From Hyaloraphidium curvatum SAG 235-1 (Eukaryota; Fungi; Monoblepharomycota), in NCBI GenBank assembly GCA_025558095.1, contig JAIVFI010000010.1, forward strand, positions 1 to 64,000: 64,000 bases of DNA. Direction: 5' to 3'. The notes beneath the pieces were generated by a model, which did no database searches, was not told the origin of the DNA, and worked only from the letters and a program-made list of their open reading frames with translations. Shown here one piece after another: positions 1 to 64,000 of the stretch (its first letter is position 1; each line of letters opens with the position of its first letter). A program made the translations under genes and the position numbers.

Positions 1-1966
1 CACAGAGATGTTGGCGATAACCGACGTGGTCTTCTTGGCAACGTCGTACTTCCAGGCGACGAGGGCCTGTCGGCTAGAACCGTCGTCCGCGTAAGGTTTC
101 CAGAAGGCGTCGATGGTGCCGTAGAGGGCACAGTCCGAGCCAAGAAGGATTCCCAGATGGCCGGGGTTCCATCGGTTAAGAATGACTCGAGTGTCGTGGT
201 CATTGGTGAGGTTATGCACAACGGAGAAGGCGCCGGCAGGCGTCATCTTCCAAATCACGGTGAAGTCGTAGAAGATATCTCTCGCGATGCCGTAGATGTT
301 GTCGTCCCCTGGGCAGCCCTGCACGATCCCACTCGGCTCATATATGTAGCGCAGGCCGAAATCAAAGCCGAGGTTGGAAAAAAAACCCGCAGAGGAGTAT
401 CGGTAAACGAAGCCCGCGAACGAGGGATTCTCATCGGCATGAGGCTCGGGGGAGACCCCGTATATGTCCCCGTTTCTGGCTCGGATGAGCGGGGGTACCT
501 GGACGCCGTACTGGGAGCCCTCGGGGGGCGGCGGGATCTCGGCTACGGCGGTGAGCGAACGGTCCGAGGCTCGGAAGCGGTACAACGTGGTTGACCTGGT
601 GCGCGTAGTTGATGCCGTGCGGCTCCTCGTCGCCGTCCTCGTAGCCGTCGTTGACGTCGAAGACAAGGTCTGCGGGGGACGATGTCAGGGCACTTAGCAC
701 TGCGCCGCATGCACCCGGCCAGCCTACCTTGGTAGTGGTGCTCGATGGAAGCGCGGTCGTGGTCCGCGTGCGGGACTGCGTGATCGTCGCCGTGGCAGTG
801 GAGCTGGATGCGGTGCGGCTCGTCGATCGCGCGGAGGTGGACCTCGACGGCGTCGTGGACGGGGTCTGGCTGGAGGTGGCCCTGGCGGAAGTGCTCGACC
901 GGTTGCGGGTCTGGGTTCCCGTGGCCGAAGTGCTTGTTGCCGTCCGCGAGGCTGTCCGCGATGCGGACGTGGTCGAACGGGCCCGCGTGGCCGTCTGGGT
1001 GGCCGAGGTGCTTGATGAGGTGACCGAGGTGCTCGAAGGCGTCTTAGTCGCCGTCCGGGAGGTCGTCGGGGTAACCCAGGTGCTCGAACGGGTAGCGGAG
1101 GTACTCGTCCGAGATGCCGTGGCCGAGGTCGAGGTCGGAGTCGCGGACCGCGTGCTCGTGAGGCACGGGCACGCCGGGCACAGGGCGACGTCGAAAGCAG
1201 CCCTAACCGTCGTCGTGACGGTGACAGTAACGGCAGCGATCTGCATGTTGTAGGGAGGTGATCAGCATGCGGTTCTCCGCGATGTCCGATGCAATCCCAC
1301 GTTGTTGAGCGCGACGCGAGCCCTCGTCGTGGCAATCACGGTCTTGGTCTCCGTGACGGTCTCCGCCGGTGCAAGAGGGCAGCATGCGGCGACTTCCGTC
1401 CCCGCAGTTGCGCCGCTGATCAACTCGGCCGACGGAGGGCACATCGGGCACTCGTCGCGGGGCAGCAGGCGCAGGTCCCTCCCGTGCTGATCGCTGGTCC
1501 AGCGGTCGCGGGCGAACCTCGCCTGGGCCACACCCTGGGTGCTCGTAACGGTCACGGTGCGGGTGCGGCGGAGGGGCGTGCAGCAGCAGCCGGCTTGAAC
1601 GGTCGACCTGGGGGCAGATCAGACTCGGCCCCGATAAGATGCATTTCCCACCCACCCGCAAGACGGGCCGGCGACGAACTGAGTGGCGTCGGCGGCGCAC
1701 GCGGCGAGCAGCACGGCCACGAGGAGGACCACGATGGCGGTCCACCCCCGGGCACCCGCGGACTTGGATCCCGGGCGCCCCTTGAGCGCCCCCGAGATCC
1801 CCGCACAAAAAGCATTCGCGCCTTCGGGCCCGGCACCCTGGAGCTGGGTGGCGGGCGCGCAAGGGCACCGAATGGCGCCGGGACCAGCCGCGTGCCCGCG
1901 GCGTGCCGGGGGCGCCTGCGCGGGAGAGACTTGTGAAACGGCCGGAGAACGCGCCGCGGGCATCAT
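1..1966 (-). CDS. Secreted/surface Ser/Thr-rich protein with Cys modules and a C-terminal GloVer-like (beta-propeller-type) repeat region; 3' end runs off the window
   Basis: Hydrophobic segment WTAIVVLLVAVLLAACAA. Spliced reading through three GT-AG introns (about 1609-1653, 1241-1300, 670-727) gives CCC-TPLRR, ECPMCPP...ACCP and a long S/T tract. An open frame from 669 to 1 then reads LIRARNGDIYG...GIVQGCPGDDNIYG...VIWKMTPAGAFSVVH...GILLGSDCALYGT. Start codon uncertain. Confidence 0.65.
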
Positions 1967-2680
1967 CGGCGCTATCGACGGCGGCGAGCGAGCAGCAGCG
2001 AATCGATTACGGCCCGGCGATAAAGTCAGTCAGTCAGCAAAAGTCCGTCAATCGAAGCCTGACGGACCCGCGGTCCAGAACAAGGGAGAACACAGCCCGC
2101 GTCGCCAAGAACGTTCGAACGACCACGATGACAGCGCGCTCTCGGCCCCCGACCAACCTTCTTTATTGCGGGCCATCCGCTGGTAATATCTGCGCCGGCG
2201 CTATCGCGGGACCGGTCCTGGAAACGAACTCGGACCCGCACCCACCTCCGCGTCAGCCGCTCGCATGGCATTGGAGATCGCGATCGCCAATCTGGTCCCG
2301 ATCCGGCGGAGGCGGACCAATGCCGATTATCCGCGTGGGGCGACGGGAGGAAAGAAATTTGCGCGGGGGGAGGTGGGACCGGGTCGGCGCCGTGCCGGCG
2401 GCGAGGCTCCCCGTCCGTCCTCGTCCAACCCATCGGTTTCCGTTCGTCGAGAAATGAACAATTGTTCGGTTCGCGCGGCAGCAGAATAGACACAATTGCG
2501 TCTCTGCCGACCTCTTCTTCGGGCTCTTGCGGGATCCGGGGCGCTCCTCCCCCGCGCGCGCTGCGCGCCCATGGGGACCTCTCAGAACCCCTCAGGGCCC
2601 CATAACCTAACTCCTCCTCCGCCGCGCCGCCCCCGTTTCCCCCGCCGCGCATCGCCCGCGGCCACCCGCGCTTCAGCAAC

Positions 2681-3176
2681 ATGTCATCTGGGGCCTCGCA
2701 TTTGGAGGACGGGAGGGGCCTGCTGGGCTCCCGCGGCGGTGGGCGGCCTCCCCGCCCCGGGTGCCGCCGCAACTGACCCGACCGCCGACCTTCGCCCGAT
2801 TCCCGTCCTCGCCTTGTGGAAACCAGCCACCCCCGCGGTGCAGGCCACCGCGTTTGCCCAGCACCTCCTCACCTCGGCGCTCTTCGGCTTCCTCGCGGCC
2901 GTCGCGCTCAAGCTCTTCGGCCCGCCGCTGGCCACCGCCGCCCTCGTCCTTTTCGCCATCGTCATGTTCCTCGCATACAAGGGCTGGCTGAACGTCAACT
3001 GGACCGGCGTGGGGCGGATGGCCGCGTCGTTCGCCGACGCGGACGGCGACGGGCGGCTGGGGCTGTCGGACGCGAGGGAGTGGGCGGCGCGGGGGACGAG
3101 GGTGCTGGTAAGGTTCGGGGCGACGAGCGTGGCGGGGTTTGCGGCGGGGTTCGTGCTGGGTTTCTACGTGTTCTGA
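2681..3176 (+). CDS. FUN14-family mitochondrial membrane protein
   Basis: ATG at 2681 and a phase-1 intron 2739-2826 (GT..CTGAC..CAG) join in frame. Motifs LFGFLAAVALK, LAYKGWLNVNW, DADGDG, GFAAGFVLGF. Confidence 0.8.
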
Positions 3177-3324
3177 CGCCGGCGGGGGTTAAACACGCGC
3201 GCGCTCCGCCCCCACCCCCTCCCTCGCCGTCCTCGAACCCCCGCTTGCGGACGTACGGCCCCCGGCAAATCAGCGCCCTAGCTTCCCCCGCCGGGACACA
3301 CGCTGTCCAGCCTCGATCGCGGGA

Positions 3325-3700
3325 CCATCAACACGGACCATCGCCTACGTGTGGCTCCTCAACTCGTCTCTCCGGTGGTTCATCGACATCTCGGTCACGT
3401 ACCCGAACCCCGCGCAGCTCCCCGCAGCGGCCACCAAGGCGCTTGCGGCCGCAGAGGCGCGCTATCTTGCTGCTAAGGTCCGGCACTACCGGCGCTACTA
3501 TCTGATCGGGACCAACACTCCGACCTCTCTCGGTCCCGCAGTGATGGAATCTACGGGGGCCTTCCATCCCGAGTTCGAGCGGCTTCTTCAACAGCTGTCT
3601 CTCCTCGCCTTCCCCCGGGGATGACATCGATGGGCTGAGGGCCCTCTTCACGACTTCGGCACGCCAGCGGCTTACGGCGGCCCTGGTGCGTGGCACAGAA
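3325..3700 (+). mobile_element. Degenerate fragment of a non-LTR retrotransposon C-terminal restriction-like endonuclease (CRE/NeSL/R2-type)
   Basis: Reads IDISVTYP...AAAEARYLAAKVRHY...PAVMESTGAF. After a +1 slip in the C/G run 3612-3620 it continues RQRLTAALVRG, matching the RLE-end pattern DVxVxxP..K..KY..PxxxExxG..QRLSVALQRGN. No RT domain nearby. Confidence 0.55.
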
Positions 3701-4042
3701 CCCGTATCCGACGCTGGGTCAATCTTTGCGTTCGCGGCAACGGCGGCGGCTCTGCTGGAGGTTCTTCGGACGGCCAGGACTCCGGATCGGGATCGCTGCA
3801 GGGGGCATCCACGGCGGCTGGTAGGGCGGCTGGTGAGGTAAATAGTCGGGTGGAGGGCACGGCTCAGTGGCTCTACGAGATGGAAGGGTAAAGTTCGGGG
3901 GGCAGGGCTTCGCTTTTCGTGTATATTTAGATGGATTGTTCTCAATACTAGCTCTTGATTGTTCGGGGCGAAGCCATGCCCCCGGATGATCCGTCCCCAC
4001 GCCGCCCGTCCGGCACGCGAAAAAGCGTCGGACGACATCGAA

Positions 4043-5584
4043 ATGGCTGGATCGCCCGGCAGGACAGCGGCCGCCGCGGCGGCCGACCCCTCTGCGGTCG
4101 CTGTGGCCGGCACGGGGCGCCTCCGCGACTTCTCCCAGGCCGAATGGCTCGCGGTCTTGCCGTCGCCGCCGAACGCCCGCGGCGCCAGCCGTCTCTTCCG
4201 CGGCGGCGGCGCCGGGCCGCCGCGCCCCCCGCTGGACCGCCGCACGCTGCTGCACGAGGTCGGCCGCCGCAGCGCGCTGCTGCTGTTCGGGGTGCGGCTG
4301 CACCTCGCCGCCGCGCCGTGGGCGTCGCGCATCGTGCTGCGGGGCGCGCTGTGGGCGCCGCCCACCGCCGTCGTCGTGCTCTCCGCGCAGGCCTTCAACG
4401 ACGGGCGCTACGGGACCGCGCAGCTGGCCGCGGGCATCTTCGCCTCCCTGTTCTGCGTCGTCGGGGGAGTCGTCATGGTCCTCTTTGCCTCGCTGGGCCG
4501 CACGTACAGGCAGGTTGCCACCGCAAAGGGACATTCGGCGCAACGACCGCCCGAGCCGGACTACGCCGCGCACCCTCTGGCCGTCCTGGTGCGCTGGTCG
4601 CAGCTTGTCGAGCTGGATTCGGCCGGCGCAGACCGCGAGCCCCGTGGGGACGTTTCGCCGCTCCTCCGCCACGACGAGGCGGACCCCCTTTGCCCATGCG
4701 CGGCGGGCACCTGCGCCGGGTCCCTGGTCCGGAGCGTTCCGGTGCTGAGCCTCCTCGAAGTGTCGTGCCGGCTTCTTGCGGTGACGACGCCGAACGTTCT
4801 GGCGCTCTCAAGTCCCATGATCATCAGTGCCGGGCCCTTTTGGACCTCATGGTGGGCGGTCCCGGGGATGCTTGCCCTCCTTGGCCTCGCGGACTACGTA
4901 CCCGTCAATGTCGTCGGCCGCTTCCCCACCAACGCCTCGCTCCTGCGCCTTTCCCTTCGGATCCAGCGCCGCGCGATGCTCCTCTCGCTCCGCAGCCTCC
5001 TCGCCTCCTTTAACCACGCGCTCTCCTCGGCCGCGGAACCCCCGGACGACGACCTATACGCCAGGTTGCACTACCGCCTCGCCGACGCGTGGGAACGCCG
5101 CGTGCCCCACATGTCGGGCGGCGTCCTCCTGGGCTTCGCTGCCGGCATGTTTCTCGTCTCCCTCGTCTCCAACCTCGCCGCGGGCTCCTGCGTGCCCGCC
5201 TACGCCGCCGCGGGCTTCGCCTATATACTCCTCATGGCCTCGACGGACCTAGCCCACGCAGCCCTGTCCAACGAGCAGATCGAAAGGATCACGGACCTCT
5301 ACCGCGGCGCGCAGACCGAGATCCGGGACATGCTCGTGCGCGCGGAACGCCACCCCCCCTCCCCTGCCCTCTCCCGGGTGGAGAGGGCCCTACGGAGGCA
5401 CGACGCGCTGCTGTCGTCGTTCAGGGAGGTCGCGGTGTTCAGGGGCCGCTTCCTGGGGTTCGTCGCGGACTTTGGCGTGCTACGGACGTTCCTCGTGACC
5501 GTGTTCACGCTGGCCGTGGGGTTGTGGTCGGTCGCAAGGGGCTCGGTGTTCTTCACCCTGGACTCGATATGTCCGGCGCGGTGA
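4043..5584 (+). CDS. Intronless multi-pass (about 7 TM) membrane protein, gustatory-receptor-like/7TMIC-like family, paralogue A
   Basis: Long ORF. Shares FSxAExxAxLP, LLRHD..CPC..CAG, NLAAGSC and C-terminal GRFLGFVADFGVLRTFLVTVFTLAVGLWSV...CP with 6131-7618 and 55824-57230. Confidence 0.75.
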   Translation: MAGSPGRTAAAAAADPSAVAVAGTGRLRDFSQAEWLAVLPSPPNARGASRLFRGGGAGPPRPPLDRRTLLHEVGRRSALLLFGVRLHLAAAPWASRIVLRGALWAPPTAVVVLSAQAFNDGRYGTAQLAAGIFASLFCVVGGVVMVLFASLGRTYRQVATAKGHSAQRPPEPDYAAHPLAVLVRWSQLVELDSAGADREPRGDVSPLLRHDEADPLCPCAAGTCAGSLVRSVPVLSLLEVSCRLLAVTTPNVLALSSPMIISAGPFWTSWWAVPGMLALLGLADYVPVNVVGRFPTNASLLRLSLRIQRRAMLLSLRSLLASFNHALSSAAEPPDDDLYARLHYRLADAWERRVPHMSGGVLLGFAAGMFLVSLVSNLAAGSCVPAYAAAGFAYILLMASTDLAHAALSNEQIERITDLYRGAQTEIRDMLVRAERHPPSPALSRVERALRRHDALLSSFREVAVFRGRFLGFVADFGVLRTFLVTVFTLAVGLWSVARGSVFFTLDSICPAR

Positions 5585-6130
5585 GTGGCGGATGGCTGGC
5601 TGTCCGTGGCCTTCGCCGTCAGCTACTGGGCGGCCAGATCAGCTGCGCGCACTGCAGTCCGCACATCCGATGCACGGCCTGCCGGACTTGATGGCGGCGG
5701 CGGCAGCTGGAGGACCGGGAGTGGATCTCAAGCCAATCCACGCCCGAGCCCGAACGTTCGGTGGTCCTGGCGCAGTGGCGCGTCCACGGCGGCGTCGACG
5801 GCGCCGGCGCGGTGGCCGCCAACCGGCCCGAGAAGCGCAAGGAGGGCATCCGCAAGGCGGTGGACAAGCAGCTGCGGCACTTTTTTCGGCACCAAGATCT
5901 GCCGGACGCGCACCGACCGGGAGATCGAGTACTTGGAGGGGCACGACAAGCCTGGCGAGGTCACCAAATCTATCCTTCACTGGCTGGTTCCCCGTCGATC
6001 CTGGTGGAAAACACTGGTCCAGAACTACTTGTGTGCATGTCCACTGTCTTGCAGCGCTGACACGCTCGATTGCACGGAAAGCACATCCAACCCACCAATT
6101 CCTCCCGGTCACCCGCCGTTCCGGGATCCA

Positions 6131-7618
6131 TCACGCTGACTGGAACGGGCACACGATGTCCATGGTCACGAACGTCCCCCCCGCGCGCAGCACCGAGTAC
6201 AGACCGACCAGCAGGGTCAGGAACGTGAGCAGCGTCCCCCTGACCGTGGCCCCCGTGATGGGGAACCCGAAAAAGGTCGCCCGGTGCTCGTCGGCCTCGA
6301 GCATCGTCGAGAGCTCCTCCTTGTGCCCCTCGAGCGCCGACAGCACCGCGGCCCGGGAGGCGGGGTCGTCGGTCGGTGCGACGCCGATGCGCCGGGCGGC
6401 GGTGCGGATGCGGGAACGGGCGCGGCGCACGAGCGCAGAGAGCTCGGTGACTTCGCGGTTGGCGACGGCCACCACGACGAGGTGGGTAAAGACTTCGGTG
6501 AGGAGGACGAGGGTCGCGAGGGTGTTGAAGGTGACGCAGGAGCCCGCGACCAGGTTGGCGATGCCCACGACGGCCTCGGAGAGCACGGCGAAGGCGAAAA
6601 AGCGCATGCCGGCTTCCGAGGAAGCGGTGGCTTGGTTCCAGCACGCCGCGTAGCGGGAAAAGAGCGCGGCGTAGTCGTCGCCCAGGGGGACCTGCGATGC
6701 GGGATCGGGGCCGGCGGCGCCGCGGCAAACGTGCTCCGCGACCCGCTCGCAGCCCTCCACGGTGCGGTCCAGCAGGACGTTGAGGGCGCGTACGTGCAGG
6801 CGGCGCTGCAACGACAGCGTTGCGACGGATGTGTCGAAGAAGGTCTCGTTGACAAACTGGCTCGAGAGGAGGACGGCGGAAACCGCCAGGAAGGCCGAGG
6901 AGAGCAGGATGCTCCACCACTCCGACCAATTGGCGGAACCGAGGGTGTAGAAAGCGGTGTACGACATGCCGAAGCACCACTCCACGACCACGTGAACGAC
7001 GTGGACGGCGAACCGTGCGGCGGCGGCGGCGTCCGCGCGGCTCCCGGCGAGCGGGCCGGCGCAGCCGGGCAGACAGCACGGGCAGTTCCCGTCGCCCGCA
7101 TCGTGCCGCAGGAGCGCCGACGAGCCAGCGGCGTCCTCGGCCGCGAGCCGGCGGTACCGCGCGATCGTCGACACCCCGTCGAGGCTGACTTGGTCGCCGG
7201 GGCGCGCGGCCGGCAGCCAGCCCCACGCGCCGGGCGCCGCCACGCCGTACTGCACGGGGAACAGCAGCAGCGTGCCGCCGCGGAAAGCGGTCGCCACCGC
7301 GAGCTGCCGCAGCCCGAACCGCGCGCGGCCGAAGCCCCACGCCGGCGCCAGCAGCGCCGCCATCGACACGCACCACGCCGCGTACGCCCCCGGGCCGAAG
7401 CCGCGCGGCATGTGCGTCTTGAACCACAGCACGCCGCGCACATGCGCGCGCAGGAGCGGCGGCAGGACGTCCGCGTCAAAGGTCGCGTACGTCGGCGGGT
7501 CCGGGTCCGCCGCAGCTCCCAGCGCCGGCCCGCTGTGCGGAAACAGCGCAGCATATTCGGACGGCGTGAAGCCGAGCAGGCCGGCCGGGCCGTCGTCGCC
7601 CTCCAGGGACCCCTTCAT
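6131..7618 (-). CDS. Intronless multi-pass membrane protein, same family, paralogue B
   Basis: MKGSLEG...GFTPSEYAALFP; LLRHDAGDGNCPCCLPGCAG; NLVAGSC; ATFFGFPITGATVRGTLLTFLTLLVGLYSVLR...CP. Confidence 0.75.
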   Translation of the reverse strand: MKGSLEGDDGPAGLLGFTPSEYAALFPHSGPALGAAADPDPPTYATFDADVLPPLLRAHVRGVLWFKTHMPRGFGPGAYAAWCVSMAALLAPAWGFGRARFGLRQLAVATAFRGGTLLLFPVQYGVAAPGAWGWLPAARPGDQVSLDGVSTIARYRRLAAEDAAGSSALLRHDAGDGNCPCCLPGCAGPLAGSRADAAAAARFAVHVVHVVVEWCFGMSYTAFYTLGSANWSEWWSILLSSAFLAVSAVLLSSQFVNETFFDTSVATLSLQRRLHVRALNVLLDRTVEGCERVAEHVCRGAAGPDPASQVPLGDDYAALFSRYAACWNQATASSEAGMRFFAFAVLSEAVVGIANLVAGSCVTFNTLATLVLLTEVFTHLVVVAVANREVTELSALVRRARSRIRTAARRIGVAPTDDPASRAAVLSALEGHKEELSTMLEADEHRATFFGFPITGATVRGTLLTFLTLLVGLYSVLRAGGTFVTMDIVCPFQSA

Positions 7619-7812
7619 TATGGCCAAGGGACTGCCAGATTGCGTGGTGCTGGCTTGCTGGACGCCGTTCCCAGATGCGGCGCTTGATGTTGTGGTACGA
7701 CATGTTGGCGGCGAGTAGAACCTAGGTCCACCTAGGTCGTCCGATGACCCTGCTGATACTGATTTTCCGCCTCCCCTCCCCGCTCCCGTGTCCCCGTCCC
7801 CGCAGCCGGCAC

Positions 7813-8949
7813 CTACTCCCCCCTGGCCAGCGCCGCGATGTCCCTCGCCGTATCCCTCGACACATCCGGGCACACGTGGAATATCTCGGTGCCGTGGATG
7901 GTCCCCATGTGCTGCTTGCACCTCGCGGGCACGCCCGCGCGGAGGAGGAGGCGGTAGAACGCGATGCCCTCGTCGAGGAGGGGGTCGCATTCGTTGACGA
8001 GGATGCGGGTGGGGGGGAAGCCGGCGACGTCGGATTCGGTGGAGAAGAGGGGCCACGCGAGGGGGTCCTTGGCTTCGAAGGCGCTCAGGCCGTAGCCTTG
8101 GAGCGGGGGTGAGCGCGGGGCGCGGTGGGGGGGCGAGGGAACGCACCGACTGTCCAGCGGTTGTTGTGGAGGTCCAGGAGGATGCCGTTGTTGGAAATCG
8201 TCGAGGGCAGGTCATCGCGGGGCCAGCTGCCTGCGATGAACGGGCAGAGTGCGTAGATGCCCTGTCGAGACCAATCAGCACGGAGCGAGGGTTCCCCAGC
8301 ATCGGTTTCTCCCGACCTTGATGAGCCCGATGTTCCCCTCCTTGTTGAGCTTGAGCGCCGTGGCGATGGCCAGGTTCCCGCCGCCGCTCTCCCCCGCGAC
8401 GATGATCTTTTCGGGGTCGATCCCGAGCTCCGCCGCGTGCGACGCGACCCACTTGACCCCCGACACGCAGTCGTTGAGCCCCGCCGGGTACTGCGCGACC
8501 TCGGGCGTCGAGCTCGGCTCGAGGTAGTTGCGGAAGTCCACCATGGCGACGCAGACGCCCTGGTTGGCGATGACGCGGGCCCACGCGCGGTACGGCCCGT
8601 CGTACGCCGAGCCGAAGGCCATGCCGCCGCCGTGGAAGTACGTGACGCATGGGAGCGTGTCGCCGTTGTCCGGACGCGTGACGCGGACCTTGATTTTGTT
8701 GCCGTCGGGGTCGCTCTTGAACTCGAACTCGGACACTTTCAGGCCCTTGGAGGGCGCGGCGGCCTCGGTATCGACGGCCTCGAGCGACGCCTTGGTGACG
8801 GCCGCGCGAGCCAGTCCCTCGGGGCTGCGCGCCTCCGCGAGGAGCGCTTCGTACGAGTCGACGTTCGCCTGCGGGAGCGCCGGGAACGCGCCCATCAGCA
8901 GCTGGATGCGCGGGTCGATGCGCGGGTCGGTCGCAATTTTGGACGCCAT
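7813..8949 (-). CDS. Alpha/beta hydrolase, hormone-sensitive-lipase family esterase (2 introns)
   Basis: HGGG oxyanion motif and GESGG nucleophile. ECDPL (Asp) and IHGT (His) appear after splicing intron 8262-8316 and a second intron near 8098-8146. Stop TAG at 7813-7815. Confidence 0.9.
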
Positions 8950-9373
8950 CGCGAAGCACGAGGCAGCGGGTTATGGGAAGTTGTGCGGTGGGGGACGTTT
9001 CCGGCGGGCCGATTGGCGTCGCTGTGGCAAGAGACACAACGAACATGCCGCGAAGGATGGGTCCTGATAGTGAGAGCGGAGCAAACAACCAGAACGGGTA
9101 GCCTTAATCTGGAGGGCTGCGCTCCCGTCTCTGTTCTGGGCGGCCGGGCGGCGAAGGTGAGGGATCGCAGCTCGGGCACGTCGCAGGAGCAGTGAGAGCT
9201 GCAGCGGCAACTCCTCAGCAGTTCGATTGAAGGACGTATTCCGACTAGAACGCCTTCCAATCTTTTGCTTCCGGGGCGCGCGATGCTACCAGCGCGGTCG
9301 TCGTGCCCGTCGGGACCGCCGCGTCATCACTCCTCCAGCATCCCGCCGCCCTCCCAACGCCTCCCCAGCCGCC

Positions 9374-10464
9374 ATGGAGGGCGACGACTACTTCGCCCCG
9401 GTCATGCGCACGAACCCCGTTCCCGACGCGGAGCCGACCAATGGCCAGGACCTCGCGGGGCTGGTCGCGGCGCACCCCTGGATCGCAAAGTGGCGCGAAC
9501 CGCCGCGCGAGAGGCTCATCGACAAGCTTTCGGCTGCGTGGCTGGGGCGCAGACTGTCTGGGAGCAGTGGAGAGGGCGGACGAGGGCCGTTGAGCCGTGT
9601 CGTGTCCGGGATGCTGGGAGACGCGGCAGGAGGGTGTGTACAAGGGGAACCGACCGCCAACGACGACGGCCGGGAGGGTTCCAGTGCGCTTTCGCCCCAC
9701 AACGACAACGCTGATTCCGACGGGGACCCGCTTTCGGAGGAGCACGGGTCCGCGGACCAGGCTTCGGACAGCGAAGGCGGCGTCGGCGACCTCGACGGCC
9801 CTCCGCGCCGTGACCCAAAGAGGGGTTGGCGCAGGGCGTGCCTCCACCCCGGCTGCACGACGAGCCCGTCGTTTGGGTTCCCCGGGGAACGACCAGCGGT
9901 ACTGCTTCTCGCACCAGCTGCCGGGAATGGTCAACAACCGGCGGCTGTCGGGCAAGCCGAAGAAGCCCGCGGCGCGGCCGTTGGCTCCGAAACCCGTGCC
10001 GCACGCGAACGAGGATCGCAGGAAGCGCGGCCGGAAGGGCGACTCGGACGAGTCGGAAGACTCGTCGTACGATTCATCCGATCGCGGGCCGCAGAGGAGG
10101 CGCCGCCGCCCGCCCCAGGCGGACGGCCCCGTCCTGCGCCCCTGCAAGTTCCCCGGATGCCCGCGCTCCGCCAACTACGGCCCCGAGGGCCCCGGTCAGC
10201 TGCTGCGCTGTTCGTCGCACAAGCTCGCGGGCATGGTGCCCAAGTACCGGCACTGCGCGGCGGACGGGTGCTCCAACTTCCCGTGGTTCCGCACGAGCTG
10301 GAAAAGCGGGTACTGCCGCGCGCACCGCCGTCCCGGACTGCCATTCCGGAGCCCGTGCTTCGTGTTTGGGTGCAGGGCTGGGGGAACCTACGAGGCGGCC
10401 GGGGAGCATCGACAGATACTGCGACATGCACCGCGAAGACGGAATGGTGGTGCTGACCGAGTGA
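9374..10464 (+). pseudogene. EsV-1-7-like Cys-rich (CCCH) repeat protein, copy 1, with two +1 frameshifts
   Basis: Four C-x4-C-x(14-17)-C-x2-H-x3-G(M/L) repeats, e.g. CLHPGCTTSPSFGFPG/DQRYCFSHQLPGM. Extra bases near 9880-9887 and 10392-10395 relative to copy 2. These could be assembly errors. Confidence 0.7.
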
Positions 10465-10535
10465 TTGCGGACCGCGCAGCGAGACTTTAGGGAGCGGGAT
10501 CGTCATGGTATCGTCGAATCTAATCTAATCGGCCT

Positions 10536-12431
10536 CTACGCCTCCGCCTTGGCCTCCCTGGCCCTCGCAGCCTCCCACTTGACGATCCGCTCCACCTCGT
10601 CCCGCTCCTCCTTGAGGTAGAAGTACACCCACATCAGCGGGAGCGAAATCAAGTTGAACGCCGCGACCAGGAGCATCGGCCCCATGAGCGCGCCGCCGCC
10701 GGGCAGGGACGGGAACGATCCCGAGGAGTAGAGCGCGCCGCCGATCAGGGGGCCGACGACGATGCCGACGGCGAAGAAGATGTTGAAGATGCTGAACACC
10801 TGTTCGACCGTGAGCACCAGTCCGAATGGAGCACTTGAGGGGCCGCTCACCTTCGCCGCGGCGTTCTCGGGCACCAGCAGAGTGAGTTCCGGCAGCGCGG
10901 GCGTCACGGCGGCCGCAGTGACCCATCCGTAGACGAACAACGCGATGCAGATGCCCCAGTACGTCGAAGGCAGCGCGAGCATCGGCGCAGCGACCGCCGA
11001 AGCGGCCAGGCCGAGGTAGAGGATCCACTTGCTGCCGTACATGTCGCGGAGCCAGCCGCTGACGATGGCGCTGACGCAGTTGGGCACCACCTGGGGATGG
11101 CGGGTGAGAAACGTACAGCGCGATCCCGGGGGAGGCCCACCATGGCAAGGAACACGAGCCCGATGACAAGGCTGTTTGCGTTGAAGGGATCGCCCGATAG
11201 GAACAGCGGGATCACCGCCTCGATGGTCCCCATGCCGATGCCGGCGATGATGCAAAGCCAGTTCATCAGCATCACGCACGGGTCGAGCCAGAGCTGCCAG
11301 AAGGTCGGGTTCTCTGTGCGCAGCACGGTCCAGTTTAGGTTGGTCCTCCGGATCGTCCGCACCGGTGCCTCGGCGGAAACCTCCACCGGCTCCCCCTTGG
11401 CCGCCTTGTCCGCCGCCTCGGCCATCTCCTTGGCCTCGGCCTTGTTCACCGTCCCGAACCCGACCTTGTCCGCCCTGTCGACGGTGTGGTCCGGCTCCGC
11501 GACCATCAGCCGCAGGACCATGTCCGCGACGATGACGACGCAGTTGAGGATGAAGGGCGAGTAGTAGCCCAGCTTCTCGAACATGATGCCGCCGACGACG
11601 GGGCCGATGAGCATGCCGATGTTGAGGCCGAGGAAGACGGTGGACATGGCACGGCCGAGCTCGTGCGCGGGGAAGAGGTCCGAGATGAAGGCCAGGCCGA
11701 CCGTCCTGCAGTCGGGGGGATCAGCGGGTCGGAACATCGGCAGCGGCGGTACGACGCACCAGATGGAGGCCGCCGCGACGCCCTGCAGGAACCGCGCAAA
11801 GTACAACAGCGCCAGCGAGTTGGCCAGCATGAACATGACGATGGCCACCAGCTGCACCCCAAGCCCCGCGATCATCGGCCACTTCCGGTTCTTGTACCGG
11901 TCCGAAATCACGCCGTAGATCGGGCTCGCGACCAGCGTGCCGACGCCGAAGAGGGCGACCAGGATGCCCACGAGGGTCGAGCTCTTGCCCGAGATGTCGT
12001 AGCCCAGCCGCTCGAAGATGAAGGGGAGGAGGGGGATGATGATGGAGTAGACGAGGAGGTCGACGGCGACGGCCGCCGTGACGACAAAGACGGCGAAGGA
12101 GGGGGAGCGTGCCAGCCGGTACATGAAGGTGCCCGGCGTGTTGGAGATAAAGAGCTGCTTCTTTGGCGGAGGGGCAGCGGGCGCGTCGGCGGCCGCCTTC
12201 GGGGCCGGGTCGGTTCCCGAAGAGTCGTCGGCGACCGAGGCCGTGCGCGATCCGTCGTCCGAATCGGCGTCCACGGCGCCTGAAGGGGAGGGCACGCGCG
12301 TCAACGACAAAGAGGGCGTCATCTCCGGGGCGGTGGCGGGGATTTCGAGGGCAGCCGAAGGCGGTGAGGGCGTCTGCCGGGGGGTTTCAGCGTGCGGGCC
12401 GGGGGAGCGCTCGGCCGGGACTCACGGCCAT
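10536..12431 (-). CDS. MFS transporter, vesicular amine transporter (SLC18)/DHA1-like
   Basis: ATG GCC|GTGAGT first intron splices in frame. Motifs DLLVYSIIIPLLP, GVISDRYKNRK (MFS motif A), ARFLQG, GMLIGPVVGG, GIVVGPLIGG. Several short introns. Confidence 0.88.
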
Positions 12432-13003
12432 TGCGGAAACGAGGAGCGGAGCCCCTTTGGTTCGACGAGCGCGGTCGAGTCCGATTGCGATGTTCGGCAG
12501 CGTTCCAAAATCGCAAAATCGTTCGAAATGCCCGGTGCCGTTGCGTCTTCCGTTCCGCAGGATGTGGTGAGGTCACCAGCCGCCGCGATCGAAGTCCTCG
12601 GAGCGGAGCATCCAGCTATCCGGAGCGGCCACGGGCGGAGACGGAAAGAACTTTTCGAATGCGGGTTGCTTGGGTTACGTTACTAAGGGCGGTTTCCGGG
12701 CCCAGGGAGCGTCTGCGTATTTCCCGTCCAATCCATGCGTAACATCAGCATGTTTCCGTACTCCCCGTCCCACCACTGTTTGCAGGACCACCTTGTGATC
12801 CGACCAGGCCTGTTCTTTCCCGCAAACCGCGCCAGACGACATCCCGAGCACCTGATCAGAGTCGAATGCTCGCATTATAGAGCCAGATCATCACAACAGG
12901 CGTCGAACGCCTTTCCACAGTCTATTCCTCGATCCACTCTGCGCGCAATACCTCCGCATCAACCACGACCGAGACGGAGACCGGAAACCCGTCCGCAATC
13001 GCG

Positions 13004-14692
13004 CTATCTCCCCTCGCCAGCCTCGGCGTCAAGGGCCCCCGACGCCTCTAACCTCCCCTCTTCCCCCAATTTTCCCAGCTCCGTCCCCATCTTCCCCATG
13101 TCCGCGCCCTTCCCCAGCTCCACCGCCCCTTCTCCGTCCCCTTCCAGCAGCGCCGGATCCACCCCCTTCAGCGCCTCCTTGGCCCCCTTCCCGTTCATCA
13201 CCGTCGTATCGTGCAGCAGCCTCCTGCTCCTCCCCCTGTACAGCAGCGACAGCAGCACCGTGAACCACGACACCCCCGTCAGCGCCCAGAGCACGGCCTG
13301 CCTGTCCTGCACGCCGCCCAGGACGGGGGTGAGGACGACGGCCCAGACGGCCGCGCCGGAGAAGATGAAGTAGTTGGAGACGGCGGGTTGGAGGTCGGGG
13401 AAGGTGGCCTCGAGGCAGAGTTCGAAGACGATTGGGAGGACGGGGAAGTTGGTGACGCCGAAGAAGGCGGCGGAGAGGAGGATGCCCCAGTACATGTCGG
13501 GCTTGAGGGCCAGGGTGAGCCCCGTGAAGGCGATCGAGGAGCCGACCAGCAGGACGCGCAGGGTGGAGACCCAGATCGAGTACCGGTCCACGAGCTTGGC
13601 CACGGGGAGGGAGAACCAGCCGGCTATGATGATCGTAGGCATCAGGAAGCCGACCTGGGAGGGCGTGTAGCCGAACGGCAGCAGGATCGGGGAGACGAGG
13701 AGGAGCAGGACGAAGAAGATCGACATCTGCAGGCTCATGATGAGCCACAGGAGGAGGTACGGCACCGAAGTGGCGGCCGTCTTGAGCGACTTCTTGAACC
13801 GGGCCGACTGCCCGTGCCGCGAGGCGGTCATGACCTCGGCTGAGGGCGTCGGCGGTGTGGGCGGGCGGTCCGGAACAAAGATCATGATGCACACCGGCAC
13901 GACGGAGTAGGAAGCCCAGATGAGGAAGGCGAGGGGCACCTTGTCCGGCGACGAGACGATGTAGCTCGTCGCAGACGACGAGATCAGGATACCGATGGAG
14001 GGGGAGACCGACGCCAGGGTGTTGGCCACCGTGCGCTCACGGAGCCCGAACCAGGTCTGCGCGAGGCGGGTGGTGCTCGAGGTGCCGAAAGGGCGGCCGA
14101 TGCCGATCAGCACCTGGCCCACCAGGGCGATGGCGAGCGAGGCGGTCTTGTTGGTGGCGAAGGTGCCAAAGTAGCGCACCCAGGAGCCGGCGCAGTTGAG
14201 CACGGCGCCGGTGAGCAGGGCGAACTTTAGCCCCCGCGAGTCGATGGTGTAGGCCGACAAGAGCCCCGTCACGATGAGACTGATATATATCACGAGACCA
14301 AACCAATTGATCACGTTGGTCGTCGTCTCGTAATATGCAGCCGCACGGGACGAAACCGGCGCCAGCGTGTTCCAGTTGAGCGAGGCCGAGGTGGCTAGAG
14401 AGGTCAGGGCGCCCAGAGCGAACCACCGCTGCGGGTAGACCCGGTACTCGGCGGCGGTCCCGTCCGGCACGGCGGAGAGGTCCGTGAGGTCCTTCCCCGC
14501 GTCCGGCCCGCCTCCTCCCGCCGCTGATCCGAGATTCCCATTTAGGTCCCCGGCCGGACTACTGCCGCCCGCCACCGCGTGCCCCGCGGTTCCGACCAGC
14601 TCCGCCGCCCCGCCGCCCGCCGCCATGCCGTTGAGCGTGGCGGCAGTGCTCACTGCGTCGTCCGCAGCGTCGTCGACGGGCGAAGAGGACAT
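13004..14692 (-). CDS. MFS transporter, FLVCR/SLC49-like
   Basis: 562 aa ORF with about 12 hydrophobic segments. Motifs YRVYPQRWFAL, IDSRGLK, WFGLRERTVAN, PPTPPTPSA. Confidence 0.88.
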   Translation of the reverse strand: MSSSPVDDAADDAVSTAATLNGMAAGGGAAELVGTAGHAVAGGSSPAGDLNGNLGSAAGGGGPDAGKDLTDLSAVPDGTAAEYRVYPQRWFALGALTSLATSASLNWNTLAPVSSRAAAYYETTTNVINWFGLVIYISLIVTGLLSAYTIDSRGLKFALLTGAVLNCAGSWVRYFGTFATNKTASLAIALVGQVLIGIGRPFGTSSTTRLAQTWFGLRERTVANTLASVSPSIGILISSSATSYIVSSPDKVPLAFLIWASYSVVPVCIMIFVPDRPPTPPTPSAEVMTASRHGQSARFKKSLKTAATSVPYLLLWLIMSLQMSIFFVLLLLVSPILLPFGYTPSQVGFLMPTIIIAGWFSLPVAKLVDRYSIWVSTLRVLLVGSSIAFTGLTLALKPDMYWGILLSAAFFGVTNFPVLPIVFELCLEATFPDLQPAVSNYFIFSGAAVWAVVLTPVLGGVQDRQAVLWALTGVSWFTVLLSLLYRGRSRRLLHDTTVMNGKGAKEALKGVDPALLEGDGEGAVELGKGADMGKMGTELGKLGEEGRLEASGALDAEAGEGR

Positions 14693-15284
14693 TTAGCTCT
14701 GCAGAAGAAAACGAGTCCCACCGGGTGGCAAGTGCCGAGCCAAAAGGCGGCGGGGGATGAATAAGCAGACCTCGCACGCGGAAGACCGTGCAGAGGAGGC
14801 CGAGTGACAAAGAAACGGAGACGCCTTAGATATGGCCTTGGCTAAAGTGGTTTCGGCCGCGAAAGCTTCCAGTGCAGAGCTGGAGCAGCCGAAATGTTCT
14901 TTCGATCACACGACGCACAAGGAGCACAAGTTCCGAAAGCAAGGAAGACAATAAGGAAAAGAGCTTGTATACAGCTCTGAAAGTGGTTTCTGGAATAGCC
15001 GTGTCCATCAGCCGAGGGGCCAAGGCGGCGCATGGTAGTCCACTCGGCAACCCGCCCGGACGGTTCAGGGCGCCAATGGGAGCCGGCCGAGCAGCCTTGG
15101 CCAGGGCAGCTGCACATCCTTTGGCTTTTTCTCCTCCGATCGTACTTGCCTAGTGCAAATCGGCAAATCGGGCAAATGTCGTCACCTGCTCGACAAGTTG
15201 GTGACTCCACCGCCGCAAGCACCGCCACCTTGCACTCACAGCCAAACTCGCCCGCGAATCCCGGTCGAACTGACCGGGCTCAAG

Positions 15285-17282
15285 ATGGAAATGCACTTTC
15301 TCGCCTCTTTATGCACGGCGCTTGCCGCCGTCGAACTGTTTGGACGCGTCGCCGCGACGCCGGTCGGCGTCCCCGGCCTGCTCTCCGCGCTGCCGCCGGC
15401 CGCTGCGGACGGCCTCCCCGGCGCTGCGGTCGCCGCCGCGAACGCCGCCACGCAGCGCACGTTCTTCACGCTGGTCAACAAGGACCTGCTGGGCGCGGAC
15501 GGTCCGCCGTCGCTTCGCCTCGACCTCTTCGGCGAGTCGCTCGTCGCGGACCGCGTCTCGGCCGACGCGGGGCCCGACGGGACCAGCTGGCAGGGCACCG
15601 TGCGCGGCTCGCCGCTCAGCTCCGTCACCTTCTTCTCCTCGGGCGGTTCGGACGCCGTCGCCGGCACGGTGCGCACCGTGGGCGGCACTTTCGAGGTCGT
15701 CCCGACCGACGGTGGGCCGGTGCACGCCGTGTCGCAGCTCAACGCATCGGCGTTTCCGCCCGAGCTGGATCCCATTGTGGTCAAGGAGCTCCCAGGGGAG
15801 CGCAGCCTCGAGGAGGACTTTTCCGCTCAGGTCGGCGGCCTCGAGCCGGAGCATCCTGCGCGAGCGCGCGACCGGCTGCAGCGCCGCGTGGATCCGTACG
15901 TCGCCGACGTGCTCGTGCTGTACAGCGCCGTCGCAGCTGCCCGGATGGGAGGGCAGGCCGCCACCGAGACCCGAATCAACCTCGCAATAACAGAAACCAA
16001 CGGCGCGTACACAAACAGCCTCGTCAACCTGCGTCTCCGCCTTGCCCACGCGCAGCAGGTCGCCGTACCCGCGGACGTGGAGGTCGACTTCTACCAGGCC
16101 CTCCCCTGGGTGCGACAACTGCCCGCGGTCTCGGCCATGCGGGATCAGTATCGTGCGGATTTTGTTTCGCTTTGGATTGACAACACTGATTTCTGCGGCC
16201 TCGGGTACATGATGGGACCCGACGAGGTCTCGGTGACGTTCGCCGAGGCGGCGTACAACGTGGTACACTGGGGCTGCGCAACGGGCTACTTCTCGTTCGG
16301 CCACGAACTGGGGCACAACATGGGTGCGCACCACGACCGCGCAAACGCCGGAGGGAGCCTGCCCGCCTACCCCTACTCGTACGGATACCAGCACCGGAAC
16401 AGCCTGTGGCGCACGATCATGGCGTATGATTGTGACGCCGGCTGCCCGCGGCTGCAGTATTTTTCGAACCCGGCCGTGCAGTACGACGGGGCCGCCATGG
16501 GCGTGGACCGTTCCCAGGCCAACTCGGCCGATGTCGCGGGGACCTTCAACTCGCATGCGGACATCCTGGCGAGGTTCAGGGATGCGCCACCGACCAGCAC
16601 GCTGAGCCGGACGCGAACCCGGTCGAGCACCTCGCTGAGCAGGACGCAGACCCCCTCGAGCACCTCGAAGAGCGCGACCCGGTCGACCACACGGACTAGG
16701 AGCGCTTCCAGCACGAGCCGCACGTCTACCCGGTCGCGCACCCGGACGACTAAATCCCGCACCGCCTCAGCTAGCGCGACCAAAACGGCGACTCGATCCA
16801 TCTCCTCCCTCAGCCGGACATCCACAAGCGCCTCGCGGACGGAGACCCAATCCACTACCACCCGGTCGCCGACGACGTCTACGACGACCAGCGAGACTCC
16901 CACGACGACCACCAATACCCCTACGACATCCACGACCTCCTTGACCACCTCGACGACCAGCGAAACTCAAACCACCAGCACCGAAACCCTCACTACGACT
17001 TCCCTAACCCCGACGACTACCTCGATCACCGTGCGAGCAACGGCCCGTGGGCCTCTGACCACCCCGCGTTCCCTGCGGCGCACGAGCACGAAGCGCCGCA
17101 CGTCGACCAAGCGGCGCACGTCGACCAAGCGCCGCACGTCGACCAAGAGGCGGACGACGACAAAGAGGCGGACGAGCTCCAAGAGGCGGACGACGTCGAG
17201 GAGGCGGACGACGTCCAAGCGGCGGACGAGCACCAAGCGCCGCACGAGCACGAGGAGGCGGACGAGCACCCGTCGGGCCTGA
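15285..17282 (+). CDS. Secreted zinc metalloprotease, peptidyl-Asp metalloendopeptidase (M72)/reprolysin-like, with T/S stalk and basic repeat tail
   Basis: Signal-like N-terminus; CATGYFSFGHELGHNMGAHHD zinc motif; WRTIMAY Met-turn; CPRLQYFSNP. Intronless. Confidence 0.88.
   Translation: MEMHFLASLCTALAAVELFGRVAATPVGVPGLLSALPPAAADGLPGAAVAAANAATQRTFFTLVNKDLLGADGPPSLRLDLFGESLVADRVSADAGPDGTSWQGTVRGSPLSSVTFFSSGGSDAVAGTVRTVGGTFEVVPTDGGPVHAVSQLNASAFPPELDPIVVKELPGERSLEEDFSAQVGGLEPEHPARARDRLQRRVDPYVADVLVLYSAVAAARMGGQAATETRINLAITETNGAYTNSLVNLRLRLAHAQQVAVPADVEVDFYQALPWVRQLPAVSAMRDQYRADFVSLWIDNTDFCGLGYMMGPDEVSVTFAEAAYNVVHWGCATGYFSFGHELGHNMGAHHDRANAGGSLPAYPYSYGYQHRNSLWRTIMAYDCDAGCPRLQYFSNPAVQYDGAAMGVDRSQANSADVAGTFNSHADILARFRDAPPTSTLSRTRTRSSTSLSRTQTPSSTSKSATRSTTRTRSASSTSRTSTRSRTRTTKSRTASASATKTATRSISSLSRTSTSASRTETQSTTTRSPTTSTTTSETPTTTTNTPTTSTTSLTTSTTSETQTTSTETLTTTSLTPTTTSITVRATARGPLTTPRSLRRTSTKRRTSTKRRTSTKRRTSTKRRTTTKRRTSSKRRTTSRRRTTSKRRTSTKRRTSTRRRTSTRRA
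17076..17273 (+). repeat. Coding tandem repeat, 11 x 18 nt, encoding RRT(S/T)(S/T)(K/R)
   Basis: Translation RRTSTK RRTSTK RRTSTK RRTSTK RRTTTK RRTSSK RRTTSR RRTTSK RRTSTK RRTSTR RRTSTR, with synonymous codon variation between units. Confidence 0.9.
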
Positions 17283-17366
17283 GGTGCTGGGGCCGTTGGA
17301 CGGCGGAGACCTGTGCAACAAAATACCGCCGCCACATGTATTGCAAGGAAGAAGGAAGGGGGGCAA

Positions 17367-18413
17367 TCACTCCGCCAGCACGACCATCCCATGCTCGCGG
17401 TGGACGTCGCACCACCTGTCGATGCTCCCCGGGTGACCGAACGAACCGCCCTTCTTACAGTTGTAGGAGAAGCAGGGGCTGTAGAATGCGAGCCCGGGGA
17501 GACGGTGCCGGCGGCAGTAGCCCGTTCGCGTCCCCGTGCGGTACCAGGGGTAGTTCGCGCACCCCGCGGCGGCGCAGTGGCGCATCTTCTGGACCATTCC
17601 CGGGAGCTTGTGCTTGGAGCACCGGAGCAGCTGTCCCGCGCCTTCGGGCCCGTACGCGGCAAGGGTTTCGCAACCGCCGGGGAACTTGCAGAGGACCCCG
17701 GCGGGCTTGCGGGGCGCGGGGCCGCGCGGTCCGTTGCTTCCCGAGGGGGGTGCCCGGCACTTTTTCCTGGGAGGTTCGGGATCGGGATCCGACGTTCCGC
17801 CTGACGCCGCCGAATCCGATGCCATCGCCTCCGCACGGGCCCGCTCCCGCAGTTTCCTGTTGTTGACCATCCCCGGCAGCTTGTGCGAGAAGCAGTACCG
17901 CTGGTCGCCCCCCGGGAAGCCGAAGGAGGGGCTCGTGGTGCAGCCGGGGTGGACGCACTCCCTGCGCCAGCCCCCCGGCGCGGCCGGGGGCAGGTCGTGG
18001 TCCGTGCGGTCTTCGTCGTCCGAAGTCCCATCGGCGGACCCGTCCTCCTCCGAAAGCGGGTCCCCCTCGGAGGAACCGTCGTCGTCGTATGCTGACAACG
18101 CGCTGGAATCCTCCGGGCCGTCGTCGGGGGCGCCCGGTCCCCGCTTTGCGACGCCTCCCAGCATCCCATCCACCGCCCTGCTCAGCGCCCCTCGTCATCC
18201 ATCCCCACTGCTACCGGCTGACTTTCCAGCCAATGCCCCACCCGACCACGCCCGAGAGAGCCTGTCGATGAGCCTCTCCCGGGGCGGCTCGCGCCACCTG
18301 GCGATCCACGGGTGCGCCACCACAAGCCCGGCGAGGTCCTGGCCGTTAGTCGGCTCCGCGTCCGGAACGGCGTTGGTCCGCATGAGGGGGGCGAAGTAGT
18401 CGTCGCCGTCCAT
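17367..18413 (-). pseudogene. EsV-1-7-like CCCH repeat protein, copy 2, with an in-frame TGA
   Basis: N-terminal 56 aa are 49/56 identical to copy 1. TGA at 18195-18197 aligns with a GGA in copy 1. Four intact repeats lie downstream. Confidence 0.7.
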
Positions 18414-19066
18414 GGCAGCGGCGTCGGACATCGCTGTTCTGTCCGCGTGGCTTCTTGTTTCGTAGGGGTAACGGGCGGTCGAAAGCGGCGATGACCTCCA
18501 CGGACAGCGCGACGAACCTGATTCCACAACGCACATGCGATTCGGAAGAGGAACAGTCGTCAAGATGTAGGTATCGAAGCTGGCCAACGCGGCCGGGCCA
18601 ACTCCTCCAACCAGATTCCCCCGGTGTACCGGTTGAGCAGACCCAAAACAAGCCAATCGGGGTCCATAACTCGGATCTCAACGCCGGCTTCTGCTTCAAA
18701 ACCAGGTTTCTAAGTCGCGGACCAGAGCATGGAGTGGCGGCTGCCGCGTGAAGCCACGGAGGCGCTCGCCGCGGGGAAGTCGATGTACGAAGTCCAGGCG
18801 ATTCTCGCGCGGATCAGGGAGGAGGAAGCTCGATAGTGCCTGGAACTCATTGGCCTAGTCATCTTCTATGGAGGGACTTTGCCTTCCTCGATGGTCGGAT
18901 CGCGTGACCCCGACCCGACCGGTCCGGTTCTTCAGTCCCGCATTGGCCGTGCCCCACGTCGCGCCTTTCCCCTTTTCTCGAACACGCGACTCCTCCTTCG
19001 GAAATGATGGAAAGGGCCTCGAAGCGCCGCAATGGCGCCCAGGCCCCGGCAACAGGCCCGCCCGCG

Positions 19067-20223
19067 ATGGCGACGCGTCGCAGCAAACGGCGCGAGGAAA
19101 GGACGCGGTCGCTTCCCCCCGAGCTGTTTCTTCACATCCTTCACTACTTGGCGCGGGAAAACGCGTTCCGCACGCTCGTGTCGGCGCTGTCGTCCAGCAG
19201 GACGTGCTACATCGCGGGGCTGTCGCTGCTCCTTGCCCGGATATGCGTCAAGTCTGGTCCAGGAGGCCTTGGGAGCGGAGTCCCCGGAGCTGATCTGCAA
19301 GGCATGACTCCGGCGCATTTTGCCGCCCTCCAGGACGACGCACCTGCCGGCCTTAGGGACCGCTGGAAGCTGGTGCAAGAGGTTACCGTCGCCGGCGCCG
19401 CGTTCCCCTCTACCGCCCGCGACCTCTCTATCCTGGCGCAGGTCCTAGCACGCGTACGCTTCGGCGATTCATCGTGCCCGGCCCGGTTGAGCTTGCGGCC
19501 TTCGCAATCGCGTTCGCAGAGCGGGCCGACCCAGTGTTCGCCGACCTCTTGGTCGAAGCCCGCGGCGGGAACACCATCTACCACCCCTATGATTCGCCCT
19601 TGCGAATGCCGGAGGGCACCGCGCGGTTTTCGTTCCTGGGCGGCACCCAGCTGGCCGCGGCATCGATGGTCGCGGCGCTCCGCACCGTCCTGGCGGACCG
19701 GGCGGTCCCCGTCCGCGCCTCGGCCCTGACGAATGCGTGGACCGACGCGGTTTACCTGCTGGCATTGAGCTCGTTCGGACGCTGCATCCAGTGTTTGGAG
19801 GTGGACGCCACCAGCCTCGCCGCCGCCATGCGGATCCCGGACCTGCGGCCGAAGAAGCTCCTAGTCGTGGGGTGGCCCGACCCCGACCCTGGATCCCGCG
19901 CGGCCCTGGATGCGGTGCCGGCCGAGACGGAGGAGCTCACGATATTCCGGCTGCGCACCGATGCCCTGGACAGGCCGCTGCCGGCCGGGCTGAGGAAGCT
20001 GGCGCTGGCGAACTCGATGCCCACCCTGGAGCGGGACCGATTTGCGGCGGTGAGGCAGGAGATTGTGGATAGGGGGCTGGAGGTCACGTTCTTGCAGCAC
20101 CCGCATTCGACCCGCGCGTGGCGGACGGAAAAAGGGGACGAGGAGAAGGCCTTCTGGGCGAGCGTCGGAGGATGCTCCTTCCGCAGCGTCGAGTCTCCGG
20201 AGCAAACGGACGATGCAGAATAG
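19067..20223 (+). CDS. F-box-like protein with an apparent frameshift near 19454
   Basis: LPPELFLHILHYL F-box-like start. Coding-like sequence switches frame at ..LAR/TLRRFIVPG.. and continues to 20223 with LRR-like LxxLxL segments. Confidence 0.55.
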
Positions 20224-20393
20224 ACAAGAGGCGTCACCCCAATACATTTTGTTTCCTCGCGAGTTCCTGGTGCGCGAAAACGCGCACCGTTGGAGGCTTC
20301 TCGGTGCCGGCCGAACACAGTCATCGGTCCCAACCTCAGCGACTCAGCACCACCCCCCGCGCTCCCGCCGGCCCGCAACGAATCCAAGCCGTC

Positions 20394-21561
20394 ATGTGGC
20401 CGACACGGTATGTTTGCCGCCCTCTCCCCCGGCCCCCCGCCTGCGGTCCCTTGCCAACGTGCGCCCCTCGACCCTCCGCAGTCGCTTCCCCCCCGTGCTC
20501 TGGGCGCTATCCGCCCTCCTCCTGGTCGCCCTCGCGCCCGCCCGGGCGCAGTCCGAGCCTATCGTGGCGACACTCGCGGCGACGCCGGGCTTCTCCATCT
20601 TCTCGGGGCTGCTCGAGAGCTTCCCGCGCCTGGCGGCCGCTCTGAACGACACCGCTCGCAATTCGACGATTTTCGCCCCCGACGACGCGGTGAGTCCTTC
20701 CCCCGTACTGTCGCCGTGGCAAGCGCTGACCAGACGTGCACGGCAGGCGCTCTCCGGGCTGACCCCGGGCATCCTCCTGCTCAACGCGACGCAGGCGGGC
20801 AGGCTGATGCTCTTCAAGACGGTCGAGTACCACGTCCACGTGGGGTCGGGGATCAACGTTTCGGATCTGGAGGAGGGGACGGTGCTGGTCGTGGTGGGTT
20901 CGATTCGACGGCGGATCGGACGACGCCTCTGATCAACGTTTCAATGGATCAACCTACAGCCGACCCTCGCCGGCTTTGACCCCGCCGCACCCGAATCTGC
21001 GCTCAACCTCACTCTCGCCCGGCGTCCCATCGCTACCACGCCGGGCGCCTCCGCCGTCTTCGTCAATGACGTGGGTCCGCCCGTCCCTCCTCCCCGGTCT
21101 CACTCTCACCCGAATGCCGTCGCACGCAGAACGCCGTCATCACCACCCCCGACATCCAGGCATCCAACGGTGTCATCCAAAGCGTCTCGGACCTGCTGAA
21201 TCCCTACGCCGCCTTCGGGCCGTTCCCGCCGCCGCCGGTGGTCACCGTCACCGTCTCTTCGGCCCCGTCGACGCCGACGGACACGCCGACCGTCCCGACG
21301 GCATTCACGGAGCCGACATTCGCGATCTCGACGCCCTCGACGCTGCCCACGGTCACCTTCGGCCCCGGGCCGACGAGCACCGGCGCGGCGCCGTCGTTCA
21401 CCGTCGCCGCGCGGCTCCTCAAACGCGGGAACGTGGAGAGAAGGGTCTATCTCCCGCCGTCGCAGGTGATCGAAACGAGGGAGGAGAAGAGGGAGGAAGG
21501 GAAGGTGGCCAAGCTGGTCAACGGGATCGTGGCGAGGTGGCTTCGCGGGGCGAGGGAGTGA
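20394..21561 (+). CDS. Fasciclin (FAS1) domain secreted protein
   Basis: MWPTR|intron|RFPPVLWALSALLLVALAPARAQ signal. FAS1 motifs TIFAPDDA, YHV and PDIQASNGVIQSVSDLL. P/T-rich tail. About 4 introns. Confidence 0.82.
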
Positions 21562-21642
21562 CGCGATCGGACGCGCGTGCGGTATCTTCGCGGATCTGTT
21601 TCGACCAATCACTAGCATCCGTTCCATTCCGTTCCGCGAGCC

Positions 21643-22702
21643 CTAGAGCTTTCCCGAGCCGTTGCCCGACAGGTATTCGCGGAGGCGGAAAGCCCGCGGG
21701 TACCTCACCGGCTGGCCCCCGCGGTCCGCCATCGCCCAGCTCTGCCCCGTCTTGGCCTCGTCGCTTGCCAGGTCCAGGTAGAGGTCCACCAGCCTGTCCA
21801 TCGGGACCCACCCGAGCGGCGGCTCGGGCCCGTTCAGGACCTCGGCGCGCTTGGCGTCGGCGATGTCTGCCGTCTCGACGAACTTGGTCAGGACGGCGCC
21901 GGGGAGCACCGATGAGATGCGGATGCGCGGATGGCCGGCGCCCTTGGCCTTGCGGATCTGGTCGAGCTGGGCCTGGAGGTTGGAGACGTACTGCACCTGC
22001 CCGGCCTTGGCCGCGAGGTCTCCGGCCCCGGATCAGCCAGCTTGCCGGCACTTTGGGACGGCACCACGCACACGAGGCGGAAAAGTGCGGCACCTTCGCG
22101 CCGTCGAACATCCCGTGTATCGCCCCCACCGACGCCGTGACGAGGATCACGCCCTCCTCCTTCCGCGCGAGCCAGTAGCTCGCCGCCATCCTGCACAGCA
22201 GCATCGTGCCCGTGAGGTTGCCGTCGATCCCGCGGATCCAGCCGTCGTCGGCGCGCTCGTCGTCCCACGGCGCCGCGAGGCACTCGGCGTAGTCTTCGGC
22301 GGCCCAGCCCGCGTTGGCAATCACCACGGAGAGGTCGGGGTGCGCAGCCACCGTCGCGGCAAAGGCCGAGCGGATCGAAGCTCGGTCGACCAGGTCCTGT
22401 TCGCACCGAGGGTCAGTGGGCACGCCTCTTCCGTCCGGCGACGCACCATGCGCTCGAACTTCAGCCGTCCGTCGCCCTCCGCGATCCCGAACTCCCCCCG
22501 CAGCTCGCCAAGAACCTTCTTCGCAACGTCCGCTTTGCGGTTCGCGATCACCATGCGGCAATTGTGCGAGAGCAGCCTGCGGACGAGCGCGAGGCCGATG
22601 CCCTTCGGGCGCGTCAATCGCGGCCGGCGGGCCGAGGAAGGGCGGGATTACCTCGGTGCCGCCGGTGACGAGCACGGCGCGTCCTTGGATGTCGAATGGC
22701 AT
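21643..22702 (-). CDS. Short-chain dehydrogenase/reductase (15-PGDH-like)
   Basis: VLVTGGTE|GIG, IANAG, GNLTG. The catalytic Y|LAAK is rebuilt across an intron. ISSVLPGAVLT. Confidence 0.85.
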
Positions 22703-22839
22703 GCTTTGTCTGCGGAGGATGACGGGCGGGGAGACGCTTCGGCGGGCGGAAGGATGGAACTTTCCCAGCCAGCCAGCTCACGGCCGGCAATATCCATCAC
22801 GGAACAGTCGTCTCCTCATTTGACAAACTCGCCAGGATT

Positions 22840-23608
22840 CTAAAGCTTCGTCTGCGGCTTCTCCGACGCCACGCTCGGCCTCGCCGACACCATTCCGTGC
22901 CACGCCCGCAGCGCCTTCAGATCCTCGGGCACCGGCACCCCCGCCACCGTCCCGAAATCAACCGTGGTGAGCAGCACGATGTCTGCCATGGAAAAGCCGA
23001 CCTTGTCCTTCCCGGGGTTGTCCACGTCCGCGAGGAAGGTCCCCTCCCCCGCCTGCGCGAACAGGCGGTCGAGCCACCTCAAGGATTGGAGGTACCGCGC
23101 CCTGCTTTCCTCCCCGAACTTGGGGAACCTCTTCAGCCCGAACTTTTCGGCGTACGCCGCCGTCGCCGGGTGGGAATTGATCCACACTTGGCCGAGCGGG
23201 CCCATGACCCTCATCTCGGCCCGTCGGATCCACATGTCGACCGCGCCGCGGGAGTAGGCGTCCGTGCCGAACAGCGGCGGGGAGGGGAAGAGGGCGTCGA
23301 GGTACCGCGCGATGGCGACGGACTCGGAGATGTGCCGGCCGTCGGGGAACGCGAGCGTGGGGACTGGGAGACATACGTCGTCAGGAGCCCATCCGCCACG
23401 GCACCGCGTCCGCCGTACCCTGTCCCATCACATTCCGCTTCATGTGCTCCTCGCCCTTCTGCTCCGCCTTGGCCAGCTGCACGTTCTTGGCCGGCAGCGA
23501 CGCGAGGGCGCCGCCCTTCTCGCGGAGGAAGATGTGCACGCGCCGCGGGTTGGGCGCGGGGAGCGGGGCCGTGTAGAGCACGTGCGCCGAGACGGAGGCG
23601 TCGGACAT
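22840..23608 (-). CDS. Glutathione S-transferase (GTT2/bacterial-type)
   Basis: PAPNPRRVHIFLREKG, GQ|VPTL, ISESVAIARYLD, FSMADI. One intron. Confidence 0.88.
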
Positions 23609-23869
23609 CGCGTGCGGAGAGGGGAAGGGTCTCCGAAGGGCGGGTCGAGGAAGGGAAGAGGGCGCCGCCCAGGGTGCGGGAAGCGGGGAAACAGCTGCCC
23701 CGGCCGCCGCCCAGCTCGGCCACTTCAATGCGCAGGGCAGATTCAACCTCTTCGAAGAATGTGCGCATCACAATTCAGAGACAGGGCCGCTCCTTGACCA
23801 GCTTGCGACTAGATCCGCGCCTGCACGGACGCACCCAACTCCCATCAGCTCGTGACGTATATAGATCCA

Positions 23870-24640
23870 GTAGATGGATGGGCGGAGAATTGGCATGGAA
23901 GTCAGCCGAGGGCGGAGGGGGGGCACTGAGCAGCGTGGTGGGCGGGATGGTGGGAGGCGTCGCGGGGTGCGGACCGCCCGGAAGCGAGTGACGCCGACCA
24001 AGCAGGTTCCTCGCCGGCGTCGGCCACGGACGAGGACGACAAGGATTTTGCGGACAACGAGGAACTGCTTTTGGAGGAGGACCGTTCCGCGGGAAACGGG
24101 GGATGGTGAACGTCCGCGTGCTCGGGAGCAAGGCCAAGAAGCCCGCTGCGAGGCGGTCGCAGCTGCGAAAGCGCTGCCTCGCGCGATCAAGGAACCGCGC
24201 TTCGAAGCGTTCCGCACGAGCCGGCGGAGTCTTCGTCGGAGTCGGAAGCAGAAGCGCGCAGCAAGAGACGCCGGTGTGGACCGGACGGCGGGCTCCCGAA
24301 CGCCAAGCTCCGCAAAGTGCTCGGATGCCCGCGATCTGCCAACTACGGCCCCGAGAGCCCGGGCGGGGGCATCCGGTGCTCGGGGCACAGGCTCCCGGGC
24401 ATGGTGATCAAAGGCATCCGTTGCTCCGAGCCGGGATGCGGCAACTTCCCCTGGTTCCGGGTCGTGGCGACCGGGAACGCGGGGTACTGCCGCGCGCACC
24501 GCCGCCCGGGGACGACGTTCCGCAGCCACTGCTTTTCGTTCGGCTGCAGGAAGGGCGGGGCCTACGGGCGCCCGGGGAGCATCGACAGGTGGTGCGACGT
24601 GCACAGAGAGGACGACGTGGTCGTGCTGGCGGAGAGAAGT
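23870..24640 (+). pseudogene. EsV-1-7-like repeat gene, copy 3, truncated and degenerate
   Basis: WMGGELAWKSAEGGGGALSSVVGGMVGG aligns to the copy 2 linker. Repeat 1 is deleted (sequence resumes at GMVN). Repeat 2 has Cys to Arg. Repeats 3-4 are retained (CSEPGCGNFPWF..YCRAH; CFSFGCRKGG..WCDVH). Stops and frameshifts present. Confidence 0.7.
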
Positions 24641-25203
24641 AGGTCTCGCAGACGCGCCGGAACGACACACCGATCTGACGGTTCAGCAGCCATCTTATCT
24701 TCATTTTGTCGCTTCTTCCTCTCTGTTACCGGCTACAACGACTGACGGGCGACGAGCGCACGGGCGCTGTGCGGCGCCGACGGCCGGAGACCGCCGATCG
24801 AATCGAGCTGGACTCCAAGTGCACTCTCTTGCACCCCTCCGCATTGCGCGCGACTGTTGCGTTCGGAACTCAACCAAGCCTACCTGCATGTGCATTATCC
24901 TGCTCGTTGCCCATGGATCTCCACCGTTGCAATGTGGTGGAACAACGTGTGGGTGGTGCCTGCATTCGCCCTGCGATCGTGCCGGCCAACGTTACCTTGC
25001 AGATTGATCTGGAGAAATCGTGGGCAGGGAAGGAATATCGGGTAGCAAGTTGTGGAGGACAGTAGCCAGAGAACTAGTAGCGGCGTCGAACCTGCGGAGT
25101 GCGGGTTTCTGATGTAGCCGCACTAAGACTCCGTGACGTGTCGCCTCGACTCACCCCCCACCACCACCTCGTCTCCCCGCGCCAAACGACGCCGCCACGA
25201 GCC

Positions 25204-27233
25204 ATGTCCCTCCTGCGTCCCCTCCCTCTCGGTCTCCTGCGCCGGGCGGCCTCCGCTCCGTGCCGCCGCGGCTTCGCCACGGAGGGCGGCGGCAAGGGCG
25301 GCTGCCCCTTCTCCGAGTCGTCGATGAAGGTCGTGCAAGCCACAGGTCGGCGCCGCTGCGACCCTGCCGACGCGGCGCTGAACCTGACGACATTTTCACC
25401 ACGCGACGGACTCGATGCTCTACCTCCCGACACGCGGCAGTCCCCATCCTCGAGAAGGGCGGCGAGACCCTCACCCGCGCGTTCTACGGACGGATGTTCG
25501 CCAAGGACCCCGAAGTCAAGGCTTACTTCAACCCTGCGCACCAGGCTAGGACTCTGCGCCTTCTTCTCACGTACGCGTGGTTGATGTGTGACGCGTGGGC
25601 GCCTCCAGGCCACGAGCGCTCAGCCCCGCGCCCTCGCCGACTCGATTCTCGCGTTCGCCAAGAACATCGAGAGCCTGGGGGAGCTCAAGCCGGCGATTGA
25701 ACTGATCGCACAGAAGGTGCGCTCGGCTTCCTGCAGCGCGGTGCCGTCTCTGATCGAAGGATTCGCCCTCCAGCACGTCGCTCTCGACATCAAGAGGCAA
25801 CACTACCCCATTGTGGGCCGTAATTTGCTCGCTGCAATGGAGGTCAGCTTGCTCGGGCTCGTTTTCCGCCTTCCTGATGCCTGATCGTGGTTTCAGGAGG
25901 TCCTGGGCAAGGACACGGCGACGCCCGAGGTGATCAAGGGTTGGGGCGAGGCCTACGGTGAGTTTGTTCCCGAGTTCCTGTTCGTGAAACCTAAGTATTT
26001 GTGCCCAGGTTTCCTCGCGAACGTGCTGGCGGACCGGGAGCAGGCCATCTACGACGAGCTGCAGAGCCAGCCTGGAGGCTGGATCGGGCGCCGCGCCTTC
26101 GAAGTCACCCGCAAGGTCAGGAAGTCCGAGTTCATCACGAGCATTTCGATGAGGTCGGTTCCATTCACCATTTGTTTGCGAAAGGGACGCCGAATGACGC
26201 CGATCTCCAGGCCCAAGGACGGCGGTCCCCTCCCGTTCCACAAGGCGGGCCAGTACCTCACGATCTACCCCTCGGAGTCGATGCCGTCCGACATCCCGCG
26301 CCCGATCGCCCCGCGCAATTACTCCATCTCGTCGCCGCCGGGATCGGCGGAGCTGAGGATCACGGTCAAGCGGGAGGCCGGGGCGGGAGGGAATCCACCG
26401 GGGGTGTTCTCCAACTGGATCCACGACGCGGTCAAGGTATATGGCGGCCCGTTGACAATGCTCAATTGCTCACTGCGGCTCAGGTCGGAGACACGATCGA
26501 GCTCGGTCCCCCGGTCGGCAACTTCTTCCTCGACGAGGAGGCGATCCACAAGCGCCCTGCGTCGGTGACACCGCCCGATCTCCCTTTTTCGCGAGCTCAC
26601 GACAATCATTTTCTCAGGATTTTCCTCGGCGCCGGCGTCGGCCTCACCCCCTTCGTCCCCATGGTCCACGTGTGCAACCGCATCGCCCCCGCGCAGAAGA
26701 TCTACTGGTTCTACTCCGCCGGATCGTCGGACTTCCACCCGCTGATCGAGGAGGAGGTCGAGGAGCTGGCGATGATGAACAACAACGTCACCACCGTCGT
26801 GGCGTGTATGTTGTCGCGGGTTTCCGGGTGCACGATCACGCAGTGACTTCGCCCGCACCGCAGATGACCGGGCCCAGCCGAACGACGAGCCCGACTTCTA
26901 CGGCCGCTTCACCCCGCGCGGAGTGCTCCAGCTGGCCAAGATCCGCGACATGAGGAACGTCGACATTTACGTGTGCGGACCGAAGCCGTTCATGGGCAAG
27001 GTCGGTGCCCCGGGCGTGATCGACGCTGCGTCGCCGGGCGACTCATGATCGCCCCGCTGTAGATGATCGGGGGGTTCCTCAAGCTCGGCGTACCCAAGGA
27101 AAGGGTGCACTTCGAGTTCTTCGGCCCTGCCCAGTCGGATTGGCAGGTCGAGGCGGTGCGTTCTTCGTGCGCTCGAGCCATTACCCGGCGCTGACTTCCA
27201 TGCCTGCAGGAGGAAGTCTTGCACATCCAGTGA
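25204..27233 (+). CDS. YHB1: Flavohemoglobin (nitric oxide dioxygenase) with mitochondrial-type presequence, about 11 introns
   Basis: Globin part FYGRMF..FNPAHQ..QPRALA..KHVAL..HYPIVG. Reductase part GQYL, PRNYSIS, GVFSNW, GAGVGLTPF, YVCGPKPFM, HFEFFGP. Confidence 0.9.
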
Positions 27234-27362
27234 TATCCGTGCCCATCAGTAGATCTTCTAGTGTACATCTTTGGGCCCTTGTGGTATCTCCAATTCATCA
27301 CCCTTGCCGAAGCCCAGCCCGCCCATGATTCATTCTCCTTTCCCGTCCGAGGCGACATCCAA

Positions 27363-28979
27363 TCAAGCCTCCCCATGCGCACGACCGCCGTGCTTCCCAG
27401 CCCACGACTTGTAGTCCGCAAAGGTCGCCGCTACGACCTCGTTCCACACATCGCCCAGCGAAGCCCAGTACGCTTCCAGCTCCCTCGACTCCGCGTCCCC
27501 CGGCAGCGTCTCCGAAATGCTGTCCCTGGCACTCCCGTCCGACCGCACGACGAGGTCGATCCCCTCGTCTTCCCTGAAGGCCGCGACGAATGCGTCCCGC
27601 CCGCGCTCCTTGACCGCCTCGGAGATGTCGAGCTCCATCGTCGAGCCCTTGCAGAGGTACCGATCGTGCAGGCCCCGGAGCATGTTCTCGACCGCGGGAT
27701 CGCCCGATCGCATGGCGTCGAGGAGCACGGCGTGGTCCTCGAGGAAGACCGCGTTCTCGACGCAGAGGCAGCGCACGAGGTAGCCTCGGAAGGCGGGCCA
27801 GGAAGGGGAGCGGGAGGCGACGGAGATGAAGTCCAGGTACGGGGTCGAGCTGATCCAGGAGCTACGGCGCGATTCGGAAGCGGGCTCCTTGGGCGTCGGC
27901 ATCGGGCCGTGGTCCACCGGGGGAGGAGGGGGAGGGCGAAGTAGGTCGTAGACGAGGGGGACGATGACGGAGCCGACGTGGATGGCGAGGAAGGCGGCGA
28001 TCGGCCAGATGTAGACCGTCACGCCGGCCAGGAGTCCTGCCGAAGAGCACCGTGTCAGCATGAATGCTCTGAAAAGCGGAAACGCTCCCACCGAGGACGA
28101 AGAGGTTCTCGGACAGCGTCCACCCGAGCATCATCGCATACGCCAGCACGCCAAGCACCTGCCCGACGACAATCTCGATCATGATCCCGTACGCATCACG
28201 CCTGATCTTGCTGAGGCGGTACAGGCTGTAGGGAAAGACAATCACGAAGAAGACTCCCAGGACTGCCACATGGCGGAGGTGAGCGATTACAGTGATCGCC
28301 CATTCGGAGGCGAACACGCACTCGCGGTCTGAACGTAGAATTCAGGACCTCCGGGGCAGATTCCGAGCGGGTTGACGGGCGGGTTCGGAACCAAGCCGTA
28401 CTGCATGTTCCGGAAGCCCGAGCCGGTGGTGACGAGTGATTGCTGCACGAGAATGTAGACAGTGAAGAGGCCGACGACGATGAGGGTGAGCTGCACGTCC
28501 GAGAGGCTGTGGCACAACGTGGAGGGCTCCGAGAGATCTTGGGAAGACGAGAGCTCGTCGCGAAACTGCGTAATGGGTGGGAAAAGGGACGATCAGTGAC
28601 CACGCCGCGCACTCGGGGCAGATACTACCTTCTGCGCTTCAGAGTCGAGTACGAGACGGCGAGCGCGCGCAGCGACGCTGTAGTAAGCCAGGAAGCCACC
28701 CCAAGGCAGCAGCGTCGATTGAAGTGCGCACGGGTACCCAGAACTCCACTCGAATGCCGCGTACGAGAGCGCGACGGATACGAACACGGTTCCGCCGAGC
28801 GCGCCGACTGCCGTCAGGAACACGGGGCGGCGGCGCAGACTGGGGCTGCCGAGCGACATCGAGCCCGGCGGGCGGTAGAACAGGGCGCGGTAGAGGAAGG
28901 CGGCGGCGGTGAGGAGGAACAACGCGAGCGCGACGGCCGTCGCCGTGATGTAGGCCGTGGAGAACTGTGGAAGCGCCAT
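27363..28979 (-). CDS. Multi-pass membrane receptor fused to an RGS domain (7TM-RGS, GprK/AtRGS1-like architecture)
   Basis: Several TM exons (YPCALQ, RDAYGIMIEI) followed by RGS motifs AFRGYLVRCLCVENAVFL and YLCKGSTMELDIS. Confidence 0.75.
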
Positions 28980-29245
28980 CTTTTAGCCGCGGACACCGAA
29001 GCGCGATGAGTGAATGCAGCGTTTTGGGGGATGGGCGGTGACCGTCGAGTCGGCGTGAGGCGCCGGGGAAGAAAAATCGATTCCCGCCCATCCCCGCTTC
29101 CCACAGCTAACTGGATCGAACATGCTGCTGCCGCTCAAATGACACGGAGCCAAAATTCCAAAGGCAATCTAATGAATAGGGCGACACAGGAGTCTAAGTT
29201 GTAGATCCCGCCGTCTTACCGCCAATAAACACCCGTATGCTCCCC

Positions 29246-31981
29246 TTAAAGCCCGAAGGCCTGAGCCATCATGAAAAAGAGCTCGGTGTTGTCGACCGTG
29301 CGCGAGCACACGCCCTGGCCAGGTCCGTAACTGGAAGAAAGGTGATTAGCGAGGAAGACGGGCGATCCAGGACCCGATTCTCACCAGTAGAGGGCAACGT
29401 CGATCATGGAGTGCACCGACTGGCCCTGGGTGCCGGGAAGGAGGCCGCTCTGGCCCGCGCCGTGGATGCCGTCCTTGGGGTTCTCGGTGTACGCGGTGTA
29501 GCCGACTGGAGGGGCAGATGGGGGCAGGGCGGGGAAACCCGAGGTCAAAGATCGGACCTGGGACGGCAAACGAGTCCAGCCCCACGGATGGAAGACAGGT
29601 TCTTGTTGGAGACGGCAGGGAGCCGCGTGAGCGGGTTGGTGCCGCTCTCGGGAGAGCGAACGAGAGTGAAGTTCTCGGAGCGCTCGGGACCGTCGACCTT
29701 GCCGCCGGCGAGGACGAAGCGACCGTCCCTGCAAACACAGTTAAGTCCCGATTCTCGGGCCAGCAGCGCAACGGCGTACCAGTTGACGGTCGCGCCGGTC
29801 TGGGGGTCCACGACGAGGTCAAAGAAGCCGGCGGTGTCGTACACGCCGATGGCCTGCTTCTTGAGGAACTGCGATCCACCGACGGCTTGGGCTTCCGGGG
29901 AGTCCTCGTCCGGAAGAGACGCCAAATACGCTGGAATAAGATCGCGTGGTAAGGACCAATGATCGTGCGAGGCCCAGAGCGGCGAAGCACGCACCGGTGT
30001 CCACGGAGCCGAAGACGTCGTAGGCCCTGAGCGCGATTACGGTTCAGAGACGAACGAGACGAACCTCGTTCCCAACTCACTGGCCGTGGTCGGCAGTCAC
30101 CATTATAAGGGTGTCGCCGTTCTTGGCGTAGTCCTTGACGTACTTGATCGCGCGGTCCATCTCGAGCAGGTCGGCCAGACCACGCTGATAGTCCTGCGGG
30201 TGCATGGACTTGTCCACGCTTGCAGCTTCGGCCATGAGATACCAGCCGTCGGAGCAGCGCTTGTCCATGACCTCGATCTGGAGGGGGAGGGCCTCGTCTA
30301 AGCCGAAGTTGGAGCCGTTCCAACGAAGGGTTCCCTACCGCCTTGGCAACCATCAGCTCGAGACCTGCCTGCTGGTAGTTGGTCTGCGGGAGGCCAAACG
30401 GGCTGGAGTTGGTGCGGCCGAGGTTGTCGGTCAGGAGCACGCGGTCGATCCAGGTGTCGAGGTTGTTGAACGTGAAGATGCCGAGGAGCTTCTGGTTGGT
30501 GCTGACGCCCTGCAGCTCGGGGGTCGTGGTGACGAGCTTGTAGCCCTTGGCCTGGTACTCCTGGTACATGTCGCGCCCCTTGAGAGGCTTGCAAGTCGAG
30601 GAGGCTGCGGCGGCATCAGCGTGTACCGCACGGCGACACGGGCTCCGATCCTCACTGTTGCAGAAGAACTCGCCGCCGCCGCCCAAGATGACGTCGGCTT
30701 GAACTGGCGGAGGAACCCAGTCCTTGAAGGTCTGCTCGAGGTTCTGCGCCGTGATCACGGCCTTGTCGCTGCGGCGGCGAGTGTGCGCCCAAACGGCCGC
30801 GGGGGTCGCGTCCTGGATCTCGGCGGTGGTCACGACGCCAATGCACGTGTTGGGGCGCTGAGCGGGTAGCGTTCAGAGAGTGCGGTCGCGGCAGACGAGA
30901 CGTAGGCGGCCGCTCACCACGCGACGGAGGTACTCGGCGAGCGTCTCGACCTTGGGGTCGTCGAGGGTGTCGGGACTGGTGTCTGCGTTGACGTTCAAAG
31001 TGTTGACAAAGCCCTTGTGGCCGCAGTTGTACGAAGCAGCCGAGTTGGCCGAGTCCGTAAGCATCGAGTCCATGCCGTTGGTCATGACCTTGCCCATGGT
31101 CATGTCCTTCTCGAGGTTCAGGAGGTTCTGGAAGTGTTTGCCATACCACGTCGGCCTGTCAGACGGAGGGAGCCACGTCAGCGACGAAATCCGGCGCGAG
31201 AGCACCAACTGCTCACTCCGAGATGGCGCGGGCGGCGGTGATCATGGCCGGGCTCATGCCGTCGCCGATGAAGAAGGCGACCTTCTTGGCGAGCCGGCCC
31301 TGGTTGGCGAACGACCTGACGTTCCACCTGCCGAAGACGACCTGCGGAGTCGACAAATCGCGCCGGCCGCCGGTGAAGACGCCGGGGATTTCGCAGCGGT
31401 AGGCGAAGCTGCCCGTCGAGTCGAACTTGTTCGAGCGCCAGACGTAAGACGACACGCCGACGGGGGTCTTTAGGTTGGCGAACGAGGCGTTCATGTCCTG
31501 GACGGAAAGGGTGTTAGTCGCTGCTGTCAAATTGCGCGCAACAGGAGACCGCGGCACCTTGAAGTAGGTGTAGTTCCAGGTGTCCGCGACGGCGGGCCAG
31601 CTCTTGCCGAAGTACGCCGGCAGGTCCTGGCCCTCGACCTGGCATTTGAGGCCGGACAACGAGGGCGATCCGCAAACGCCGGAAGAGTTGGTAGCGCACT
31701 CGTTGTGCAGCTCCACGCGAATGTCAAAGTACTGGCCCTTGAGGAACTCGGCGCCATCCGGAGGGACGATGGACAGGAAGCCGTAACGAGGAGCCGCGCG
31801 GTAGCGGTTGAACTGGCCGGGCAGGGGCTGTCAAGTGGAACGTGTCAGTTGAAGTAACCCAGCGACGGAGGTAAGAGCTCGCCTGCGAGGGACCGTCGTA
31901 GACCTTCTTCTGCGCCTCGACGGGGCTGCACGCCAGGCAAAGCGCCGCCACTGCGGCGAAGCTGATCGCCTTGATCATCAT
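29246..31981 (-). CDS. Secreted alkaline phosphatase, many introns
   Basis: Signal peptide; FFIGDGM, TDSANSA (catalytic Ser), DATPAA, DVILGGG, EAASVDKSMH, VTADH, HSMIDV, DNTELF. Confidence 0.92.
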
Positions 31982-32890
31982 CGCGGCCTCCTGGACGTGT
32001 CAAGGGCTGGAGCGAGGCAACAGAGTGAGTCTTCCATCCTCGGTAGAGCCCCTCATGGCCACGACACCGCGCGATGGCCGCGGCGGATTCTTCGATGAGG
32101 CCGAAAACGTCCCCATCCTGACGCGGAACCGTAGCGCGTCTCCCTAGCCTGTCCGCGCCGCCGGTCCCGTCTGCCTTCGAGAGACGTGTTCCCGCACACG
32201 TCTCCGCTGCTCACCTCAGTTCCAGAATCCGATGTGCCGGCGATGGCGTCCGTCGGACCTTCGCGCCCGTTCCGTGCCTTAATGCGGCTCAAAGCGGATA
32301 AAGATTTGGAGACCTTTCCAGCCCGCGTGGCGGCGGTGCCCCGTCCACGCGCTCAACGACCCGCACCCGTTTCTCTCTCTGCGCGCCGCTAGGAATGAAG
32401 CATCCGCGGAGGATTGCCCGGAAATTCAACGGCGCCTCAGGAGAACGCGCGCTGAGCATCGCTGTCGAATCGCGTGCAAGTCGACAGTTCTCATGCCGTC
32501 CGCGGCCGAGCGCGGGTGCCACACGGCCACAAAGCCAAAGGCTGGTTGGCGAAGGGTTCGAACAGCGCAGTCGGTCTTGAAGACCATGAGGTACAGTCTG
32601 AGGCCAGTCTCGAAGGATCGAACGGCCCGACTCGACAGTCGCCGCAGCGGTGTTCGGCGCGCGGGAGATGAACCCTCGCTGCCACGGCCGACGCGACGAT
32701 CGTTGCGGGAGGCTCGGGCCGTTGCCCAGAATAGAAGAGTTCCATCAGTCCGCAGCGCAGGTTGCCCCGGAGACGGCCGGTCCGAGTCCCTTTGCGACGC
32801 GCGACGCCTTGCTTTGTTTACTCGCGTCGGGGCCACTCGGGCCGCCGTGGGGCCCTCCCGTGCCACTCCTCCCTCCCGCCGCGCGTCTGA

Positions 32891-35800
32891 ATGACCGCAT
32901 TGTCGGTTGCCGCGCGGAGGGTGGCTCTCCGTGGCCCGGCGGGGCCCCGATGCCTCGACACGGGGCGGGCGCCACTTCGGGGACTTTCTCGTTCTTCTTC
33001 GGCGCCGCGGGACAGGCGGACTTCGCCATCTCCTCCGTCCGCTCCTTATGTTCTTGAAACAGTTGGAAGGATATTGGCTGGAACCCGGCCTGCCCCGGCC
33101 AACGCCGTCCGCGGCTACGCCTCGCACGCACCGCATCCGAAACCCCCCTCCACGGTCCCGCCGTACATGATCAGGAACCTCGGGATCATCGCCCACATTG
33201 ATGCCGGCAAGACGACTACCACGGAGCGCGTGCTGTTTTACGCCGGGTACACGAACAAGATGGGTGAGGTGGACGACGGTACGACCGTCACGGACTTTCT
33301 GGAGGAGGAGAGGAGGAGAGGCATCACGATTCGGAGTGCGGTGGTGCCTCTTGGGTGGAAGGTTGGAGGTGGGCCACCCTGGAATCGCCCACGGCTGGTC
33401 AACTGCTCACCATTGCATCCTGATACGTCGTCTGCCTCGCCGGCACGACCTGGAATCTACTTCCCGCGGTCATGAACAGCAAAATCCTATCTCATCAACC
33501 TTATCGACACCCCTGGCCACGCGGACTTTACTTTCGAGGTGGAGCGGAGCCTCCGTGTTCTCGACGGGGCGGTCGTGATCCTCGATGGCGTCGCCGGCGT
33601 CGAGGCCCAAACGGAGGGCGTTTGGCGCCAAGCGGACTGGAGTTGGAGCGGGACCGGCTACGCTGTTGCCCCTTCCCCGGCCTCTTCCGCTTCCGAGGGT
33701 GGCGGAAGCGCCCAGGCACCTGGCTCGGAAGAGGATCAGCGGGTCCTCGTCATGCCGCGGCTGGTCTACGTCAACAAAATGGACCGGATCGGATCGTCTT
33801 TCCAGAAATGCCTCTCGGAACTGGAGCGGAAGCTGGCCCCCCTGACCCCGCGACCGGGCTACCTCACCGCCCCCTCGGCGGTGCCCACCTCGGACCCCAA
33901 CCAGGGCCTCGCGGTCGGCACCAACCGGACATTCCTCCCCATCCAATGGCCCATCGTCAGCTCCGCCGGCATGGGGATGGCGGGCAACGGTTTCGTCGGA
34001 GTGGTCGACCTCGTGCGTTGGGAGGCGCTCACCTGGCCGACAAAGGACGGCAGCCTGGTCCAGCGAGACCGGATCACGGGACCCGAGACGCTGGCGATGC
34101 TGCCCGAGGAAGAACAGCAGGCGGTTTACGACCGGGCGGTCGGCGCGAGGGAATCGCTGGTGGATTCGCTCGCTTCGCTGGACGATGGCTTCGTGGAAGC
34201 CTTCCTCGCCCCGGGCGTCGACGGGGACCCCTCCAAACTGCCTCCCGCGGACATTGTCGCGAGCCTGCGGAAGCTCACACGCGCGGGCCGCGCGGTGCCC
34301 GTCCTCTGCGGGAGCTCGGCGCACTGCATGGGTGTGCAGCCCGTGCTCGACGCCGTCTGCGAGCTGCTTCCCGGACCCGTAGCGGATCCGCCGCCTTCCG
34401 AGGCCGGCAAGCCGTACCGCGCCCCAAAGTGGGACCCCAACAATGTGCAACTTTCCGCGCTGGCGTTCAAGGTGGTCCACTCCCCCGCTCACGGCGGCCC
34501 GCTCACGTTCGTCAGGGTCTACCGCGGCTGGCTCCCTCCCAAGCACCCCGTTTACAACCTCACCCGGCGCGTTGTCGAGAAACCGACCAAGGTGATGCAG
34601 GTCTACGCGGACGACTACGAGGAGGTGCCGCAGGGTCTGGACGGGGGCAAGATCGGCGTGCTCGTGGGGATGAAGGCCACGGGGACGGGGGACGTACTAC
34701 TCCTCCCCGTTCCTCACGGCCTCGGCAACCCGACGGCGGCAGGAGGGGGGAAGAAGAAGGCGCGTAAGGAGCAACCCGCCGCCCCACAGGCACACGGCGT
34801 GCCGACGATCCCGGTGCCCCCGCCCGTGTTCTTCACCTCGGCCGAAGCGGGGTCGGGCACGAACCAGGACGTCCTCCTGAACGCGCTGTCTATCCTCGCC
34901 AAGGAGGATCCGTCGTTGCGATACCGCGCGGACGAGGAGTCGGGGCAGCTGCTGGTCATGGGCATGGGCGAGCTGCACCTCGAGATTGTCGGCAACAGGT
35001 TGGGCAAGGAGTTCGGGGCCAAGGTGGCGTTTGGCAAGGTCCGGGTGGCGTACAGGGAGCGGCTCGACGCGGTCGAAGGCACGGTGAGGAAGGAGCTGCT
35101 CTGGGACAAGGAGATCTTTGGAAAGAAGCAGAAGGTGGGGGTGGTGGTTGAGATTTCCTCTACCTTGGGCCACGAGGAGCACGAGGACGGGGAATCGGCC
35201 AGCGACACCCATAGTGTTGCCGCACCGGCCTCCACGGCGGGGTCTGCAACAGCTGCGGCGCCTTCCGGCGCGGAATCGCCTCCCGCGGAAGACCCCGACA
35301 ACCCGTTCTCGTCGCCGACTCCGGACGAGGACAACAACGCCGTTATTGTGCCCTCGTTCCCCTTCACGCACGACGGCGGCATTCCGCTCCCGCCTGCGGA
35401 CCCCGATTGGGAACCCTCCCTTCCCTCGAGCTACGCCGACATATCCGAGTACCTCCTGGCCCTGCAGACGGGCGTTCAACAGGCTCTCCTCCGCGGGCCC
35501 GTGATCGCGGCGCCCCTCCGCTCCGTACGCGCTCGCGTGGTCTCGGCCACGCTGTACAACCCAGAGTGGTCGACTCCCTCAGCCTTGCGCGTGGCGGCGA
35601 GGCAGTGCGTCGCCGAGGCCGTGAGGGAGATCGGCACCCATATCCTCGAGCCCGTGGCGCTGGTTTCGGTCACCTGCCCCGAAGACTGCCTGGGCGTGGT
35701 CACGCGGGACCTGACCGCGCCCTCGGGCCGGCGCGGGCGGATCCTCGGGATGGCGCAGGTCGGGGACGACACGATGGTGACGGCAAAGTGCCCCGTGGCG

Positions 35801-35941
35801 ACCATGGGTTCGTACTCGAACGTGCTGCGGGGGCTGACGGCGGGCAAAGGCCGGTTCGGGATGCGGGTCACCGGCTTCGAGAGGGTCCTGGGCGGGGAGG
35901 ACAAGGAGATGGAGATCGTGCGGGAGATCAGGGGCTACTGA
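32891..35941 (+). CDS. MEF2: Mitochondrial ribosome-releasing factor 2 (EF-G2mt)
   Basis: Presequence; [36 protein letters not shown]. Intron about 33369-33479 removes an in-frame stop. Confidence 0.9.
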
Positions 35942-36224
35942 TGGCCGCGGCCACGCGGCGCGACGGTCGTCCATAGAAGAACATGGTTTCGAAGATTTTG
36001 AGCGGTTGACGACCCTGGTCGCCAAGAGATTCGAGAGCTCGATGTTGTTGGCCTAGCTGAGCGCGCTTGCTAAGCCTGTGGCTTGGTTCCGCAAGCTTTA
36101 TAGGCCGGCACAAATAGGCCCGGCGACAGAGTCCAGTCACCAACTTCCGCTCCATTCCACACCGCTGTCCGGCCTCGCCGGGCCTTCGAATCGAGTTTCA
36201 AACGCTCTCCACTCCTCTCTCGAC

Positions 36225-36608
36225 ATGAGCTCCATGCTCCGCACTCCGTTCCGCTTTCTTTTGGGGGGCACGATTGGCGCGGGCCTCGGAGCGGCCTACA
36301 CCGCCTATTCGTCCCTGACGTGGGTGGTGCGCGAGGTCAAGGACCTGGAGGTGCGGGTCTCCGAGGCGGAGGGCCGCATCGAGCGCCTGGAGGAGCGCGT
36401 GGACTCCAACGAGCTCAAGAGCTCGATCCGCATGGACGTCATGGAGCAGAAGATGGAGGAGTACCGCGCGCAGCTGCTGGCCGAGATGGAGATGATGAAG
36501 CGCGAGATCCGCGGGGGCCGGAAGCAGGAGCTTGCCGTGCCGCTGCACGAGCAGGTCCGACGCGAGGGCAAGCGGCCGCTTACCCCGCCGCCCGAGCCGC
36601 GGGAGTGA
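36225..36608 (+). CDS. Small single-TM coiled-coil protein
   Basis: FLLGGTIGAGLGAAY hydrophobic segment followed by a heptad-like E/K/R-rich region; strong GC3 codon bias. Confidence 0.6.
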   Translation: MSSMLRTPFRFLLGGTIGAGLGAAYTAYSSLTWVVREVKDLEVRVSEAEGRIERLEERVDSNELKSSIRMDVMEQKMEEYRAQLLAEMEMMKREIRGGRKQELAVPLHEQVRREGKRPLTPPPEPRE

Positions 36609-36831
36609 CCGGCGCCGAAGTGACAAACGGACCCGAACGGACCAACGGACTTGGCTTCGGGCAGGTTTGGACAGCCGCCCGGCCCCTCGGATTCTGCTGG
36701 ACTTGGGTCCGGCAGCGGAGTCTCTCGGCATGGTTGTCTTCTGTCGCGTGGAAGCTGGGAAGCGCAACGCTATGTTTTCGTTCTGCTGCTCATAGAATGC
36801 TCTGCCTCAACGCCTTCGCCAACGGTTCCGG

Positions 36832-38026
36832 CTACTTGTACGCGGTCGCTGCAGCAAACTGCTCGAGAAAGTCGTCCGCCTTGATTCGCGCCAGCATCTT
36901 GGCCTCCTCGTCCCTGATCTGTGATGCAAATGGCCTGTATGAGCACCGCGTGGTGGACACGACGGGATAGAGCTCGCCTTCAGGGCCTCGTCATAGACCT
37001 TGTCCGCGATCTCGCGCGGGATCACCGTGATGCCGTTCTCGTCCCCGTGGAGCAAGTCGCCGGTCCTGACCTCCATTCCTTATATGGTACGGTCAATGAT
37101 GTGTCCCACTCAGGGCAGCAAGAGCGGTTACCATTGATGTTGACGATGGCACCGACGTCTGAGGTGAGAGGGCCACGGGGATCAACTGATCTTCCCCAAC
37201 TGGACCCCGGCTCCCCCACCGTAAATGATGGGCCTCCCGTGCGCAACCACGAGGCCCCTCCCAAAGTAGTGCAGCCCCCCCAGCGCCTTGACCTCGTGGA
37301 TGTCCCTCAGGCCCCCGTCCGTCACGAGCCCCACCGCCCCGCAGCGCTTCATGGTGGTCGCCATGATCTCCCCCGCATGGCAGCTCACGTCCAGCTTGAG
37401 TCTGTCGCCGTCGTCGCCCACCACGACGACGACGGGCACGCCGTCGGGGGAGAGGGAGTGGAGCTGGTGCACGGCGGCGTAGAGCTTCGGCCGGTCCTCG
37501 GGGCCCATCCGGTTCTCGGTGGTGCTGTCACCGCGGACGGTGACGGCGTAGCCAACCTGAAAAATGGGGGAGAAGAGTAGTCAGACGCGGTCAAGGCGTG
37601 CGGAGGTGTTCCAGGCTGCGTCCTGGCCACAACGCGTCGCGGTTCCCGGCAAATCGCGCTTCCGGCCCTCGCAAACGACCATGGCCCACTTTCTTTCCGC
37701 GATTCCGGCGCCGAAACGTGTCCCTGCGGCCCGACGGGCCGCGAACGGCAGTGTCTCCCAACGCACCATCGATCCCATCCCCGGAATCAGGCAGTTGACC
37801 CCCGTCCCGCAGTACCCGGCTACCCTCGGCCTGATTTTGAACGGCTCAATCGCGTTGGCCTCGATTCGGAGTCAGTCGGGGGCAATGCGGAGGGGTGGAG
37901 GGCACGGGTGCTCACTATGGTCGGGGAGTCGATGGAGGCCAGCTTGTCGAGCTCGGCCTTGGGGAGGGGCTTGAAGTCCGGGGGAAGGAGGGAGGAAAGG
38001 TTGATGAGGGAGCCCGGAGTGGACAT
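36832..38026 (-). CDS. RraA-like / HMG aldolase family protein, about 5 introns
   Basis: IDSPTI|ANAIE, VGYAVT, HAGEIMAT, GLVTDGGLRD, GDLLHGDENG. Confidence 0.85.
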
Positions 38027-38496
38027 CGTGGATTCCGTGGGTGGAGGTGGGAGGTCCGAGCAGCTGCTTGGACAGTACGCGCGACGCGTCCGGGTCGGGC
38101 CTCCTCATCGAAGGCTCCTCATGCGGGCGTCACCTTCAAATCAAAGCATGGAAGTTGTTGCTTTTCATTCATGGCTACAAACTTGATGGATGAAGACGTC
38201 AAGAAGATTTGGTGAGCGGTGCCACCGCGACCGATTGTCCGAATGTATACACGTTCGACGCAGGAATTGAACGGTGACGGGGCCGCAAAAACAAAGCCCA
38301 CTTCGATGACTGGAGCTTTGCGATCTAATTTGATAGTCGCCCATTTCCATACGCAGCCTTTTAGAATCCTGATATGGAGACGTGGGCATCAATTCGCGAT
38401 GGTGGAAGCAAGCCTACAGAAGAAAGTCATCCGAATCCTCGATGCACGGGTCAAAGTATGGCAGATTCTATTCGTACAGAGTTCCATTCCTTTTGT

Positions 38497-41230
38497 TCAT
38501 GCGGTGTACCCGAATTCCTTTTCGAAGTCCTTCAGCACGTCCGCGTCCTCAACTGCAGGAAAGGACGGGTCAGAGACGTTCGGCGCCCAACACAACAATG
38601 TCACCCACTCGTCGCGGGCATGTCGTACTTGGCATTGTTGACGATCGACCGGATGGTCTTCCGGAGGACTAGAAACGAAAGGATCAGTCCGCGTGCCAAC
38701 TCGTCCCCGAGCCGACCACCCACTCTTCCCGCTCCGCGTCTTGGGCAGCTTCGCCATCACGTGCACCGAATCGAAGCACGCGAACGCGCCGATCTGCGCA
38801 CGGATCGTGCGCACCAGCTCCTTGGTGATCTGCTCGTTGGACACGTCCGACCCGGCCTTGAGCACGACGAAGCCCAGCGGCTTCTCGCCCTTGAGCTTGT
38901 CCGCGACACCGATGACGCAGCACTCGGCCACGTCGGGGTGCTCGCTGACGATCTCCTCCATCTGGCCAGTGCTCAGGCGGTGGCCGGCGACATTGATGAT
39001 GTCGTCCGTGCGGCCCATGACCATGAGGTATCCGTTCTTGTCGAACAGGCCGGCATCCGTGGTGTCATCTGAAGCACGAGTCAGCCGGGCCGGCGCAGCG
39101 TGTGACGGCGGCTACACCCACAGAACCCATCGAACCGCTTCAGGTAGCTCTTCTGGTAGCCCGCCGGGTTCTTCCACAGCGTCCTGAACACCCCGGGCGG
39201 CAGCGGCAGCCGCACCACGATGCCGCCCATCTCCTCGGCGGCGCACTCGCTGTACTCGAGCTTCTGCCCGTGGGTCACGTCCAGCGACTCGTGCTCGTCG
39301 ACCTTGGGGTCGATCACGCGGATGTCGAAGCCGGGCATGGGCAGGCCGGCGGAGCCGATCTTGACCTGCGGGATGGGCTGGGGCTCGTGGCCCGCTGGGG
39401 TGATGTCGGAGAGGAGGTCGCCGTAGGTCTTCTCGAGGCCGAGGCAGACGCCGGCGATGGGCCAGCCTGGACGGGAGGCGTTAGATCAAAAAGCGCGGCA
39501 AGTCTGGCCAACTACGAACCAGTCTCGGTCTGCCACCAGTTGTCGATGACGGGCACACCGAGCAGCTGCGCAAAGTGGTTCGCCGTGTCCGTGTCGCAGC
39601 GCTCGCCGGCAACGAACATGACCTTGAGCGAGGAAATGTCGTGCTGGCGGAGGTAGTGCCCGTGCGGGTCCTCGCGGTTGACGGCGCGGAGCGCCGTCGG
39701 GGCCGTGAACAGGATCGAGGCCTTGTGCTCCTCTACGATGCGCCAGAAGGCGCCCGGGTTGGGCGTCACGGGCTTGCCCTCGTAGATAATGCTGGTGCAG
39801 CCGTTGAGCAGGGGGGCGTAGCAGATGAAGGTGTGGCCGACGACCCAGCCGAGGTCAGAGGCGGCGAGGACGACCTCGCCGGGAGCGGCGCCCATGAAGT
39901 GCTTCATGGCCCACTTGAGGGCCACGGCGTGGCCGCCGTTCTCGCGGACGATGCCCTTGGGCACGCCCTGTGGGATGGCAAGGGATCCTTGATCAACGCC
40001 CGCCGAGCCGATCAGAGCCTCTTCAACCCACCGTGGTGCCGCTGGTGTAGAGCACGTACAGCGGGTCCTCGCTGTCCATCTCGGCGTACTTCCTGGGCTT
40101 GCGCTTCTCGGCCTTGACCCGCTTAACCTCGGCCTGCCAGTCGATCTCCTTCTTGGCGGGGTCCAGCACCGCGGGCACCTGGGCGCGCTGCAGGCAGATG
40201 ATCTTGGGGGGGTTCGCCTGGGCGTGGGCCGAGTGCTTGAAGGACTCGTGGACGAGCGGGAGGTACGGGATCACGCGCGAGGGCTCGATGCCGCAGGACT
40301 GAGGTGGTCGTCAGCATGGGTCGAGGCGTGATCCCAGTGATCGGAACTCACCGCGGTCAGGATCACTTTGGGCTGGCAGTCGTCGAGGCGCTTGGCGAGC
40401 TCCTTGGGCGCGAAACCGCCAAAGACGACCGAGTGGACGGCGCCGAGCTTGGCGCAGGCCAGCATGCCGACGACGGCGTCGACGACCATGGGCATGTAGA
40501 TGATGACGGTGTCGCCCTTGTTGACGCCGTGGTCCGCAAGGACGTGGGAGAAGTGGTCGACCATGGTGTTGAGCTCGGAGTAGGTGACGCGGCGGCGCGC
40601 GTTGGTGTAGGCCGAGTCCCAGATGAGGGCGACGCTATCGCCGCGCCCCTCGTCGACGTGGCGCTGCAGGCAGTTGTAGGCCGTGTTCATCTTGCCGCCC
40701 TTGAACCAGTGCCACTGCGGGGAGGCCGGGATCAGCAACGCCACACCATGCCGCCCGAGGACGCAGTCGAGTCATTCCGCGCCGCCAGGTCGCCATCGCG
40801 CCTCCCGCGACCGCAGGCAGGATTTTCCAATGGAATGAAAGAGACCCAACGCCATCCCCGACCCGAAACGCACCTCCTTGCCGCCGTCGGTGCCCTCGAA
40901 AATCTTGTCCGGGAACCTGAACCACTTGAGGTCCAGCGCGGCCTGGCCCCAGAATCCGGCCGGGTCCTCGAGCGACTGCTTGTGCACCGCGGCCTGCAGC
41001 GAGTCGTTGTGGCCGTGCGCGTCGGCGCCGGTCGCGAAGGAGCGGGCGGGGGCGGGGGCGGGCACCCGCTGGGAAAACGGGGCCGGAGCAGCAGATGCAG
41101 GCCGAGCAACCGTGCGGATGGCCGCGGCGCACGGAGCGACGCGGACGGCGGCGGGCGCCGCGGCGCGGACGGCGCGTGCGGCCGGCGCGAGGCGGGTGGC
41201 GCGCGCGGCGAGCTTCGACGGCGCGGGCAT
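38497..41230 (-). CDS. Mitochondrial short-chain acyl-CoA synthetase (ACSS3/propionyl-CoA synthetase PrpE-like)
   Basis: Presequence; YTSGTT|GVPKG AMP-binding motif, DNWWQTETG, GRTDDIINVAGHRLS, LPKTRSGK. Confidence 0.92.
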
Positions 41231-41626
41231 CGCGGCGGGGGGGCGCTAGGGGCTCCTGGGCTCCGCTTGGGGTGCTCGGAGTTTCCGCGTAACCACGCAG
41301 CTCGGGTTACAGCGGTGCTCGTCGGGTTCCGGCCGGTGAATAGTCAGACGGAGGGAACGCCCGGCTCTGCGTCATGGCCCACTCTCCGCGCGGGCCCCGC
41401 GTCCCCGCCGCATTACAAACACACAGGAAACGGGCGATTGGTGGCCGCAATCCAAACGATGTTGCCCGTCTGAGCTTGCTGACGGAGCTTCCTCGCCGAT
41501 TGGCGGGCAACAGGACCTGGATGGCTCGTTTCTCGCCCGCAGATATTCTGGAGAGTTTTCGCGAAACTCCGTTTCTCCTTGTCATAGCCCGTACACCATT
41601 CGCCGCAGCGTGCGGCACCCCGACGA

Positions 41627-44193
41627 TCACGACTGCGCGGAAAACAGTCCCCGGAAGAAGTTGACGGTGTTGAGCAGCCGGCTGTGCCGCCCAAAGTACG
41701 CCTCGGTGGTCTGCACCATCTGCGCCACGTTCGCGAACCCCATCTGGCCCACCAGCGCGGCGTTGAGCGACTCGATGCCCACGTCGCCGGGGGGCGGGTC
41801 GTCGCCGAAGTAGTCCCCCAGGCCGGCCGAGTGCAGGGCGAGCTTGAGGGCGAGGCAGAGGAAGACGGCGGTCGGGCGGCGCTCGCCCAGGCGGTCGAGC
41901 ACCGAGATGGCGATCTCGACGCGCTCCTTGAGCTCGTTGTGAAGCGCCTGCAGGTCGCCTGCGGGGACGGAGGAGATCTTCTTGACGAGCATGATGTGGA
42001 GCTGTGCGGCACGACGGCGGCGTCAGCATCGCAGCTCCACAGAAGCACACCGCCACGCAGCCCACCTGGGTGGTGAAGATCACCGCCTCGGTCGCCCAGA
42101 ACGGCAGAAGCTCCACCTCCACGGCCGGCAGCAGCCCCGTCAGCAGCGACGAGTGCTCCGCCGCCACCAGAAAGTCCGTGCTCGCCAGCCACTCGGCGTC
42201 CCCGAGCAGGTTGTACCCCTTGGGCGGGGTGTGCAGGAGCTCCTGCACCCAGTGGTAGTAGATCAGCACGTGCACGGCGAGGGTGCGGGGCATGCCGTCG
42301 GCGGGGGCGGGGGTAGGCGGGCGGCTGGAGACGTAGGCGCTGGATTCCTCGTGGGGGAGGCAGTCGTGCCACGCGCGGAGCTGCGCCTCGAGGAACTGCT
42401 TGTGCGCGGAGGTGCGGTGCACGTCGCGCTGGTAGTCGACGACCAGGGTCTGCGGCCGGCGGGCGTGTCAGCGGGTCCGAGGCGTCCACCGGGCCGACGA
42501 CGAACCAGGATGTACTGCAGCACGATCCCCTTGGCCATGCTCGACATCTGCGGCAGGAGCAGCGGGTACGCCTGCGGTCCGGCCATGAACATGCCCAGCG
42601 TCACCGGCACCCTGCCCGCCGCTTCCGGCCCCGGCCCGCCCGCGATGAACACCTCGTCGTGGCAAGGCATCGGCAGTTGCTCCATCCTCTCGAGCGGGAT
42701 GGTGAAGTACCGCACGGACGACAGCACGGTGAAGTTGCGGTCGTACAAGAAGAGCATCCACAGCAGCCGCCGCCGCTCCTCCCACCGGATCCAGTCGTCC
42801 CCCGTGCGGCCCTGCCGGCGGAGCTCCTCCATCGGGAGTTCCCGCCCGAGCAGGAGCAGCGTGTCGACGGTGCGGACGCCGGAGTACTTGTGGGCCGAGA
42901 GGGCGCCGAACGCAAAGGCGGCCTGCAGCAGGACGGCGACCTCGTAGGCTTCGACGGGGCGGGTGGGGATGAAAATCCGCGAGAGGATGGACTGTTGCAC
43001 CCCGAGGAAGATGTGCTCGCCCAGCTCGGAGCGGGAGCGGTGCGGGGAGGAGGCGACGATGGGGTCGAGCGCGGGATCAGAGGAGAACTTGATCGCCATG
43101 GCGAGCACCGAAAGGATGACATAGGAGGGGTAGGCCGAGGGTCGGTAGAGCAGGCTTGGGGGGTGGAAGATGGGGTTGGTGGGCCAGACGTAGCGGAAGT
43201 AGGTCCGGATCAGGCTGGTGTAGAGCGCCTGGTCGACCATGAAGGGCATGTCCATGGCGGCGCTGACGGCCATGAAGGCGGGTGCCGAAGGCGCCGGCGG
43301 CGAGAAGGAGGCAGGGTTGGAGGGGAAGGCGGCCTGAGCGGCAAACGCCGGCGGCTCGTTGAGTGGTGCCATGGCGGCCGACTGGTAGACGCCGATGGAG
43401 CTGGATCCGCTGGTCCCCGGGTAGCCGAGCGGGACAAATGGCATGCCGTTCGGGGCATGCACGGGCGAGGGAAGCCCGGGGAACACCGACGGCTGGAACG
43501 CGAGCTGCTGGCCCGGCGCCAGGAACTGTGTCTGCAAGCCAACCTCGAACGGCACAGGCGAGGCGACCACCATCTGCCTCGGGTCAACGGGGTGCGCCGA
43601 GCCGTTGCCGAGCATCCCGTCCGACGGGTACCGCGCGACGGAGCCGTACTCCGACTCGGAGGGGATGGAGCCCGAGTTGCCCGACGCGCCGGTGCTCGAA
43701 CGCTGCACGGGGCGCGAGCCGTTCGTCTCGGTGGGCGAAGTCTGCTGCAGCGCGCGCGCCTCTGCCCTGCGGGACTCTTCCAGCATCTGCTCCAATTTTT
43801 CGAGGCGCTCTGCAATAAGGGGGGGGGGGTTGGAACGGGGATCAGCGGGGGATGGGAGGCAGGCGCCCCACCCTTCATCGAGGTCGAGCCCTTCGGCGGC
43901 CCGCGCTTCTTGACGCTGCGCGTGAACAAGCAGTCGAGGTCCTTGCGCTCGCAGCGGCCGCACCGCGGCGCCGCGCCGTCGCACTTTGCCCGCCGAGCCG
44001 AACACGCCTGAACGGGGAGGGAACGGGGCGCGGCCACCGGGCGACCGCGTCAGCAATACAAACATGATTAGAAAGCAGGTTACCGCACATCGCAGGCCGT
44101 CGTCGCGCGCTGCGGGCGGGAGTCAGCGGTCGCCCGGGGTGGCAAGGCCACCGCGCCCACCTGCCGTCCGCCGCCGCCGCCGTTTCCGTCCAT
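41627..44193 (-). CDS. Zn(II)2Cys6 transcription factor with fungal TF middle homology region
   Basis: Splicing gives ACD|ACSARRAKCDGAAPRCGRCERKDLDCLF...KKRGP. Downstream YFRYVWPTNPIFH and EERRRLLWMLFLYDR. Confidence 0.9.
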
Positions 44194-44379
44194 CTCGCTG
44201 CGGTGCGCGCGTTCGACCGCTGGGAGGCCCGCGTCGCGCCGCGTTGGACCCCGAGGCCGGCCGGGCTGTGGGTGGTGGTCGGCCGGCGGCGTTCGGTCGG
44301 GAACCCGATGACGGCTGGGGTTGGTTGTCCCTACTTCGCCTCCTTCGCCGTTCCACAGAAACTTGGAATCTGGCGAAGT

Positions 44380-44973
44380 GCGGAGGCAGCGCTGCTTAGT
44401 CCGGATAAAATGGATTCTGCCAGCCGGATGGCATGGCGGAGCCAAACGGGAGCGTTTGAGGACCCGGCGGGAAGGGGAGTCTTTCCGGGGGCGCACCGCC
44501 GCTTTGGCCGTCGGCCAGCTAGTCCGCACGCGCCGCTGGCATGCAGGCATCACCGCTCGCTCACAACATCCGGAAAGCGTTTCCGGCAAATGCGGAAAAG
44601 GTGCGGCGCGATCCCGCTTCGCCAGCGCTCTCCGACTTCTACCGCCCCCGGGGGAGAATGTGGGATTCCGGTGCTCAGCGCAGCCATCCGCCGCGAGGTA
44701 CCCACCCGCGTGGCTCCGCTGGCGATCCGCGATCACCTCTACTGATTCCGAGCGGACGGGCACAGGGCTTGCGGGGGAAGGACAGCCGAGGGTAGGGGCC
44801 GGGAAAACGGAGAAACCGGGGTGGCAACGGCCTTGGGCCCCGCGACTGCAAGGAAAAGGCGACTACCTGGCGGAAAAGTGGTCTCCTGGGTTGTGTCTCT
44901 TGTTCTTGTGCCTCGCTTCCACCCAGCGCGACAGAAGAGCCTCACAAAGCTGACGTGGCTTCACGCACCCCAG
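44380..44973. repeat. Copy 1 of a ~600 bp diverged direct repeat, upstream of the Zn2Cys6 TF
   Basis: Colinear with 46562-47159, including an identical 29-mer GGCCGTCGGCCAGCTAGTCCGCACGCGCC (44506-44534 = 46687-46715). Indels break any shared frame. Confidence 0.9.
44570..44586. promoter_or_regulatory. Palindrome CCGGAAA-GCG-TTTCCGG (CGG-N9-CCG), candidate Zn2Cys6 binding site
   Basis: Perfect inverted repeat. Copy 2 has CCGGAAAGCGTTTACGG (46751-46767). Further CGGAAA-like words are conserved in both copies. Confidence 0.4.
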
Positions 44974-45453
44974 CCCTCGCCGGGTGATTCCATCAGCTTG
45001 TCTGTCGTCCTACCGCAGAAGAATCCAGTTTTTCTGGAGCGGATTCGCCGATCTTCATGCTTGATGTTGCGGACGTTGCGTGACTTCGTCCTCAGACGAC
45101 GCTAATACCCCCTTGGAGACGGCACGCTGGGTTGGGGCAGAGGCGATTCGGACGTGGCGGAATCCCGACGTGCTAAGGCTCCTGCTCGATCTCGACACCA
45201 TCCGTGCCGACACATCTCTTTGTTTGTTTTGCACATTTCCTCGGTGCAGCAATTGTCGCAGATGCGTGATCGCGGCATCATAAGAAGGCTTGCGAAAGCG
45301 ACATCGGGCACGTCGAATATCCCCGAGCCCCGCTTGCTCTATACAATATGCTCCTACGCAGAGGCGAGTACACTTTGACCGGTCCCAACCCTGTGGAGAT
45401 CCAAAGTCACCCAACACGCCACAATCATTTCGCTTGCATGCCGCAATCCAACG

Positions 45454-46422
45454 TCATGCGAGGAAAGCCGCGCCGAGCGCGCCGACGGTCCCCCAGATCC
45501 CCCAACCGGCCGACGTGCGCGGGGCGGATGCGGGCCTGATGGTGACGGGGGAACCCTGGGACACCGTCGAAGAGGAGGTCGCCTTGACTGTCGCCGTGGT
45601 CGTCTGCGCGGCCGGGAGAACGGACGTCTGCGTCGCCTGGGCGGTTTGCGCGATCGAAGTGCCGCTGCGGGTCCTCGAGGCGCCCGAGGTCCCGTTGTTG
45701 GCACCGTCGTCGAACAGGAAACCGGCAGCGTCCTCAGTTTCGGTGTCGCCTTCGGTAGCGGGATCGGTTCCGGGAGCAGCGGTCGGGCTCGCCTCGGGGT
45801 CGGCTCCGGTAGCCGGATCGGTACCGGGAGCGGGGCTCGGGCTAGCCTCGACGGCCACGGACGTGCCCGGCGGCGTCCCCTTGGCGTACTCGCCCCCGTC
45901 GACGAAGAACGTGATGCAGCGCCGCTCCTGCGGGAGACCACTATTGATAAAGGTGTCCGGCGTCACGGAACGGCCCGCAATCTCGAAGTTCTGCAGCTCG
46001 ATGAAGATGCACTTCCCGTTGAGGCCGGCCAGGTCCAGGTTGGGCGCGGCGACGACCTTTCCTCCCTGGATTTGGAAGGCATTGCAATCGGCAGCGTTGA
46101 AGGCGCCGGGGATGTGCAAGCCGTAACTCGTCACCTCGCCCAACGGGGTGTACCTGGACGGAGGCCTGAACGCGGCGATGGAGGACGAAACCACGCCTCC
46201 GGCCGGAGTCACGGCTAGGCGGGGAACGTTCAACCCGCTGTCGACGAACACAAATCCACAGGTCTCAAAGGGATCGGCGGTACAGTCGAATCCCGTCGAG
46301 AGGATCTTCATGCCAGCGTCGAATATCGGCCGGCCGCATTCGTCCGTCTTCTGGGCTGCGCCCGCTGGCGCAAGCATGAAGGGGAGCGCGAGCACGGCGA
46401 GAAGGGTGGCGGGTCGGGGCAT
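45454..46422 (-). CDS. Secreted, probably GPI-anchored protein of unknown function (intronless)
   Basis: Signal MPRPATLLAVLALPFMLAPAGA; 6-Cys globular region; 2 x 18 aa repeat EASP..APGTDPAT; S/T stalk; hydrophobic C-terminus. Confidence 0.75.
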   Translation of the reverse strand: MPRPATLLAVLALPFMLAPAGAAQKTDECGRPIFDAGMKILSTGFDCTADPFETCGFVFVDSGLNVPRLAVTPAGGVVSSSIAAFRPPSRYTPLGEVTSYGLHIPGAFNAADCNAFQIQGGKVVAAPNLDLAGLNGKCIFIELQNFEIAGRSVTPDTFINSGLPQERRCITFFVDGGEYAKGTPPGTSVAVEASPSPAPGTDPATGADPEASPTAAPGTDPATEGDTETEDAAGFLFDDGANNGTSGASRTRSGTSIAQTAQATQTSVLPAAQTTTATVKATSSSTVSQGSPVTIRPASAPRTSAGWGIWGTVGALGAAFLA

Positions 46423-46561
46423 GGTGTTGCCGTTGCTGTGGGGGAGAAGAAGATCGGGGGGAAGCGGGCGGGCTATGCACTTAACTTGATTGTTGCGGGC
46501 CAAGAATTGTCGCGCGCCGCGTTTCATGGAACGACGCGGGAAGCTTGAACGGCGGCGGAGC

Positions 46562-47159
46562 GCGGAGGCAGCGCTGCCCAGTCCGGATGAAAGTGGCTCA
46601 GCACAGGTTGGCATGATGGGGCCAAACAGGAGCGTTGGAGGACCCGGCGGGAGGGGGAGTCTCTCCGGGACGAGCACCGCCGCCGCGGCCGTCGGCCAGC
46701 TAGTCCGCACGCGCCACTGGCATGCAGCACCGCCGCTCGCTGCAGGACATCCGGAAAGCGTTTACGGCAAAGGCGGAAAAGGTCCGGCGCGATCCCGCCT
46801 CGCCGGCGCTCGCCGACTTCTCTACGGTCCCCTGGGGAAGGCAGAATGTGAGATTCCGGTGCCCAGCGCAGCCATCCGCCGCGAGGCACGCACCCGCGTG
46901 GCTCCGCTGGCTTTCCGCGATTACCCTAAATAATAGCGAGGGGACTGGCTCAGGGCTTGCGCGGGAGGGACCGCTGAGGGTAGGGACCGGGAAAGCGGAG
47001 AAACCGGGTGGCAACGGCCTTGGCCTCCGCGATTGCTGTTATGGGAGGTTCACCAAGCGGATAATGAGTCCATTAAGTTCGTGTCGCTTGTTGTTGTGCC
47101 GCGTTTCCACCCAGCGCAGGAGAATGGCGCGACAAGTGGAAGTGGCTTCCTCGGCCCAG
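46562..47159. repeat. Copy 2 of the ~600 bp direct repeat, upstream of the GPI-protein gene
   Basis: Alignment by eye to 44380-44973. Confidence 0.9.
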
Positions 47160-47360
47160 TTTGACTTCGACCAGTACCCTTAGCCCACCTCTCGATTCAT
47201 CGGATTCTGAAAAACCCCATTGGAGCTGCTTCAGCTGTGATAACTGTTGCCCGTGGACTGAAAACATCAGACGTTTGTTTTGCGCTTTTGTCCTCCACGT
47301 CTCGAACGAGTCACCCACTCATAGACAGGACACTCTCACCAACGGGCGAAGACGATAGAC

Positions 47361-48714
47361 ATGGCAATGCTCTTCCGCAACGACCTGGAAGTGGAAGCCG
47401 GGGGCCACGCTAGTGGTGAGGTTCTCCTCCCGCACGCCAGCATGTGCATGGACGACCGGCCGACCGGCTCCTCTGGATCAAAGCGGCCTGCCTGGCCTGC
47501 GGCCAGAAAGACGATCCCCTGCGGCGCTGCGGTGCCTGCCAGACGGCGCCGTACTGTTCCAAGGAATGCCAGCGGGGCCACTGGGCTGCGCACCGGGAAG
47601 CCTGCCCCGTCCTCCTCCACCCGTTCGACTGTGCCTGAGCGGCCATCGCCCGTCCGGCTCGGAAACAAGCACGGCCGGGAAGCCACGCGCTCCAAGCCGA
47701 CGGCCCCGTGTCCCGTCGTGAACATCGTCAGCGACGCGGGCGCCCGGGCGCGCTGATGGTTGCGGCCTACAACGCCGAGAGAATGACTCTACGCGAAAGA
47801 CGTTGGAGATCTGCGAAAAGAAGGGGATCGAGGTCGTGCCCGACGCCTTCGACTGCAACGCAATCTGGACGTCGACCAATGGCTTCACCACGTAGCCCGT
47901 CACGCCGGGCATAATGAAGGACGGTGCGCAGCGTGATTCGAGGGTCATGACCTACGTCGAAACCATTATCAACGAGGATGGGCAGCGGACGCTGGCACTG
48001 GCCAATGATCTCGGCATTCGGGCGAAAGTTCTGGTCAGCTCCTTCGGCGACATCGCAAGCCGCGCATTCCCGGCGCTTCCGCCTGAGGCACCTCCTTCAA
48101 TGGCCGATCTGTCGGCAACGAAGGTCAAGCGCACATGCGACGGCCACCGCAAGCCCGTGCTCCCCGGCTGCGAGGAATGGGAGTTCCTTCACTGCCTTCT
48201 GCCTTCGGCGCCTGTAGCTACGCCCTCCGCACTCGACCCATCAAACCCCGATTCGCCCCTCTTCTTCCGCCGCACGCCCCCTGCTGCACCGTACGCGCCG
48301 GATGCGATTGAAGGCCGCGTGCTGACCGCCTCGGACCACCCGGGCCCCTTCTTCGCCCTCCCGGGGGACAGCATCACCGCGTTCGCGCTGTGCACCGCGC
48401 TCCCGACGAACTCCCTCGGCCTCGCCCCCGGATTGCACGTCCAGCACGTGGAGGTCAACACGAGCACGGGGCTCTTCCGGGTGCTCGGTGCCTCGGGGTG
48501 GAGCTTCGGCACGGTCGTGCCGGACAAGATGGGGCGGTACATCGCGGCGATGGGGGCGCGGTGCGCGGATTGTGAGGGGCCGGAGGGGCCGGAAGGGTGG
48601 CGGCGGCCGGCCAGCAAGAAGGCGATCGATGAGGAGCGCGATCGGAGGTTCGGGGTCAAGGCGTGCGGCCAGAAATACGGCAGCAACCAGTACGTTCCCT
48701 ATCCTCTCAAATAA
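47361..48714 (+). pseudogene. MYND zinc-finger gene, apparently disrupted
   Basis: CLACGQKDDPLRRCGACQTAPYCSKECQRGHWAAHREAC followed by a stop at 47638. Further frame changes and an in-frame TAG near 47893 precede a 266 aa coding-like ORF. Confidence 0.55.
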
Positions 48715-48819
48715 CGTAGCTCTGGAGGGTACAATGGTTTTCTTCGAGTAGATCGACGACAAGGGGAATCGGCGACAGGGGGGAGTGACCGGACCCAGCC
48801 ATCAGCTGGAAACCTCGCA

Positions 48820-49611
48820 ATGTCCTGCACTTGTGGCGCCTTGGACGAGGTTATGGCGCTACGGAGACGCGTCGAGGTGTGCGAGTGGCAGCTTGCCAAC
48901 GCCGAAGCGCGAAGCGCGGAGCTGGAGCGCGAGAACGACGCGTTGCGAACCTCTGCTGTAGGGGCGCGATCCGGCGCCTCCCAAGGGCTCGGGGCCGCCG
49001 GCTATGGAACCTCCGGACATTCTGTGGCACATACGGATCCGGTCGTCGGGACTGCGCCCGCTTTGGCGTCCCCAGAGCAGGAGAGGGCAGAGGCATTCCC
49101 GGAGCTTGACTTGTCTGAGGACGGGGACAGATCGAACATCGGCGACGCGTTCTTGGAGCCCGAGCATGCTCAAAAACAAGCTCGGAGAGCAGCATTGGAA
49201 ACCGACGACGACTCAATGGACCCGCCCTACGACTCGGACGCCGAAGCGGATCTCCACTCCCGCACACCCCTCCGGACACCCCTATCGGTGTGCGAATCCG
49301 CCGTCCGCCACGCCGACGAAGCGTACCCGGACCACCTGACCCTACTGGAGCTCAAAACCCTGCTGGAATCCGACGCCGCGTTCCCCCCGCTGGGGGTGCC
49401 CGACACGTTGCCCGCGCTGTGGAAGCTCCTCCTCAACAACCGCACCCCGGGGACGCTGAGGATGTGGTCGTTCCCCGGCAGCGGGCAGGGGGAGCAGCGG
49501 AGGCTCGTGGGGTCGGGGGAGACGGAGGTGCCCGAGGAGCATCAGGGGAGAAGGGGGTTCGTGGACTACGGCACTGACGGGGTGGAGCCGGTGAACGATA
49601 TGTACCGATGA
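48820..49611 (+). CDS. Hypothetical protein with N-terminal coiled coil
   Basis: 263 aa ORF with ATG start and the heptad-like segment LRRRVEVCEWQLANAEARSAELERENDAL. Confidence 0.5.
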   Translation: MSCTCGALDEVMALRRRVEVCEWQLANAEARSAELERENDALRTSAVGARSGASQGLGAAGYGTSGHSVAHTDPVVGTAPALASPEQERAEAFPELDLSEDGDRSNIGDAFLEPEHAQKQARRAALETDDDSMDPPYDSDAEADLHSRTPLRTPLSVCESAVRHADEAYPDHLTLLELKTLLESDAAFPPLGVPDTLPALWKLLLNNRTPGTLRMWSFPGSGQGEQRRLVGSGETEVPEEHQGRRGFVDYGTDGVEPVNDMYR

Positions 49612-49739
49612 AGGAGTCGAAGCATGTTTTCTGCTGCGCCAACGTGGTCTACCGGGGCCTGTGTCGTAGCAAGCTACGGCCAAGTGCGCCCGCTAGCCCG
49701 TCGAGCAGGAGCAAGAAGTCTACTTCCGATTCCATCGCG

Positions 49740-51071
49740 CTAGTAGCTCTTGGGCAGGTCCAGCACCTTCTCCCCGATGAACGACATGATGAGCTGCTCC
49801 GACACGGGCGCCAGCCTCGTGATGGCCACCTCCCGGTAAAGCCTCTCGACGTGGTACTCCTTGGCGTACCCCATCCCCCCGAACGTGGCCATAGCCTGCC
49901 AGCACGCGTCGTGCCCGGCCTTGCCTCCGAGGAACTTGGCCGCGTTGGCCTCGGCCCCGCACGCCAGCCCGCGGTCGTACAGCCGCGCGGCGTGCAGCGC
50001 CATCAGCCACGCCGACTCGAGGTACATCCACCGCTCGGCGAGGGGGTGCTGGATGCCCTGGTTCTGCCCGATCGGCCGGTCGAAAACAACGCGCTCGCGG
50101 GCGTAGGCGGCCGCGCGGCGGAGGGCGTCCTGGCCGATGGCGATGGCCTCGGCGGCGATGAGCACGCGCTCGGGGTTGAGCGAGTGGAGGATGTACGAGA
50201 ACCCCTTGCCCTCCTCGCCAATGCGGTCGTGCTCGGGGACGAAGAGGTCGTCGATAAAGACCGAGTTGGAATCGACGGCCTTGCGGCCCATCTTTGGGAT
50301 GCGGTGCGCGGTGATTCGGCTGCGGTCCAGGTCGGTGTAGAAGATGGTGATGCCGTCGGTGGGCTTGGCGCACTCCTCGATGGGTTTGGTCCGCGTGAGG
50401 AGCATGATCTTGTTGGCCACCTGCGCCGTCGACGTCCAGACCTTCTGGCCCTTGACCACGTAGCCGCCGTCCACCTTGCGCGCAAACGTCTTTATCCGGG
50501 TCGTGTTCAGGCCCGCGTCGGGCTCCGTGAACCCAAAGGCCACGCGGTCCTGGCCGGCGATCAGCCGCGGGATCCAGCGCTGCTTCTGCTCCTGCGTGCC
50601 CTTGAGCACCACCGGGTGCGGCCCGAACAGGTTGACGTGCACCGACGACGCCGCTGCCATCCCCCCGCCGTGGCTCGCCACCTCGTGCATCATGACCGCG
50701 GCCTCGGTGACCCCCAGCCCCGCGCCGCCAAACTCGGGGGGCATCGTGATGCCCAGCCAGCCGGCCTCGGCCAGGGCCGCGTGGAACTCGAAGGGGAACT
50801 TGCCGTCCTCGTCGCGGGCCAGCCAGTACTCGTCCGAGAAGCGCGAGACGACGGATCGGACGCCCTCGCGGAGGGACCGCAGGTCGTCGTTGCCGGCGGC
50901 GAGATCCGCCTGCGAGGGCAGGGCGGGCGCGACGGATCCCGACGTGCGGGCAGGAGGGGCGGCCGGCGTCGCCAGCCCGCGGGGCCGCGAAAGTGAAGGA
51001 GCCGGAGCGAGGGAGAGCCGCCCGAGGGCGCCCCGCGCGCGGCTGAGCGACAAGAAACGCGCTCCACGCAT
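49740..51071 (-). CDS. Acyl-CoA dehydrogenase, bacterial-type, intronless, with mitochondrial presequence
   Basis: GWLGITMPPEFGGAGLG, FGFTEPDAG, GQKVWTS, FDRPIGQNQGIQHPLA, FGGMGYAKEYHVER, LPKSY. Confidence 0.93.
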   Translation of the reverse strand: MRGARFLSLSRARGALGRLSLAPAPSLSRPRGLATPAAPPARTSGSVAPALPSQADLAAGNDDLRSLREGVRSVVSRFSDEYWLARDEDGKFPFEFHAALAEAGWLGITMPPEFGGAGLGVTEAAVMMHEVASHGGGMAAASSVHVNLFGPHPVVLKGTQEQKQRWIPRLIAGQDRVAFGFTEPDAGLNTTRIKTFARKVDGGYVVKGQKVWTSTAQVANKIMLLTRTKPIEECAKPTDGITIFYTDLDRSRITAHRIPKMGRKAVDSNSVFIDDLFVPEHDRIGEEGKGFSYILHSLNPERVLIAAEAIAIGQDALRRAAAYARERVVFDRPIGQNQGIQHPLAERWMYLESAWLMALHAARLYDRGLACGAEANAAKFLGGKAGHDACWQAMATFGGMGYAKEYHVERLYREVAITRLAPVSEQLIMSFIGEKVLDLPKSY

Positions 51072-51201
51072 AGTTCAGAGGAAGAAAAATGGACTTTCTT
51101 TTGTACCTTGGCCGCTGCAGGCTAAGGTGAACGCGGGAGACGGTGGCAAGGACGAGACGCGGCAAGTTGTGATCGCGGTCCGACAAACAACCGACGCCGA
51201 C

Positions 51202-52557
51202 ATGTTGCAGGCCGCGCGGAGGGTCGGCATTCTTCTCCATGGGACTCGTTTTGCTCTTCGGAATGTACCCGTTTTCGCCGGCGCCGCAGTGGACTGCAGA
51301 TCGGAACGCAGACCGGACGGACCCGCCGTTCCCGTTCGCGGCTACAGCACGGCCTCCGGACGCGGATTCGGCACCCTGGACGGGCTCAAGGTCGTCGACC
51401 TGACGGCCGTGCTCATGGGCCCCTTCTGCACCCAGATGCTGGCGGACCACGGGGCCGACGTGGTCAAGGTCGAGGGCCCCGAGGGGGACACCACGCGGCA
51501 GCTGCCGCTGTTCAAGGGCCCCGGGCTGGGCTCCATGTTCCTCAACCTCAACCGCGGGAAGCGGTTCGTCGGCCTGGACCTGAAGAACCCAGCCGGGAGG
51601 GACGCGGTCCTCCGCCTGTGCCGCGAGGCTGACGTGTTCGTCCACAGCATGCGGGCGGACGCCGTGGCCCGCCTGGGCCTCACTTACGCCGACGTGGCCG
51701 CGGTCAGGCCTGACATTGTGTACGCCAACGTGTACGGCTTTTCCCGGCGCGGCCCGTACGCCAAGATGCCGGCGTATGACGACGTGATCCAGGCCATGAG
51801 CGGCATGGCCGGGCTGCAGCAGAGGATGCTGGGCTTCCCGACCTACTCCGCCACCCTCGTCGCGGACCAGGTCTCGGGCATCACCGCGCTGTACGCGATC
51901 CTGATGGCGCTCTTCCGCCGCGAGCGCACCGGCCGCGGGCAGGAGATCGAGGTGCCCATGTTCGAAACCATCGCCAACTTTGTCCTCACCGGCCACATGA
52001 ACGGCTCGCTGTACGTCCCCGCCGAAGGCGAGCCCGTGTACCCGCGCGCGGCCTCGCGCAACCGCCGCCCGTACAAGACCAAGGACGGCTGGGTCGCCGC
52101 GCTCGTCTACACGGACAAGCAGTGGACCAACTTCTTCGCCACCGCCGGCCGCCCCGCGTGGGCCGACGAGCCGTACATGGCCTCGCTGAAGCAGCGCGCG
52201 GCGCGGATCGACGACGTGTACGCCAACCTGGCCTCGGAGGTCGAGAAGCGCACCACGGCCGAGTGGCTCGACATCTTTGGCCGCGCCGAGATACCCGCGG
52301 CGAGGGTCAACTCGACGCAGGACGTGCTCGAAGACCCGCACCTAAACGAGACGGGGTTCTTCATCGAGCAGGACACGGAGCTGGGGAGGATGAGGTTCCC
52401 TGGCCTGCCGGCGTGGTTCTCGGACACGCCGGGGAGGATCGACGGGCCGGCCAAGGCGCTGGGGGCGGATACCGCGCAGGTGCTTTCGGACTACGGGTTT
52501 TCGGACGCCGAGATCGCGGGCCTACGGGAAAAGGGCGCGATGGTCGAGCCGAAGTAG
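51202..52557 (+). CDS. Family III CoA-transferase (CaiB/BaiF) with mitochondrial-type presequence
   Basis: LDGLKVVDL, MGPFCTQMLADHGADVVKVE, NRGKR, GPYAKMPAYDDVIQAMSG (catalytic Asp region), LGADT. Confidence 0.92.
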   Translation: MLQAARRVGILLHGTRFALRNVPVFAGAAVDCRSERRPDGPAVPVRGYSTASGRGFGTLDGLKVVDLTAVLMGPFCTQMLADHGADVVKVEGPEGDTTRQLPLFKGPGLGSMFLNLNRGKRFVGLDLKNPAGRDAVLRLCREADVFVHSMRADAVARLGLTYADVAAVRPDIVYANVYGFSRRGPYAKMPAYDDVIQAMSGMAGLQQRMLGFPTYSATLVADQVSGITALYAILMALFRRERTGRGQEIEVPMFETIANFVLTGHMNGSLYVPAEGEPVYPRAASRNRRPYKTKDGWVAALVYTDKQWTNFFATAGRPAWADEPYMASLKQRAARIDDVYANLASEVEKRTTAEWLDIFGRAEIPAARVNSTQDVLEDPHLNETGFFIEQDTELGRMRFPGLPAWFSDTPGRIDGPAKALGADTAQVLSDYGFSDAEIAGLREKGAMVEPK

Positions 52558-52690
52558 GCACTTGTCGATTGACGACAGAGGTGCTAAACAGCAGAGCCAA
52601 GAACATTGATTGACGATAGAGGTCCTAAACAGCAGCAGCGCCCATTGCCCATGTTGAGTTTCACTGTCCATTCGCGCGCAGTTTTGATCG

Positions 52691-55632
52691 TCAGCTCCGC
52701 CCCATCTCCCTCCGGCGCCTTCGCATAGTGCGAGTTAAGCCATTTTGCCGACAGCCAAGATACGCGGTCGAGAGACGGTGTAGCTCCGTGGCGATGTCCG
52801 CCATCGCCGGCCGCTTCGCGGGTTCTTCCTCCCAGCAAGACTCCACGAGACCCCACACGTCATCCAGGACTCCGCCGGGGCGCGGAGGCCGTTTACCGCT
52901 GAAAATGGCCCTCATGATCTGGCCGGAGAGGTCAGTTGGGGCGAGGAGAGCGAGAAGTCCATTCAAGAAAGACCCACCGCGGCCGGCGAGGTCAGATCCG
53001 AGTACGGGTCGTGTCCGCCCGAGAGCACCTGGTAGCACATCATGCCGAACGTCCATACGTCTGCTTGCCTCCCCATGGGTTGGTGGTCGAAGAACTCCGG
53101 GGGCGCGAACCGGATCGTGGCCCCGTGGAGACCCTTGTACTGGTACTCCTTGTTGCCGTTGCTGTCCTCGATCCGGGTGCGGATCTTGGAGATGCCAAAG
53201 TCCGCAATCTTACCTACGGGGTTGCCCGAGCCGTCGACAGCCACGAGTACGTTGTCCGCCTTCAGATCCGAGTGCACGACGCCGAAGGAATGCAGGCGGG
53301 CGATCCCTGATGCGGCGTGCGCCAGCATGCGAACCGAAAGGGGCTTTGGCCAGCCCTTCGAGGCAAGGAACGACTTGAGGCTGCCACCGCTGCAGAGCTC
53401 CGTGACCAGAAAAGTGGGAGCGGTCCTGTAGCCGAGCAAGGGTACGACTGCGGGGAACGCGCGGTTCAGCAGGAGTTCAAGGAGTCTTGGCGTCGTACCC
53501 GCGATTGTCGTGCCGAGGGACGTCGATCCACATCTTCAGCTCGGCCTCAAACATGGCCTTGGCTTCCTGTTCCTCGAGCGTTGCATGCAGAACCTTGACA
53601 GCGACGTTCTCCCCTAGGAACCGGCCGCGGAAGACCTCCCCGAAGCCGCCGCTCCCCAGAGGCTGGTCCCTGAAGATCTGCACGTCGGCTTCCTCCACCC
53701 ACACCGCTTTCGGCTGCTCAACAGCTTGCTTCAACGTCATCGCGACGGATGCCATGGTAGGGCGGCGATCCGGCTCCTCCACCCAGCACAAAAGCACCGT
53801 GTTCCACACGGCGTCGGGAACGCCTCCCGGCCGCGGCGGACGATCGCCTTTGAAGATGGCCTTCATGATCTGCGCCCGTATCGCGGGTTAGTGAGCACCC
53901 GTGGAGCAGCTCGGTTTCCTTACGGCGGACGCCGAGTTGAGGTGGTCGTACGGATCCCTGCCCCGCGAAAGGACCTGGTAGCACATCATCCCGAACGACC
54001 ACACGTCGGACGGCTTTCGTAGCGGTTCGTCGTCGAAGAACTCGGGCGGCGCGTACCGCACCGTGGCCCCCGCCAGCCCGCGGTACTGGTACGCCTTGTC
54101 GCCTTTGGTGTCCTCGATCCTCGTCCGCACCTTGGCCAGGCCGAAGTCGGCGATCTTGCCCACCGGCGTGCGCGCACCGTCGTCGACGAGGACGTGCTCG
54201 GCCTTGAAGTCTGAGTGGATGACGCCTTTGGAGTGGAGGAACGTCATGCCGACCGCGGCGTCGGCGAGGAGGCGGAGAGACAAGGCCGGGTCCCAGTTCC
54301 GGGCGGGGTCGGCAAGGAAACTCTTCATGCTTCCCCCCGCGTAGAGCTTGGTGATGAGGAGCGTGGGAGAGGTGCGGTAGCCGAGGAGCGGGACCACTGC
54401 GCAAGGATCCGCGGTTGACCACAAAGCGAGAGGTGTTTGCCGGCCGACGCACCGTTCTCATGGGCGGGAAGCTCGGCCCACACCTTGACCTCCGCCTCAA
54501 GAAACGTGCTTGCCTCCTCATTGCTGTCTGTGTCCAGTGCAACCTTGACGGCCACATCCGTCAGCCCCAGGTACTTGCCAGGATAGACGGCACCAAAGCC
54601 ACCCTTCCCGAGGCAGCTCATTCGATTGTAGACAACGTCGGTTTCGTCCACCCAGAACGCCGTCTTGGAGCGAGCCAACGCCGGTTTCGCGTCGTCTCCG
54701 GCCGGAAGACCGCGCCCTGAACCGCTCGGCACAGCAGTACGAGTCAAAAGGTCGCTGGGCGCCCGCGCACCCGCTGCCTTCAACGCCGCGAGTTCTTGCT
54801 CTAGCTTTAACCTCTCGGCGAGCAGCGCCAGATCCTTCGCTTTGGCTTCATTCTCGAGGTCCAGGCGCCGGCGTTGGGCTTGTTCTTCCTCTTCAATCCG
54901 CCGACGTTGCAGCTCAAGCTTCTCGCGCTCGAGTGCGAGATCTTTCTCCCGGCGGCGACGTGCTTCCTCTTCCGCGGCCTGACTTTTGAGCACCCCCTCC
55001 TGATTCCTAGGCACCGCCTCTCTCTCACGGATCGCTTCGGCGGCTTTGGGTTCCGCCCTCTCACGTTGTTTTCCGTCCCCGAGCCTGAACATCCTCTTGA
55101 GCACGTCCGCAGCGTTCTCTGACGGTCCCTCCTTCGGCTTTGCTTTCAGCTCCGTGAACCGGTTCGGATCCCCCCCCTTGGACTCCCACTTCCTGATTTC
55201 CTTCGCCCTCATCGGATCCGACGCCAGTTGTGCCGGGATCCCTGCTTCCCAGATGTCCGCCGCCTTCTTGACGCAGTTGGGGTCGCCGGTCCACTTTGCC
55301 CCGTGTTCCCAAAAGGTCAGCGCTTGCTTGGTGTGCCCGGCGTTCTGGTACAGCTCCGCGAGGTATTGGATCGCGGGCAGATGGGGGCTCTTCTGGTCCA
55401 AAGCGGAGAGCTCGAGGCCAAACTGAACCTCGTCTCGGAGCACCTGGATCGTCTGCGCGTTCTGACCGTCCGGATATGGTTCCCGGGCGAGACGCGCGGC
55501 CCTGTCGCGCATCTCCATCGCCCGCACATAAAGCTTGTGCGGCGGCATCTTCAGCATCTCCTGCATCACTCTTGGGTCCATGGGGAGGGTGCCACGCACG
55601 TCCTTCGCCGACGGGGAGCCAAACGCTTCCAT
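52691..55632 (-). CDS. Tandem (two-domain) TKL-like protein kinase with N-terminal Sel1/TPR-like repeats and coiled coil
   Basis: Domain 1: GKGGFG, VAVK, HSDFKAEH, DFG, APPE. Domain 2: GSGGFG, VAVK, HSDLKADN, DFG, APPE. Four introns at paired positions. Confidence 0.88.
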
Positions 55633-55823
55633 CGCTCGTACGGATGCGCGCGGGCGGAGTCCTGCTGCCCTGCGCAGGCGAGCGCCTGTCCGTCCAGTCC
55701 CTGAGCGACAGACGCGTCGCGTCCGGGGCGCTCCAGAGACGGAGTGGGCCCGCCGTGCTGACGACCAATTTTACGGCGCGTGGCAAGGGAATTCCCTCCC
55801 GCCACCGCCGAGACACAAAGCTC

Positions 55824-57230
55824 ATGCCGGCCTTTAGCGCCGCCGAGCTGGCGACGCTGCTTCCAGGTTTCACTGCCAGCGAGGAGGAAAAGCCGTTCGG
55901 CCTGGACGTCTTCGGGGACGGCGTCGGAGGCGATCCCGACGTGGGAGACGCGCCGCCGGACCTCTCCTCGTTCCCAGCGCTCCGCCGGGCCGTCGCCGCC
56001 GATCGCACGATCGCGCGTCTCGCCGCGTTCCTCGGCCGCGGGCTGGGCGCGCTCTACTTTGCGGCATACATCGCGTGCACCGCCGCGTTGCTCGCGCCCC
56101 CCTTCGTGTTCGCCGACGGGCGGTACTCGCAGCGCGCCCTGGGTGTCGGCACCGCCGCCGCCGTCTTCGCCCCCGCTTGGGTGCTCCTGTGGTACACGCT
56201 GTTCGCGCTGCAGGCAGCGCCGTCGACCGCGACGCTCAACCGGACGGTGCTGGCCACCGTGTCCGGCTGGCACGAGCTGTGTTCGTCGCCCGAACCGTCG
56301 GAGCTCGTGGCACACCGGCAGGACCCTCTGCTGCCCTGCCCGTGCCAGGATTGTGCCGCGTGGCTGCCCAGGCTCGCCGGCAACGTGCGCCTGCCGCACA
56401 TCTTCCTGCACACCCTCAACGCGGTCTTTGCCAGCTGGGTCGCACCGCTCTGGACCCCCTTGGTCGTCCTTGCACCCGACCTGTGGACCTCGCCCTTTGT
56501 CGCCGCGGTGGCCGTCGGTCTGCCCTGCGCGCTGCTCACGAACCTGGTCCTCATGACCGCCATCGTCCCCGGCCACGCGGCGCTGATCGCCCTGTCGACG
56601 CGGCTGCAAGTCCGCGCCGTCGATCTCGTCCTCCGATCGTGCATGGCCGATGCCTATGCGCGCTTCGAGCACCCCGCGGTCGCCGACGCCCCGCCAGCCG
56701 TCGACATCCTCCCCCTCTCGACTCTCCACTCCCGCCTTTCTGCGCGCTGGCGCCGCGCTTCGGCGGAACTCACCGCCTCCCGCCGCACCTTCGCCGCCCT
56801 CTTCCCGGGCTGGATCGTCGCCGCCGTCATCTCCGCCGCCGGCGCGGGCTGCATCCCCGCGTGGCCGTTGCTCATCCTCATCAACGCCTCCATCGTGTTC
56901 TGGACCGACCTCATCCTCGTCGCCGCCTCGAACGAAGGCCCCACACGCGCGGCGGGGCTGTACCGCTCCGCCGGCCGGACCGCCGCCGAGCTCGCGCAGC
57001 GGTGCGGCGCTTCTGACCCCGCGCTTGCCTCTTGCCTGCGGGGATTCCGCGATGTGTTGTCCTCCTACGCCGGCGAGGACGACGTGCGGGCGAGGCTGTT
57101 CGGGTTCCCGGTGGATTGGACGCTGCTGCGGAGCCTGGCGGCGACGGTGCTCACGCTCGTGTTTGGCGCGTGGACGCTGCTGAGGTCGGCGGGGGTATGG
57201 TTCACCATGGAGACATACTGCCCGTCTTGA
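55824..57230 (+). CDS. Intronless multi-pass membrane protein, 7TMIC/GRL-like family, paralogue C
   Basis: MPAFSAAELATLLP; H..PCPCQDCA; AGAGCIP; ARLFGFPVDWTLLRSLAATVLTLVFGAWTLLR...YCP. Confidence 0.75.
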   Translation: MPAFSAAELATLLPGFTASEEEKPFGLDVFGDGVGGDPDVGDAPPDLSSFPALRRAVAADRTIARLAAFLGRGLGALYFAAYIACTAALLAPPFVFADGRYSQRALGVGTAAAVFAPAWVLLWYTLFALQAAPSTATLNRTVLATVSGWHELCSSPEPSELVAHRQDPLLPCPCQDCAAWLPRLAGNVRLPHIFLHTLNAVFASWVAPLWTPLVVLAPDLWTSPFVAAVAVGLPCALLTNLVLMTAIVPGHAALIALSTRLQVRAVDLVLRSCMADAYARFEHPAVADAPPAVDILPLSTLHSRLSARWRRASAELTASRRTFAALFPGWIVAAVISAAGAGCIPAWPLLILINASIVFWTDLILVAASNEGPTRAAGLYRSAGRTAAELAQRCGASDPALASCLRGFRDVLSSYAGEDDVRARLFGFPVDWTLLRSLAATVLTLVFGAWTLLRSAGVWFTMETYCPS

Positions 57231-57418
57231 GCATCCACGGGATGATGTATGCGTGGGAGGGCAACACAGCATGTGTTCGTGCGTTTGTCATCCGTCAACT
57301 TGCTCGTGGATCCGTCGCGATGGGTCGTCTAGCCAGGCAGGCACGACAAAAGCCCCAGGATCACTGAGCTGGCCGTCCACACCACCACAACAAACTCGCC
57401 CATCACCAGCCTCGCACG

Positions 57419-57672
57419 ATGGCCGAGCAACCGATGTCAGGCCCTTGGCCCGCGAATGCGATCTGCGTGACGTGCGGCGAGCCCCGCGAGCGCCTGTACG
57501 TGTGCAAGTGCGGCAACGCCTACTACTGCTCGGAAGCCTGCGCGACGGAGGACCGCCAGTGGCACAAACCGACCTGCGACCTGCTGAGTGGAATCAAGCC
57601 CGACGAACCCGTCCCTGGACCGCCCCTCCGCGCCGTCCCGCACGAAGTTTTCCCAATTTACCTTGATGCCCG
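57419..57672 (+). pseudogene. MYND zinc-finger gene 5' portion running into the antisense of LEU2
   Basis: CVTCGEPRERLYVCKCGNAYYCSEACATEDRQWHKPTC. No stop before the LEU2 3' end. Confidence 0.55.
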
Positions 57673-59077
57673 CTACATCCTGGCGTTCTTCGCGTCCCAC
57701 AGCTCGGAAAACACCTTCACCACCGCGTCCCCGAACTCGTCCGTGCGCACGGTCCTCCCCCCCGCCCCCTTGAGGTCCGGCGTCCGCATGGCCAGCCCGC
57801 CGTCCTCCTCGTCGTCCAGCACCTTCTTGACCGCGAGCTCGATGAGGCCGGCGATTTCGGGGAAGGGGAGGGAGAAGCGGAACATCATCGCGAGGGAGAG
57901 GATCGAGCCGACTACCGCCACCGAGAAAGGTGAGAAGCGATTCCCTCGCGTCCGTCGAGAGAACATACCAGGGTTCGCGATCCCCTTGCCCGCAATATCG
58001 GGCGCCGACCCATGCACGGGCTCGTACAGCCCAGGCATCTTCTTCTTGACGCTGGTCCCCGACGGCAGCGCGATCTCCCTCTCCTCGACCGGCCACCCGC
58101 ACAGCGACCCCGACGGCATCACCCCCAGGCTCCCCCCGCACAGCGCCGCGCTCTCGTCGCTGATCAGGTCGCCGAACAGGTTGTCGGTCACGCAGACGCC
58201 GTTGAAGGTGCGCGGGGAGGAGACGAGGAGAAAGGTCGCGGCGTCGGCGAGGAAGTGCACGGGGGCGGGGACGGGGGGGCGCCAGCCGTCGGTGGAGGCG
58301 GGGTCGGGGGAGAGGACACGGGTGACGGTGCGGCGCCAGAGGCGGGAGGTGGCCATGACGTTGGCCTTGTCTGCCAGGAATGGCGTTAGCGTGGAATCCG
58401 ACCGCATGCCCAAAGGAGACGCCATTTTGCGCTCCCTCCGGATGAGTCTGCTCACCAATGCTGGTCACCTTGCACTCGACTTGCGGCCCGACTGGGCTGG
58501 AAAGCGACGACGACATGTCCTTAGCGAGGTTCGCCGCGCTCCGGGCGATCCGTTCGACCTCCTCGACCCGGTAGACGGTCTCGTCCATGGCTGTAGGCGG
58601 CGATCCCGGCAGCCCGTTGGACTCGATCTTCTTCCCGAAGTAGGTTCCCGCGCAGTTCTCTCGGAGCGTGACGATGTTGACCCCCTCGAGCAGCTCGGGC
58701 TTGACCGGCGACGACCTCGCCAGGGCCTTGGAGGCCAGCTTGCACGGCCGCACGTTGCAGTACAGATCGAGCCGCTTGCGCAGGTGCAGCAGGCTGTCGT
58801 TGCGCGGGCCGCCGGGCACCGTGTCGTGGCGCGTGCCGCCGATGCTGCCGAAGAGGATCGCGTCCGACCGCGCGCACGCCTCCCACACAAAGTCGGGCAG
58901 CGAGGCGCCGTGCTTGTCGATCGCGTCGCCGCCGGTCGGGAGCTCGGCGACGTCCAGCTTGGTGCCGCGCGCCGCGAGCCGCGGCTGCAGGGCGCGGAGC
59001 AGCTTCACCGACTGGGCCGTGACTTCGGGGCCGATGAAGTCGCCTGCGAGGACGACGATGCTGTACGATTCGGTCAT
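57673..59077 (-). CDS. LEU2: 3-isopropylmalate dehydrogenase (2 introns)
   Basis: GDFIGPEV, LYCNVRP, RENCAGTYFG, SI|DKANV..SRLWR, NLFGDLISD, YEPVHGSAPDIAGKGIANP. Confidence 0.92.
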
Positions 59078-59243
59078 GGCGGCGGCGATGGAGGGCAAGT
59101 GCGATTTAGTATTGTCTCCCGCGCTCCTCCGCCACTCCGTGGCGCCGCTCGCCCCGTTACCGGCGGCGTCCAATGTTCTAGAGATCATTGAAAACGAAAT
59201 GACTTCAGATTTTTCAACACATGTACAGCTAGACTTCCGTGTT

Positions 59244-60441
59244 TCAAAGCTTCAAGTTCAGCAGCCCGCCCGCAGACTTGGAAGGCTTGTATGGCGGCGC
59301 CTCCGAGCACTCGTGGCGCGGCACGTCGCCCTTGATGGTGATGCGGTGCATGACGCGGACGTGTCCGTGGTACTATAAGGCAAAGGAATGCGGTGAGCAG
59401 GGCCTGGGCGGCAGAAGAGCGCTCCTTCACCCACATCGTTCACGGCGTTGTGCAGGACCGCCCGGTTGTCCCACAGCGCGAGGCTCCCCTCCTCCCACCT
59501 CCACCTGCACGTGTACTCGGGCCGCACCATGTGGTCCCACAGGTACCGCAGCAGCGCCAGGGCCTCCTCGTTCTTCCACCCGTCGATCCCGACCGTGTGC
59601 CCGCCGTTGGTGAAGAGCGCGCGGCGGCCCGTCTCGGGGTGCTGTCGGACGAGCGGGTGGCACGCCTTGAGCTCCTCGGACTGGATCGAGGTCGTGGTGC
59701 CGGAGGAGGCGACGCGGTGGGAGCGGGAGATGATGGCGCCGGGGGTGAGGTTGGTCGTCTTGACCTTGAGCTTGTTGACGACAGCCTTCAGGCCCGACGA
59801 AAGCGTCTCGTACGCGAGGTACTGGTTCGAGAACAAGGTGTCTCCGCCCGAGGGCGGGACCTTGCGGGCAAGCAGCATCGTGTATTTTGGCGGGATCGTC
59901 AAGTACGTCGTGCTGTCGCCGCGTTAGCAAGGCGAGGAAGAGACGTCCAACAAGGACCCACTCTGAATGCCAGCCCCCACCTGACCAAGGCCGGCTTCAG
60001 CAAAGAGCGGGAGCAGAGCTGTGCGGCACACCCACCAAAGTTTATGGTCTCGGCCTCCATCTTCGAGATGACCGTGATGTTGGGGAACTCCTTGCTGACG
60101 CTGGCGAGCGGACCCGCTTCAACAACGAGCAGGCTTAAAGCTGCGCCGCACACCACCGACCCGCTCAGCATGGGATACTCCGAAACCTCGCCAAAGTTCT
60201 CAGCAAAGTCGTGGTACTGCCTGTCCGTGAGGTGCCCCTGCTTCCTGAAGAACACCACCCCGAAATGGAGCAGCGCCTGCTTGATCTCCGCCACCGTCTG
60301 AGCGTCGAGCTTGGCCAGGTCCACGCCCGATATTTCCGCGCCGCAGGCGCCCGAGGCCGGGGTGATTGTCAGGCGGCGGAAGGGGACGGGCTCCGGTTGG
60401 AACCACGGCTGGTCCGGGTAGGCGGGGAGCTGCTGCGCCAT
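59244..60441 (-). CDS. TauD/TfdA-family Fe(II)/2-oxoglutarate dioxygenase
   Basis: GAEISGVDL, VVFFRKQ, spliced WHSD, GGDTLF, HPLVRQHPETGR, WDNRAVLH, RVMHR. Confidence 0.9.
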
Positions 60442-60952
60442 TGCCGCTCGCCCGCCAGCAGAGAGCGCACAAATACGGGCTGTGAGTGCTCGTCCGCCGG
60501 CAGGGACAGCACGAGTACGGGCCGCGAGGCGTGGGAGACGCGGACACAATTGCTGGTGGCGGCGTTCCAATCCCTTGTCCCTTGCATCACTGGTGAAGGT
60601 GAGGTGGTTCCGGGCGTTGCCCGTGAAGATCGGGGAGCAGATTGCGGAAGCTGCGTTCGAGCTGGAGGGTGCGGAGCCGCCGCCAAGATGGGCCTAGCGC
60701 GATGGTGTCTCTTCTATCGATGAACTGGGCCGCTGCCTTTGTCCTTTGAAAGCCTCGCCATCGGGTGCTCGCCCGTTCCCCAAGCCCACGTCCCCCTCAA
60801 CGATATCTTGAAAGGTACTTGTGCGTCCATCAGCACGCGGGTTGCGGCCTACGCACTCGACATTGGGCCGAATGTGGTTCCGCTCGAGGACCCTGCGATG
60901 TACTATAATCTGTGCTAAGGCAGGCAGTCCGCAAGCACAGAGTCGCGCCAAG

Positions 60953-63900
60953 TTACGGGCACGGGGTCGCGGTCTGCACCGAGCACGGAATGCACGACCC
61001 GTTCCCCTTGTAGGACTGCTGTCCGGACGAGTCCCCGTACCACCAGTCTGCTGGGGTGCAGGTGTCCGTGCTGCTGCCCCAGAAGCAGTTGGTGCCATTC
61101 AAGGTGGCCACGTTGCAACCCGGAGACTGGTCGCATCGCTCTTCGCACGCGCGCAGGCTGGGTGGCAAGTCGATGGCCGCCGACCAGCTCCAGCAGAAGT
61201 ACACGGGCGGCGGGCAAATCGTGTAGGTCGGCGTCACGCTTGTGCTGCTCGTTGTGGTGGTTGGAGAGGTCACGGTCCAGCTAGTGGACGTGGTCCTGCT
61301 GGTGGTCGTCGTCCGCGTAATCGGCCGCGTGGGCTGGGTCTTTTGACTTGCGCAGAACTCGTAACGGTCGATGCAGGTGGGGCAGAAGCCGTCGCCTCGG
61401 TATGCGCCCTGCGCGTTCCTGCCCGAAGGGCCCCCGCCGTGGATGTAGCAACTGTCCAGGTTGAAAAAGTAGCATAGGCTGGCCTCCAGGAAGACGTAGT
61501 TGCACCCGGGAACGTTCTCGCCGAGCGCGGCGCAGACCTCGATCGGGGCCGCCGGATCGATGAACTGGTTCCCCAGCCGCGTCCCGCAGAAGTTGCCCGG
61601 GGTCGGGCAAGCGGTCCAGACGGGGTCGGTCCGTGTGCTGACCGGGGTCCTAGTAGTCCAGTCGCATGCATAGGTGGGAACAATCCCCCTGCCGGCCCAG
61701 CACTTGCCCCAGCCTGCGGCGGCAGGAGCCAATGTAGCGAAAGTCGTGTGGCGCATCAGCAAGGCCACCCACCTACGCGGCATCCTGACCCGCACCATAG
61801 CGCTCCGCTGTCCCCGCCGTCGTCTGGAAACGGACGTTAAATGCCGTCGTTCCGACCCGTACCCCTCCCTTCGCGCACCTTGGCAGAAACCGTTCGGGGA
61901 GCAGCAGATCCCCGGCGGGCACGCGACGCCGACAAAAGGTCCGCATGCCTGTGGCACGGCCGTGGCAGCGGGATAGTTGGTACAGGGAACAAAGACCGGG
62001 GTCCCAGAAGACAGCGTGACGGTCGGCGCGGCCGACACGGTGGGGCAGTAGTAGGACGACGTGGTGTTTGCCCAGCACTTGCCGTAGCCGACCTGACATC
62101 CCCTCCCGCACCACGCGGAGCCTGGTTGCCGCGCATCAGCATGCGCATGTCCGAGCGACCAGGCCGGCTCACCGCTGTCACCTCCGTCGTCCTGGCAACT
62201 CCCCGCCTCGGAGCAGCACAGGTCATCGTTGCCACACCGCAGGCCGAAGCCCCTGCCGCAGAACGACGAGTTCAAATTGGCGGGGATATTGGGGCAGGGA
62301 ACGAACACGGGTACGCCGGAAGACGTAGTGATGGAGGCGAAGGTGGTGGCGGAGGAGGTGAGGGTGGTGAGGGTGGTGCGGGTGGGGGAGGTGGTCCGCG
62401 TGTACGTCGGGCACGAGAAGGCGTCGGGGTCGGTCACGTTGGCCCAGCACTTGCCGTAGCCCCTCTGGCACCCCGTGCCGCACCACGCGGCGCCGCTGTC
62501 CCCGCCGTCGTCCTCGCAGAACCCGGAGGAGCTGCAGCAGATTTGCCTGGCGCAGCGGGTGCCGGGGTCGGTACCGCAGCGGCCGTCCTGAGTCTGGGGG
62601 AGGTTCGGGCAGGCGACAAAGACGGGGAGGCCGGAGGAGGTGGTGATTGAGGCGAAAGTGGTTGTCCGGCTGGACGAGGTCGTCACGGAGGTCGAAGCGG
62701 TGGAGGTCGACCCTGTGCCGGTCGCAGCGGTGGCCGTCCGGGTAACCGAGGCGGTCGGGCTCTGCGTCAGCGAGATCGTAGCTGTGCGCGACGTCGTCAG
62801 CGTCCTGGGGGCAGTGGTGGTGCTGGTGGTGGCAGTGAAAGGAGTCGTGGTCTGCCGGACGAGAGCGCGCGTGAGCAAAAGACGCCTGGACGCCTTCAAC
62901 GTCCGATCGACGCACCGTCGTCACGGGCACCGGCAGCTCGATCTGGTCCCCGTCCGGCACCAACCCTGTCCCATCCGCCTGCAGCGTCATGAACGGGTTC
63001 CCCGTGTCCCCCGCCTGCGCGATCGCCACGAAGGCGTCGGGCGCGACCGCGACGCTGGCGGAGAACAGCCCCTCGGCGTCCGTCAATGTCGTGCCGGCCT
63101 CGTCAGAGGGGGGATCGGAGGGGCCGGTGAGGACGGCGAGGCGCTGGTTGGCGTAGGGAATGTCGACCTCGGGGTCGTACACGCCGTCCTCGTTGACGTC
63201 GAAGAAGGCGCGGCCGGCGAGCACCTGGGTCTGTCACAAAGCGACCCGGGAGGCGTCAGACGTTAGCAATCGAGGGTGAATCAGTTTTCCAGAGCAGAAG
63301 GACGACCCACAATGACATTGGGCTGCGTAACCGTCCTCAGCGTGCGCGAGGTCGACGTCGTCCTGGTGGCCGAGGTCGTCCTGCTCCGCGACGTCGCGGT
63401 CCGGACCACCGTGACAAAGGTGGTCCGCACGCCCGCGAGCGTGGTGGTCCGCGTCGCCGTCGCCAGGTCCAAGACCACCACCGTGGAGGTCACCGTGGTC
63501 GTAGATCGCCTCGGGCAGCACGCCACGGCGTCGCTGCCCGACTGCCGCGGCCGGCCCGTGCGGCCGTAGAACATCCGGTAGGCGCCGAGGGCCAAGTCTT
63601 CGGGGCAGTCAACGCACAGGTGCCTGCGCTGGAGTCGCGAACCGCCACCCGCCGGAACCGGAGGCGGTCCGTCGGCCAGCGCCCCGAGAAAAGTCACGTT
63701 CAGGGTGCGGCGCTTCATGCCCATTTTGTCCCTCTCGAGCGAGCCGATGCGAAGCTCCTTCAGCGACCACTGCGGAGCGGTGCGGTCCGGGTTCGCGGTT
63801 TCGGGGCTGCCGCCTGCTCCAGGGGTTCCACCCGAGCTTCCGCCCAACCTGTTGCCCGCGATGCCGAACCGCCCCGACGTCAGAAAATCATCCGTAGACG

Positions 63901-64000
63901 TCCCACCCGGGTCCGGTGGGTTCGAGCCGGGCAGCGGCACTCTCACGCCCTCACCGACCAGCATCCCCAGCCTCAGCACCGCGCTGTCCCCCGCGACCGT
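60953..64000 (-). CDS. Large secreted mosaic protein: Cys module, SdrD-B-like domain, three CBM18 (hevein) domains and Cys-rich PAN/apple-like C-terminal domains; 5' end probably outside the window
   Basis: GRAFFDVNEDGVYD...TTLTDAEGLF; three CG..C...CCSxxGxC..W/YCGxGCxxGxGKCW repeats; CEERCDQSPGC; T/S linkers; several introns. Confidence 0.8.

What the first reader, a model, noticed from the sequence alone, without database searches (positions are those of the whole stretch)
4043..57230. Uncharacterised intronless 7-TM family resembling gustatory-receptor-like (7TMIC) channels, three paralogues
Seen: ORFs 4043-5584, 6131-7618 and 55824-57230 are very divergent yet share ordered motifs. These are N-terminal F(S/T)x(A/S)ExxxxxP; an aromatic-G-R(Y/F) motif between TM1 and TM2; H-x-CPC-x-CA; LxxR(L/I)xxRA; LxxRxxxxW; a tight TM5-GxC-TM6 hairpin; AxxN...LxRxA; and a terminal xxFGFx(V/I/A)x..R...T..TL..GxxxxxR...CP. 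There are about seven hydrophobic segments, with long loops after TM4 and TM6. Established: insect GR/OR, animal GRL and plant DUF3537 proteins have this inverted topology and a split TM7 preceded by an FG/GF-type motif, and GRL-like proteins are reported from a chytrid. Inference: this is a lineage-expanded family of ligand-gated chemosensory channels in a fungus. The insect TY...QF signature is absent, so the link is not proven.
Basis: partly seen in the sequence, partly recalled or inferred. Interest (0 to 1): 0.85.

Follow-up and report, generated by a model that had tools for sequence, protein, structure and literature searches.

The report
Huge fungal insect-chemoreceptor-like channel family
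The three genes are real, intact members of a family of roughly 250-450 seven-pass membrane proteins in the non-swimming aquatic fungus Hyaloraphidium curvatum whose predicted shape and membrane orientation match insect smell and taste receptor channels, a receptor-sized repertoire that the papers I could search do not report for any fungus.

Summary
Observation confirmed. The three ORFs are uninterrupted and 28-30% identical (BLASTP E 7e-24 to 6e-30), and they share all the listed motifs.

They are three deep branches of a very large family, not a trio:
- 89 scored matches in the genome.
- 257 hits to the D-x2-CPC-x4-C motif, against 4 for the control pattern.
- 454 representative proteins at 50% identity. 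All 13 named ones are "hypothetical" or mis-merged proteins of Hyaloraphidium curvatum.

No sequence method links the family to anything known (Pfam, PDB profile search).

AlphaFold models of C (pLDDT 85) and B (pLDDT 89) match insect OR/GR structures. These fill the top 7 of 48,161 chains (Z 10-13.6, 305-347 residues aligned). The C model also matches plant DUF3537 (TM 0.58/0.61).

The positive-inside rule gives N-in/C-out in 106 of 106 members. TM7b is the most conserved segment and TM1-6 the most variable. dN/dS is 0.26, and 0 across TM7b.

The insect TM7 motif is absent, so homology is not proven. Tetramer formation, conductance, ligands and expression are untested.

Family-specific features are a cytoplasmic His + 3 Cys cluster (putative zinc site) and a conserved extracellular Cys pair.

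This scan had already reported the same family from other parts of this genome (five earlier findings); my tests agree with them.

The parts
4043..5584 (+). Gene A: intronless 513-aa family member (stop included). NCBI annotates only an N-truncated 369-aa model that lacks TM1-TM2.
   Evidence: ORF; family HMM E 2e-177; P0015 is a subsequence of A; nearest paralogue L005 at 57% identity.
6131..7618 (-). Gene B: intronless 495-aa family member, convergent with A (546-bp tail-to-tail spacer). AlphaFold model m546f95caf170.
   Evidence: model pLDDT 89.4, pTM 0.90; Z 13.6 to AaegOR10 with 344 of 375 residues aligned; dN/dS 0.26 against its 76%-identical paralogue on contig 7.
55824..57230 (+). Gene C: intronless 468-aa family member. 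AlphaFold model m8574da8c1aad.
   Evidence: model pLDDT 85.4, pTM 0.84; top 7 of 48,161 PDB chains are insect OR/GR, Z 12.2-10.1; TM 0.58/0.61 to DUF3537.
4682..4714 (+). A: D-x2-C-P-C-x4-C core of the conserved His/Asp/3-Cys cluster in the predicted cytoplasmic loop between TM2 and TM3 (putative zinc site).
   Evidence: Pattern hit; His and two of the Cys are invariant, the third Cys is 99% and Asp 96% conserved in 106 members; cytoplasmic placement follows from the topology.
7061..7093 (-). B: the same D-x2-C-P-C-x4-C core (residues D176-C186). In the model it is a non-helical loop with pLDDT 94-97.
56313..56354 (+). C: variant of the cluster (H164...D167...C172-P-C174-x2-C177). The first family Cys is replaced by Leu and an extra Cys follows two residues after the second, so His + 3 Cys are kept.
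   Evidence: Alignment; C is not hit by the canonical pattern.
5441..5581 (+). A: FGF linker, TM7b (predicted pore helix) and C-terminal tail ending in Cys-Pro. This is the most conserved block of the family.
   Evidence: Invariant R467, G472, F473, R481, T486, T489, C510, P511; per-segment entropy.
6134..6283 (-). B: linker, TM7b and C-terminal tail (residues 446-495). It shows no amino-acid change against the closest paralogue, although dS is 0.42.
   Evidence: DSSP H456-479 preceded by a broken helix H419-445.
57084..57227 (+). C: linker, TM7b and C-terminal tail (residues 421-468).
   Evidence: DSSP H399-416 (TM7a), break, H432-455 (TM7b), strand 459-461 paired with strand 343-345 of the TM5-6 hairpin.

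Best explanation
A, B and C are functional, intronless genes of a very large family (about 250-450 genes), so far seen only in Hyaloraphidium curvatum, that encodes seven-pass membrane proteins with the 7TMIC fold of insect odorant and gustatory receptors, animal GRLs and plant DUF3537. Shown by computation: seven TM helices; a cytoplasmic N-terminus and an extracellular C-terminus; long cytoplasmic extensions of TM4-TM6; and a TM7 split into a cytoplasmic TM7a and a membrane TM7b. Inferred by analogy with solved OR/GR structures: four subunits assemble through the cytoplasmic helical 'anchor' bundle; the highly conserved TM7b helices (R-T-x3-T-x2-T...G-L-W...L-R) line a central cation pore; and the fast-diverging TM1-TM6 bundle of each subunit forms a ligand pocket that gates the pore. 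The family would then act as an array of ligand-gated chemoreceptor channels that diversified by birth-and-death duplication. Two lineage-specific additions are inferred. One is a cytoplasmic His + 3 Cys (+ Asp) cluster just before TM3 that probably binds zinc and stiffens, or regulates, the loop next to the anchor domain. The other is a Cys in the TM5-TM6 hairpin paired with a Cys in the C-terminal tail, probably an extracellular disulfide that pins the tail above the pore helix.
For: Real genes under selection:
- Uninterrupted ORFs with GC3 of 0.89-0.92.
- dN/dS 0.25-0.47 in five paralogue pairs. For B against its nearest paralogue, dN/dS is 0.00 over linker, TM7b and tail with dS 0.42.

Family size:
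- 89 scored matches out of 774 first-look candidates.
- 257 motif hits against 4 for the control.
- 454 representatives with E<=1e-3 and 288 with E<=1e-30.
- 13 of 13 named hits are H. curvatum proteins.

Fold:
- C model: the top 7 of 48,161 chains are all insect OR/GR, Z 12.2-10.1, 305-342 residues aligned. The next rows are unrelated helical pieces of about 130 residues.
- B model: Z 13.6 with 344 of 375 residues aligned, top 15 all OR/GR. The exhaustive search again puts OR/GR in the top 7.
- In Foldseek, OR/GR chains fill all of the top 10 rows for the C model and the top 5 for the B model, with probabilities up to 1.00; unrelated rows have probability about 0.1.
- ESM Atlas: TM 0.58/0.61 to the DUF3537 cluster over 360 residues, and 0.55-0.63 to unnamed arthropod and cnidarian clusters.
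- Language-model features also bring up DUF3537 (0.93, 196 shared features).

Topology: K+R within 15 residues of the TM ends is 12.8 on the N-terminal face against 3.0 on the other face, in 106 of 106 members. Median loop lengths are 72/72/65 on the inside and 13/19/4 on the outside.

Receptor-like conservation: entropy is 1.72 bits in TM7b against 2.65-2.97 bits in TM1-6.

Split TM7 and long TM4-6 helices appear in the DSSP output of both models.
Against: - No sequence or profile method connects the family to 7tm_6, 7tm_7, Trehalose_recp or DUF3537, or to solved OR/GR chains.
- Z-scores of 10-13.6 lie in the range that long helical bundles can reach without homology, as the tool's own caveat says. 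RMSDs are 5-6 A.
- Both sides of the Atlas comparison are predicted models.
- No tetramer was modelled and no conductance or ligand is known.
- Transcription was not shown. The only public run holding the region covers the A-B intergenic spacer as well as the genes and may be DNA.
- The organism has no known motile stage (PMC8371127), so a classical chemotaxis role is not obvious.
Confidence: 0.55

Rival explanations
1. The proteins have the 7TMIC fold, by homology, but are not chemoreceptors. They could be channels or membrane proteins with another role, such as constitutive or voltage-, osmo- or metal-gated channels, organelle membrane proteins, or self/non-self or surface-variation molecules. 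The large copy number would then reflect something other than ligand diversity.
For: The fold evidence is the same as for the main explanation. The functions of non-insect 7TMICs (GRLs, DUF3537, PHTF) are largely unknown according to the literature read (PMC7746228, PMC9998090). The host is non-flagellated. A conserved cytoplasmic His/Cys cluster could be a metal or redox sensor rather than a structural site.
Against: Hundreds of divergent paralogues with the transmembrane bundle as the most variable part and the pore helix as the most conserved is the pattern typical of ligand-diversified receptor families. Paralogues lie in local clusters, and about 5 of 89 matches carry stop codons, which fits birth-and-death evolution.
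Confidence: 0.27
2. The resemblance to 7TMICs is convergent. This would be an unrelated, lineage-specific seven-helix family (function open: transporter, receptor or enzyme) that happens to share helix lengths and packing.
For: There is no sequence or profile link and the TM7 motif is absent. Z of 10-13.6 with RMSD 5-6 A is not decisive for all-helical proteins (tool notes). Foldseek E-values are only 2e-3 and the Foldseek TM-scores to PDB chains are 0.3-0.47.
Against: In two exhaustive searches with two 28%-identical paralogues, seven of the eight insect OR/GR representative chains listed take the top seven places of 48,161 and the eighth ranks 9th or 12th. All eight have full-length, co-linear alignments of 299-342 residues, whereas other hits cover 190 residues or fewer, apart from two partial matches of 233-242 residues to a merozoite surface protein. 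TM exceeds 0.5 to DUF3537 and to metazoan clusters. The unusual inverted topology, loop-length asymmetry, split TM7 and conservation peak in TM7b all coincide with 7TMIC hallmarks. An independent embedding search also retrieves DUF3537.
Confidence: 0.13
3. The proteins are GPCR-like seven-transmembrane receptors (N-terminus outside) or secondary transporters.
For: Seven hydrophobic segments alone would allow it. The PDB profile search gave chance-level hits to a muscarinic receptor and an opsin (E 0.3-1.2).
Against: The positive-inside rule puts the N-terminus inside in 106 of 106 members. GPCR and transporter chains score Foldseek probability of 0.16 or less and TM of 0.2 or less. There is no Pfam GPCR or transporter hit.
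Confidence: 0.03
4. The ORFs are spurious or dead: long open frames are common in 70% GC DNA.
For: Many overlapping long ORFs exist in all frames around these genes. Transcription was not demonstrated.
Against: Full-length conservation across hundreds of paralogues; dN/dS well below 1 and zero in TM7b; GC3 of 0.89-0.92 in the proposed frame; confident AlphaFold models.
Confidence: 0.02

Closest known systems
Insect odorant and gustatory receptors (Orco, MhOR5, AaegOR10, AgamOR28, BmGr9, DmGr43a, DmGr64a; Pfam 7tm_6 / 7tm_7)
   Same: The predicted fold matches over about 320-345 residues. Shared features: seven TM helices with N-in/C-out topology; long cytoplasmic TM4-TM6 extensions; TM7 split into 7a and 7b; highest conservation in TM7b and lowest in TM1-6; a repertoire of hundreds of genes, often in local clusters, with some pseudogenes.
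   Different: Pairwise identity in the structural alignments is 6-15%, with no HMM link. The TM7 (T/S)Y...(Q/K/E)(F/L/M) motif is absent. The genes are intronless. The N-terminus is longer (50-90 residues, with a conserved F-x3-E-W...P motif) and so is the loop between TM2 and TM3. The His/Cys3 cluster and the EL3 to C-terminal-tail Cys pair have no counterpart that I know of. The host is a non-motile unicellular fungus.
Plant DUF3537 proteins (PF12056), a recognised 7TMIC branch
   Same: Best named match among predicted structures (TM 0.58/0.61, 360 residues aligned) and the best named family in the embedding search. The TM7 motif is also unrecognisable in DUF3537 (PMC7746228).
   Different: DUF3537 families have 4-12 members per plant (PMC7746228). 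There is no Pfam hit of PF12056 to these proteins or to this genome.
Chytrid GRLs (SpunGRL1 and SpalGRL1 of Spizellomyces; Benton et al. 2020, PMC7746228)
   Same: Early-diverging fungi; GRL-type secondary structure; only one of the four TM7 motif positions is kept.
   Different: They are single-copy per genome and were detectable by sequence or HMM similarity to GRLs. The Hyaloraphidium family has hundreds of copies and no detectable sequence similarity to GRLs with the tools used.

Membership tests
7TMIC superfamily (OR/GR/GRL/DUF3537); criteria of Benton et al. 2020, PMC7746228 | Length about 350-500 aa | tested here: met
   468, 495 and 513 aa. The median of 150 family representatives is 500 aa.
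7TMIC superfamily | Seven transmembrane helices | tested here: met
   Seven hydrophobic segments in the family-average hydropathy profile. Seven membrane-length helices in the DSSP output of both models.
7TMIC superfamily | Intracellular N-terminus and extracellular C-terminus (inverted relative to GPCRs) | tested here: met
   Positive-inside rule: K+R is 12.8 against 3.0 near the TM ends, with the same sign in 106 of 106 members. This is a prediction only; there is no experimental topology.
7TMIC superfamily | Intracellular loops longer than extracellular loops | tested here: met
   Median loop lengths are 72, 72 and 65 (inside) against 13, 19 and 4 (outside).
7TMIC superfamily | Tertiary fold of solved OR/GR subunits, including long TM4-6 and split TM7a/TM7b | tested here: met
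   Z 10.1-13.6 with 305-347 residues aligned. OR/GR chains fill the top 7 of 48,161 chains for two paralogues. TM 0.58/0.61 to DUF3537. DSSP shows H419-445, a break, then H456-479 in B.
7TMIC superfamily | TM7 motif (T/S)Yhhhhh(Q/K/E)(F/L/M); diagnostic but not definitive according to PMC7746228 | tested here: not met
   The family consensus is T468-V-A-V-G-L-W-S-V. Only the first position is kept.
7TMIC superfamily | Detectable sequence or profile similarity to a known GRL, OR, GR or DUF3537 protein, or no significant similarity to any other family | tested here: inconclusive
   No hit to 7tm_6, 7tm_7, Trehalose_recp or DUF3537, nor to any other family, at E<=10. No OR/GR hit in the PDB profile searches. 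Only the weaker alternative of the criterion ('no other family') is met. The HHblits-type profile-profile test used in the literature was not run.
7TMIC superfamily | Homo- or hetero-tetramer with a central pore lined by TM7b | not testable with these tools
   Only monomer prediction was available. TM7b is the most conserved segment, which is consistent with a pore helix but is not a test.
7TMIC superfamily | Ligand-gated cation conductance | not testable with these tools
   This needs electrophysiology or calcium imaging.
Animal GRL genes | [quoted passage not shown] | tested here: not met
   All three genes, and most paralogues, are single open frames. The literature treats this feature as uninformative for intron-poor protists.
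GPCR-type 7TM receptors | Extracellular N-terminus and GPCR fold | tested here: not met
   N-in by the positive-inside rule. GPCR chains score Foldseek probability of 0.16 or less and TM of 0.2 or less.

The most novel reading that the evidence does not exclude
Hyaloraphidium curvatum, a non-motile unicellular fungus, runs a chemosensory array of about 300-450 ligand-gated 7TMIC channels. That would be the first receptor-scale expansion of this fold outside animals. It would have arisen independently of the insect OR/GR radiations, and it would carry its own cytoplasmic zinc- or redox-sensing module (His + 3 Cys) coupled to the gate.
Probability: 0.35. Interest if true: 0.9.

Novelty: new variant of a known kind. 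Interest (0 to 1): 0.8.

Why it matters
Outside animals, 7TMICs have been reported as single genes or small families: one GRL in each of two Spizellomyces species, six in Thecamonas, and 4-12 DUF3537 proteins per plant (PMC7746228). The function of every non-insect branch is essentially unknown.

A fungus with hundreds of intact, selected, highly diversified members shows that receptor-scale radiation of this fold is not tied to nervous systems or to animals. It also offers intronless genes from a fungus for which a strain has been genome-sequenced, so members could be cloned directly from genomic DNA for de-orphanisation, structure determination and evolutionary analysis of pore against pocket.

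It raises a biological question too: what does a non-swimming planktonic fungus sense with so many channels?

The conserved His/Cys3 cluster and the extracellular Cys pair are testable, family-specific handles. I found no paper in the searchable library that mentions Hyaloraphidium together with gustatory receptors.

Tried and rejected
- Word-indexed protein search. With C alone it found nothing. With the 106-member profile it found only 3 proteins. The Ala/Leu/Arg-rich words swamp the candidate list, so this tool says nothing about how widely the family is distributed.
- Pfam on A, B, C and on 22 members: no relevant hit even at E<=10.
- PDB sequence-profile searches: only chance-level hits.
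- Pfam 7tm_7 and DUF3537 against the whole genome: nothing. The controls rang nowhere either, so this is not evidence of absence.
- Metagenome scan. The larger alignments had no stretch conserved enough to search with. The three-sequence alignment gave 230 pattern hits, none confirmed as a relative.
- Expression. One public run holds 85% of the words of the A-B region, but its type is a guess. Its contigs also cover the intergenic spacer, and they break at an 80%-GC stretch (7002-7359) and where sequence is probably shared between paralogues. Neither transcription nor splicing can be read from it.
- Mobile-element explanation for the copy number: rejected. Nucleotide similarity between B and its closest paralogue stops at the ORF borders, and the flanks of A, B and C match no other locus, apart from one 85-bp stretch at 73% identity upstream of A.
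- A genuine esterase-7TM fusion, as in the NCBI model: considered unlikely. See the notes below.
- Not done: profile-profile comparison (hhalign) with 7tm_7, DUF3537 or the Spizellomyces GRL, because no reference to those sequences was available and long sequences may not be typed in.
- The tail of the 454 representative hits (ranks above 150) was not shown, so relatives in other organisms cannot be excluded.


Full report
**1. The observation**

The three ORFs are present and uninterrupted: A 4043-5584 (+), B 6131-7618 (-) and C 55824-57230 (+). The proteins are 513, 495 and 468 aa long.

Pairwise BLASTP aligns them nearly end to end at 28-30% identity, with E 7e-24, 5e-28 and 6e-30. Two small deviations exist: B has a looser aromatic-G-R-(Y/F) motif, and C has a shifted cysteine pattern.

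A six-frame scan of the window with a family HMM finds exactly these three copies. The window is 63-70% GC, which is why many spurious long ORFs overlap the genes. The proposed frames have GC3 of 0.89-0.92.

**2. Organism and family size**

A profile of 22 paralogues was searched against 1.84 billion representative proteins. It found 454 proteins at E<=1e-3, 412 at E<=1e-10 and 288 at E<=1e-30.

Ten sampled hits, from rank 1 to rank 150, are all NCBI [quoted passage not shown]. Three more named hits are from the same species.

The window's own assembly has 31.9 Mb in 55 contigs. It gave 89 scored matches out of 774 first-look candidates, on most contigs, nearly all as single open frames; five carry stop codons.

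As an independent count, I searched the genome for the DNA pattern encoding D-x2-C-P-C-x4-C. It occurs 257 times, against 4 for the reversed control pattern. About three quarters of members carry the exact motif. The family therefore has roughly 250-450 genes.

Many copies lie in local clusters. One example is five copies within 33 kb on contig 5.

In a tree of 106 members, A, B and C are as distant from each other as random members are. Their patristic distances are 3.4-3.9 against a median of 3.45, and each sits in its own well-supported small clade. Their nearest paralogues are 57%, 76% and 38% identical.

This scan had already reported the same family from other pieces of this genome. My organism identification, copy-number estimate and fold result were obtained independently here, and they agree with those reports.

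**3. Real genes**

dN/dS is 0.25-0.47 in five paralogue pairs. For B against its 76%-identical paralogue it is 0.26 overall. Over the last 50 codons (linker, TM7b and tail) it is 0.00, although dS there is 0.42.

Nucleotide similarity between B and that paralogue is confined to the ORF (7579-6135). The flanks of A, B and C match no other locus, apart from one 85-bp stretch at 73% identity upstream of A. The copy number is therefore not due to a young repeat or transposon.

Neighbouring genes are ordinary:
- two MFS transporters;
- a reprolysin-like peptidase;
- an alkaline phosphatase;
- an EF-G-like GTPase;
- a fungal-type transcription factor;
- an esterase.

**4. No sequence link to anything known**

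- Pfam gives no family for A, B or C even at E<=10, and nothing relevant for 22 members.
- Profile searches of all PDB sequences give only chance-level hits.
- The Pfam models 7tm_7 and DUF3537 find nothing in this genome, but that search had no positive control.

**5. Fold**

AlphaFold2 was run with paralogue alignments. It gave confident models for C (pLDDT 85.4, pTM 0.84) and for B (pLDDT 89.4, pTM 0.90).

C model, exhaustive structural search of 48,161 PDB representatives:
- The top seven chains are AaegOR10, MhOR5, AgamOR28, ApisOR5, DmGr43a, Orco and BmGr9.
- They score Z 12.2-10.1, with 305-342 residues aligned and RMSD 5.4-6.1 A.
- The alignments span model residues about 44-455.
- The following rows are unrelated helical fragments of about 130 residues.

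B model:
- The exhaustive search gives the same picture, with the top seven all OR/GR at Z 12.2-10.2.
- In the second-look search the best score is Z 13.6 to AaegOR10, with 344 of 375 residues aligned, and the top 15 are all OR/GR.

In Foldseek, OR/GR chains fill all of the top ten rows for the C model and the top five rows for the B model. The best E-values are about 2e-3, the probabilities of these rows are mostly 0.97-1.00 (0.77 at the lowest), and TM-scores are 0.3-0.47. Transporters and GPCRs sit at probabilities around 0.1.

Against ESM Atlas models, the C model reaches:
- TM 0.58/0.61 over 360 residues with the plant DUF3537 cluster;
- TM 0.55-0.63 with unnamed arthropod and cnidarian clusters.

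A language-model feature search also retrieves DUF3537 (0.93, 196 shared features), although the recognition value was low.

Caveat: the tool notes that Z below about 13 can arise between unrelated helical bundles. The weight of the evidence lies in four things: specificity (all 7TMIC representatives listed rank within the top 12 of 48,161 chains, seven of the eight in places 1-7), full-length co-linear coverage, replication with two paralogues only 28% identical, and agreement with the topology evidence below.

**6. Topology and architecture**

Family-average hydropathy gives seven hydrophobic segments.

Counting K+R within 15 residues of the TM ends gives 12.8 on the face that carries the N-terminus and loops 2-3, 4-5 and 6-7. 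The other face has 3.0. The sign is the same in all 106 members. This predicts N-in/C-out, the inverted orientation of 7TMICs.

Median loop lengths are 72, 72 and 65 residues inside against 13, 19 and 4 outside.

DSSP of the B model shows:
- TM4 continuing into a long cytoplasmic helix (234-261 plus 265-299);
- TM5 of 46 residues (314-359);
- TM6 of about 50 residues (364-413);
- a cytoplasmic TM7a (419-445);
- a break containing the F-G-F motif;
- TM7b (456-479).

That is the anchor-domain plus split-TM7 layout of OR/GR subunits.

**7. Conservation pattern**

Column entropy is lowest in the following segments:
- the TM5-6 hairpin (1.31 bits);
- TM7b (1.72 bits);
- the linker (1.87 bits);
- the C-terminal tail (2.06 bits).

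It is highest in the membrane parts of TM1-TM5 (2.8-3.0 bits). A variable bundle with a conserved pore helix is what ligand-diversified OR/GR repertoires show.

The TM7b consensus is R460-T-x3-T465-x2-T468-V-A-V-G-L-W-S-V-L-R478. T465 and T468 are three residues apart, so they lie on roughly the same helix face. They are my candidates for pore lining; this is inference.

The GRL TM7 motif (T/S)Yhhhhh(Q/K/E)(F/L/M) is not recognisable; at most its first position is kept. The paper that defines the motif calls it diagnostic but not definitive. [quoted passage not shown]

**8. Family-specific features**

*His/Cys cluster.* H172, C181 and C186 are invariant, C179 is 99% conserved and D176 is 96% conserved in 106 members (B numbering). 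They lie in a non-helical but very confidently modelled stretch (pLDDT 94-97) just before TM3. By the topology above, this is on the cytoplasmic side. One His plus three Cys in the reducing cytoplasm most simply suggests a structural or regulatory zinc site; this is inference. Gene C lacks the first Cys but has gained another two residues after the second (C172, C174, C177). The His + 3 Cys count is therefore preserved.

*Extracellular Cys pair.* C361 in the four-residue TM5-6 hairpin is 99% conserved, and C490 in the C-terminal tail is 97% conserved. Both are extracellular by the same topology. Both models pair a short strand at the hairpin with one in the tail, which suggests a disulfide; this is inference.

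A first-stage note on this window proposed the same two ideas (s1-712777). I reached them from the alignment and models, but I could not measure distances because model coordinates are not exposed.

*N-terminal motif.* A conserved motif, F-x3-E-W-x4-P (the Pro is 99% conserved), precedes TM1.

**9. Mechanism proposed**

By analogy with solved OR/GR channels, I propose tetramers held together by the cytoplasmic TM4-7a bundle. TM7b would line a central cation pore, and each subunit's variable TM1-6 bundle would bind a ligand and gate the pore.

What is shown here: fold, predicted topology, conservation pattern, purifying selection and repertoire size.

What is inferred: oligomeric state, pore, ligand gating, chemosensory role, the zinc site and the disulfide.

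The host is described as an atypical non-flagellated member of Monoblepharidomycota (PMC8371127). Any sensing would therefore control growth, uptake or development rather than swimming.

**10. Expression**

Expression is not shown. The single public run that holds the A-B region is of uncertain type. Its contigs cover the intergenic spacer as well as the genes, and they leave out 7002-7359, which is 80% GC.

**11. Comparison with what is known, and novelty**

Reported fungal 7TMICs are single GRLs in two Spizellomyces species (PMC7746228). Later structure-based screens did not recover chytrid 7TMICs, or could not survey chytrids at all (PMC9998090; bioRxiv 10.1101/2023.08.30.555482). No paper in the searchable library mentions Hyaloraphidium together with gustatory receptors.

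I therefore class this as a new, sequence-orphan variant within a known fold superfamily. Its copy number has no reported precedent outside animals in the papers I read, and it has its own Cys/His features.

Homology to 7TMICs is likely but not proven.

**12. Limits of this work**

Noticed in passing
window 6134-8949 (-): The NCBI model P0151 (872 aa, named 'Alpha/Beta hydrolase protein') fuses an Abhydrolase_3/COesterase-type esterase (about 7813-8949) to gene B. The esterase frame has its own TAG stop at 7815-7813. The fusion needs a GT-AG intron of about 95 nt (donor GA|GTAGGT, overlapping the stop; acceptor CCTAG|G at about 7721). Other family members start at a Met just before the F-x3-E-W motif. 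Similarity between B and its closest paralogue begins at 7579 and does not extend upstream. This is probably a merged gene model, but a real esterase-7TM fusion was not excluded.
   Followed up: partly
window 4043-5584 (+): Gene A is annotated in NCBI only as a 369-aa protein that starts at an internal Met, so it lacks the N-terminal motif and TM1-TM2. The exact full-length products of B and C, as defined here, are not in the protein collection.
   Followed up: yes
window 54325-55823: Gene C lies head-to-head with a protein-kinase-like gene: the ORF 54325-55632 (-) contains a GKGGFGAVY...VAVK ATP-site motif.
   Followed up: no
window 56313-56354 (+): Gene C is the only one of the 106 aligned members without the first Cys of the C-P-C motif. 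It has a compensating Cys two residues downstream (P-C-P-C-x2-C), which looks like ligand swapping in a metal site.
   Followed up: partly
G000 contig 10: 808992-809024 (+) and 813173-813205 (-); contig 5: 783992-816963; contig 12: 691318-732417: The family forms local clusters. On contig 10, two copies 4 kb apart in opposite orientation have an identical 33-nt motif sequence, which points to very recent inverted duplication.
   Followed up: no
window 7002-7359: This stretch inside gene B is 80% GC. The only public run holding the region leaves it uncovered, and the contigs on either side end in Illumina adapter sequence. It looks like a sequencing-bias gap rather than biology.
   Followed up: partly
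window 10907-14692 (-), 15153-17279 (+), 29349-30833 (-), 33539-35938 (+), 42266-44065 (-): The neighbouring genes are ordinary: two MFS transporters, a reprolysin-like M12 metallopeptidase, an alkaline-phosphatase fragment, an EF-G-like GTPase and a protein with a fungal-specific transcription-factor domain. An isopropylmalate-dehydrogenase-like gene with an intron lies at about 57437-59188 (-).
   Followed up: partly
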